Positions 1 through 64,000 of a stretch of DNA of 64,000 nt are shown piece by piece. A program made the position numbers and the translations under genes. The stretch covers positions 31,548,773-31,612,772 of the forward strand of contig OZ037766.1 of assembly GCA_964035545.1 (NCBI GenBank), given 5' to 3'. Position 1 is the first letter of the stretch; the number at the start of each line of letters is the position of its first letter. The stretch is from Bugula neritina. Lineage: Eukaryota > Animalia > Bryozoa. Under the pieces are notes generated by a model, which made no database searches, was not told the DNA's origin, and was given only the letters and a program-made list of their open reading frames with translations.

Positions 1-480
1 AGAAGTACTTACACTAACAGTAGTATTTACACTAACAGCAGTACTTACACTAACAGCAGTACTTACACTAACAGCAGTACTTACACTAACAGCAGTACTT
101 ACACTAACAGCAGTACTTACACTAACAGCAGTACTTACACTAACAGAAGTACTTACAGTAACAGCAGAACTTACTCTAACAGTAGTATTTACTCTAACAG
201 TAGTACTTACACTAACAGTAGTACTTACACTAACAGTAGTACTTACACTAACAGCAGTACTTACACTAACAGTAGTACTTACACTAACAGCAGTACTTAC
301 TCTAACAGTAGTACTTACACTAACAGCAGTACTTACACTAACAGTAGTACTTACACTAACAGCAGTACTTACTCTAACAGTAGTACTTACACTAACAGCA
401 GTACTTACTCTAACAGTAGTACTTACACTAACAGTAGTACTTACACTAACAGCAGTACTTACAGTAACAGCAGAACTTAC
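1..480 (-). repeat. 18-bp minisatellite = amplified splice donor of gene B exon 481-599
   Basis: Minus-strand unit GTAAGTACT(G/A)CTGTTAG(T/A), ~26 copies, beginning exactly at the donor. Confidence 0.95.
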
Positions 481-3400
481 ATTGGCAGCATTCATCAGAC
501 ATTCTATTGATTGGGCCCTCTCGGTAAAAATGTTCACAAAACACGGAGCGACGTTTGCTTTGAAACATCTGATGGCTGAATGTTGACTTTTAAACAGAGC
601 TGAGAAAAATAAGAAAGCATTACTAGCAGGCAGCAGAGGAATTGGTATTAAACCAGCACGTGCTATACTGTATATTACATATGAATATTAAAAAAGAACA
701 AATAAGAGACATACATGTTGAAATGGGGATTTAGATTGTATATTATATCTAATTTGTCTAATAATATTACAAATATTATGTTGAAGTATTCAATAAGTTT
801 GATGCAAGGCTAACAATTCGATTAAATAGTGAGAGTAACTGCAATGTTAGATACCATTTGATGTAATATAATGTACTTGATATCATAACATAGTGTACTA
901 AAGTGTAACTATAATAAATGTGTTACAACATAATGAGCTACTATACAGTATATTATATTGTGTAACATAATTCAATATATTCTGGCTTGAAAAGGTCAGG
1001 TGTAATATATGTTTTCATAGCACGATATATTTAAGGCATTACAATATTACAAAATATGACATAATAAATAAGATAATACGAAAGATGTATATCGTCATGG
1101 AAACTCACAAACATTAGCAATGATGACATCATTTGGCAGCATGGCAGCATCTAAATCCAGAACCCAGCTGATTTGGTTATCTGTTTGCCGAAGAAGAGTC
1201 AGCTGTAGAGTTTTACCAGTTGGAACATTCTGGTCCTGTGAAAGGGGTTCAGATGTTGCACGCTTTATTTTAACTCCTGCTTGACTTACGGACCTAAGTC
1301 TTTCCTCGTCAGTCTCTAAAGAGAGATGGTGATAAAATTAAAAGAATAGATAAGAACACAAAACTTTACTTAAAACTGTACATATGACATATTTGAAAAA
1401 AGACCAGTATACTTATCTAACTTGCATACACAGTGTTTGTTTGCATAGATTTATAATTAACTTGTATGAATTTGGTGTCTTTCATAGAATATGATAAATT
1501 ATAAATTAATTAGAAGTTGTGTACTTTAACTTTCTTGCCCATAATCTTCAACAAAACATAAGCCCATCAACATGGCCGAAAATTTTCGATAGTAACTCGC
1601 CGAGTATCACTATGGTTATCATGTTCATTATGATTACAATTATTACTACTAACTTTGATTATGATAATTATGATATAATAATTTCAGTGATGAGTTACTT
1701 TGTAATCATAATGATAATCATATGATGAAAGATTATTAGGCAAGCACTGAGAATAATTATAACAAGTACAGCAAAATAACTTGAGTAGTTCTCCCCTTAG
1801 CCTGCAAATTTCTACACACACACTGATTATTCCTTAAAAGACTGTAATAGGTTGCCAACATAACTATCTGTACTGATAAATTAAATTATTAAATAAGTAT
1901 GCTGTAGTTGTCTTCCCATTAATCACACATTGTTTAGTTACTGACTTGGCTTCAGGTCCTTGTGTAACACGCAGGTGGTGCAGACATCAGGTGAGACGGT
2001 GTCTGGTGGGTTTAACAGATCTATATCCTGTCCGTTTATCTTTCCAAAAGCAGAAAGACCATTCGATACGTCTGCAAACAAAGCCATTTAAATATGACAT
2101 TATAGACAATGTCAAATTAAACTGAACAACGAAGAGATTTTTTAAAAATATTATCCTAAATTTAACCACCTGGTGCAAATCAAGCACTGTGTAATCCGTA
2201 GTATATTCTAGAATGTGAGGAGACAAAGTTTTTTGATTATCTTATTGCTGAACCCGGCATAATGCATAATGGGAGACGAACTGACTTTCAACATGTCCCT
2301 GAAGTACATTATATCTATAAGCTTAGTGATGGTATAATATATACAAAGTATAAAAAGTGTGTAAATAGAAGAGCCACAACTAACCGAGTGTATCAGAGAA
2401 ACAGTCTCCAACCTCCCAGCAGAGCTCTACCTCAGTCCTACCCAGTTCTTTATATAATGAGCAATAACCTAATTCAACGTAACGCTCATATATTTTGTAA
2501 TAATCATCTGGTTCCCTGCAAAACAGTAAATAGATTGAGATGATAAATATAATCCACAGTACAATGTCAGCTGATATCCACACAGGTAACTGAGTCATGT
2601 GATATCCACACAGGTAACTGAGTCATGTGATATATACAGTGACTAGCTGAGTCATGTGATATATACAGTGACTAACTGAGTCATGTGATATATACAGTGA
2701 CTAACTGAGTCATGTGATATATACAGTGGCTAACTGAGTCATGTGATATATACAGTGACTAACTGAGTCCGTCACCATGATTACAAGTGAGTATAAAATT
2801 TGATGAAACTAAGATAAATAATTTTTCGGCTCTTTTCAGGAAAAGAAGAAAAGAATGACTAACAAATTAATATTGCAGTACTATATATCTCAGACTTGCC
2901 AACAACGTGACTTATCAAACATACCAACGATGTGACACACTAAATTTTAGATTGGTTCAACCATTATATATCAAATGTAATTAAGTAGAGAAGGTAACTC
3001 CTACTCTGAGTTGCAGGTTCTTGTTCTCGAACGTTTCATGGCCGAACATCCTGTCCCACAAGAACTCCATTCACCCCAGCCTCTCCATGTACCACGTTCA
3101 TACACTGAATAATGAAGAGTAGATATCAAACATAGTGAGAGTGTATAGAGGACAACTCTACTTTAAATAATATAATTTACGAACGGGTGGAAGTCACTGA
3201 GAAAAAAATTAAATTGATCTTCAAATATAATTTAGTGGGTGATAACTACCAGGTAACTGTAACAGTCTTGTTATATATTAATAATTCAAACAGTTATTAA
3301 GTGTACTAGGTTAAATAGTTTTCAAGATAGTTATACGTATTAATATATTAATCTAAGAAGTATATATTCGTTTTTAAGATTGATAAAAAACACATGTTTA

Positions 3401-6400
3401 TAATTTTATGACTTTCAATGTAACTTCTACACAAGATCTGTATGATACGAATAGTACAGTCATGTAACAGTACTTCTGGTAGTGCAACATAACTGCTTGC
3501 CAGCTGCACCTTAACCAGAATGAAGCACTTTGGAACTATGAACACTGTAGAAGCTGGCTATAGAATTTGACCCTTGCAGATTTGGAAATAAAAAAGAGAT
3601 GACCTTCAAGATTTAACTTTAAATAACAATCAGCCATTGCAGTCTACTCAGCAACTGAGATTATAGCAGATATTGAAGCTGCAGACCTGAGCATCTGTGA
3701 CTCACCTTTGACGAAGACCGGTGATCCGACGTCATCTTCTGACTCATACACTCCGCTCTGACCATCTCTAGCAAACGGTGTAATAGTACCAGAGTTCTCT
3801 GCCAACACTCGCAAATGTATTGTGTGTTTATAGTCAATTTTAAGAGCTGAGGCTAGTTTAGAACAATCGGAGTTTTCATCAACGTAATACGAACTGAAAA
3901 TTGACGACATAAATTTTTTGGAATCACAAGATGCTATGTGGTTCAACAGAACATATTAGTAACTATGACAGCAGACTAAATTGTGACAATAAAAACATTT
4001 TGGTCGCTACTTTGCTATAACATGCCACACAAAAAGATCACCTAAACTGTGCAAAATTAAATTGTTACTAACAACTAATTACATTTAATTCATAACTTAC
4101 GTAACAAACACATGGCTACATGCAAATAATGCAATCATCTCTTAGAATGAGCTGCAAAGCAAATCAGACCTGTTGAAAATGTTAGACCGAGTTCTCGCCA
4201 CCTCTAAATACTCTTCACCATTTTTATGATACGGGTTTCCGTGACTATCGCACCCAATCTCGATCTCAGTTAAATTGTAAGGGGCAATCTTGCTTCGGTA
4301 AGTAAATTTAATTCCAAACTGTGAATACAGAAGTTATTTGCTGGTACAATATAACATATTGATTATACAAATATAATATACCTATGATGGTGTGCTGTAA
4401 TATAACTATAACAGTGTGCTATAGCAAAAACATGGTGAAATCATGATAAAAAAATCAGCCATTTTTAGTCCACAAATCTGAAAGTAAAACTAATCAAATA
4501 AATACACATAGCCAACTGTAAGAGAGAGAGATGCATGCAACAATTACTTTATAAGAAAACATGTGATTTATGTCCTTCACTGATGATCTGATATATACAT
4601 CGTCTGCACAAATCGATGATCTCATACCTGTCGTCTACATGAATTGTTTTACTGTGGTTATATTCTCCCGAGTAGAATACGGACGGAAGCAACACTGCAC
4701 TTACCTGGTAAAGCTGACTCTGCACTTACCTGGTAAAACTGACACTGCACTTACCTGGTAAAGCTGACACTACACTTACCTGGCAAAGCTGGCACTAGAC
4801 TTACCTGGTAAAGCTGACACTGCACTTACCTGGTAAAGCTGACACTGCACTTACCTGGTAAAGCTGACACTGCACTTACCTGGTAAAGCTGACACTGCAC
4901 TTACCTGCTAAAGCTGACACTGCACTTACCTGGTAAAGCTGACACTGCACTTACCTGGTAAAGCTGACACTGCACTTACCTGGTAAAACTGACACTGCAC
5001 TTACCTGGTAAAGCTGACTCTCATATTTACTATTTAGAGTGAACGGGAAAATCAGCACCTTCCCCACAGCCACCTTGTCGGCCACACCCCTTCTCAGCAC
5101 CGTCATCGCACCAGCTCTGACTTGGAATCTCTGATAACCAAACTCACTATTTGCTGCAAGAATTGACAAATCAGAGAACATGTTAGTTACGGTTGAGATT
5201 TTGTTGAAGGTGACATAAGTGTTAGCGAGTGATGACAGGAAACTAAAAAATGGGGAGTTTTATGTACATGCAACTGAAAGAGATTTAGTTTATAATGAGT
5301 ATAATAGTACCAATTTAACAACATAGTATAATAAAATACAATATAATATTTTAGTAATAAATATAGGCAGGTAATTGTAACTGATAAAGGTAATATACAC
5401 ACAAACAACAAAAATATTGGAAATATTCCTTACAGAATAGAAATATATATAATGGATAGTTTCTACTCACACGGGTTGACAGTAAAAGGCACACTGATTG
5501 GTGTATTGCTGTATTTGCGTTCAAGTTTATCCAATGCAGCTCTTTCTTCTGATGAGAAGCTTCCGGAGAATGTTGACTCACAACTGAAGTATTTCAGCCC
5601 ATCCCCAGAGGGTTGAACACCTGGAAACCAGAAGATTGAACTAAGGTAACAGCTTCAGATACGTCTCCAACAGGTTTCAATGAGTCACACTACTTCCACG
5701 ATTCAGATGAGTGGAAAGCTACTTACTAAATCTCCCTCGTTCAGTAGAAATAACAAATCATACGTATAATACACCTGTATAGCTACACAACCTTAAATAT
5801 CTTTATATAGCCGTATTTCTAATATGCTACTATCAATGCCAATAATACGAGACAAACGATGTGTTTGGTGATACATTAGAGATACTAGGGCTATGTGTTT
5901 CTTAGAACCCCGGACTAAGTTTCTATATATACAGGTTATAGTATTGGGGGTGATAGACTAAGTTTCTATATACAGGTTATAGTATTGGGGGTGATAGACT
6001 AGGTTTCCATATACACGTGTTAGTATTGGGGGTGATAGACTAAGTTTGTATATACACATGATAGTATTGAGTGATAGACTAAGTTTCTATATACAGGTTA
6101 TAGTATTGGGGGTGATAGACTAAGTTTCTATATACAGGTTATAGTATTGAGTGATAGACTAAGTTTCTATATACAGGTTATAGTATTGGGGGTGATATTT
6201 GATTCTCACCCCAGAAGAAGGTGAAAAGTTCAGATGCTTCTACCAACGTCTGCTTGTTGGTATCCACAGTTGGATCTTGAATGTAAAATCTATAATTATA
6301 AGCAACAGAAGCCACTAAGTGACCCCAATAATAACAATAAGTTGGTTCCAGAGATGACTTTTAATGACAGAAAATTTTTGACGAATATTGCAAGATTTTA

Positions 6401-9400
6401 TGATGCCATCAAAAAGAGTGAAAACTTCTTTAAACAAATTTTAAAATAGGATCAAATACACCAGATAAATTGAAATCTTTCAAATATGGCATAGGATCAA
6501 AAGACTTACAAATTTAGCTTTCACAATTTTCTTCCTAGTAAAAAACATAAATATTACTAGAGATACAATTATATAACAAATATCTTTAGCCAAAATTGTA
6601 AACTGAAAGTCACCTCAGACTCTCAACCTCCTTTTCATCACCAGCCGGGAATCTCCCCTTGTTGAAGAAAATGCCGTCTCCCTTATCTCCGCACTTGCTC
6701 TTTGTACAGTCTATAATTTGCTCTAGAGTGGGCTTACACGACCAATCAAAGTATTTCAAGATACGCTCTATAAACGGATATAAAAGAGATTGCGGGGCAA
6801 TATACAGTAGTTGTATTACTAAAACAAGTGCGCTAGCAGAGTTTGCAATGTGAAGAGACTAGAATCTAGACGATATGAATGTTTGAGAAGTAGAAGAGAA
6901 AATGGAAGTCCCCACTTCCTTCCCTTTATGTAAATGAGAAATCTGGCTACAAGTTAAAACTATTACTTTTTCATAATTAAAAAACTATTAAAACAGAGAA
7001 TTTACGGTCTCCTAATTATCATAACAAAACATACATTATATCTAAAACATGAAGACTGAAACTCCTGCATAAGCAGGTTTGTTTATAGTTTCAAAATGAC
7101 ACTAAAGTGTTACAATTAAGCGCTATTGAAGCATCTCCAGCTGCAAGAGTTATGATATGTGAAGGTGAGACACACACCTTGGTCTAATCCAGGAGAAATG
7201 AATCTACTTGTTTCATTACAGCCGATCACTCCGAGACGCACAAACCCCAGTGGGTTTAACCTCTTGTCTGCCATCTTTAGCCGCAGATGAACTGATTGGA
7301 TTACTCGCTAGAAAAAACACAAAGGAAATGACACGCTGTCAATGTTAAACATGTCTAACTCATATGCAAGAGAACTTCATAAAGCCTGAGTCCTCACTAT
7401 CAGTATATGAGAGCTACATTCCTGATTAAGGGGGATAACTCCCTAGTATGATCTGCAGATAGAGGGAATGCTAAGAATATTCTACTAATCCTACCTTGAC
7501 CCTAGTGAGATATGCACACCAGATAATCTGACAAATGAGGCAACTTTTATAGCAGTAAGACGTTAACCCTACCACCCAAAGAGACTTGGAAATCACAATA
7601 TTATGCAATTAACCACCATAACACTGATTAAGCATAGCATGTTTAGAGAATAGGGAGCTAAATATTAAAGCAAGTATTTTACTGTCCAAGGAGCTGCTTT
7701 TACAATAAAAAACTCACGCAAGTTTATAGTCGCTATTCCTGTGAGAGCCCCCCCCCCCCCCGATAAAAGGGTTTTTGTTAAATTGGGCTAAAGACTTATT
7801 CAGATAAACACAGGAGCAATTATGACTGTATGCTCTTCCTAACATCACCAATGGCCTTTGTCTGGGCTCAAACCCATGACCTTCGTGCTTGCTAGACAAG
7901 TACTCTAACCCCTAGACCACGGCTGCTCTGTGGGAGCTGCTGTTACAATGTTAGCTTATTAAAAAGTAGAGATTAGTTCCAGTTTCGTAGAGAGCCGTGC
8001 TGCTGTCATGGCAACATATGAAAGCATGTGTGGAAGAGTCATGGGTAAACTCAACACACAACTACTGCTCTTTAGATTTGAGACAATGATGTTGGAGATA
8101 AGACTCTAGACTCTTAGTATGGTAAGTAGCCCTAAATGTTAGAGATAATATTGGCTACTCACGTGAGAGACGTACCCTTCACCGGGTAGAGTTCGAGTGA
8201 CGGCACACTCTAAGTAGGTGGTGATGTAGTGGTAGTACGCAAACACATAGTTAGAAGGAAAGTTGGCCTTGAAGTACTGGATCAGCTTAGCAGGTCCTTT
8301 CCGTATGTCTGTTGATCCAACGACTGTCTGGGTTCTGCCCGTTACTCCTGGGCCATCCACTTTAATAGACTAATTACTCTTGTACAACATTCTACACGAG
8401 TATTATAGCTACATAATATACTACACCAGTACTGTAGTTACACAACATACTACATCAGTGTTATAGCTACATAATATGTACAAATATGAAAAAGTAAACT
8501 TGAACAGTATGTAAACTGACCTAAAAGCAAATCACTAATACATGTGACAAAGGGGCTGCCGATTCTACATATTACATGCTATATTTGTCATTATTATTAT
8601 GGTTTTGGAGCAACATGCCAACGGAACACCTTAAAAATTACTTATTCCCAACCTTAGGAGTTATCTACTCGACATAAAGAGCAGCACTTACAATAGCATG
8701 GCAGCACATCACATTCTATGATGTCATTATTGGAGTCTAAACACCAAGTAGCATCAAGGGGCAAGACTTTTCGAAAATACAGCGAGTTTACTCGAGTCCA
8801 CCGGCAGTATTTGTTGTGAACTGTGTAAGCATAGTCCTCGCTAAAACCAAATACAAAAATAATGATTCACAGTGAGCATCTGCAATGTAGACGTGCAATG
8901 TACTGAGTATACATGTACTGAGTATACATGTACTGAGTATACATGTACTGAGTATACATGTACTGAGTATACATGTACTGAGTATACATGTACTGAGTAT
9001 ACATGTACTGAGTATACATGTACTGAGTATACATGTACTGAGTATACATGTACTGAGTATACATGTACTGAGTATACATGTACTGAGTATACATGTACTG
9101 AGTATACATGTACTGAGTATACATGTACTGAGTATACATGTACTGAGTATACATGTACTGAGTATACATTCGCTAACGAACAAACCAACTTTGAAAAATT
9201 GTACAAGAGAAACTAACCAACTCTGGATGAAAGAAAACTTGTAAACTATGGCAGGGTTAGCTAACTGAAATGACACTGAATCGAAGCAAACCTAACTTAA
9301 TTTGTATTTTTCAACATTTAGAACTGTCTAACAAAATAAAAGTTACTCTCTCATAGTGCCATTGCAGATTTGTCCGTGAACACCTCTATTGATCTCTCCC

Positions 9401-9813
9401 GTGTACCAAATATCATGTCGATCAACGAGATAGTAAGGAATGGTGTCATTCTTCTTTATACAGAAGGAATTTGGAGTCGGCGCAGCACTAAAATATTAAA
9501 AATAAAGCTTATGTTAAATGACAGCGAAAATAAACAGCTTTTAAGAAACATGGAGATGAGAAATTCTAAAGAAAACACATACTTGAATTGTTCTACAACT
9601 AATACAATCCAACGATCACACAAAAATGAGAACATAAGTTGAGAACACATGTTGATCATGTGATATTGATTGCAGCAGATACATCAGCACCTTTATCGGT
9701 ATTTAAACTGTTGTAAAAAGTGACTACTATAAACAAACTGACCTGACTGTAGCTAAAAGAAACAGAGCTGCAACTACAGCAGAAGCTATAATGCTTCGTT
9801 GTCTGTGAGTCAT
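481..9813 (-). CDS. Gene B: tandem paralog of gene A, 5' portion (~16 coding exons visible; continues beyond window start)
   Basis: Signal peptide exon 9813-9743 MTHRQRSIIASAVVAALFLLATV(S). Later exons match A in order and phase, e.g. GLKYFSCESTF vs [31 protein letters not shown] vs [28 protein letters not shown] vs [21 protein letters not shown] vs LFKSQ..C..PC.VDIFT (both 119-nt exons). Confidence 0.85.
2575..2770. repeat. 29-bp intronic minisatellite
   Basis: TGAGTCATGTGATATATACAGTGACTAAC, ~7 copies. Confidence 0.9.
3005..3105 (-). other. TSP1 repeat exon, gene B
   Basis: GTWRGWGEWSSCGTGCSAMKRSRTRTC; counterpart of A 51439-51547 with the same phases. Confidence 0.85.
4693..5018 (-). repeat. 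25-bp minisatellite spanning exon end plus donor (exon ends 5005)
   Basis: Minus unit TCAGCTTTACCAG|GTAAGTGCAGTG, ~13 copies. Confidence 0.95.
5915..6197. repeat. ~41-bp intronic minisatellite just past the donor of exon 6210-6289
   Basis: GACTAAGTTTCTATATACAGGTTATAGTATTGGGGGTGATA, ~7 copies. Confidence 0.9.
7707..7932 (-). mobile_element. tRNA-derived SINE with target-site duplication
   Basis: Pol III A-box TGGTCTAGGGG and B-box GGTTTGAGCCC on the minus strand; flanking 17-bp direct repeat GGAGCTGCT(T/G)TTACAAT at 7690-7706 and 7933-7949. Confidence 0.75.
8692..9487 (-). other. Divergent kringle domain of gene B
   Basis: SFC...WYTGEINRGVHGQIC...HNKYCR...TWCL...ECDVLPC, split across two exons at the same position and phase as in gene A. 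Confidence 0.7.
8899..9168. repeat. Perfect 15-bp minisatellite
   Basis: TGTACTGAGTATACA x18 with no visible variants. Confidence 0.95.
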
Positions 9814-10130
9814 GGTATTATTTCATACTTCAGTCGAAAGAATAATCACCGAAAGAAACTGTTAAAAATAGTTTCCAAGTAAGAAATGTCCAACAATGAA
9901 AGGACATGGAATTTAAACAGAGAAAAGCGCAAAACAATACATTCAGCAAAACTGAAATTTTGCATTGTTATGATTAATTTTAAGTTGCATTAAAAACTTC
10001 AAGTTATGAAGTTGTTCCTTCAACTCGATTCAAAAACTATGAAACTCTTCTACAGTTCACATCTACCAACAACTGCTGCTGATTCATAAAAAACTGCTAA
10101 ATTCAAATATTATAAATTCAAAACTTAACA

Positions 10131-10136
10131 TTTATT
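10131..10136 (-). terminator. Candidate polyadenylation signal of gene A
   Basis: AATAAA on the minus strand ~120 nt after the stop codon. Confidence 0.5.
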
Positions 10137-10255
10137 CAAAAAACCACGAAAAACACTAATTTTATCTTCATGAATTGCTACAAACAGAGTGAAAGTCACT
10201 TTTTATAAAACGAATTTTATGACTCAAAAAGAGTGCCGTACAATTGTTGACAAAA

Positions 10256-13200
10256 TTACTGAAAGGCAAGAAAATCTTTAGATCTTGACTCAATGTTTAT
10301 TTCCGGGGTGACATTGGAGGGATTCACGTCGTGGTGTTCATTTTCACTGCGGGTCTTGGAGATTGACTTTTTACTTGTTGACTTCTTTTTGTGAGAATCG
10401 AGTCTCTCCTCAACTTCAGCATGACTCTTAGCCTTGTGATTGGTGATAACTGACTCTTTAGACTTAGCACTAGACTTGCTGACAGCAGACATCTTATGTT
10501 TTGGTACATTCATGCTCTTGCCGGACTTCTTCTCGTCAGCTGTATTGGAGTTACCTCCCAATGATTTGGACTTGGCTGGACTGGCGTTCTTGCTATGAGA
10601 TGATTTGGAGCCGTGAACCAGTTCCTTGTCACTTTCTTGATTTTCTGTGAAACAGAACGAGTGTTGGTGAGTTATACTCTGTACAAGATGATCGGAACAT
10701 AAAATATTCACGGCATGATATTGGTCAGTGTTTTAATTTTTAATTTTTAAATTTTAATAATATATAACAGGACACCATAGAAATATATTCACTTTAATAC
10801 AATACAGTAATAATATATTACTATAACAATACACTACTATAACAAAATAAAATTCAAAGAATATAATATCTTAAAAGTTTATTAGTTTAAAATCATAATA
10901 AAACATTTCTACACTAATAAAATAGTACAATACAATAACATTATAGGATAATACTTTACTATAACAATATAATTCTACAACACTATAACAATATAAGAAT
11001 ATACTTCAGTATTTTCCTATAATAACACTATAACTCTATATTAACGTAATAAGATTATATAATAATAATGTTAGACTATAATATAATACTCTAATAAAAT
11101 ATACCTTTCATCAGATTTTCAGACGGTGAACCAATACCATCTGTTGATTCGGCTCTACTCGGTGGTTGTGTGGTGGTTGCTGTAGATAACTTCTTCTGCA
11201 GAGCGTCACGTTTTCCTGCAGTAGAGAATATTCAGTATGATTTCAGTAAAGGAGTATGAAGCGGGCATAACTGAGCAAATTTTGACTTTACACAACGAGT
11301 CAAAAAGTCTTTCTATGTTCCTGTTGAGATTCATATTGATTATTTGATTACAGTTGCTTAGTTCTTGTTTCAAAAAGGTAAACATTTCAATAACACATGT
11401 GACTACATGAATGTATTAAAATATTTACCTGCGGCAGCATACAATTAAACTAAATTTTACCTGCAATTGAAGAACGTCTGAACTCAACTTTGTCTTTAAT
11501 TTCTCGATCATCAAACTCTGTGGAATTTTTCAGTTCATCTGTTAAAACATCACAAAACACTGCAGACCAGTGATGGCTTGAGATTGATTGTCAAAAAAAA
11601 ACCACTCTTTGAGCAAACATCTACTAGTAACCACACTTATGGATATAATTATTATAATATAGACTCCAATAAAACTACAAGGTATGAAGAGTATAAAATA
11701 TAATCATGAGCTTAGATAGCCACTAAACAAATAGCAATCGGTATTCAAATATTCAAAGTATCACATGAAATATAATCATTATAATAATAGGTACAATAAG
11801 CTACCAGAAAACAATAAAACTATCAACTATCAAACAAAATAACCAATTTAATATTTAGAATGAAGTATTAACTAGCAATTCAAACTATCCCTGCAGCTTA
11901 CATTCCCTCTTAGTGTAGATAGCTACAACTATGGTGGCGACAATTCCAACGACCAGCAGACAAGAGACGATAACTGCCGGCCACGACACCTGAGATTTCT
12001 TCACTTTTGCCACCTGTTCGTCTGTGGAGGCGAGAGCGGCTCTGAATCCGGTGCAGATTCCCGACTCACAGGTCATGCCGTAAGGGCAGCGGAGCACCTG
12101 GATTACAGTATGGCAGCAGCTTGGAGAATTATCAGTATAAGAATATGCGAAACACGAGACACCAGGACACAGGACATCAATTCAAACAAGTAACGGCTAG
12201 GAGTTAATGTAGAGTTAATATTACCCAGTGGCCCATCTAGTATAATGGTCTAGCACACCTTGCAGGTCTCGGGTTCAAATCCCAGTGAGGGCAAAGTTTT
12301 ATAGTCAATACATTCTATACAAATGAGCTTCTAAAAATGCATGTATAAAACCTGGTGCTTATTTCAGTGCTATTTTATATTCATTCAGAAAGGAAAAGAG
12401 AGGCATAAAATACAACAAGCTGACAAATACAAAGGAGAACAAATAGGCGGAACACTTACAGAAGAGCAGAGTGATACTTACAGAGGAGCAGAGTGGTACT
12501 TACAGAGGAACAGAGTGGTACTTACAGAGGAACAGAGTGGTACTTACAGAGGAGCAGAGTGTTACTTACAGAGGAGCAGAGTGGTACTTACAGAGGAGCA
12601 GAGTGGTACTTACAGAGGAGCAGAGTGATACTTACAGAGGAACAGAGTGGTACTTACAGAGGAGCAGAGTGTTACTTACAGAGGAACAGAGTGGTACTTA
12701 CAGAGGAGCAGAGTGGTACTTACAGAGGAACAGAGTGGTACTTACAGAGGAACAGAGTGGTACTTACAGAGGAACAGAGTGGTACTTACAGAAGAGCAGA
12801 GTGATACTTACAGAAGAGCAGAGTGGTACTTACAGAGGAACAGAGTGATACTTACAGAGGAACAGAGTGGTACTTACAGAGGAGCAGAGTGTTACTTACA
12901 GAGGAGCAGAGTGGTACTTACAGAGGAGCAGAGTGTTACTTACAGAGGAGCAGAGTGGTACTTACAGAGGAACAGAGTGGTACTTACAGAAGAGCAGAGT
13001 GGTACTTACAGAGGAGCAGAGTGGTACTTACAGAGGAACAGAGTGTTACAGCTTTACATTGCTCATCAATCAGGAAGCTTCCAGAAACACAGGTGCACCG
13101 TCCAGAGAAGCAGTAAGTGAGTTGACCAAACTCTAGACAGTCCGTCTCGTCAGAGCACGGCTTGTTGGTAGTCGCCGTTGTTCCCGTCAAAATATCGGCT

Positions 13201-15125
13201 GAACACAGAAAAATTAGTTACAATGTTAACACAACAGACGAAACTGTGCACACCTTAGTTCAGTTGTGGCAAGAAATCAGAATGAATTGTTAGTTAATCA
13301 TTACAATTGAGTTTTTTACTGCCTTGCGGATACTCACGGACACAAGTTCCCGGCGAGTCGACACAGTTGAGATCAACACAGGTCGTCTGGTTGTCACAAG
13401 AATAATCATCACACTCATTCCAGTCTGGCTTACAGTACTTCTCTTTATAGCAGTAAGAACCTTTGCACTGGCACTTCCCTGGTAATCAGTGAAATGTGAA
13501 TAAAGTACTGGGAAATGAGTTATTAACTGATCAGCTACTTTGGAAAAGAAACAAAATTGACTCATTCTCACCAAATCTGTCATTACAGTGGCTGTTTGGT
13601 ATGAGGTTACAATCAGCATTGCTGTCACAGCCAATTTCAGTCAGCGTAAAGTCATCTTTGGTACATCTGGTTCCACTCTCGTCCAGTTTGTACCCTTCTA
13701 AACATTTACACATTCTACTCTCTGTGCTGCACTCCATGTTTCTATCTGAACATTTAGTCAGACACGGCGGACACTAAACGAGAATGAGTAACAGAAACAA
13801 ATGAAAGTTAAATTAGAGCCAGATAAGCGTGATATCTTTTGATAAACCATCTTTTCTAACACATAAAGTAATGCCTTAATCATGACTACAAAATATCCCT
13901 AGTATTCCATATTCAATGCATTCTAACATATAGGAAGGAAAAATCTCAACCTTGCTACTAGTAAGATAAACTCAAGCTGGCAAGAATATATTCAACTATT
14001 GTTTGTTCAGTGAGGTTGTTTGTGTTACTCAACTATATAAACTACCATCATATGAAATTCAATACAACATTATGAAGATCTGCATATATATCAAGTTTCT
14101 AGGCTCTACAATTCAAACACCAGAGAAACTAAAAGTCGTAGAGTAAATACGTCTGCAACATACACTGAGGCAGACGACATCAATCAGCCATTCACATTTT
14201 CCAGTAGCAGCTGATCTTCTCATCCCATCAATACATCTGCATTTATCATCATCACACTTCTCTGTGATTACTTCTTCACATTCCCCTCCAGTTGTACAAT
14301 CAGGGTCTTCAGCTAAAAGTCAAGGTCACAGTATATTATTCAAACACGTGTCAAGCTCTGTACTTACTTTTAATCAGATTCATATCTTTAGTACATATAT
14401 ACTTACCTTTAACAATAGTCGTACATTGAGATACATATATTTACCTTTAACAATAGTTATTCCTTAAGGTACATATTAGACTTACCTTTAACAATAGTCA
14501 TATCTTTAAGCACATATACTTACCTTTAACAATAGCCGTATCTTTAGGCACATATACTTACCTTTAACAATAGTCGTATCTTTAGGCACGCAGACTTGTT
14601 TAGCTGCCTCTAGAGTCTCACAGGCCTGATGCCCGAGACAGTCAGTGTCTTCATTACAGAGCAGCTGACAGAGTCCAGACTCAGTGTTACAGTCCGTGTA
14701 GTCTGAACAGTCACTCGTGGAGCTGCACTTCTTGTAACAATGGCCGACGTCACATTGGTGATTGGCTGAACAATCTTTATCATCTTCACAACCTAAAATC
14801 AAATGGTAATAATTAAGAAAGTAGACTAGGAAAATTATCACCTTGTAAATTAATTAGGGAATTTTTAGAATAACTGAGTTGGCAGAGCTAGTGGAAGTAG
14901 TAGACCTAGTATAATGAGTAGAATAACTATTGATACAACTAGTAGTAATATAACTAGTCGTAGTATAGGTAGTACAGGTAGTACAGGTAGTGCAGGTAGT
15001 AGTAGCAGTAGTAGTAGCGGTAGTAGTAGTGGTAGTAGTGGTAGTAGTGGTAGTAGCAGTAGTAGTAGTAGTAGCAGTAGTAGTAGTAGTAGCGGTAACG
15101 GTAGCAGTAGTAGTAGTAGTAGTAC

Positions 15126-15163
<38 letters not shown>

Positions 15164-15360
15164 ATAGTAAAGTAGTAGTAGTAGTGCTAGTAGTAGTAGT
15201 AGTAGTAGTAGTAGTAATAGTAGTAGTAAAGTAGTAGTAGTAGTGCTAGTAGTAGTAGTAGTAGTAGTAAAGTAGTAGTAGTAGTGGTAGTAGTGGTAGT
15301 AGTGGTAGTAGTAGTAGTAGCAGTAGTAGTAGTAGCAGTAGTAGTAGCGGTAACGGTAGC

Positions 15361-15406
<46 letters not shown>

Positions 15407-15455
15407 AAGTAGTAGTAGTAGTGCTAGTAGTAATAGTAGTAGTAGTAGTAGTAGC

Positions 15456-15496
<41 letters not shown>

Positions 15497-15643
15497 CGGT
15501 AACGGTAGCAGTAGCAGTAGTAGCAGTAGTAGTAGTTAGTAGCGGTAACGGTAGCAGTAGTAGTAGTAGTAGTAGTAAAGTAGTAGTAGTAGTGAGTGGT
15601 AGTAGTAGTAGTAGCGGTAGTAGTAGTGGTAGTAGTAGTAGTG

Positions 15644-15683
<40 letters not shown>

Positions 15684-18600
15684 CAGTAGTAGTAGTAGTA
15701 GTAGCATTAGTATCAATAGATTAGAAGCAGCCATCAAACACAAAGTAGTTGTTGACAGACGTTACCAGGAAGTAGCTGCTGGCAGACGGCTCCTGCGTAC
15801 TGAACCATTCCCTGCTTGCAGACGCATTTAGACTTATCTTCAGCACACTCAGATCCAGCAATTAGCTTTCCACAGTCAGTGGCTCCAGAAATTTCTCCCT
15901 GGATCAAAATTCTCAGCAATGAGTCATTAACTGAAGCTATGTATGAGTCATACATCTAACTACCCAATCATCCCTTTGATGGCAAAAATTACAGTCAAAA
16001 CCCAAAACTAAACTTCAACACTAAACTGTATGAAACTAGCATTCAACCATTTGATTTTATTGTTAGCAAACATGAAGTATACTGATTAAACTTGAATAAA
16101 GCATGAACTTTAGAAAATTCCTAAGGACAAGCTGCAACAAAATTGAAATAATATTTGTAAGTTGTTCGACTACAATGGAGGTTTCACTTAGTTTCCTAAA
16201 AGAGAACAGCATTTACAGTGAAAATTTAGTTTCAATTGCCTTTTGGCAAAGCAAAGGTGATGATTACCATGATTTCATACCATGTGTGTAAAAATTATAA
16301 CACATTTAGAGAGTTACTAAGGTATACACAGATCTTCAAGTGAGACATATATTAACCCAAGCACACACAACTCCAAAGTGTGAAATAATCAAGTGTACCA
16401 GTATATAGCCATCGGGCTTGTAGATATTAGGGGGGCACAAGACGTCGTACAGTAAACACTCTCCAAACTCATTGGCCCTGGGCTCCGGACACCCACATGT
16501 GAGAGACACCTCGCCAGGCAGCGTTTTACAGGAAACTGTGTATATGAGACAGCGCAGGAGTTATTAAATATTGAAGATATACTTAGAATATTGATGGTGT
16601 ACTTAGCATATAGGTGGTGTACTTAGAATATGGGTGGTGTACTTAGCATATAGGTGGTGAACTTACAACTCAACCGTGATACTTGGAATGTTATTATTAC
16701 AATTCATGCAGCCAGTATTTCATTCAACATAATAAAGGAGCCATGGGATATTAATTTAAAAATTAAGATGAAAAGATAGCTCTAACTTGAGTAAATAGAA
16801 AACAAACTATAATTTAAAGAAAAGGTTTACAAATACCACTATCTGAAGGAATTACCTTGTTTATTGCAATCCTTGAGACAGACACCACTTTGACACGTGA
16901 AGCCAGTTGTTGCGCATAGAAACTTTTCCACCTGACAGGGGTCACTGCAGTTGACCCCGTTACAGTAGCTGTTAGTACCACAGTCAGAGGAACTAGTACA
17001 TGGAATATCAGTGAATTTAGGACACGTGTCTGTATCTGCGCTAGAGGGCTGCGAGCAAGCCTCCCGACATATTCCTTCAAATATGATGAGAAACTAGGCT
17101 ATTCACCAAACAAAGTTATGAATAGAAAAAACTCACCATGTACATAAAAAGTAGTTGTTAGATAACATTTGTTTTAAAATGTCAGAATGAAACATCCAAC
17201 AACAACAACACTGATTGCAAACAGAACTAAATTTTAATATAATATAATATATATGAAAATATATATAATATAATATAATAAATATAAAAATATATATAAT
17301 ATAATTTAATATATATGAAAAACCTCTTTGGTATCCAATAAGAATTCTGTAACAGTAACTCCTAGTGAGAAGATTATGCTGATTTCAAAACAAAACTGCA
17401 AACAATACACTAATAATTATTGAGCTGATAACGCAAAGATTTGTTCAACTAGTGAACTGCATTTCCCAACTTTCCTACCTTCTTGACAGACCTGTCCAGA
17501 GAGACATTGGGAGTTGTCAGTACATATGTTGGTACAGTATCCACACTCGCATTTCTGTCCATTGTTACAGTTAGAGTCAAACTCACATGTATAGTCACAA
17601 TATCCTGAATCAAAACAAGTTATGAAACAATTCTTAGCATTTTTATTATGCCATTTCCTGTTAAATATAACGAATATACAATGTCTATACAGTACTATAC
17701 CATTTCTTGTTATATATAATCAAGGTATATAATATCTGTACAGTATTATACCATTAATACAAGTGAATCCAAATGGACAGGGAGTCACTGAACTGTCACA
17801 TTTCTGGTAACATCTGTAGCCTCTGCACTCAAATCCATAGGGACAACCATCAATACAGACTTCACTTGGGGGCGACACACAACGGTCTCCTAATCGCTGA
17901 TAAGGGTGTTCACACAAACACCTAAAACAAAACAAATATTAAAAGATTAAGCAAACATTCAAAAGTACAAAGTTTAAATTTACATTTTCAGCAAATATAA
18001 AAATTTTCAACAAAATATATTTATTTCTAAAACTCTTAACATTCTGATCAGAAAAAATGAGAGAGAGTTTTCATCTGAATTCATATTATCCTAGTTCAAT
18101 ATTTCCATGACATGCTGTGTAGCAACACTGTGTAGTAACACTGTATAGTAACACTGTATAGTAACACACTGTATAGTAACACACTGTCTGGTAACACACT
18201 GTCTGGTAACACACTGTCTGGTAACACACTGTCTGGTAACACACTGTCTGGTAACATACTGTATACTAACACAATGTCTGGTAACATACTGTATAGTAAC
18301 ACTGTATAGTAACACTGTCTGGTAACACACTGTATAGTAACACACTGTCTGGTAACATACTGTATAGTAACACACTGTCTGGTAACATACTGTATAGTAA
18401 CACACTGTCTGGTAACACACTGTATAGTAGTAACACTGTATAGTAACACACTGTATAGTAACACTGTATAGTAACACACTGCATAGTAACACACTGTATA
18501 GTAACACACTGTCTGGTAACACACTGTCTGGTAACACACTGTATAGTAACACACTGTATAGTAACACACTGTCTGGTAACACACTGTATAGTAACACACT

Positions 18601-21600
18601 GTCTGGTAACACACTGTCTGGTAACACACTGTATAGTAACACACTGTCTGGTAACACACTGTCTGGTAACACTGTATAGTAACATACTGTATAGTAACAC
18701 ACTGTCTGGTAACACACTGTCTGGTAACACACTGTATAGTAACACACTGTATAGTAACACACTGTCTGGTAACACACTGTATAGTAACACACTGTCTGGT
18801 AACACACTGTCTGGTAACACTGTATAGTAACACACTGTATAGTAACACTGTATAGTAACACACTGCATAGTAACACACTGTATAGTAACACACTGTATAG
18901 TAACACTGCATAGTAACACACTGTCTGGTAACATACTGTCTGGTAACATACTGTCTGGTAACATACTGTATAGTAACACACTGTCTGGTAACACACTGTA
19001 TAGTAACATACTGTCTGGTAACATACTGTATAGTAACACACTGTCTGGTAACACACTGTCTGGTAACACACTGTCTGGTAACACACTGTCTGGTAACATA
19101 CTGTATAGTAACACTGTATAGTAACACACTGTATAGTAACACACTGTATAGTAACATACTGTATAGTACAATAAATACACTGCCCTGAGCTATAATTTGA
19201 ATAGTAAGATTACCAGTTGTTTTCAGGATGACATGTAGAATGCTGCAGTCTGGAATCGCAATAACTTTGCCCCGAGACATCAAAGTTAATAGATGCACAT
19301 GGAACTGGGTATTCCACACATTTTCCTTGGTACGCTCTCAGACACTCACATGCTCCAAGGACACACAACTCCTCAAGACCTGACGAATCACATTATTTCA
19401 TTATTTTTGCTATTATGGTAAAATATGTCAATTATGGTGAAAACTAGTAAATATTCAAACTTTTATAAGTTTTACCAATAAAACCAGCTTACCGCAGTCT
19501 TTCTCAGTTTTACATTTACTACCCAGGTGAATTCCGTTCCTGCAGAGACGTCCAGAACAGTAAGAGCCGATGTCACAATCACTGGAAGAGTCACAAATAT
19601 CCCCGGTGGGGGTCTTACAGTAGCCATCTTGGAAGTCACAGTACAAGTGAGACGGACATATTGGAGTATCTCCGTTATCTTCATCTTCCGTGCAGGCAAT
19701 CACACAAACTCCTGCGGATAAAACAGACATAGTAGCAGAAGAAAGAACACATTCTACCATCACAGTTGGATATCTTTACAGAATGTCAGTCTGACCTCCA
19801 TCACAGATGAACTCATCTCCACAGTCTAAGGTTCTGGCACAAGGAGCAGAACAGAGTCCATGAACACACTGAAGTCCTCGAGCACACTGACCGCTGTCTG
19901 TACATCTCTCACGGCAGCCATCTTCTTTTGGCTAAACAATGAGTTTACAGTCACAAGAATTGAACAAATAATTCTTATTAAAGAAATGTATTCGTATTTA
20001 ATGAGTAAAAAGAGTAGTTTGAATGTTTTTGATAAATCATACTATATATTACTGAATCACCAAACCATATATTAATACTATAGTAATATAATATCATAGT
20101 ATATTATTGTACTACTTTGCAAATAGCTATATCATCATTATATCTTATCACTATATTATTGTATTGCATTGAATATCAACAGTTCAGTTAGTTATTCAGT
20201 TTGACTAGAACCTGTTAAGATGCAGTAAATGAAACCAACACAAGAGAATCAACATAAGAACAAATAAGACGTATATAAGAGGTTTGCACACAACAACACA
20301 GCTACTTGATATCAACTCTGTTTGAGTAGAATGATATGTCTTTACCGAACATTCCGTCGAGCAGTAGCCCTGGATACACACTTGAGATGCGGCGCAGTTC
20401 TCTGATGTCACACACTTCTGCACGCATTTACCGTTCTGACAGGAAGTCCCAGGTCCGCAGTCGATGTCAGCTAGTCCAGCTGCGCACGCTTTGCCACATA
20501 ATCCGTAGACACACACTTCGGCACAATTAAAATCTAAACAATGAGTATATTTATGTAGTCTGGTAACTCGATTGAAAAAATTGATATAATTAAAAAAATT
20601 TCTATAAAAATTTTCACAATCTGTTTAATTAAATTGCAAAAATACTCCATCAAAGGTTCTCACAAGGATAGCGACTATAAACATGTGCAAGTGAATGAGT
20701 TGAAGGTATTTCAAGCTAGTAACATAATGTGGTTAGGATTGCAGTTGATGAGCCCACGGATGACCTCACCAAAGACACAGGAAGCCACGCATACTCGGTT
20801 TGCACAGACATTGCCCGGTTCGCAGTCTGTGTCTTGGTCGCAGTTACGTTGGCATTCCCCGTTGACACAGTACTGGTTGTGACCACAGTCATCTTGTCCT
20901 TCTGTACATCTCTGAATGCACACGCCTTCTGGTGAACAGTACTGACTCCTGTCACATTCAGAGTCCACAACACATTCCAGCATACAATGACCTGTAATAG
21001 CAGGTGCTTTCTCTTCCAATACATGCATAGAAAACTAAATATATATTTGGAAATTATTGTCTGTCAAATTCTGAATGAGTGCCAGCAGCTTCATGAGTCA
21101 TTGCTCAAAGTTGTTGATACAACTTTTTAACTTCAAGTAAATGCAGAAAAAAAGAAAAGGCAGAAGGTTAAAGCAAATATTGAATTTATCTAAACTCTCG
21201 AATATATTTTAATATCATCACTCCTGTATTATTCGAGGTCTATAGACCGCAGGCAAAGTATACATCACAGAGCAATACCTGAGAAACATCGGTAGCCAGG
21301 GTAACTGTTGCAGTCATCAGTGCAGAGCGGATAACAGTTTCCAGCTAAACACGAGGCGGTGAGAGGGCATTCAGCATCCGTATAGCACACTGTAAGTATA
21401 CATAGTGGGGTGTAGATATTCAGCTATAGCACTATAATAGCACACTGTAAGTATACATAGTAGGGTGTAGAAATTCAGCTATAGCACCACAATAGCACAC
21501 TGTAAGTGCAGAAAATACAGTGAGGGTAGATATACAATAGCACTACAGTAGTCACCGTAAGGAAGCTCAGTATTTGAAAAAGAGCACATCGAATGGTCAC

Positions 21601-24600
21601 AATACTAATATAGTGACAGGAATTGTATATGTTGTTCGGGCAATGTCTCACAACCAACAAATTCAACTTTCAGAAGCTGCCATTTCCAACAAATAACGAC
21701 AAAATAAATTCTATTTCTCATTCAGGATTATAAAGCAGTAAATTAAACATATAAAACTTATAATGTTGATAACCCACAATGTAAAATATTTCAATCATGG
21801 AATTGAAAATAATGTAATAACTTGAGTAACACTTACTGTCAAAGAATCCTAACTTCCTGTCTAAAAGCCAGACGTTGACACACTCCTCTCCGATAATGAC
21901 GGTGTTGTCTGGGCAGACGCACCAATCATATCTGGCGTCACAGACCTGACCATGTGAGCAGGCAGCATCTCCTTCCAGCTGCTTGTTGCAAGGAGTCGGA
22001 GGGGAACCAACACACTGATTGGCTCCATTTCTGATACAGTCACACTGTCCACTCACACACTCGCCGTTTACTCCTGCAAGTATGAATATCATTATGTGTG
22101 TTAGTCAGCTAGTTAGCTAGCTAGTTAGTTAGTTAGCTAGTTAGTTAGCTAGTTAGTTAGCTAGTTAGTTAGTTAGTGAGTCAGTCAGTCATCAGTCAGT
22201 CAGTCAGTTATGATATCAAAAAGAATTCTCTTATGCATAGAGTAAAGATATTAGACATTATTGGCATGTTTACCAACAAGTGATATACTACAATGGTAAA
22301 TAAAAGAATTGAATGCAGCAAATATTTGTTGAAAAACATTTTAGAAACAGTAGTCTATCAATTTGATTGTAGAAACTAATTATCTGAAGCTTTAGCAGAG
22401 TGACCTTGCTTAGAAAATCTTAGAGTCAAGCAAAACCTGAATAAATGAATAAGCAACGGAATTCTAGAGTTAACAAAATGACACGAAGTTACACACGGAT
22501 AATGGTTTCCTTAGCCAAAGTAATGTTATGACTTATATTGAAAACTACAGCACATTGCTAGGGACGTGTCTAACTGATCCCGGAGGTTTGTCTCTTACCG
22601 CAGAACGAGTGTCCAGTCTGCTGGTTACATGCAGCTCCTCCTACGACCGGTTTAATGGGAAGACATTTGTTAGTATCTAGATTACAGTAGAGGTTGTAGT
22701 GTTTGCAGTCTCTCGCACCCTGGAATATACTGTACAGCTGTAACCATAGCAACACTTCCTCTGGACACAAACAACCAACCGGTACTGATACAATTACTAC
22801 TTGGTACAACATTGTAGAGCTTCACACCAGTACTTATGGCTTCTTCTCAATAACCTTCAGCTGGTGACTAGCATAGAGCCTGCATATATGTTTATCAAGA
22901 GAGGGACGATTTACGTTTACCAATGATCAAAAAGAGAAAATGCGTATACATTGGGGTTCGTCTAATTATACTCGTATTATATGATGGGTTAGTTCAGAAG
23001 AAAAACTCACCAAACACTCGACTCCAATTTCTTCCTCTTCTATTTCCTTTTCCTCCAAAACGGGAGGCACACATCCTCCCGTCTGAGCATCACACAGCCA
23101 GCCAATAGTATTGCAGGGAGAAACTAAAAGTTGTAACAAGTATTTTGACTGGTCATCGTACAAACAATTATCCATTTACGAAATAGAGATAAAAGTTTGA
23201 TATAAAGGAAAACAACAACATTGTTATCTTACCATCACAATTTCCGTTGGTTTCACAGGAGCACTTTGGTGAGCACACCCCCAATATACAATATCTGTTT
23301 AGTCCACAGTCTAAGTGCGAATAGCATCTGTTTACTTTAGTTCCATTCACACAGTTTGCATTATCGCCCTAACAACATAACAGGCAAAGACTAAGAGTGA
23401 CTGACAATAGGAGATGACATGAAATGTGTATATGAATGAGTAACATTGATAATGATATCTCAAGTAAAACTGTATACTTGATATTTTGCTACAAGAAAAC
23501 AAGAAATGAATTCAACAATGTTTGATTATAACAGCAATCTAAGAAAAAAATCAAGTGAAAAAACAAACAGATGGAGTAGAGATATACTAACAGAACATGG
23601 CGAAGTAGAGATATACTAACAGAACATGGAGAAGTAGAGATATACTAACAGAACATGGAGTAGTAGAGATATACTAAGAGAACATGGAGTAGTAGAGATA
23701 TACTAACAGAACATGGAGTAGTAGGGATATACTAACAGAACATGGAGTAGTAGAGATATACTAACAGAACATGGAGTAGTAGAGATATACTAACAGAACA
23801 TGGAGTGGTAGAGATATACTAACAGAACATGGAGTAGTAGAGATATACTAACAGAACATGGAGTAGTAGAGATATACTAACAGAACATGGAGTAGTAGAG
23901 ATATACTAACAGAACATGGAGTAGTAGAGATATACTAACAGAACATGGAGTAGTAGAGATATACTAACAGAACATGGAGTAACAGGGATATACTAACAGA
24001 ACATGGAGTAGTAGAGATATACTAACAGAACATGGAGTAGTAGAGATATACTAACAGAACATGGAGTAGTAGAGATATACTAACAGAACATGGAGTAGTA
24101 GAGATATACTAACAGAACATGGAGTAGTAGAGATATACTAACAGAACATGGAGTAGTAGAGATATACTAACAGAACATGGAGTAGTAGGGATATACTAAC
24201 AGAACATGGAGTAGTAGAGATATACTAACAGAACATGGAGTAGTAGAGATATACTAACAGAACATGGAGTAGTAGAGATATACTAACAGAACATGGAGTA
24301 GTAGAGATATACTAACAGAACATGGAGTAGTAGAGATATACTAACAGAACATGGAGTAGTAGAGATATACTAACAGAACATGGAGTAGTAGAGATATACT
24401 AACAGAACATGGAGTAGTAGAGATATACTAACAGAACATGGAGTAGTAGAGATATACTAACAGAACATGGAGTAGTAGAGATATACTAACAGAACATGGA
24501 GTAGTAGAGATATACTAACAGAACATGGAGTAGTAGAGATATACTAACAGAACATGGAGTAGTAGAGATATACTAACAGAACATGGAGTAGTAGAGATAT

Positions 24601-27600
24601 ACTAACAGAACATGGAGAAGTAGAGATATACTAACAGAACATGGAGTAGTAGAGATATACTAACAGAACATGGAGTAACAGGGATATACTAACAGAACAT
24701 GGAGTAACAGGGATATACTAACAGAACATGGAATAGTAGAGATATACTAACAGAACATGGAGTAGTACAAGTAGATAATCCACAGACTTGTCTCTGAGCA
24801 CAATCATTCACATCATTACAGAGTCTTTCACAGACGTACTTCTCGCAGACGTACCCAGAAGGACACGGAGCATTAGCATGACAGATGGGGTTGATAACGC
24901 CACCAGAACAAGACCCATAAGCTAAACTTTGGCTATCATCTAAAACGTTTTTTTAACACTTCAAATTAGAAAACTCAAACAAAAATTAAATGTTTATGAG
25001 CTAAAAACTTATAATTATTTTGAAAGTACCTACAGTCTTCGCTCTCAACTAAAAACTGATATGTAAGTAAGTAATCTTCACAGCTAAAGACAATATTTTG
25101 TCTATCTGACACCCATGTTTACAGAAACATACCTCTCCGTTTAAATCTCACATAGACCGCAAACTGATTCCTACACTTACCTTCATCACACTGATCTCTA
25201 CAGAGGCTACCCACACAGACATCTGTAAGGGATTGGCAGTTTCCGTCAGCTGAACATTGCTCCATACATAAACCCTCAAAACAGTTCTAAAAGCAACAAC
25301 ATTCCCAATGATAGAGTGCTAATCATACACCTACGTCATCCATTCCTGTACATTCTGCTGCAAACTTCTATAGTCTATAGTATACAGTTTTACCTAGAAG
25401 TCTGTACAATTCGTGACATTACCTGAAAGTCCGTACAGTCCGAATCACTCGTACATTTAGCTGCACAGACACAGTCCACACAGAGTTGGTTTGAGTCACA
25501 ATCTGAACTCTCAACACACGTCAGCATTTGCAGTCCGTCAGATGAGACGAGACGCTGAGGAAGAGGGTTGTCCAACTCACATCCTCTGAAACCTACAGGA
25601 AACAGTACTTCATAACAGGAAGGTCGATAAATACACCCTTGATAAAGGAGGGAAAATTATCCACTCTAGTCTTTTACTCTGCAAGCGGAAATAATATAGT
25701 TAACAAAGTAACATTTGATTTGAACTTTATGAGACGTAGTTTGATCTGATAGCATGTGTGTTTACATGAAACATTCATAAACATATAAACATCTAAAGCA
25801 CTTAATACCCTGAAAATACAAATAATATAAAATAATGGTAACCTTGCGGAAATAAAACTAATTATCATGAAAATACAAATATGTATACAAATACAAAGAA
25901 CTAGCCACCAAAAATGATAATATATAACATGTGTAAAATTTATAACATCTGGGGACAAATATACATTTCTACTGCGTAATACAGACTCCCGGTGTATAGT
26001 AATCATTCACAGCGTGTCAGGAATACAAACACAAGTTAAACTATTCACATCCTGTCCTTCCAACACACGACATGAATACAGAAACAGCAAGCGTTAAACA
26101 AATGTATCACACTATTACACAGCTGTTTACCTTCTCCCTTGTCGGCTATAGAGTAACAGTGGTAACTGATGCAGATATCATCTTCAGCTCTGCATTCAGA
26201 ATCTTCTCGGCAATCTACAGAAACATTTATCCAAAGCAATGTTCAGCAGAGGATGTGTAAGTTGGCCTTGACATGACATAGTCATCAAACAGGACGTTGT
26301 CGGAGTTACTCATATCAATTATTGCACATTTTCTATCAAGAATATTTTCTATGTATATTTTTGTTGTTGGTCAAACTAATTTTTTGAGTATCAAAGACAA
26401 GACTAAAAGATACATTCAATAAAACTGAAGTTAGACTGAGAACTTAGCTGCATATAAACGCATTAAGAAGTAGAGATACAAAGGCTAGCTAGATAACTGC
26501 TCTACCTTCCTCAAGAATATCTTTCTCTTCGAAAACATCTGGCGCCTCGTCAGGGTGGGTCGTCGGGAGCCCGTCCCAACCGGGCCTCAAGTGACAAAAA
26601 CGATCCATGGCACACACTTCATTCAGACCTGTATTACACAAACAGTAATGTGTAGAACTGTATAGTAATGTAGAACTGTATAGTAATGTAGAGCTGTATA
26701 GTAATGTAGAGCTGTATAGTAATGTAGAACTGTATAGTAATGTAGAGCTGTATAGTAATGTAGAGCTGTATAGTAATGTAGAGCTGTATAGTAATGTGTA
26801 GAACTGTATAGTAATGTAGAGCTGTATAGTAATGTAGAGCTGTATAGTAATGTAGAGCTGTATAGTAATGTAGAGCTGTATAGTAATGTAGAGCTGTATA
26901 GTAATGTAGAGCTGTATAGTAATGTAGAGCTGTATAGTAATGTAGAGCTGTATAGTAATGTAGAGCTGTATAGTAATGTAGAGCTGTATAGTAATGTAGA
27001 GCTGTATAGTAATGTGTAGAACTGTATAGTAATGTAGAGCTGTATAGTAATGTAGAGCTGTATAGTAATGTAGAGCTGTATAGTAATGTAGAGCTGTATA
27101 GTAATGTAGAGCTGTATAGTAATGTAGAGCTGTATAGTAATGTAGAGCTGTATAGTAATGTAGAGCTGTATAATAATGTAAAGCATACACACGGGCCTTG
27201 CTTAATTAGACTAAACATTAAGATAAAAGCTCAGCATTCAAATTGAAAATTGATTGACTTATCAAGAATTTACCTTAAGACTACAGAACTTTACTACTGA
27301 AGGAAACAAAATGATCACTTACCACAATTCTGAGTTTTACACGGAGCTCCGACTTTATTTATTGGTTTACACACACTGTCCACTGGACTGCAGTAGACAA
27401 CACGGGTTTTGACGCAGTCCTCGTTCCCTTCACATTGCCTGCCTATCAGGTTTACACACACCTGTCTCTGGGTGTCACATGTCTGGTACACTGAGCACTG
27501 AGTGTCTGATGAACACTTTATCTGACACTTATATGCCTCACAGCTGTATCTAAAATGAAAACAGGAAATCATTCAAACTGTTGGCCCATTACAGACAACA

Positions 27601-30600
27601 TCCAAGGCATCTGTAAGGCAGATTACAATCATATAGTGGTAAAACCAGTGGGAATAATTTCAATAATTATAATAGTTAATAGTGATTCTAGAGTTATTTT
27701 GAACCAAAGGTGGGTTAAGTTAATCAGTATATCTGAGATAGGCTCGGTTGAGCTAGTAAGCTAGTAGAAAAAGAAAGAATAAAATGAATCTTCAGAACTT
27801 TTAATGAGTCAGTAATAAAGTGAATGTAATATTTAGACAATGTGAAATGAGTCAGTAATAAAGTGAATGTAATATTCAGACAATGTGAAATGAGCCAGTA
27901 ATAAAGTGAATGTAATATTTAGACAATGTGAAATGAGTCAATAATAAATTGAATGTAATATTCAGACAATGTGAAATGAGTCAGTAATAAAGTGAATGTA
28001 ATATTCAGACAATGTGAAATGAGTCAGTAATAAAGTGAATGTCTCCTAGAAGCTGATTACACTGTGAGTTGTCTCACCCTGCAGGACACTCATCTGGTGC
28101 TGAACATTGCTGAGTGCAGACACCTTCATGACATTCACTGAGGAAATGTGAACAGTCGTAGTCTTCTTCACATCTCTCTACGCAGTGTCCACCAACACAG
28201 GTGAAATATCCATCACAGTCAATCTCTTTCTGTCATTGAAATTACTTATTCATCAACTTAGTTAATAAATAGATATGTCATGCATGCTGGGCTAACAAAT
28301 CCAACATAATTTCCAATACTCAGCTAAAAACATAGTCATGTACATATGTACACACACCAACAAGGTTATTGCAAATAATTCAAGTAGCTGTAATCTGAAG
28401 CTTTACTACTCACTTGGCATTGGGGCAAGCACAGCTTGTTTATACAAGAATGGTCGGCAACGGGGCACAGGTAGTTGAGAGGGTGACATCTGAGATGACA
28501 CCTGCCAGACACACACTCTCTAGTGTCAGGGCAACTAACAGTTGCTCTAGAGCAGGTGCTTGAGCATACACCTCCCGTGCAGACGCCAAACTGACATTCA
28601 CCGTCTGAAATGCCACAGTGAATATTCTAATTACTAGTCTGGTCACCGTAGCAACAGCACAACAAATGAAAGCCCTTTTCATCACAGTTCTTATATAAAG
28701 AAAGTGGAGACTTTACAGAATACATTTGATAGATAAGCAGAAAAGCAAACTCCCGAAATTAGGAGAGTAATCGAAGATGTAAAGATACGACAAAGCAATA
28801 GAGGCCAAACTCAGCTGTAAGAAAGAAAATAATTAAACCAATAGTAATGTTGAGAGTTGAATGCTAGCACTACAGTAGGAATGTGAGTTACTACTATTTC
28901 AGTTTCAGAAATGATTCTAGAAAGTAACTTTACTTTTCCCAATCAGATATAAAAAACATATTATTCTGAAGTTATTTGTAATTAACTAGCGTCTAATTAG
29001 AACACAATTATATTATGTTCTAAATTCAATCAACAGACATGACTGAAACTATGTCTATACAATTGACCAAGAAATTCTTTTTGAATTAAATACTTTTATA
29101 TGGTAATGTTACGAAAATTTTTGTGATCATCATACAACACATTATTTTGTTCTAATAAATATATTTGCCGTTTACAGAGAGAACTATTGTGTTATATAGA
29201 TAGTAAGTGTTTTACAGAGTTATATACAGGGATATATATGTAGAGGTAAGTGTGTTACTGAGTTATATACGGAGATATATATGTAGAGGTAAGTGTGTTA
29301 CCGAGTGTGCAGGGATAGAGGCAGACTTCTTCCATCTCCTGATAAACTAGACCCTGATCTGTGCACCTCTTCTGGTCAGACACTGGATATTCATAGCAGC
29401 TACCTCCAATACACTTGCCTATACTGCCACATTCATCAACCGGGGAGTTGTCATCACATCCAGGGACACACACTCCTTGATAGCAAAGCTCATTCTCACA
29501 CTCTCCGTTGTCCTGTGACAAATTCAATAAATAAATTTCATTCAAGCCAACAAATATTACTCGATTAGGAGTACATATTCAACCAACTCACTTCTATATG
29601 AGTTGAGTTAAGGCATGTAGCATAAACATGATGACAAAAAGTAAATGTAAAAACTTGACAAATAAAGTTGAGGTTATTAAATAGAAATTCTCAACAAATT
29701 ATCCCTTTTTTATCAAGTGAACAACTGACAACATTTTTACTATATATTATATTTATTATGTAAATATTTACTATATATTATATTTAATGTGTGTTGGATT
29801 TACTATATATTTTATTTACTGTATGTTGCATTTACTATATATTATAGTTACTATATATATTATATATATAATACATATATTCAGTAAAGATTATATAATA
29901 TAATATATTTACCGAGCATTCGGGTAAACAGAGGCCTTGCACACACTGAAAGCCAGAATCACAAGTGATGTTACATCTTGGTCGGCAGCGATGGTGAAAG
30001 CAGACTCCGTTACGGCCGCAGTCGCTGTCAGAGCTGCACACTGAAGCCAATTGAACACAGAACTTATTATTCCCATGTTATTTTATAGTGTAGTGTAGTA
30101 TAGTATATAATATAGTGCATCATAGTATAGTGTAGTGTAGTATAGTATATAATATAGTGTATCATAGTATAGTATAGTATAGTATAGTGTAGTATAGTAT
30201 AATATAATGCATCATAGTATAGTATAGTATAGTGTAGTATAGTATAATATAGTGCATCATAGTATAGTATAGTATAGTGTAGTATAGTATAGTATAGTAT
30301 AATATAGTGCATCATAGTATAGTATAGTATAGTGTAGTATAGTATAATATAGTGCATCATAGTATAGTATAGTATAGTGTAGTATAGTATATAATATAGT
30401 GCATCATAGTATAGTGTAGTGTAGTATAGTATATAATATAGTGTATCATAGTATAGTATAGTATAGTATAGTGTAGTATAGTATAATATAATGCATCATA
30501 GTATAGTATAGTATAGTGTAGTATAGTATAATATAATGCATCATAGTATAGTATAGTATAGTGTAGTATAGTATAATATAGTGCATCATAGTATAGTATA

Positions 30601-33600
30601 GTATAGTGTAGTATAGTATAGTATAATATAGTGCATCATAGTATAGTATAGTATAGTGTAGTATAGTATAATATAGTGCATCATAGTATAGTATAGTATA
30701 GTGTAGTATAGTATAATATAGTGCATTATAGTGTTAAGTAGCATCTAGTATATTGTAGCATAGTGTAGTACATAGTAATACAGTATAATATAATAAAACA
30801 TATTATAATATATAGTATAGTATAATACAGCATAATGTTATATAGTATAATATATCACAGAAGAGTATAGTGTAATATATTACACAAGAGTATATTATAA
30901 TATATCACAGAAGAGTATAGTATAATATATCACAGAAGAGTATAGTGTAATATATTACACAAGAGCATATTATAATATATCACAGAAGAGTATATTATAT
31001 CACACATACCTCCATACTCTTCTAGTGTATACGGGCTAAGGTCCAAACATCTGTCACCAAATAAAATGGCGCCAGAAGGACAAGAACACCTCTTGGTAAC
31101 TGCGTCATAGATCAGTCCTCTGATACCAGCAGAGCCGCACTTCTCTCTGTCTGTACAAATATTGACAAACACGAGTGAGTAACTCCCAACAATAGCATGT
31201 GCGAATCGCTCCATCAGTGCAACATGAACATAAAATGCCTTGTCGAGTAAATTCAACAACTGAGTGAATTACAAAACAGCAAAAGTTTGTTTTCAAATTA
31301 GAAAAGTTCCTAGCAGACTTTTCCAGCTACATTTAAATTTAAGAAATATGTTTCAAAGTACCATTAATTGTTGTGATTAGCAAATGACAAGTGCCACAAG
31401 TAGATGAGGAGACTTACGTATGGGTAAGATGAACTTGTACCTCTCACACACTCGATTATCTGAGCAGTATGTCCCCAGACCTAAACAGTAACAACAGCAA
31501 CATCAGTTACAACAGCAACATCAGTAACAACAGCAACATCAGTAACAACAGCAACATCAGTTACAACAGCAACAACATCAGTAACAACAGCAACATCAGT
31601 TACAACAGCAACAACATCAGTAACAACAGCAACAACAGTAACATCAACAACATCAGTAACAACAGTAACAGAGTACTGTGGAGGGTTGAGTAACTCATGT
31701 AATGGAGACAAGACTACACAAAGTCAAATGTTCAGAAAGGATTTAAATGGAAACTTTTTGAGGGAACTCTATCCACGTGCCAGTCACATGACACACATGA
31801 CAATCACATGGGTATACGACACATTATCACATGAAATGCAATTAATTGACAGAAACTGAAGAGAACAATAAACACTAATTGCTTAAAATGCAAAAAGATG
31901 AAAATCTCAGATATACTATCTTTAATAACCTAAAGCTTTGAACTCTTAATTTTTAAAATCTTCTTTCAATTGCTTACCACATTGAGACTGGTAGAGACAC
32001 GGCTCGCCAACATTTTGGTATGGTACACACATGCCCTGGAGCTCCTCACAGTAAAGGTATGAGCCTCTCGAGTCCAGACATTCTTCCTGTTGAGTGCAGG
32101 GCTGGTGGAGTATGGGTAGACACACTTTGTTACCATTCGTGTCTTCACCACATTTGGTCAATGGCGCACAGTTTCTGTCATGGTTCTCGCAGCTAAAACC
32201 AAACGCAGTTGATAATAATGATTACAAACCAGATTATCAATTGGTAAAATTTAGCAGTAAAATGGCTGCTTTGAAACCAAAACTGTGAAATATTCAATGA
32301 CTGATGTATATATTTAAAAGTCATGACAAATTTTAACTTTGTGCTAAAAGACATTAACATACACCAGTTTCATTAAATGGTAACGAGAATGGGAATTTGG
32401 TGAAAATAAAACTGAATTAAGATTCTTCTCAGATTTCAAAGGAACTTACAGGATAAGACAGGAAGCAGAAGAGAAGGACCCATCAACACCTCCCGAGCAG
32501 ATAGTACCGTTCTGACAGTCAGCGGTGTTGTTAGCTCCACACAACGTCGTACAGAAACCGCCTTCACAAAGCAGTCCAGCAGCATCACAATCACTGTGCT
32601 GGCGGCAAGAAACAGCCAGAGTATTTTCAACAAAAAATCCTGGGCTATCGCGTTTGAACATACGGCCCCCACCTTGATGTCCGCAGCCAGTTTCGGCATT
32701 CTCACGATATGCATTATGAGCTAAGTCACAGCCAATCTCCTCAATTATATCGGAGTAATCCTGTAATACAATATAGTTATAGAACAGACATATCTCACAC
32801 TAACCTTGTCACTGGTTGGAAAGGGTATACTAATACCCCTACTTTCTGTATTACAACAGATGGATCTCACACTAACCTTGTCACTTATAGGGGGATATTC
32901 TGACTTATAAACACAGAGTCCTGTTCCCACAGTGGCAGTTGACAGACCAATCAGACACTGGTATTTCTCATCCACTCCGCAGACGTTCTCCAAACTGACA
33001 TCACACTGTGAGAAACATCTCCCACTCATACACGAGTAACCGGACGGACATCTTTTAGTTGAGGAACAGGAGCTACTGCAAGCTCCAACCACACAGATGT
33101 CCTGACAGTCTGAATCTAAAAAGATACGAGAGGGCTCACGGAATCTGATGATGAGGTCACAGCAACAACTGACGAGTGAACAGCAGCGTCAACTGCTGCC
33201 CACAAGAATCCCGACAGCGTGAACTAACCTCTGGTGCACCTACTAATACAAAATCCGCCTCTCAGTACAGCTCCTTCAACGCATCCAGTGGCATCTGTCG
33301 TATTCACTCGGCAAACTCCGTCCAAACATTCTTGAATCCCTTCAGCACATTCCCAAGCCACCAACGCGTGTACCGCACACTGAAGAAAGGAAGTGTCATG
33401 TATTATACATGTGTCAAAACCAGTGTTATACAGTTGACACTGTTAAAAAAATAAAATGATCTACGCCATCATAAAAAATTGAGAACATATTGAGAGTTGT
33501 TCTTGGTTTAGCAAAGTTAAACTTTTACTCAACAGGGCAGAAAACATTGTATTCATTCAGCATTTGCTAAGCAATAAACTTATGACTTTATAAAAACATA

Positions 33601-36600
33601 ATACAGTCCGCAAATATTGCAAACACTGATTGTTAGCGCAAAATATTTAACTATTGGCTATTACAGTTTGGAGTTTTAAACTATTATTATTTTAAAATAC
33701 AATACTAATTGAAATAATAGATCAGTAAAAATTCAATCGAAATACTCGTAATGCCTGCATAAAATTTAATAGGACAAAAAAATCATTAATAATGTTTTGA
33801 TATAAAGGAATACTGTTTAATACATGTGGTAAAATTTATTTGAGTGGTTTAAAAAAACACCAACGCAGATAAAAACCAAAGACACAATGCTAATCATCAT
33901 AAACACTTAATGAAAAGGATTCCTTTTCCTTGAATAATAATAAATCATTGCAGGATCATCTTACTGCCAACTTCACTCCTGAAACACACAGACTAACAAT
34001 TATAAGCAAGAAATCCATGCCACTGACTCACCTTTCTCTCACAATAATTATTCAAGCAGACGGAGCCATGAGGACAGTCAGTCACAGACTGACAGCTGAA
34101 GCCGCAGATACCCCCGTGTAGACACACCATTCCTGCGTCACACTCACCAGCTGATAGGCAGAGTCTGTGACAAGTGCCCGATTGGCACACGTGATTGGAT
34201 GAACAATCAGCATGTGACGAACACGCTACAATTTTATAGCAGCCAATCTTCACGCAAATATCTAAGTTTTCGGTCATCCAACATTTTTTGTATCTTCAAA
34301 AAGTTTAAATTTTACAAACCCTGGACTCTCACCTAATGTGGAAGGGCCATTTAGTTGTAAGTAGGCTTAACCTCATTGCAATGTATCAAAATATACAGAT
34401 CAAAACTCTTTATATTCAACATCTATCAACGATAAACCAACAGTTTGTCTGAACCCAACAATTCCGCTCATCATATTTACACCCTTTGAAGTCTACAGAT
34501 GTGAAACTATAAACATACGGAGTATCTCTGAGACGCAGAGATCATTGAGCAGTTGGTATCCATCCTCACACCCACAAATCCCGGAGGGGGCACAGACGCG
34601 GTCCTGATATAAAACACCACACCGTCTTTCATTGCCATGACAGAAGGTGATCTCAGATGGCCAGAATTTGCCGTTGTTATCCTTGGGCCAGGAACACCGC
34701 CAACTTTTACATATTCCCAAAACACCTGCATAGAAAGTTTGAGGTTATTAGCAGTAATAAATCACATGGTAACTGCGATGTTTCAGTGAATATTATTTGC
34801 CTTCTAATTGGTTGACCATAATATTTACTTTTTATTCAGAACGGAGCATTTTAGGATTTATTTAATAAAATCAAACATTGAATAGAGCACAACTTCATGT
34901 TCAACATTTTTCTTTTCTTTTTTAAATAAAACAAAGCGGTTAGCAAATTTAAATCTACATTTCATTGTTTACTGTCTATTATCTATTCTACAGATATATC
35001 TCTATTCTATTGTTTACTGTCTATTATCTATTCTACAGATATATCTCTATTCTATTGTTTACTGTCTATTATCTATTCTACAGATATATCTCTATTCTAT
35101 TGTTTACTGTTTATTATCTATTCTACAGATATATCTCTATTCTATTGTTTACTGTCTATTATCTATTCTACAGATATATCTCTATTCTATTGTTTACTGT
35201 CTATTATCTATTCTACAAATATATCTCTATTCTATTGTTTACTGTCTATTTTCTATTCTACAAATATATCTCTATTCTATTGTTTACTGTCTATTATCTA
35301 TTCTACAAATATATCTCTATTCTATTGTTTACTGTCTATTATCTATTCTACAAATATATCTCTATTCTATTGTTTACTGTCTATTATCTATTCTACAGAC
35401 AGTGAAGATTGCTGCCTACCACAGTCACTGGATGAAGTGCAGGCAACTCCTGGAATGAAGTCAGGTTGACACGTGCTGTTCAAGCAAGCGTATATATAAA
35501 TATGGTGGAAGTCGAATATGTATTCGTTACACATAGAATCACTGCTACACGCTTGCCCAGTACGAGTTCGGCATTTCCCAGCAGAACACAGCTGTAAAGT
35601 AAAAGTAAAGTACTTAAGGCTTAGTAGAAATTCCTCACAGTGCTGCATATGGTAAATACAACTTCTAAACCTGTTCACAGAATGATGTTTATATTACTTC
35701 AATTATGAGCTCATACTGATCTTTAAATAGAACATGCTAAAACTATTAGTAGCAGCAATGCACTACACTTATGGCATATCATTGATATGCTTTACAGAGC
35801 TTGTAGAAAATATCAAGTAACCCAAACATTCTTCCTTGTAGAAAAATTTTCAAACTAAATCCATTATAAAGTGAGTCATATAAAAACAAATATAATGAAA
35901 TGGACAGACAGTGCAACAGTGAAGGAAAGTTGAGTCATAGCACTTTCTAAGGTTATGTCTAAGAATAACCTTGAACTCTGACCTGAGAATAGTGGCATTC
36001 TGAACTGGAGGTGCAAGGTAGAGCACACTCGCCACTTTGACACTCCCAACTTCCTCCTGAACCGCAGTCGTCATTCGTAGCGCAGGAGGCCGACCAGAAT
36101 CCCTCCGTGCAGACGTTGCTGGTGCAGTTAGAGTTGCCTGAACACATTTCAACGCAAACTTTGCCAACACATAGCAAATCTCCAGAGCAGTCACGGGAAC
36201 GCTGTAATATATACATACGTCTGCAACATATACATACGTCTGTAACATATACATACGTCTGTAACATATACATACGTCTGCAACATATACATACGTCTGC
36301 AACATATACATGCGTCTGCAAGATATACATACGTCTGCAATATATAAATACGTCTGCAATATATACATACGTCTGTAATATATACATACGTCTGTAATAT
36401 ATACATACGTCTGTAACATATACATACGTCTGCAATATATACATACGTCCGTAACATATAAATACGTCTGTAACATATAAATACGTCTGTAACATATAAA
36501 TACGTCTGCAATATATACATACGTCTGCAATATATAAATACGTCTGCAATATATACATACGTCTGTAATATATACATACGTCTGTAATATATACATACGT

Positions 36601-39600
36601 CTGCAACATATATCACTATTATACGCTGCATATACCTAATCAGTGAGCATTTCACTGACATCTCATACTTGCCTTGTTCAGCTGTCATGCATAAAACTAT
36701 AAACAAACTCCAGATTAATATTCAGCTGCAACTTAAAAGACATGCGCAGTACAGTTAATGTCAAAGACAATAATTGTGAGTATAGCATATTTTAGTGTTT
36801 GAACAAGCTCTATTTTAAACTTGAAAATCTACGCAGCTGATACTAATTGAAATGGGATATTCAGATCAGAGAAAATGCAACTCCATACTTGGCAGGGCGT
36901 AGAGCAAATGCCGAGGTTACAGCTCTGCCCATCCTTACACTCGCCATCTTGTGTACAGGTTCTGTGACACGTGTTGGCGTGACAGACCTCATTACCATCA
37001 CACTCAGACGAGTCAACACAAGCGAGGGCACACAAGCCTTCAGCGCAGACAAATCCGTCTGCACACATATCATCTACAGAGCACATGTTTGCAACAACTT
37101 GACATAAATAAAATCACCTTTTAATTCCCACCAGCATAACATTGTAACTGGTGTATATTACAATTTAGGGGAAACAGAAATGTCAGAACATATCTAACTA
37201 ATGGCAACGAATTCGTAGCCTTCTGCAATTACTTACTTCTACTACTATACTTGGACTGTATTTACTTGTGCTGCTATGCTAGAGCTATACTTACCTCTGC
37301 CATTAATGCAGATGTCGTAGCAAAGTCCATCAAGACAGGTTTGGTCAGGGAAACACTGGTCAGAATTAGAGCAAGACGCTTTACATATCTGGTCGTGACA
37401 GGTGAGTTTGTTAGAACACAGGGCATCTGAATATCAAGTGTAGGTGTAGAATGTATGGTGTAAGTGTAATGTAGATAAGGAGTAAGTGTAATGTATATAA
37501 GGAGTAGGTGTAATGTATATAAGGAGTAAGTGTAATGTATATAAGGAGTAAGTTTAATAGACGAAACTCAAGGCAGGCTGGGACATTAGATTAGGTCTCA
37601 GACTATGAAGTGTATTGTTTACAGATAACATTTTCCTATAGAGACATCCAAATTCTCTATGTTTATGACAATAGCTAAATGCCATCCAGCATCACATTCT
37701 TATGAGAATATTTGACAAACAACTTCAAAGCATTGCAAACAAATCTTAGCCTATAAATAGAGTTAGTAAATTGAAAATATTAAAACTGGTCTATCCTTTG
37801 CAGTATGATGTCCTTAATACTAGAAAAATAAATATTTATAAACAAATCAGTCAAAAATTTGCACATTGCGACTGACCCTGGTTTGTTGTGGGCCCAGTAG
37901 GTTGGTAGCAGCTTTCTCGACACAGTGAGTTACGACAGATGTGGTTAAAGGGACAGTCAAAGGCAGAAGAGCAAGTTAGTAAACACAGGTCTCCCTTGCA
38001 CTCGTGTATATCTTCTGTAAAGGGAAACAACTAATCAGTTACACACAGAAACTGTCTCATAATAAAAATAAATTTTTCATTTTACAACAATATATAATAA
38101 TATACTATTTATTTTAATATATTATATGACATATATATATTGTGTATTATATACTATATACTTATTATACTATATTATATGACATATATATTATGTATTA
38201 TATACTATATATTTATTTCAATATATTATATGCCATATATCTATTATGTATTATATACTATATACTTATTGCAATATATTATATATGCTATAGATCTATT
38301 ATATACTATATACTTACTGCAATATATTACATATGCTATAGATATCATACATTCTAGTCACTCATGATTAAAACATTGAGCATCAGAGAAACAAAATAAC
38401 CTGATTTCAACCTGTCATAGCTGGACAGTATTGTTACAGCTATAATTACATTATAAAATAATTCAGCTAAATCTAACAAGTGAAGTATTGATATAACATG
38501 TTTAGAATAACCATGTGTATACTCTAACTAAGCAACTCTAATGATGAATGTATAGTATGAAGACATTATCATCAGATAGTACCCACAACTACACAGAAAC
38601 TGTTTCAGGCAGACACTGACTGATTTGAACTTGTGACTGTGGGATGCAATTGCTATTGAGGTTGTCATGACTTGATCATGATAGAACTCAAACTAATAGC
38701 CTATCACTATGAAGGTCACACTGACCCAATAACCAATCACTATGTAGGTCACACTGACCCAATAGTCAATCACTATGTAGGTCACACTGACCCAATAGGC
38801 AATGCCATAAGCAGATGAGCAGAAATACCAATTATTTCTAAATACAGTTGTTTGACAAATATAGGTTCAATGATCTTGTGGTAATAGAAGCTGATCCTAC
38901 GTAAAAGAAAGTGAGAATTTATCTATTCATTGAAAGGAATTGTTACTCCAAATTCAGCTAAACATGTTAACTTAAGAGGAGAGATTACAGTGACCATCTC
39001 CAGAGATAAGACTACCTGTAGGAGATGAAGATCCACATCTGGCGGCAGCATACATCGCCATATTGGCAGCACACAGACACTTGTCATCTACACACGCCCC
39101 GTCACCTATCAGATTATCACACTGAGCACAGCTTGGAGAAGGAGGCAGCACTTGCCCGACGCCATTCTGCTGGAGAACACAGGTACCGTGAGCACATTTC
39201 TCCAGGAGTCCTACAAGAAGGTTGAGCTATTTACTAGGTACACTATTTGCTAGTTACAATATTTACTAGATAAACTATTTGCTAGGTACACTATTTACTA
39301 GATAAACTATTTGCTAGGTACACTGTTTACTAGGTACACTATTTGCTAGGTACAATATTTACTAGGTACACTATCTACTAGGTACACTATTTGCTAGACA
39401 CACTGCTGAATCAATGACATGTTTCTTACCACAATCGCTGTGACCAGCACAAGATTGGTTGTATTTGTGGAGCGGTTTACAGATGCCGCTGACGCACATA
39501 GAAGTCTGACCACAGTGCTGGTCATCTCCACACGCAATAGTCAGCGGGTCAACACAAACTCTGTTAGTGACATCACAGATGGAGTTCATTGGACAGGAAG

Positions 39601-42600
39601 TGTCCTTTACACAGGATATTGCATCATAATCACTGTGATTAGTGTTCTTCATACACATGCCTATGAGAGAATGTATATTGGCCATACTGGAAATAAGGGT
39701 CGAAATCGATGCAACTTAAAATACAAAACTTTAAATTTCGTTAAAATGGAGGCAGCCCGTCTTAGAAATTAATTTTAGTGGCATCTGCCAGAGTACTTAT
39801 GGAGAATCATTCAGGAAACAAACTATAAAGTTAGATCGGTAAATCTACAGCTATGAAGACATACTACACACTCTATCTACACATGATACCTACACAATGT
39901 ATTTACACTTGGTATCTACACACTCTATCTACACATGATACCTACACAATGTATTTACACTTAGTATCTACACACTCTATCTACATATGATACCTACACA
40001 ATGTATTTACACTTAGTATCTACACACTCTATCTACACATGACACCTACACAATGTATTTACACTTAGTATCTACACTCTCTATCTACACATGATACCTA
40101 CACAATGTATTTACACTTAGTATCTACACACTCTATCTACATATGATACCTACACAATGTATTTACACTTAGTATCTACACACTCTATCTACACATGACA
40201 CCTACACAATGTATTTACACTTAGTATCTACACACTCTATCTACACATTGCTTCTATATAGTTATAATCTTGCCGTTATCAGCTACAATAAAGCACTGTT
40301 TGAAACATTGTTGACTTCTTTCAATGTAACCAATTTAAAAAAAATATTCTGCAAATCTTTGGTCCCAAAGTCATCTTGACACTTGGGTTAACTACTTTTA
40401 TTAAATTGATTGGCATTTAGCACTAAGCTTTGTTTCTACTTGTATTCGAAATGTAATAATGCTCGTTACAGTATTAGTTGCAATTATTACTAACAAGGCT
40501 GCAGACCAACTACAAGCGTTGGTGAATACAGAGTGTGAATTTCTTACCCAACACACAGGAGAACTCATCGTTGAGACAATCACTTTGATCTAAGCATCCA
40601 ATCACACACTCCGACACATTGGCTTGAAGGTTGACAGAAAAGCAGGTGCCCAGAATTCCTAGTGTGGGCCTGCAGGATGTGCGGCCCTGTAACCAAAAAT
40701 ATCCAGACAGTGAGCTAAAGCTATGTGAATCAAAATGAGACAGGAAATGATTTTCTCTTTTAGTGTGAATTGTCTACAAGCTAGATGTAAGTTTCATATA
40801 ACTAAAAGTAAGTAGCTAAAGTAACTGTGCATAATAAACTGACGTACAGAACATTTCCTTGTACAAATCCCGTTCACTGAGCTACAATGACCTCCAAACT
40901 CCATGCAGTCTGAGTCATCTTTACACTGTTCAACGCACCTTCTCCCTGATTGGATGAAATAGAGAGTAAACGATCCGGCTGTACTATTCATTATTTAATG
41001 TTACGCCCGACATGATTAGTTTAACTTAAAACTTTTAGAAAATAATTAACTCATCTCTTAATACTAAGAGATAATACAATGTCTGAACAGGGCTAGAAGT
41101 AACATATCAGCCAATCAGCTACTTACAGCAATAAATATTATAGTAACATATTATATTATTTTATCATTATAAACCCAAGTGTCATATGATTATTATACTG
41201 AAGTTTCGCCTGTATTCGTACCATTCACTCCGCTAATAAAACAACTTGATCACATGACCTACCAAGACACGTCTGCGTGCTAGTACAGTCGTCATTCTGA
41301 GAGCACTGGTCTACGCAGATGGACACCTTGCCTCCACTCCATCTCTCCACCTCTGTACAGATACCATTAGAACAATGCATGCTGTCTTGACACAGGAATC
41401 TACACCTTCTTGGGTTTCCATCACACACTGCTGGTGCTGCCATCCCTCTACAGTCTCTGTCTGTCTTGCAGTCACCATCTGAAACATTTCCATTTTATAC
41501 TTGATATACTAGTATATCTATTGTATACTTGAAATACTAGTTTATCTATTGTATACTTGATATACTAGTATATCTATTGTATACTTGAAATACTAGTATA
41601 TCTATTGTATACTTGAAATAGGCTAATCTATTAAAATGTCTTAATGGTTAAACTATAACTATAACTGTAAGGAAATATATTAGACTACAACTAAAAGGAA
41701 ATATAGACTAAAACACTTGCCACAGGAAACCCGGTCTCTGTTCACAGACGTCTGAGAAGCCTTGTAGAGATATCTTAGCGAGTCCACTTCACATACACTT
41801 CCTTCTTTACATTTTCTGCTCCTTCTGCTAACACAAAGTCCACAACCTTCTGCACACGTGCTCCACGGTTCCCACTCTAGCCAGTTGGAAATAGCTACAA
41901 CCAATAATATGAAATATAACATGGCTACAGCCAATAACATGAAAGATAACATGACTACAGTAAATTATTTTAAAAATATAAGACTTGCAGTCAATGGCTA
42001 CACAGATTAGAATTTTTAAATATCTTTAGATACCACAAGAGTCATATTTTCAGTCCTACAGTTAACAAAAAACTGGATTGCAAACACAATATAAATCCAA
42101 ACACAGACACATGCATGAATATTTATAGATGACAATTTTGGGGTCAATTACATGTGAATGCAATTAATTACAATTTCAATTACTTTTGTTCTTACAAGGG
42201 ATAAATACAAGTTATACAATCTGACTTCTAGTGTGCAACTACCAGGGGAAATTTTGACAGTGGTGAATCTCTTTTGTGCTCAACAGTGATACTATACTAC
42301 ATTGACTTAATCTGAACCTGTTGTTTAACAGCAGGCATGGTAAGAAAAGCATGACACTTTCAAGATTTAAAAATTGAAGTAATTGTAAAAATCAATTATC
42401 TTTGATAAGTAATTATTTACAATTACATTTTTATACATCAATTACAAATTACATTCAATTACTTGAAAAAATGTAATTAATTACAACCAATTACAAATTA
42501 AAATTACCCCAACCCTGATAGATGAATACATAAAAAGATACACACACAAATAGAAATACATAAAAATATATAGATACACACATAAATACAAATAGATGGA

Positions 42601-44098
42601 CTCAAAGGTTTTTCATCAAATCATATAATAATAGTTATACAATTTCCCTCTTTCAATAAACTCATATGTCTGATAATTAAGCCTTACACTTATGATAAGT
42701 ATAACTATTCTTGTATTCAGGTCACCAAGTTGAAACAAGACTACAAATACTTACGTTTGCATGGTACAGTGAGGTACGCTTTGACAAAATAGTCGTCCCC
42801 TTGACAAGCAGTTCCGCCCTTATATGGATAAGGGTTGCTGCACGTTCTGTACCAGACTTCCGTTACATTGTCACAAGTGGCCGACTGTGTAGCCCTGGCC
42901 CACTCAGACCAGGCTCCATTCACTATTATTATATGTTATATCATATTTGTTAGTGGTGCTTGTGTTGGATACATAATCGATGCAGTATTACATGTTAATC
43001 AACTAGATAAGTCATGAAATTAGTTAGAGCTGTGTTAGTTTAGGCCAAGTACCATATTCATCATGAGTATTGGTTGAACATTTATTCCGAATACTGATTT
43101 GGCACTTATTTTAAATATTTATTGATTAATAGTAAAAACTAGCCTTAGCAAGCAATAATTGATTGTTCATCACAAAAATCGATTGAATATTGAGAGTTGA
43201 ATTTTTCTAGTGGAAACATTCCTTCTTTAGTGCATCGAAATACTTTTGAGTGCAAATCAGACTTACTGTATTCATTTGAACGTGACTTTAATACAAGTGT
43301 TTACTATAACTGCTTACACACTTTGTTATTCCAACATTACTAGTCATTGGCTCAGTCTTTAAAAAGGAAGACAATTCTTATTCAACTGAGAATTGAGAGG
43401 TTAGAGGTGTGTGGGGTGACATAGACTGAGAGCACCAACTATCTACAGACCTGTAACATCTGGACATATGTAGTCATCATGCACCTCCTGAGGACTGATG
43501 TTATCAAAGTCCTGAGGCCAAGCTCGGAAGTGACTCATGTCACTAGAGTTATACGTATCACCAGGATAATACTTCAGTCTCCGAGCCGCAAAGTATCTGT
43601 GCTCTTTCCCGTTGTGCCTTATGTTGAATCTGGTAGCGAAGATGTCATCTGAAACACAGAAATATCTCAACGTCTCTCACACATGGCAAACATCTGGAGG
43701 AAATTGTTGTAAAGCTTCAATTGCTGTTGATTAGCTTACGTTGTTTCATGTTATGGAAAACGGCCGAGCCATTGTGTGTCGTCCAAAAGGTGAAGACGTA
43801 GCGTCTAGCGTAGAAGTTGGGTGACTTCCACAAGTTGGCCTCGTAAGACCGAGACTTGTTAGAGGTGAGAAGGAGGAGCATGTCGTATTCGTCAGCCGGC
43901 GGTTTGCGGCACCCGTAGCTGAGCTGTTGGAGAAATTGATAGCAAAGTAATATCATGATGTGAAGCTGTAAGAGGGTTATATATTGGATAATAATATTAC
44001 ATAGTTACAGTAGTAGTTGCAGCAACAGCAGCAACAGCAGCAGTAGTAGTAGTGGTAGTAGTAGTAGTGGTAGTAGTAGTATTAGTAGTAGTAGTAGC

Positions 44099-44147
<49 letters not shown>

Positions 44148-44188
44148 CTACTACTAGTACTACTAGTAGTAGTACTAGTAGTACTAGC

Positions 44189-44238
<50 letters not shown>

Positions 44239-47200
44239 CAGCAGTAGTAGCAGTAGTAGTATCTAGTAGTGGTACTAGTACTAGTAGTAGTAGTAGTAGC
44301 AGCAGTAGTAGTAGTAGTAGTATCTAGTAGTGGTACTAGTACTAGTAGTAGTAGTAGTAGTAGTACTAGTGCTGACATACCCCGACTTCCAAGACTTGTG
44401 GCAGCTCTACCAAATCCCAGTACCGGATGGTGTACATGTAAGGCCTGAGAGAGGCAGCATCATCTCGAATAATCGCCATCAACGGGTACGCTTCATTTAT
44501 GAAGCGAGAGAGTCCGAGCCCTCGCATAGCTGCGGGAGTTGTTTGCACCTGAACTCCTACATTACATCATATATCATGACATCATGATACACGTGATACA
44601 TCATATATCATGATATATTGATATATATGGGTGAAGAACACCTACCTGAAGTTTCTTGGACCCGAAGGTCAACGAGAGGTGACAGCGTGATCCACCCCTC
44701 ATTGTCAGCATCAGACGTGGTGCTGATGTAAGCCCTGGGTTGGTAGAGTCCGGCGTTTGTGAGATCCAGGTCTGAGATGGGCATGGTTACCACAGCTCGT
44801 CTGCCATTGTTCTGTAACCTCCACTGCCTACCAGAAAGACAAGAGAGTCAATAGCCCAGGTTCTAGGCTACTGAATTCTAGCCTTAGCAAATATTCTCTC
44901 AGATGGTGAAAGTTAGATAGAAAAGAATTACAGTTGGAAGAAAAGGTACTAGCTAAGACAGACAGACAGAGAAGAAGAGAAAAAGAGAGGGAAAAAGATA
45001 AGGGGAGGGAGGGAGAGAGAGTATACAGGTAGACAGTATACAGGTAGAGAGTATACAGGTAGAGAGTATACAGGTAGAGAGTAGAGCAGGGAGAACACAA
45101 CTTACAGTGTCACCAGGTGGCTATGTTCAGGATCAGTAGACTCCACATAGGATCTGGTAGAGTGCATAAACCATTTGTTACCTAACGGCTGGTGTGTAAT
45201 AATATAAAAATACATTACTGTAATGTAATAATATAATACAAAAACATAGTGTAGTAATATAATAACTTAATACAATATTACAATGCAAGAATATAATACA
45301 ATATAATGATATAAAGTAATTTAAGAGTTCCAGAATAAAATTCAAGAATAAAACACATGGAAAAAGTCGCAGACAAAACAGAATGTATAAAGAATAACTG
45401 AACTTGTTTAAAGGTTCGACTAGTACAACTGGTTGTCAAGTGATATCACCAGGTGATGTATATTAGATACATTGTGGCCTTGTGATATATCATACAACAC
45501 ACACATGTGCACGAGAAGAGATGTCTAGAGAGAAACTCACGTCGCCATTGGCTAGCTGACACTCTGTTGACCTGGCATTGTCGGTAAAGATGTCCACTGT
45601 GCAGGGGTGAATATTCTTCACCCAGCAAGCTTCTTGTGCTATCTGACTCTTGAAAAGAGCTACAAGTGGAGAAGGGAAGTAGAGAGAGATAAGGAGAAGG
45701 GAAGTAGAGAGAGATAAGGAGAAGGGAGATAGAGAGAGATAAGGAGAAGGGAGGTAGAGAGAGAGATAAGGAGAAGGGAAGTAGTGAGAGATAAGGAGAA
45801 GGGAAGTAGAGAGAGATAAGGAGAAGGGAGATAGAGAGAGATAAGGAGAAGGGAAGTAGAGAGAGATAAGGAGAAGGGAAGTAGTGAGAGATAAGGAGAA
45901 GGGAGGTAGTAAGAGAGATAAGGAGAAGGGAAGTAGAGAGAGATAAGGAGAAGGGAGGTAGAGAGAGATAAGGAGAAGGGAAGTAGAGAGAGAGAGATAA
46001 GGAGAAGGGAAGTAGAGAGAGAGATAAGGAGAAGGGAGGTAGAGAGAGAGATAAGGAGAAGGGAGGTAGAGAGAGATAAGGAGAAGGGAAGTAGAGAGAG
46101 ATAATGAGAAGGGAAGTAGTGAGAGATAAGGAGAAGGGAATTAGAGAGAGATAAGGAGAAGGGAAGTAGAGAGAGATAAGGAGAAGGGAGGTAGAGAGAG
46201 ATAAGGAGAAGGGAAGTAGAGAGAGATAAGGAGAAGGGAAGTAGAGAGAGATAAGGAGAATGGAAGTAGAGAGAGATAAGGAGAAGGGAGATAGAGAGAG
46301 ATAAGGAGAAGGGAAGTAGAGAGAGATAAGGAGAAGGGAAGTAGAGAGAGATAAGGAGAAGGGAAGTAGAGAGAGATAAGGAGAAGGGAAGTAGTGAGAG
46401 AGATAAGGAGAAGGGAGATAGTGAGAGATAAAGAGAGAGAGAGAGAGAGATAAGGAGAAGGGAAGTAGAGAGAGAGATAAGGAGAAGGGAAGTAGAGAGA
46501 GATAAGGAGAAGGGAAGTAGAGAGAGATAAGGAGAAGGGAAGTAGAGAGAGATAAGGAGAAGGGAAGTAGAGGGAGATAAGGAGAAGGGAAGTAGAGAGA
46601 GAGATAAGGAGAAGGGAAGTAGTGAGAGAGATAAGGAGAAGGGAGATAGTGAGAGATAAGGAGAAGGGAAGTAGAGAGAGATAAGGAGAAGGGAGGTAGT
46701 GAGAGATAAGGAGAAGGGAAGTAGAGAGAGATAAGGAGAAGGGAGATAGAGAGAGATAAGGAGAAGGGAAGTAGAGAGAGATAAGGAGAAGGGAAGTAGT
46801 GAGAGATAAGGAGAAGGGAGGTAGTAAGAGAGATAAGGAGAAGGGAAGTAGAGAGAGATAAGGAGAAGGGAGGTAGAGAGAGATAAGGAGAAGGGAAGTA
46901 GAGAGAGAGAGAGAGATAAGGAGAAGGGAAGTAGAGAGAGATAAGGAGAAGGGAAGTAGAGAGAGAGAGAGATAAGGAGAAGGGAAGTAGAGAGAGAGAT
47001 AAGGAGAAGGGAAGTAGAGAGAGATAAGGAGAAGGGAAGTAGAGGGAGATAAGGAGAAGGGAGGTAGTAAGAGAGATAAGGAGAAGGGAAGTAGAGAGAG
47101 ATAAGGAGAAGGGAGGTAGAGAGAGATAAGGAGAAGGGAAGTAGAGAGAGAGAGAGAGATAAGGAGAAGGGAAGTAGAGAGAGAGATAAGGAGAAGGGAA

Positions 47201-50200
47201 GTAGTGAGAGATAAGGAGAAGGGAAGTAGAGAGAGATAAGGAGAAGGGAGATAGAGAGAGATAAGGAGAAGGGAAGTAGAGAGAGATAAGGAGAAGGGAA
47301 GTAGTGAGAGATAAGGAGAAGGGAGGTAGTAAGAGAGATAAGGAGAAGGGAAGTAGAGAGAGATAAGGAGAAGGGAGGTAGAGAGAGATAAGGAGAAGGG
47401 AAGTAGAGAGAGAGAGATAAGGAGAAGGGAAGTAGAGAGAGAGATAAGGAGAAGGGAGGTAGAGAGAGAGATAAGGAGAAGGGAGGTAGAGAGAGATAAG
47501 GAGAAGGGAAGTAGAGAGAGATAATGAGAAGGGAAGTAGTGAGAGATAAGGAGAAGGGAATTAGAGAGAGATAAGGAGAAGGGAAGTAGAGAGAGATAAG
47601 GAGAAGGGAGGTAGAGAGAGATAAGGAGAAGGGAAGTAGAGAGAGATAAGGAGAAGGGAAGTAGAGAGAGATAAGGAGAATGGAAGTAGAGAGAGATAAG
47701 GAGAAGGGAGATAGAGAGAGATAAGGAGAAGGGAAGTAGAGAGAGATAAGGAGAAGGGAAGTAGAGAGAGATAAGGAGAAGGGAAGTAGAGAGAGATAAG
47801 GAGAAGGGAAGTAGTGAGAGAGATAAGGAGAAGGGAGATAGTGAGAGATAAAGAGAGAGAGAGAGAGAGATAAGGAGAAGGGAAGTAGAGAGAGAGATAA
47901 GGAGAAGGGAAGTAGAGAGAGATAAGGAGAAGGGAAGTAGAGAGAGATAAGGAGAAGGGAAGTAGAGAGAGATAAGGAGAAGGGAAGTAGAGGGAGATAA
48001 GGAGAAGGGAAGTAGAGAGAGAGATAAGGAGAAGGGAAGTAGTGAGAGAGATAAGGAGAAGGGAGATAGTGAGAGATAAGGAGAAGGGAAGTAGAGAGAG
48101 ATAAGGAGAAGGGAGGTAGTGAGAGATAAGGAGAAGGGAAGTAGAGAGAGATAAGGAGAAGGGAGATAGAGAGAGATAAGGAGAAGGGAAGTAGAGAGAG
48201 ATAAGGAGAAGGGAAGTAGTGAGAGATAAGGAGAAGGGAGGTAGTAAGAGAGATAAGGAGAAGGGAAGTAGAGAGAGATAAGGAGAAGGGAGGTAGAGAG
48301 AGATAAGGAGAAGGGAAGTAGAGAGAGAGAGAGAGATAAGGAGAAGGGAAGTAGAGAGAGATAAGGAGAAGGGAAGTAGAGAGAGAGAGAGAGAGATAAG
48401 GAGAAGGGAAGTAGAGAGAGAGATAAGGAGAAGGGAAGTAGAGAGAGATAAGGAGAAGGGAAGTAGAGGGAGATAAGGAGAAGGGAGGTAGTAAGAGAGA
48501 TAAGGAGAAGGGAAGTAGAGAGAGATAAGGAGAAGGGAGGTAGAGAGAGATAAGGAGAAGGGAAGTAGAGAGAGAGAGAGAGATAAGGAGAAGGGAAGTA
48601 GAGAGAGAGATAAGGAGAAGGGAAGTAGAGAGAGATAAGGAGAAGGGAAGTAGAGGGAGATAAGGAGAAGGGAAGTAGAGAGAGAGATAAGGAGAAGGGA
48701 GATAGTGAGAGATAAGGAGAAGGGAAGTAGAGAGAGATAAGGAGAAGGGAGGTAGAGAGAGATAAGGAGAAGGGAGGTAGAGAGAGATAAGGAGAAGGGA
48801 GATAGAGAGATAAGGAGAAGGGAAGTAGTGAGAGATAAGGAGAAGGGAGGTAGAGAGAGATAAGGAGAAGGGAAGTAGAGAGAGATAAGGAGAAGGGAAG
48901 TAGAGAGAGATAAGGAGAAGGGAAGTAGAGAGAGATAAGGAGAAGGGAAGATAGTGTGTAACATATTGAATTATTTGGTATAGGAGAGATACTGGCTCAG
49001 TACATTACATTTACCCTGACAAACATGAAGAAACAGGTAACTGGTGTATGTGAAGCTAAAATGATTAAAAAATAAATGTTTGAACAAAAATCAGCCTATT
49101 TAAATTCATAGGTATAATTAACTGATAAACTCAAACTACCTCAAATAATAATTTACCAAATACACCACAAGCGTTGTTTAAAACCTCACAACACGGTATA
49201 ACCAAGAGTATAACAAGATGGCGGACTCACAAACATTGGAGATTGAGTAACTGGAGTCCACACCAGCCGTGTCCAAGTCAAGAACCCACTGAATGTTTCC
49301 AGAGTAGCCGCTAATGACTCCGAGATGAGTCGTATGATTTCCTGGCGTCCGCACTGTCTGGTTGCTCTCTTGTTGTAGATTATAACTGAGTTTCACGTCA
49401 CCTGTCACTAGACTAGCTAGACGACTTTCCTTAGTTACTACAGCAACATAGTAATATATATATAAATATACTACAGCAATATACCAATATATTACATTAT
49501 ACATGCTATAAATAAACATGCATGCTCACATGATTTGATATTGCCGTGGACCTTTGCTAAGGTGAAAGGGTGCACGGGCTGGCCACTCACTGATAGTAGG
49601 TCGATGCTAGTTGAGTTGAAGGTTGCAGTAGCAGAAAGCCCTTTGGCTATTCCTAAAACAAATAATATTGATACATTGATATACTCTGAGTATATTAATA
49701 TATTACTCTGAGTATATTACTCTGAGTATATTACTCTGAGTATATTAATATATTACCCTGAGTATATTAATATATTACTCTGAGTATATTACTCTGAGTA
49801 TATTACTCTGAGTATATTAATATATTACTCTGAGTACATTAATATATTACCCTGAGTATATTAATATATTACTCTGAGTATATTAATATATTACTCTGAG
49901 TATATTAATATATTACTCTGAGTATATTAATATGCTACTTTGAATATATTACTTTGAGTATATTAATATGCTACTCTGAATATATTACTCTGAGTATATT
50001 AATATGCTACTAATCATATGCTAATATATCAACATCCCTATACCACCCGCGCAGGACCACGGCGGTGAAAGGTGACCAAAGGTGACCAATGCCAATATAT
50101 GTTTTAGATGTCTGCAAAATTTAAAAGGGATTTCTTAAAAATTTGCTAAAGCAGACTCTTATGCTTCTAATTCACGTGTTATGTGTAACCAACTGACTGT

Positions 50201-53200
50201 TCTTGGACTTTCATCATTATTGTGGTCAAACTATGCCAGATGTTACCAGATAAAGTTTAGTGAAAAATTCAACAAATCTGCAAATTGAAATAATCCAAGG
50301 CACTTTGTTGAAATTATATATTAAGTGTTTACCAATACTAAGTACTTACCAATACTAAGTACTTACCAATACTAAGTACTTACCAATACTAAGTACTTAC
50401 CTATACTAAGTACTTACCAATACTAAGTGTTTACCAATACTAAGTGTATATACTTACCAATACTAAGTACTTACCAATACTAAGTGCATACTTACCAATG
50501 TTGCTAGTAAAACATTCACCATTGCCCCAGCACAGCCCAATTTGTTCCTCTAATAAACTGTTGACCGTACCATCCAGTTCTGTACAGTTCTGTATCGTAA
50601 GGTACTCTTTGTATAATGTCCTTTCATATAACGGCCCTAGTTGCCTGTGTAATATATATATACAGATATATTCATATACAGGTGCAGGTACGTAAGTAAG
50701 AGTGATAAGTCAGAAATATTCGTTTAATCACTCTCTTGCACACTACTAAATAGTAAACTATAATTTCCCTAGTGTTGTAGATAAAGTAAAATATGAAGCA
50801 TTAGAGTATGAAAGCTAGCTGATACAATAGAAAGTTCAGCTTTAGGATATAATGAAGTAAACTGGGAGTTGCTGTAGCTAGACTGGGTAGGTTATATTAC
50901 CAAGCTAATGTTAGTGTGTATGTTAACAAGTAGACACTATTTTATTCCTGTTTTTGAGGGATGCTTCATTAGTTTCATAGAATAGAACGTAAGACGTACA
51001 GACAGATATGGATAGAGATAAATACAGACAGACAAACAGACATACAGATAGAAATACAGACAGACATACAGATAGAAATACAGACAGACATACAGACAGA
51101 CATACAGACACATGGACAGGAATACAGACATACTAACAGACATATAGGCACACGAAGACACACAGACAGACACACAGACAGACACACACAGACAGACAAA
51201 CAGACAGACACACACACACACACAGACAGACAGACAGACATACACACACACACACAGACAGACAGACACACACAGACAGACAAACAGACAGACACACACA
51301 CACACACATGAAGACAAACAGACAGACACACAGACGGACACACACAGACACACACACACAGACAGACAGACACACAGACAGACAGACATACACAGACAGA
51401 CAGACAGACGCAATATACACACACAAAGCGTAACGTACGCAGGGCTACACTGTCTAGTTCTCTTCCTTTCCTTGTCCTCTGGTCCAGAGCAAGTTGAACC
51501 ACACGCCGACCACTGGGCCCACTGGTGCCAGTACGGATCTTGGTGCACTGCAGCATTGTATCACAGTCTAATGTCACTCTCTTTACGTTATAGCATTTTA
51601 CATCAAGAAAAAAAGTGATATTAGAGACAACCAGAGCTGATGTTAAATAGCAGTGATTAAACCCATAAGCATTGTACACTTTTTGGGAAAACGCAATGGA
51701 ACTTTTCATAGTCTCCGACACGCACAAGTTTGGGAATCACAGGAGTAAAAACCAGAGTTGGGTAAGTTAATCATTATAGTGATGTTTCACACCTTCACGG
51801 GGTTTCATCTACCTTTGACCTGCCTCTCACTTTTAGAAAACTATTTACTATTACTATTAGATTAATGTGATACCTACTCACAATGCCATTCATAAAACAA
51901 ACATTCCAATTTACTGTTTACAACAAAGTAAGCATAATTTCACAAAACAAGGTAATCATGTGGAATATTTCACAAAACAAGGTAAACTTACCAATTATTT
52001 GGTATGAAGCATAAATAAGCTTCTTTCCAGTTCTGGAATCTCTAATGAAAGGAGTCACAAACCCACTGTTGTTCGTATAAACCCTCAAGAAGAGCTCATG
52101 CTTGTAGCCTATGGTCTTTATTCTTTGAAACAGTTTTGTGCACCTGGCTCTGGCGGGCACGTGGTAAAACCTGTAGTAATATCATATCTTTACAATAGAT
52201 ACTAGGATGATAAAGGCTAGATGCCATCAGCCAGAACAAAACTTTCAGTATGTCATCAGCATTACATTAATTCCTTCTGGGTTGGTGAAGTATTGGTACA
52301 AGAAACATGCAGACACTACTAAGTGGCCAGCAGCTGTTCTACCATTGCATCATCTCTACTGAATGTATGATCAAAGCAAGAACACTACATATTACATGAT
52401 TATAAAAAGGTTACCATTAAATTCTAGTAAAAATAAACTCCAACATATTTTAGCCTCATTTGAATTTGACCATCATTTCATTTATAATGCAACTAAAACT
52501 CAAATATAAATATGATATATTGGAAACCTTCATCACAAACAATATGTGTTATGTCTGATTCACAAGGGCATTTCAATTAAAAATATATCCAAGCGCATTA
52601 CACCTCAACGATAACATTTGACTCACTCTATCTAGTACTTGAAATAATTACTAATTTATCCATTAGAAATATGACAGTTATGAGAACTTATAATTTAAAT
52701 AACTAAATAATTAGATCAAACTCTTGAATGAGCCCTATGAAACTGAAAGGTAGATACCATTACCCTTTATCATCAGAAACTCCATCGTGAACATACAAGT
52801 ACTCCTCAGCGTTGAGGTGAAACGCATTGCCTTTAGTATCACACCCAATTTCTTTCACCTCTCCGAGTGTCCGTTCAAACGTTCCCCTGCTGTCGAACTG
52901 CAATCCAATCTACAAAATATATTAGACTATGATGAGAGTGAACAAAATACTTTGCTTAACCAATAGATTTTATAATATTTGAAAATGTTTTAGTGAAATT
53001 TAAAATAAGGCAGTTAGGTTTAGTTATTAGATTTCAGTTAAAAATAACTAATTGTTATTTCAGAATTACTGACTGCTTGTTATTCATTACTGACTGCTAG
53101 TCATGAATAACTGACTGCTAGTCATAACCAACTTACTGCTGTTTATACCTTGTTATATATGATCTCACAGTTATATTGTAGTGAATTTTGCTATTCACTA

Positions 53201-56200
53201 TATTATGTGTGGGTCAACTTAAACAAAGCCACTACACCAGGTTGTTTACGCTAAGATAACTTTATTATTTACAGGAATACAAGAAGGTTATTTACTGCTA
53301 ACATGAATAGAAACGATTACATAATTAGTGAGCTTTAATACACAACTACTCTAAATGAAGTCCCAAGCTGCTCTGCCGGCTAGCTACTCAGCGCACTGCA
53401 ACTACGAGTAGCTAGCTCCACCTGCTATCAATTAGTGTGTCTGTCCTGATTGGTGGTTACTAGTGGTGCCACTGCTGTCCATAGCTACATGCCGATGTAG
53501 TCGAACTCACAATATAATAAACAGTATAGAGTGAACCTTTTCGATTAATACCAATAATGTTTGCACCACTAAAATCTATCACAATATATTAGTTAAACAT
53601 TTAACCAAGTACGCTCAGCTGTTATAGTATAAGAGGCACCACAACAAGTCATCTGTTTAGTTCTGAAGATTTGTTTTAAGTCCTCAGTCTAATAGTGAAT
53701 CAGTCAGCAATGATCTCTACTCATTTGATAAGACTGAGTGTCATAGCCACTAGCAATGATCTCTACTCACCTGATAGCACTGAGTGTCACAGCCACTAGC
53801 AATGATCTCTACTCACCTGATAGCACTGAGTGTCATAGCCACTAGCAATGATCTCTACTCACCTGATAGGATTGAGTGTCATAGCCACTAGCAATGATCT
53901 CTACTCACCTGATAGGATTGAGTGTCATAGCCACTAGCAATGATCTCTACTCACCTGATAGGGCTGAGTGTCATAGCCACTAGTAATGTTGAATGTGAAT
54001 TTAAAGAGAGTGCCAGTTTCATATCGGATTCTATTGTTGAAAGCAGCAAAGCTGCGATATCCTGACTTGTACATGGCCTCAACTGACCACTTCACGCTTC
54101 GATATCCAGGTTCAGGGTTATAACTTCTCACTACACCGGACTCTGAATTAAAAATAGGAGAGTTTTATTCTATATGTTAACTACACGGAGAAGTTCTCAT
54201 GCATGTAAATAATAAATGTGTGAGTAAAAACATTGAAACTTTGATAAAAAATAATACAGCCGAGTTTGTATTGAAATGCAAGATCTAAGTATAAGATATA
54301 CTTCCCGATAATACCTTTATAGCTCAATTGTTTCACCTGCTTTGTGGCAATTTTCAAAAGTGATTTATTATACAAACATAGAACTCTAAGTTAAATCAAT
54401 TTCTACAGAAACTAGACAACGTGCAATCACAGAGAAGTATCAGAAAGCAAGCAGCAGATGTATGCTGAACATGTGACTTAAAAACCAAGTGAGCTGATGC
54501 CAGCAGTAAAGCAACTTAAATAGCTGTATATACAAACCCTTAATACTTACCACCAGATGCTGTGTTGGCGAAAAGTAGAACTAAAACAAAAAAACAAAGT
54601 TGTACTATACTTACTCTAAGAGATAATATACTATACTTACTCTAAGTGATAATATACTGTACTTACACTAAGTGATAATATACTATACTTACTCTAAGTG
54701 ATAATATACTATACTTACTCTAAGTGATAATATACTATACTTACTCTAAGTGATAATATACTGTACTTACACTAAGTGATAATATACTATACTTACTCTA
54801 AGTGATAATATACTATACTTACTCTAAGTGATAATATACTATACTTACTCTAAGTGATAATATACTATACTTACTCTAAGAGATAATATACTATACTTAC
54901 TCTAAGAGATAATATACTATACTTACTCTAAGTGATAATATACTGTACTTACTCTAAGAGATAATATACTGTACTTACTCTAAGTGAGGATATACTATAC
55001 TTACTCAAAGAGATAATATACTATACTTACTCTAAGAGATGATATACTATACTTACTCTAAGTGATAATATACTATACTTACTCTAAGAGATAATATACT
55101 ATACTTACGCTAAGAGATAATATACTATACTTACTCTAAGAGATAATATACTATACTTACTCTAAGAGATAATATACTATACTTACACTAAGAGATAATA
55201 TACTATACTTACACTAAGAGATAATATACTATACTTACTCTAAGTGATAATATACTATTATACTAAAGATTTTAAATAAGCAAATAGTAGATTTTCTAGA
55301 AAGCAAAAATTATTTAACTGATAAGCAGTACGGCTTTAGACGAAATAGAAACACAAATATTGCCTTAATTAATCTAACAAATAAGGTTTTAAATGCCATG
55401 AACAATGGTAATTCTGTAGCTGGAATTTTCCTCGATTTTAGTAAGGCCTTTGACACAATAAATCATGAAATCTTATTAGCTAAATTAAAAATGCTCCATT
55501 TTTCAAGTCACAGTGTGAAGCTAATTAAAAATTATCTGTCCAATCGTCAACAGTCTACTATTATTAACAACACATATTCTGACTTTATTCATATCACATG
55601 TGGAGTACCACAAGGATCCATACTTGGTCCCACACTATTCCTAATTTATATAAATGATCTTCCAGATGTAACTATGCATTTAGACCCTATATTATTTGCC
55701 GACGATACGAACCTCTTCTTTGAATCAAAAAATCTATTATACAATATGGACGTCATAAACTGTGAATTAAAGAAAATTGAAAATTGGTGCAATAAAAATA
55801 AATTAACTGTAAATATGAGTAAAACAAACTATATGATAATCAAAACAGCGCAAAATAAACAAGATTTAAATGGCTTTGCCTTAGAAATGTTTAACAAAAA
55901 ATTAGTGGAAGTAAAATCAACTACCTTCTTAGGTATTATAATAGATTCACATCTTTCTTGGCAACAACATTGCAGCAAACTTTGTCAAAACCTAAGGCCC
56001 TTAGTAGGCTTGATAAGTAAATGTTCCAATCACCTACCTAGAAAAATTCTAATACAAATATATAACTCTTTTGTAAATTCTAAATTAACATATTGCCTAG
56101 AATCGTGGGGTAATGCAGCAAACATTTATCTTGAACCACTACATTTACTGCAAAAGAAAATACTGAGAATTATATATAAAAAGCATCACCTTTCCCCATC

Positions 56201-59200
56201 TAAACCACTGTTTCTTAGTTCTTCAATCATGCCTATTCACACTCTACACAAATTCAAATTAATACTGCTCTCACATAAACTTTACTATTCTCAACTAACA
56301 CATCTCACACATAACTATCCCACAAGATTTTCAGAGTTCAGCCTACAAACTCCTCCATCATCAACTGCTGCAGGTCAACGAAGAGTGGAATTCCAATGTT
56401 CGTCGCTATGGAATAAATTGCCTAGTTCTATTCGTGCTGTGGAGAGGGAGGCTGGTTTCAAACTTGCCCTGAGAGACCATCTAATGGCAAATTTCCAGAT
56501 AAAAAAATAATACTTTTTTAAGTTGCTAAAACTTCCAAAAACCTAAACAAAAATCTTATATAACTGTCAACCATCCATGGCTCGGTGCCCCGACTAGCTA
56601 CAGTGCTATTGCGCCATAGGCCCTGTCATTTTGTTTATTTTTTCTCAATTAATTTTTTCCCGACTATGACAAAATAAAAACAAACAAACAAACTATACTT
56701 ACTCTAAGTGATAATATACTACACTTACTCTAAGTGATAATATACTACACTTACTCTAAGTGATAATATACTGTACTTACTCTAAGAGATAATATACTAT
56801 ACTTACTCTAAGAGATGATATACTGTACTTACACTAAGAGATAATATACTATACTTACACTAAGAGATAATATACTACACTTACTCTAAGTGATAATATA
56901 CTATACTTACTCTAAGTGATAATATACTATACTTACTGTTCAGATTGTAAGGGACGGCAGGCGCAACATGAGAGTAAAGGTACGACAATTCCGATAGCCT
57001 CGCATTCACTTCAGCATTTTTTTCGTCTCTAAATGTAGCCTCACATGATAGATACTTCAATCCAATGTGGGATAAATGGTGGCCTAGCAAAAATAGGGAA
57101 CAACTTCTGCGTAGGTAAGTTAAGCGACAAAAGATACTCTAGCAGGTAAATCAACGTCGATATGTCCTGTTGAACATCTATAACACTATATTTATAGTGT
57201 TATGTATATGTATACCTACAAACCCGATATACGTATGACATATGATATATCTGTTAACAGAATATCTAATCATATTAGGGTATATTCTCTTATAATTTAT
57301 TAAAATTCCTATCACTTTACTTGCAGAGAAAAGAATAGCAAAGAAAAATATTTAATTGTTTCACTCAACCAACTAAGGAAGACAGGTGCAAATGTATATA
57401 TATATAGAGAGATTCAGGGGCATGAGCTAAAGTCTCCATAGTGAAGTTGTTTGACCTAGGACAGATATATAACAACATAAAATCTGGAAATACCCATATT
57501 CCTTACCATAGAACTTTCTAGAAAACTCAAATGCGTGCTCTCTGTCTATACCATCTTCACTTTTCAAAAAATTGACCACTTTCAAGGAAAACCTGAATTC
57601 AATCAATATGATGCTCATAAATAATGATGTAGCTAATCAAATCTTTGTTACTATGCAACACTTGTAAACACAAAATTGGTCATCGAACATGATAACTTGA
57701 ATCATTGCCCTGAAATAAACAATAAACTAAAAACCATCCATCATATTATTCTAATTATTAGGAATTAGAGTTGTCGGGAAAGCGCATTATTCCAGAACAA
57801 AATGAATTGACCCTTTTAAGAGATCCCCAATATCCCTTTTACAACTAAGAGTTGGGTCCTCCCAAAGTAAATAGGTTGAACCTTTATATAAAGAGCAAAC
57901 TCATTAAAAAATTAAAATTTGACTGCTACTTAAAATTATAATTACGTTATAGAATTGTTAATTCAGGAGATAGATATTTTGGTACAAGCACACTTATTAA
58001 TAGTTCAAAGATTTTTTTAAAATATTTCTTCATGGATAATTTTGACGGAAATAAACTTGAATTCATTCTTGTGATTTCGGTTACCGAGCAATGCTAAAGT
58101 GGCACTTTAGCATTGCTCAGCAACTAAAACCACAAAAATGAGTTCAATTCTATTTTGCTCAACAAATTTCATTCTGGAAGACGACAACTCCTAATTGTAA
58201 GGGGGACTTTGGGAACCTCTGAAAAGAGTCTATTGAACTTAGTTTCACAGATCAGCAACAGGACTAATCAACTTTATACTCGGCATAAATTAATGGTAAG
58301 TTTGAAGACTCTTAAATTAAGTTATGCCAATCCAACAGGAAGTAAGCCATCTATCTTACCTGACTCGAAATTTGTAAATATTTTCCTTTAGTAGGTCCTC
58401 AGGTTTAGGGCAAATAGGATAGACGTAATGGTTCACATCCTCTGAATAAAACATACCAGCATAAGTTTGCTATAGAGCATAGTATAATACTAGCATGTGT
58501 GTGTGTGCTATAAAGCATAGTATAATACTAGCATGAGTGTGCTATAGAGCATAGTATAATACTAGCATGAGTGTGCTATAGAGCATAGTATAATACTAGC
58601 ATGTGTGTGTGTTATAGAGCATAGTATAATACTAGCATGAGTGTGCTATAGAGCATAGTATAATACTAGCATGTGTGTGCTATAGAGCATAGTATAATAC
58701 TAGCATGTGTGTGCTATAGAACATAGTATAATACTAGCATGAGTGTGCTATAGAGCATAGTATAATACTAGCATGTGTGTGTGCTATAGAGCATAGTATA
58801 ATACTAGTCTGAGTGTGCTATAGAGCATAGTATAATACTAGCATGTGTGTGTGTTATAGAGCATAGTATAATACTAGCATGCGTGTGCTATAGAGCATAG
58901 TATAATACTAGCATGTGTGTGCTATAGAACGTAGTATAATACTAGCATGAGTGTGCTATAGAGCATACTATAATACTAGCATGAGTGTGCTATAGAGCAT
59001 AGTATAATACTAGCATGTGTGTGCTATAGAGCATAGTATAATACTAGCATGTGTGTGCTATAGAACATAGTATAATACTAGCATGAGTGTGCTATAGAGC
59101 ATAGTATAATACTAGCATGTGTGTGTGCTATAGAGCATAGTATAATACTAGTCTGAGTGTGCTATAGAGCATAGTATAATACTAGCATGTGTGTGTGTTA

Positions 59201-62200
59201 TAGAGCATAGTATAATACTAGCATGCGTGTGCTATAGAGCATAGTATAATACTAGCATGTGTGTGCTATAGAACGTAGTATAATACTAGCATGAGTGTGC
59301 TATAGAGCATACTATAATACTAGCATGAGTGTGCTATAGAGCATAGTATAATACTAGCATGTGTGTGCTATAGAGCATAGTATAATACTAGCATGTGTGT
59401 GCTATAGAACATAGTATAATACTAGCATGAGTGTGCTATAGAGCATAGTATAATACTAGCATGTGTGTGTGCTATAGAGCATAGTATAATACTAGTCTGA
59501 GTGTGCTATAGAGCATAGTATAATACTAGTCTGAGTGTGCTATAGAGCATAGTATAATACTAGCATGTGTGTGTGTGCTATAGAGCATAGTATAATACTA
59601 GCATGAGTGTGCTATAGAGCATAGTATAATACTAGCATGTGTGTGTGCTATAGAGCATAGTATAATACTAGCATGTGTGTGCTATAGAACGTAGTATAAT
59701 ACTAGCATGAGTGTGCTATAGAGCATACTATAATACTAGCATGAGTGTGCTATAGAGCATAGTATAATACTAGCATGTGTGTGCTATAGAGCATAGTATA
59801 ATACTAGCATGTGTGTGCTATAGAACATAGTATAATACTAGCATGAGTGTGCTATAGAGCATAGTATAATACTAGCATGTGTGTGTGCTATAGAGCATAG
59901 TATAATACTAGTCTGAGTGTGCTATAGAGCATAGTATAATACTAGCATGTGTGTGTGCTATAGAGCATAGTATAATACTAGCATATGTGTGCTATAGAAC
60001 GTAGTATAATACTAGCACGAGTGTGCTATAGAGCATAGTATAATACTAGCATGAGTGTGCTATAGAGCATAGTATAATACTAGCATGTGTGTGTGCTATA
60101 GAGCATAGTATAATACTAGCATATGTGTGCTATAGAACGTAGTATAATACTAGCACGAGTGTGCTATAGAGCATAGTATAATACTAGCATGAGTGTGCTA
60201 TAGAGCATAGTATAATACTAGTCTGAGTGTGCTATAGAGCATAGTATAATACTAGTCTGAGTGTGCTATAGAGCATAGTATAATACTAGCATGTGTGTGT
60301 GCTATAGAGCATAGTATAATACTAGCATGTGTGTGCTATAGAGCATAGTATAATACTAGCATGTGTGTGCTATAGAGCATAGTATAATACTAGCATGAGT
60401 GTGCTATAGAGCATAGTATAATACTAGCATGTGTGTGTGCTATAGAGCATAGTATAATACTAGCATGAGTGTGCTATAGAGCATAGTATAATACTAGCAT
60501 GTGTGTGTGCTATAGAGCATAGTATAATACTAGCATGTGTGTGCTATAGAACGTAGTATAATAGTTACCGTCAGATCCTGGCGCTCGTATCACTGACGTC
60601 ATGCCATTCGCCAGGCAGCCTATCTTTCCCAACTCAACAAATCGTCGATTGTCAAGTAACTTATTGACTTGCTTAAATCTCAGGTACATACTCTCCAGTC
60701 TCCTCTGAAACAGGTTGCCATAGTAACTTACTAACTACAGACTATATTTCAGACTACAAAAATATCTCAGACTACAGAAATATCTCAGACTACAGAAATA
60801 TCTCAGATGTTCGAGCTAGTGATTATGAATTTGTCACTGTACAGCCATCACCTTACTTACCTTCTAAACAGTATTTTGCCGGCGTGAAAACACCTACTCT
60901 ATTGGCTAATATGACTAAGTGAATTACCAATATAAAATTACAGTGTAGAGGGTCATGTGTGTTATAGCGTCCAGTGTTCTGGTCATACTCAAATATATGT
61001 CAAAAAGATAACTTCAATATTAAAAGCACCAGTAATGGTGACACCTGCCAACAGGTCTCCAGTTATGTGTTAGATGACATTAGAGAACAGTTGCTTGTTC
61101 ACTGGTTCAGTTTCTAGTGCAACATAAAAATGTATAAGAAAAACAGTTGTGTCTAATAGAAATGAAAAATGAAAAGAAATAGATCTACCAATAGTAAGTT
61201 GACAGAAAATAGATCATGAACTAACAGTAAGTCGAAGGTAGGTGGATAGTAAATTAATAGTAAGTAGATGGTAGGTAGATAGTGAGTATATAGTAGGTAG
61301 ATAGTAAGTATATAATAAGTAGATAGTAATTAGATAGTAAATACATAGTAAGTTGTAGAATCGCGATGAAGAGGGCAGAGAAATAGCAGGCATACCCCAT
61401 CTGAATTAGGCTCTTCATATTGTCTTATATGAATGTTGCATTCCATGCCTTCAGCGTGGAACATGTAGAAAGGGAGGCTTTTCAGGGGTAGGTGGTGAAA
61501 GTAATGGTGGAAATAACTTATCAGCTTTGGATACTTTACTTCTATCTTCACATAACCCGGAAAAAAGGATGTCACACCTTTTCTGTCAACTTTCTCTACA
61601 AAATTGTTGGTGTAGGTATAATGCCAGGGTCAAGGTTTATTTTGGGTAAATTATTTTTTCAAATTTTACTAATTTCCGTCAAAAAGTTGTTAAACTGATA
61701 AAACAGGAGAAATTATTTATGAAACTTTCAAAATGATAAAACATGATTTTCAGGATAAAAAAAGAATGTTTTTATAGAGATTAAGTAAGTTAGTTATGAA
61801 ACTAAGTAAGCCATATATAAGAGTAAGTTTTTCTGTTAAGTAGGTTATTTGAGGAAACAACTATATTTTGAATTTTGTTAAAATGCATAGATTTGGGATG
61901 AAATATAAAGTAGTATTGAGATAATGAAGATAATTCTAGCATCACATAGTTTCTAGTCTATAAATTTTAAGTTTATCCAGAAGAAGCACAAAAATAGGTT
62001 CAACAAACACTTATTACTGTGAATACATTATGAAGAAATGGATGAACTTGAAGAGTGCTTATATAGCAGTGGTATTGTACTATCACAGCCTGAATGATTA
62101 TAAATACTGAATCATTATGAATATTGAATCACTATGAATACTGAATCCTTATGAATACTGAATCATTATGAGCACTATATTATTATGACCACTGAATCAT

Positions 62201-63323
62201 TATAAATACTGTGACTGAAGTCTGCATTTCACTGTTATGCAGACGTCAGCCAGACTAATCACCTGGACAAGGCAGTACTTCACAGTCTATGATTTCATTC
62301 TCCTCGTCAAAGCACCACGCAGTGTTATTAGGAAGGTGACTCAATATTGATTGAGTCGATCCCAGCACATAGTTGAACAGAGTAAATCTGCAGAACTGAT
62401 TGTGTCGAGCGTATGGATACTCAGGAGTGCTGTGCAGAAGAAATGATTTAATTGTAACATAGAATAAAAAGTAATTATGACTATTATAAAAGATATGTTT
62501 GATGCCTTAAATAGTAACTTAAACACAATGTAAAAAAGAAGGCAAATTTCTCAACTGAACAGAAAAACAAAAATATTTTTCAATACTTTCAAGATGTTAA
62601 ATAGAAGAAGCTTTTATTTTGAAGAATAAGGAATTCAATGATTGCATTAATGAAAATCTGCAACAAGAACATTTCAGAATGAGAACGTAATACTATTTAT
62701 ACGTTTAGTATCCGAACAGACCTGCAAAACCCCTGTTTCTACTTGCTATATAACTGTTTGGAATAAAAACACACAAGCCTATTTTATTAAAGGATCACAA
62801 AATAATACTCACTCTGCCATTGTGCCATTACAACGTTGACCATGGATGCCATGGTTAGCCTTGCCAGTGTACATATTCTCATAGTCCAGATTTAAATAGC
62901 TAAGGCTATCTACACACTCAGTCGCGTCGTCACTTATGGCTCTAATAAAACAATATTTCAGTGAGGACTGAATATGAAATGTAGATGTGTGAGTTCATAT
63001 AGAAAATGCGTATTGAAGTTTCAGGTCAGCTGAAGTGAAAACTGTTCTGGTAGATAACTATGCTTTGAATATTTTGAATATTTCAACTACTACGGCTGCT
63101 AATATTCCTAGTACTAGTGCTACTACTACTAGTACTACTACTGCTAGTGCTACTACTACTACTACTACTATACTACTACTAGAACTGCTATCATTACTAC
63201 TATCCCTACCGCTGCTACTACCATTACTTAATTTTATTAAATAGCCTACTACAGTTAGTAGCATAAAATGCAATTTACTCACAAAATGGCAGGTAGAAAC
63301 ACGAAAAAAGTTACGAAATGCAT
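10256..63323 (-). CDS. Gene A: multi-exon (~76 coding exons) giant type I membrane protein (signal peptide, kringle-like, 2 unassigned modules, 3x TSP1, Ig-like segment, long Cys-rich/EB-like repeat stalk, TM, cytoplasmic tail)
   Basis: Exon chain joined by hand with consistent phases from [13 protein letters not shown]|LAISDD (63323-63283, 62941-) to ...SKDFLAFQ* (10644-10256). Canonical GT-AG throughout except one GC-AG. A few individual boundaries are uncertain. Confidence 0.85.
11902..12097 (-). other. Transmembrane-helix exon of gene A
   Basis: [23 protein letters not shown] followed by the basic stop-transfer TKR; cytoplasmic exons 11461-11538, 11105-11215 and 10256-10644. Confidence 0.85.
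12228..12300 (+). mobile_element. Degenerate tRNA-like/SINE head
   Basis: A-box TAGTATAATGG (12238) and B-box GGTTCAAATCC (12272); spacing too short for an intact cloverleaf. Confidence 0.5.
12453..13048 (-). repeat. 22-bp minisatellite spanning exon end plus donor (exon ends 13032)
   Basis: Minus unit ACTCTG(C/T)TCCTCT|GTAAGTACC, ~27 copies. Confidence 0.95.
14380..14590 (-). repeat. ~38-bp degenerate repeat spanning exon end plus donor (exon ends 14562)
   Basis: CTATTGTTAAAG|GTAAGT recurs ~5 times, decaying with distance from the exon. Confidence 0.85.
14925..15710. repeat. (AGT)n microsatellite
   Basis: Imperfect trinucleotide run; source of the poly-S/V/L/T pseudo-ORFs. Confidence 0.95.
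18115..19170. repeat. 15/13-bp two-variant minisatellite
   Basis: GTAACACACTGTCTG and GTAACACACTGTATA interspersed. Confidence 0.95.
20655..20700 (+). mobile_element. 3' fragment of the same SINE family
   Basis: GGTTCTCACAAGGATAGCGACTATAAACATG matches the SINE tail GGCTCTCACAGGAATAGCGACTATAAACTTG with 4 mismatches in 31. Confidence 0.55.
21381..21510 (-). repeat. ~55-bp triplication spanning the splice acceptor of exon 21280-21389
   Basis: ACTTACAG|TGTGCTAT occurs three times at ~55-bp spacing. Confidence 0.8.
23572..24767 (-). repeat. 29-bp minisatellite spanning exon end plus donor (exon ends 24752)
   Basis: Minus unit TACTACTCCATGTTCT|GTTAGTATATCTC, ~41 copies; the first copy encodes ...TTPCS. 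Confidence 0.95.
26644..27180. repeat. 18-bp minisatellite just upstream of the acceptor of exon 26506-26628
   Basis: GTATAGTAATGTAGAGCT, ~30 copies; each has TATACAG on the minus strand. Confidence 0.95.
27805..28042. repeat. ~44-bp intronic minisatellite
   Basis: GAGTCAGTAATAAAGTGAATGTAATATTCAGACAATGTGAAAT-like unit, ~5 copies. Confidence 0.9.
30083..31003. repeat. (TATAG)n-based composite satellite filling most of an intron
   Basis: TAGTA pentamers punctuated by GCATCA; ~45-bp degenerate repeats near the donor at 31008. Confidence 0.9.
31483..31670. repeat. AAC/AGC-rich degenerate repeat abutting the acceptor at 31481
   Basis: AACAGCAACATCAGT-type units. Confidence 0.85.
34965..35398. 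repeat. 45-bp minisatellite just past the donor at 35419
   Basis: Unit translates [15 protein letters not shown]; ~9.5 copies. Confidence 0.95.
36202..36612 (-). repeat. 19-bp minisatellite = amplified splice acceptor of exon 35983-36201
   Basis: Minus unit ACGTATGTATAT(A/G)TT(A/G)CAG, ~21 copies, ending exactly at the acceptor. Confidence 0.95.
39228..39400. repeat. 16-bp degenerate repeat filling a short intron
   Basis: CTATTT(A/G)CTAGGTACA units. Confidence 0.85.
39865..40248. repeat. ~52-bp intronic minisatellite
   Basis: CTACACACTCTATCTACACATGATACCTACACAATGTATTTACACTTAGTAT, ~7 copies. Confidence 0.9.
41721..42923 (-). other. Two further TSP1 repeat exons of gene A (42755-42923; 41721-41893)
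   Basis: NGAWSEW...[18 protein letters not shown] and [16 protein letters not shown]...RRSRKC. Confidence 0.85.
42133..42517. mobile_element. hAT-type MITE (~385 bp)
   Basis: 8-bp direct repeat ATAGATGA at 42125-42132 and 42518-42525; degenerate TIRs CAATTTTGGGGTCAATT / AATTACCCCAACCCTG; many subterminal CAATTAC motifs. Confidence 0.7.
44010..44370. repeat. (AGT)n microsatellite
   Basis: Trinucleotide run directly after the donor at 44380. Confidence 0.95.
45668..48955. repeat. 3.3-kb purine-rich 25-bp satellite with higher-order duplication
   Basis: GAGAAGGGAAGTAGAGAGAGATAAG; rare variants recur 1420 bp apart (ATAATGAG 46101/47521; TGGAAG 46261/47681). Confidence 0.95.
49680..50010. repeat. 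14/23-bp AT-rich minisatellite
   Basis: TACTCTGAGTATAT(TAATATAT) units. Confidence 0.9.
50322..50500 (-). repeat. 17/21-bp minisatellite = amplified donor (exon ends 50496)
   Basis: Minus unit ATTG|GTAAGTACTTAGT, ~10 copies. Confidence 0.9.
51000..51425. repeat. (CA)n/(CAGA)n compound microsatellite
   Basis: Mixed di- and tetranucleotide run after the donor at 51438. Confidence 0.95.
51439..51547 (-). other. Thrombospondin type-1 (TSP1) repeat exon, gene A
   Basis: [17 protein letters not shown]...RKRTRQC: WxxWxxW, CxxxC and RxRxC motifs. Confidence 0.85.
53705..53985 (-). repeat. 46-bp minisatellite spanning exon end plus donor (exon ends 53955)
   Basis: Minus unit CTAGTGGCTATGACACTCAxxxCTATCAG|GTGAGTAGAGATCATTG, ~6 copies. 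Confidence 0.92.
54602..56936 (-). repeat. 26-bp donor-derived minisatellite, interrupted by the LINE
   Basis: Minus unit GTAAGTATAGTATATTATCACTTAGA starting at the donor of exon 56937-57083; blocks at 56694-56936 and 54602-55258. Confidence 0.95.
55265..56693 (+). mobile_element. 5'-truncated non-LTR retrotransposon (CR1/L2-like LINE): RT domain, 3' UTR and (CAAA)n tail
   Basis: Frame open from ~55265 ([38 protein letters not shown]) to the stop at 56510; AATAAA plus CAAA repeats at 56673-56693; flanked by the 26-bp array. Confidence 0.92.
58057..58147. repeat. Long imperfect palindrome (45-bp arms, 1-nt loop)
   Basis: Perfect core GAGCAATGCTAAAGTG-G-CACTTTAGCATTGCTC; outer arms differ by 7 transitions. 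Confidence 0.85.
58455..60563. repeat. 34-38-bp minisatellite occupying essentially a whole 2.1-kb intron
   Basis: TAGAGCATAGTATAATACTAGCATG(A/T)GTGTGCTA, ~60 copies; variant pattern repeats at 344 bp (GCGTG 58881/59225). Confidence 0.95.
62263..62941 (-). other. Divergent kringle domain of gene A (exons 62813-62941, 62263-62429)
   Basis: Six Cys in kringle spacing: TEC...[14 protein letters not shown]...HNQFCR...AWCF...DCEVLPC; phase-1 intron at the C-terminal end. Confidence 0.7.
63085..63230. repeat. (TAC)n microsatellite
   Basis: Imperfect trinucleotide run in the intron after the signal-peptide exon. Confidence 0.9.
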
Positions 63324-63915
63324 CTTCTACTCCATTTCAAAAACAAACAGTTGAGAAAAAAGATACGAAATAGTTATGGCTTCGATCTGGAAAAGAATGA
63401 ATGCTGTATACAACAATGGGAATCACAATTGTGATATTCATTATTGAACCACTAAGAATTTGAGTTTTTATCTATGGAATGTACACATTATATATTAACT
63501 GAAAATCACCCACAATTATAGAAGAGATAGAAACAAGTGGATGCTTTTGTAAAAAACAAATTGACAATATGTATGACGATAGGTTTAATAATTATTATCA
63601 GCAGTGTTGCTACAATTATGTTTTTGTTCAATATAATAAAATAAAACTAGTTGAATCGTAGTTGAAAGATAATAGAAGATATATACCTTTGAACATACCC
63701 CACCTGAACAGTGTTTAGGAGCAGAGCCAATCTGGTCAGACAACTCTGTCATATTAACTCATCCCACTTCAATAAAATTGATTAACCGAGCTTTTACTGT
63801 ATATCTTAAATTAGGAATAAAATTAGGCTAGATTATTAAATAACTCTATTTTATTTGAACTGAAATACTCCATCATAAAATATTGTGATGCACATTGCAC
63901 AACGCAATTGGAACT

Positions 63916-64000
63916 TTAAAACATAAAATGTTGATCAACAGGTTCCATATCTTCATCAACCAGATGTACTCCCCGCAAGTCACTCACGTCTTCCGGTATT
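63916..64000 (-). CDS. Possible C-terminal end of an upstream minus-strand gene (IPEDVSDLRGVHLVDEDMEPVDQHFMF*)
   Basis: Open frame from the window edge to TAA at 63918-63916, higher GC than flanks, AATAAA about 60 nt downstream (~63850). Only 85 nt visible. Confidence 0.45.
   Translation of the reverse strand, partial: IPEDVSDLRGVHLVDEDMEPVDQHFMF

Follow-up and report, generated by a model that had tools for sequence, protein, structure and literature searches.

The Dumpy protein of Drosophila is a giant membrane-anchored fibre of the apical extracellular matrix, composed of EGF and DPY modules, which ties the epidermis to the cuticle (PMC2930355). The published consensus of the DPY module, Cx5Cx5Cx4C (bioRxiv 10.1101/2025.09.16.676614), is the same as the cysteine spacing in the stalk of the proteins analysed here. 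Avian CREMP and the Chironomus silk protein Sp185 resemble these proteins in having consecutive two-disulfide modules over ~2,000 residues, with 12–17% Cys, and an extended structural role is likewise presumed for them. However, CREMP and Sp185 are secreted, carry a VWD domain or none, and possess neither a transmembrane (TM) anchor nor a TSP1 head; the cysteine spacing of CREMP, Cx4Cx5Cx8C, is also different. The THSD7A, UNC5 and semaphorin-5 class shares the type I topology and an ectodomain with TSP1 repeats expected to bind matrix or glycans, but its members have no DPY-type stalk and contain cytoplasmic or Sema/Ig domains of their own, which are absent here. Hydractinia Alr1/Alr2 and Botryllus fuhc are comparable as clustered single-pass surface proteins specific to colonial invertebrates; they are, however, highly polymorphic and have Ig-like variable domains, whereas the genes described here are three old paralogs under purifying selection. 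To our knowledge, arthropod Dumpy is the only DPY-module fibre with a known function.

The window analysed in this study, a 64,000-nucleotide stretch of DNA from the bryozoan Bugula neritina, contains one complete gene (A) and the beginning of its tandem paralog (B). Their products resemble Dumpy in the many-fold repetition of a 21-residue two-disulfide module with Cx5Cx5Cx4C spacing, in their length of thousands of residues encoded by very many exons, in the C-terminal membrane anchor, and in repeats that evolve in concert. Unlike in Dumpy, the DPY-like units follow each other in direct tandem, and the proteins have an N-terminal head of their own (kringle-like module, three TSP1 repeats and unmatched regions); the family lacks a ZP domain, EGF-DPY-EGF triads, PIGSFEAST and proline-rich blocks. 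The bryozoan protein is also much smaller (~3,900 aa versus ~23,000 aa for Dumpy), and the fly Dumpy_DPY model matches its stalk only below the cut-off (17–20 bits versus 27). Judged by domain content, the bryozoan genes are not Dumpy orthologs, because they have neither the ZP domain nor the EGF-DPY-EGF triad; with both missing, the polymerisation mechanism of Dumpy is therefore absent as well.

Gene pair and family size

Genes A and B lie head-to-tail on the minus strand and are collinear exon by exon, with splice positions in common. The comparison of the open segments of gene A with gene B (tblastn) yielded 81 HSPs in one collinear chain, with E values down to 1e-61, and AG/GT splice sites stand at identical alignment columns in the two genes. 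The phases of exons 1–3, read by eye in A and B, agree (2, 2, 1). The earlier note on this DNA had described such a head-to-tail pair with the same exon order and intron phases, and the collinear chain bears this description out. Gene A extends from the ATG at 63323 to the stop codon TAA at 10258-10256, with AATAAA near 10136, and ~65 of its exons have open reading frames. The translations of its exons sum to ~3,700 aa, to which exons outside the chain are to be added. Approximately 320 bp separate the poly(A) signal of A from the ATG of B, which makes this a tight tandem. The window holds just the first ~9.4 kb (head exons) of gene B, starting at 9813; past the left window edge the gene runs for ~46 kb, to about window -46,600, and this part includes its own TM segment and tail. 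The features are as follows, with several exon boundaries given as approximate coordinates:

10256..63323, minus strand: gene A, complete; ~68 exons and ~3,900 codons, based on the B-collinear chain with start and stop read directly
63283..63323, minus strand: A exon 1, signal peptide; 13 codons plus 2 nt, hydrophobic, donor GTGAGT, phase 2
62941-62813 and 62429-62263, minus strand: A exons 2 and 3, kringle-like module with six Cys, interrupted by a phase-2 intron
51990..60704, minus strand: A head region I, few Cys, A/B HSPs 38–67%, boundaries approximate; exons at about 60704-60549, 57083-56938, 54096-53955, 52909-52790 and 52170-51990
51441..51551, minus strand: A TSP1 repeat 1, weak Pfam TSP_1 / TSP1_spondin matches
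43451..50667, minus strand: A head region II, A/B HSPs 29–51%; exons at about 50667-50496, 49468-49231, 45659-45505, 44827-44626, 44556-44381 and 43648-43451
42922-42755 and 41894-41721, minus strand: A TSP1 repeats 2 and 3, Pfam TSP_1 15.7 and 16 bits
13032..41478, minus strand: A stalk; 47 detected exons, ~2,756 aa, 397 Cys (14% Cys), introns mostly phase 1
11902..12097, minus strand: A transmembrane exon; helix at ~11980-11915, 22 hydrophobic residues followed by TKRE
11554-11463, 11215-about 11105 and about 10646-10256, minus strand: A cytoplasmic tail, three exons
442..9813, minus strand: gene B, in-window part; signal-peptide exon 9813-9743, kringle-like exons 9487-9347 and ~8843-8693, head exons to 600-442

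A third collinear paralog, gene C, is located on contig C8, another chromosome-scale contig, and carries its own equivalent TM exon. At the level of gene models, these data show that the B. neritina family comprises three type I membrane proteins of ~3,900 residues each. The paralogs of the proposed tandem family are thus real, but there are three genes genome-wide, two of them in tandem, and not a large cluster. All database and fold searches reported below were performed exon by exon.

A stalk of DPY-type modules

The Cys-rich stalk, estimated in the earlier note at ~2,700 aa, has a closely similar length in the exon chain. It consists of ~55 inferred DPY-type units (Cx5Cx5Cx4C-x3) mixed with ~15 CxC (EB/EGF-like) modules. 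The census of cysteine spacings found the strict DPY pattern 20 times in the A stalk versus 1.2 times in shuffled sequences, and gaps of 5, 4 and 3 residues between cysteines occur in the ratio 103:59:57. The consensus of 22 aligned stalk exons displays Cx5Cx5Cx4C, with linkers of 3 residues and units directly in tandem. The best PDB match of the stalk profile is 1OIG, the DPY module of Dumpy itself, with a marginal E value of 0.018. AlphaFold2 (AF2) modelled a piece of the stalk as three beta-hairpin beads (pLDDT 79.5); the search with this model by Foldseek and VIA-align gave nothing significant, the beads being too small.

Pfam DUF7107 (PF23416), a Cys-rich domain family with no described function, has a curated cut-off of 24.6 bits, which three exons of the stalk exceed: 39374-39715 with 35.2 bits, 36832-37113 with 29.5 bits and 33996-34295 with 26.7 bits. 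The second half of DUF7107 and Dumpy_DPY (PF21164) align to identical stalk residues. Dumpy_DPY remained below its own curated cut-off of 27 bits with exons scored singly; the best exon reached 17.3 bits, and the best matches in the six-frame translation of the B. neritina genome reached 20.4 and 18.9 bits. A DUF7107 scan of the same genome returned A and B alone at E<=0.001. Our literature search found no paper on DUF7107, nor on Dumpy-like proteins in bryozoans. By its cysteine spacing, the repeated unit of the stalk belongs to the DPY type of two-disulfide module described in Drosophila Dumpy. The statement that the architecture is unrecognised accordingly needs to be narrowed: it no longer applies to the stalk unit, while it stands for most of the head.

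Domains that could support polymerisation were also searched for. None of 40 segments from the stalk, TM region and tail matched a ZP domain at E<=0.1 in an exon-by-exon scan, which a very diverged ZP domain might escape, and Pfam searches of the stalk, TM and tail segments did not find VWD or another polymerisation domain. EGF-DPY-EGF triads were not found in the stalk, where EGF-family Pfam matches were only weak.

Membrane anchor and cytoplasmic tail

A hydrophobic helix of 22 residues followed by basic residues is common to A, B and C. The TM exons of A and B are 51% identical, with the helix kept. The tail of ~200 aa begins with a juxtamembrane motif containing RRSS, which is 75% identical between A and B, and ends in a low-complexity Ser/Lys-rich part; no Pfam family matched it. 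The signal-peptide exon of gene B is equivalent to that of A and has the same phase. Signal peptide, TM segment and tail, all three noticed earlier, were read directly in A and B.

The N-terminal head

The head of ~1,100 aa is composed of the kringle-like module, ~500 aa with no match (region I), one TSP1 repeat, ~380 aa with no match (region II) and two further TSP1 repeats. Both kringle-like exons are kept in B and C at 37–43% identity, and all three paralogs have the six Cys together with local kringle-like motifs. The spacing between the third and fourth cysteine is 19–24 residues, compared with ~11 residues in canonical kringles. No kringle (PF00051) matched in Pfam at E<=1 in the exons of A, B and C, and none was found among the PDB chains matched by the three-paralog profile. 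The AF2 model of the second exon, which is half of the intron-split module, was poor (pLDDT 58), with no fold match, including by Foldseek. At the exon level, the assignment to kringles is thus left with the six-Cys pattern, unsupported by Pfam, the PDB profile or AF2/Foldseek.

No Pfam family matched the exons of region I in A and C. This region had been read as two copies of one unknown domain, a reading to which our data lend no support: BLASTP of the putative halves against each other gave no match. The search for look-alikes of one of its exons in the ESM Atlas yielded nothing usable. Within region II, which in the B. neritina genome matches A and B alone and whose exon order is the same in contigs from other taxa, exon 44827-44626 is the most conserved exon of the head. 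The Ig-like domain proposed here finds only weak hints. The five-sequence profile of this exon against PDB gave non-significant E values of 0.07–2.6, with Ig-superfamily chains in seven of ten rows; the canonical Cys is substituted, and Pfam had no match. The PDB profile of the exon at 45.6 kb gave zero matches, and no Pfam match was obtained for the head exons of paralog C outside the TSP1 repeats. In total, ~900 aa of the head have no recognised family match at the exon level.

The TSP1 repeats are better defined. The TSP1 exons of gene A score 13.6–16 bits, below the Pfam TSP_1 (PF00090) cut-off of 21.6 bits, yet they contain the W-x-x-W and C-S-x-x-C-G motifs. The counterparts of repeat 1 reach 17.3 bits in B and 20 bits in C, and those of repeats 2/3 reach 43.4 bits in C and 21.8 bits in B, both above the cut-off. 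The three TSP1 repeats recognised earlier from the sequence are therefore upheld by the motifs in A and by the homologous exons in B and C that pass Pfam.

Gene conversion and selection

Amino acid identity between A and B is only patchy, as first described, and ranges from 29–67% in the head to 35–99% in the stalk (HSPs). At the DNA level, their similarity is limited to tracts of 120–800 bp with 90–98% identity, introns included. In converted exons, A and B share 91% identity, but the values for A and C (40%) and for B and C (39.5%) are as low as in unconverted exons, which are 40–49% identical among the three paralogs. The distances between the three heads are roughly equal. This pattern shows that the three paralogs are old and that A and B swap short stalk tracts by gene conversion. 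The identity between A and B is patchy because gene conversion homogenises tracts of the stalk, and the contrast in divergence between head and stalk mostly reflects this process and not faster evolution of the head.

The comparison with GCA_010799875.2, the other B. neritina assembly, gave dN/dS of 0.35 for the head (561 codons) and 0.12 for the stalk, so that both are under purifying selection; between these two assemblies, no head exon had dN/dS > 1. The dN/dS of head versus stalk, suggested in the earlier note as a check of the recognition hypothesis, hence does not speak for it. From the image of a variable head on a very long stalk, the modular head on a disulfide-bonded stalk stands, and the contrast between a variable head and a conserved stalk is mostly accounted for by gene conversion.

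Lineage restriction

The profile of one conserved head exon, searched against 1.84 billion proteins (HMMER), found exon-sized ORFs only: one fragment belongs to the second B. neritina assembly, and two more lie on AT-rich contigs outside it. GCA_010799875.2 carries an ortholog of gene B. The scan of JGI metagenomes did not reveal a full-length ortholog, nor did a word search around TSP1 repeat 1 turn up any spliced fragment. To the extent that a single exon can tell, these searches support the view that the family is lineage-restricted, in agreement with what had been suggested from the sequence alone.

Possible function and alternative explanations

We consider it probable, although by no means certain, that these proteins, restricted to one lineage and anchored in the membrane, act as matrix tethers or adhesion filaments rather than as signalling or allorecognition receptors. 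As in Drosophila Dumpy, the stalk could form a stiff, extended, disulfide-locked filament, presumably with a length of the order of 0.1 micrometre if scaled from the published length of Dumpy. It would keep the head with its TSP1 repeats at a long distance from the membrane, and there the head may bind matrix, cuticle or another surface. As a mechanical tether or a filament for adhesion, the protein would link the epithelium to the extracellular matrix or cuticle. The adhesion role is plausible. The family shows the Dumpy bead outside arthropods, in a lophotrochozoan, where it builds a filament that is anchored in the membrane, bears another head, with TSP1 and unmatched parts, and has no ZP domain. 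It is a concrete candidate for the attachment of bryozoan epithelium to cuticle or matrix.

A somewhat unlikely variant of a structural role is that the ectodomain is shed and becomes part of cuticle, adhesive or egg/larval envelopes; the TM segment would then be needed for delivery alone. The long consecutive two-disulfide runs, as in CREMP, and the 14% Cys fit such a component, and Dumpy, which is processed from a membrane precursor, provides a precedent; yet no cleavage motif stands out beside the membrane in the sequence read, ZP, VWD and other polymerisation domains were not found, and the juxtamembrane motif conserved between A and B suggests that the anchor matters. It is improbable that the genes encode allorecognition or kin-recognition receptors whose diverged heads discriminate colonies or larvae while the stalk merely presents them. 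Such a function would suit tandem, diverged single-pass surface proteins of a lineage-restricted family in the colonial animal B. neritina, for which larval settlement biased towards kin has been reported. However, there are only three genes genome-wide, the head is under purifying selection with no exon above 1, gene conversion of the stalk accounts for the contrast between head and stalk, the equidistant heads fit old paralogs and not fast-turnover alleles, and a clear Ig array is missing; the initial analogy with self/non-self loci loses its footing on these grounds. Quite improbable, too, is a bryozoan-specific recognition system in which the heads would be ligand- or partner-specific modules presented at equal height by a uniform, gene-converted stalk. 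Possible uses would be, for example, the fusion of colonies, larval settlement biased towards kin or the handling of symbionts; if true, such a recognition architecture would have no counterpart among the allorecognition and immune receptors described so far.

Two further explanations were considered. The six-Cys N-terminal pattern in all three paralogs and the single-pass topology recall kringle receptors of the Kremen/ROR type, which would bind a soluble ligand via the N-terminal module and signal; this is highly improbable given the lack of support for a kringle in Pfam, PDB profile or fold, the absence of WSC, CUB, Frizzled or kinase domains and of a known signalling domain in the tail, and a stalk of 2,750 aa, which fits a co-receptor function poorly. 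That the locus is an artefact, either an assembly duplication or decaying pseudogenes, is barely credible despite introns packed with minisatellites: A and B cannot be haplotigs because most of their exons differ by 50–70%, which together with the gene B ortholog in an independent assembly rules out an assembly duplication, and the paralogs keep splice sites, ~65 open exons and dN/dS well below 1. Whatever the function of the tether or filament that we favour, its genes offer a clean natural case in which gene conversion homogenises stalk parts of tandem paralogs and the heads stay diverged, and the ~900 unmatched head residues would make a reasonable target for structure prediction from a spliced model.

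The introns of the locus are full of minisatellites. The (GTA)n tract at 14996-15712, considered as a poly-Thr/mucin segment, was rejected as an intronic microsatellite, since gene B has only ~150 bp there, and the 3.3-kb purine-only array at 45668-48950, considered as coding, is an intronic 25-bp minisatellite.

Gene Structure and Family Size

At the level of sequence, genes A and B are shown to belong to a small family of giant type I membrane proteins that is old and, judged from one head exon, lineage-restricted; its members have a TSP1-bearing head (the N-terminal ~1,100 aa) and a stalk of DPY beads, the two-disulfide modules of Drosophila Dumpy. The family has been under purifying selection, with gene conversion between A and B. 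The window is 36% G+C and abounds in mini- and microsatellites, and its coding signal relevant to the giant genes is confined to the minus strand. When the open segments on the minus strand of the leftmost 10 kb were compared with the rest of the window by tblastn, they gave collinear matches from 62.9 down to 45.6 kb. With flanks of 60 kb (left) and 20 kb (right) added, gene A (63323 to 10256) is collinear over its whole length with gene B, which starts at 9813 and ends near -46,600 in the flanking DNA; no further copy lies between -60 kb and +84 kb. Candidate AG/GT sites occupy identical alignment columns in A and B, and in the stalk phase 1 is indicated by 27 of the 40 conserved acceptors and by 29 of 47 donors, phase 0 by most of the others. 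Exons 1–3 of both genes were read base by base, and the head exon boundaries of gene A from 60.7 to 43.4 kb are approximate.

First exons of genes A and B
A 63323-63283; B 9813-9743; minus strand; exon 1, signal peptide, donor phase 2
A 62941-62813; B 9487-9347; minus strand; exon 2, donor phase 2
A 62429-62263; B about 8843-8693; minus strand; exon 3, donor phase 1

Because the stop codon (TAA, 10258-10256) and the AATAAA (near 10136) of gene A precede the ATG of gene B, which lies ~320 bp beyond that AATAAA, these are two genes and not one. The collinearity, the splice sites at matching columns and the equal phases of exons 1–3 bear out the head-to-tail pair with conserved exon order proposed in the earlier note.

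Six-frame searches of the same genome with three head exons returned A and B only, and the kringle-like exon and one stalk exon additionally matched contig C8 of this assembly. The 120 kb fetched there contain gene C (about C8:4,532,765-4,611,000, plus strand), collinear with A through the kringle-like exons, one exon of the X region, all three TSP1 exons, the first stalk exon and, further on, position-specific stalk exons, membrane-proximal modules and the TM exon. This collinearity indicates a family of three giant members.

Stalk, Membrane Anchor and Tail

The gene A stalk comprises 47 detected exons encoding ~2,756 aa, 397 of them Cys (14.4%). When 22 stalk exons of the three paralogs were aligned, they gave the repeating consensus C-x5-C-x5-C-x2-G-x-C-x3, the Cys spacing of which is identical to that published for the Dumpy DPY module, Cx5Cx5Cx4C (bioRxiv 10.1101/2025.09.16.676614). 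The best PDB match of the stalk profile is that very module (1OIG, E 0.018), with waprins and Dickkopf next, and the strict DPY pattern occurs 20 times within the gene A stalk exons versus 1.2 in shuffles. Pfam Dumpy_DPY matches one exon (17.3 bits), at residues coinciding with DUF7107 positions 26-46; DUF7107 itself exceeds the Pfam cut-off in three stalk exons and at E<=0.001 is found genome-wide in A and B only. The AF2 stalk model forms three successive beta-hairpin beads (pLDDT 79.5); fold searches with this model were uninformative, the modules being very small. Spacing, PDB, Pfam and AF2 results together identify the stalk as a chain of DPY-type modules, so that the architecture described earlier as unrecognised is, in this part, recognisable. 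Cys gaps of 5, 4 and 3 residues number 103, 59 and 57 in gene A, and the stalk should therefore hold ~55 such units. Interspersed, mostly near the membrane, are ~15 CxC modules that weakly match EB, cEGF or hEGF. Despite the shared bead spacing, the protein differs from Dumpy, whose defining features have been described (PMC2930355): it is a giant protein without EGF-DPY-EGF triads, it stays under the Dumpy_DPY Pfam cut-off, and no ZP domain was detected in 40 segments scanned exon by exon. Elsewhere, DPY-spaced Cys-rich exons at C8:8168700-8171000 (8.17 Mb) give the genome's best Dumpy_DPY score (20.4 bits); this locus may belong to the family as its fourth member or represent a separate DPY-module gene.

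The single TM helix proposed earlier (gene A, about 11980-11915) is conserved across all three paralogs, with basic residues following it. The ~200-aa tail, with a conserved motif next to the membrane and an end rich in Ser and Lys, matches no Pfam family.

Head Domains

Domain and fold searches were made exon by exon. The signal peptides of A and B are both typical. The three TSP1 exons of gene A score 13.6-16 bits, under the Pfam cut-off, but keep the hallmark motifs, and their counterparts in C (43.4 bits) and B (21.8 bits) exceed it, in agreement with the TSP1 repeats of the earlier note. Its kringle fared less well. Six Cys and kringle-resembling local motifs are kept in A, B and C; however, Pfam Kringle matches no exon at E<=1, a profile built from the module's second half in the three paralogs retrieves no kringle out of 177,635 PDB sequences, the loop between C3 and C4 is ~2x canonical length, and the AF2 model of the second half is poor (pLDDT 58) and without fold match. 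We therefore call this N-terminal six-Cys module only kringle-like.

Head regions without a recognised fold (gene A)
60.7-52.0 kb; minus strand; 'X-X' region, about five exons, boundaries approximate
50.7-43.4 kb; minus strand; second region, including the most conserved head exon

The 'X-X' exons have no Pfam match in A or C, and the supposed halves lack the mutual similarity expected of two copies. The most conserved head exon (44827-44626) has 55% A/B identity. Its five-sequence profile returned only non-significant PDB rows, 7 of 10 of them Ig-superfamily chains, which leaves the 'Ig-like' assignment of the second region as a lead.

Gene Conversion and Selection

By blastn, A/B DNA similarity is limited to short stalk tracts (120-800 bp, 90-98%) that include introns and an intronic minisatellite; none was found in the head.

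Exon identities, classed by A-B identity
Unconverted (<75%), n=22: A-B 49%, A-C 40%, B-C 41%
Converted (>=75%), n=14: A-B 91%, A-C 40%, B-C 39.5%

Since converted exons are no closer to the outgroup paralog C than unconverted ones, their near-identity points to gene conversion in the tandem pair and not to stronger constraint. Head exons average ~42% A/B identity, only slightly under the unconverted stalk, and the contrast of a 'variable head' with the stalk comes mostly from stalk conversion.

Exhaustive searching of 1.84 billion proteins with the 44.8-kb exon profile gave eight matches, three of them real and each an exon-sized ORF. One lies on contig VXIV02002117.1 of the B. neritina draft from 2020 (GCA_010799875.2; PMC7576161), and this contig is orthologous to gene B, with 80-93% nucleotide identity, introns included. 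Nei-Gojobori estimates between the two loci gave dS 0.134, dN 0.046 and omega 0.35 for 11 head exons (561 codons), and dS 0.220, dN 0.027 and omega 0.12 for the first 5 stalk exons (319 codons); no exon compared exceeded 1 (maximum 0.91). For the other two matches the sources are a Logan run and ENA metagenome assemblies; the AT-rich contigs concerned retain the exon order 45.6k / 44.8k / 43.6k / TSP1 inside 4.5 kb, which indicates relatives in at least two other genomes. None was found in JGI metagenomes, and a search for spliced fragments around TSP1 repeat 1 found none.

The two B. neritina assemblies differ by 7-20% of nucleotides from window position 9169 to -23464, introns included, and several large introns at the gene B locus are far shorter in GCA_010799875.2. 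Such differences are what two distinct members of the B. neritina species complex would show, and the 2020 draft probably comes from another member than the assembly analysed here.

Possible Function

The earlier note read the locus as a self/non-self recognition cluster. Allorecognition receptors, though still conceivable, are not supported by these sequences: neither the copy number (three giant members), nor the purifying selection (head omega 0.35 between the two assemblies, no exon >1), nor the domain content speaks in their favour. By analogy, we infer that the protein works in the manner of Dumpy without being its ortholog: the stalk would form an extended, stiff tether presenting a matrix-binding head at a distance from the membrane.

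Intronic Repeats and Probable Mobile Elements

In all three genes, many introns start with minisatellites whose repeat unit includes the end of the exon together with the splice donor (window 4-481, 4692-5018, 53706-53988, 14362-14589 and others; gene C, C8:4533700-4543499); one such array in gene C exceeds 10 kb. The gene strand carries 136 GTAAGT sites, the opposite strand 31. Another intronic minisatellite (45668-48950, 3.3 kb, 25-bp unit, ~128 copies) has a plus strand nearly without C (GC skew 1.0), and this produces long spurious minus-strand open frames. Long (GTA)n / (AGT)n intronic microsatellites (14996-15712, 44042-44370, 63086-63181) would, if misread as coding, give poly-Thr, poly-Ser or poly-Leu; the tract at 14996-15712 was rejected as coding, gene B having none in the homologous intron. 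Antisense within a head intron of gene A lies a 419-codon open frame (55251-56507, plus strand) that encodes a reverse-transcriptase domain (Pfam RVT_1, E 5.7e-32) and is probably what remains of a non-LTR retrotransposon; 26-bp minisatellites lie on either side (54603-55258 and 56692-56937). The gene C stalk exon at C8:4592812 recurs almost unchanged in at least 20 scattered copies, each within a ~100-codon open frame (C8:1070800-1073000 and about 20 more places in C8 0.2-3.6 Mb), and looks like an exon that a repeat or mobile element has captured and multiplied.
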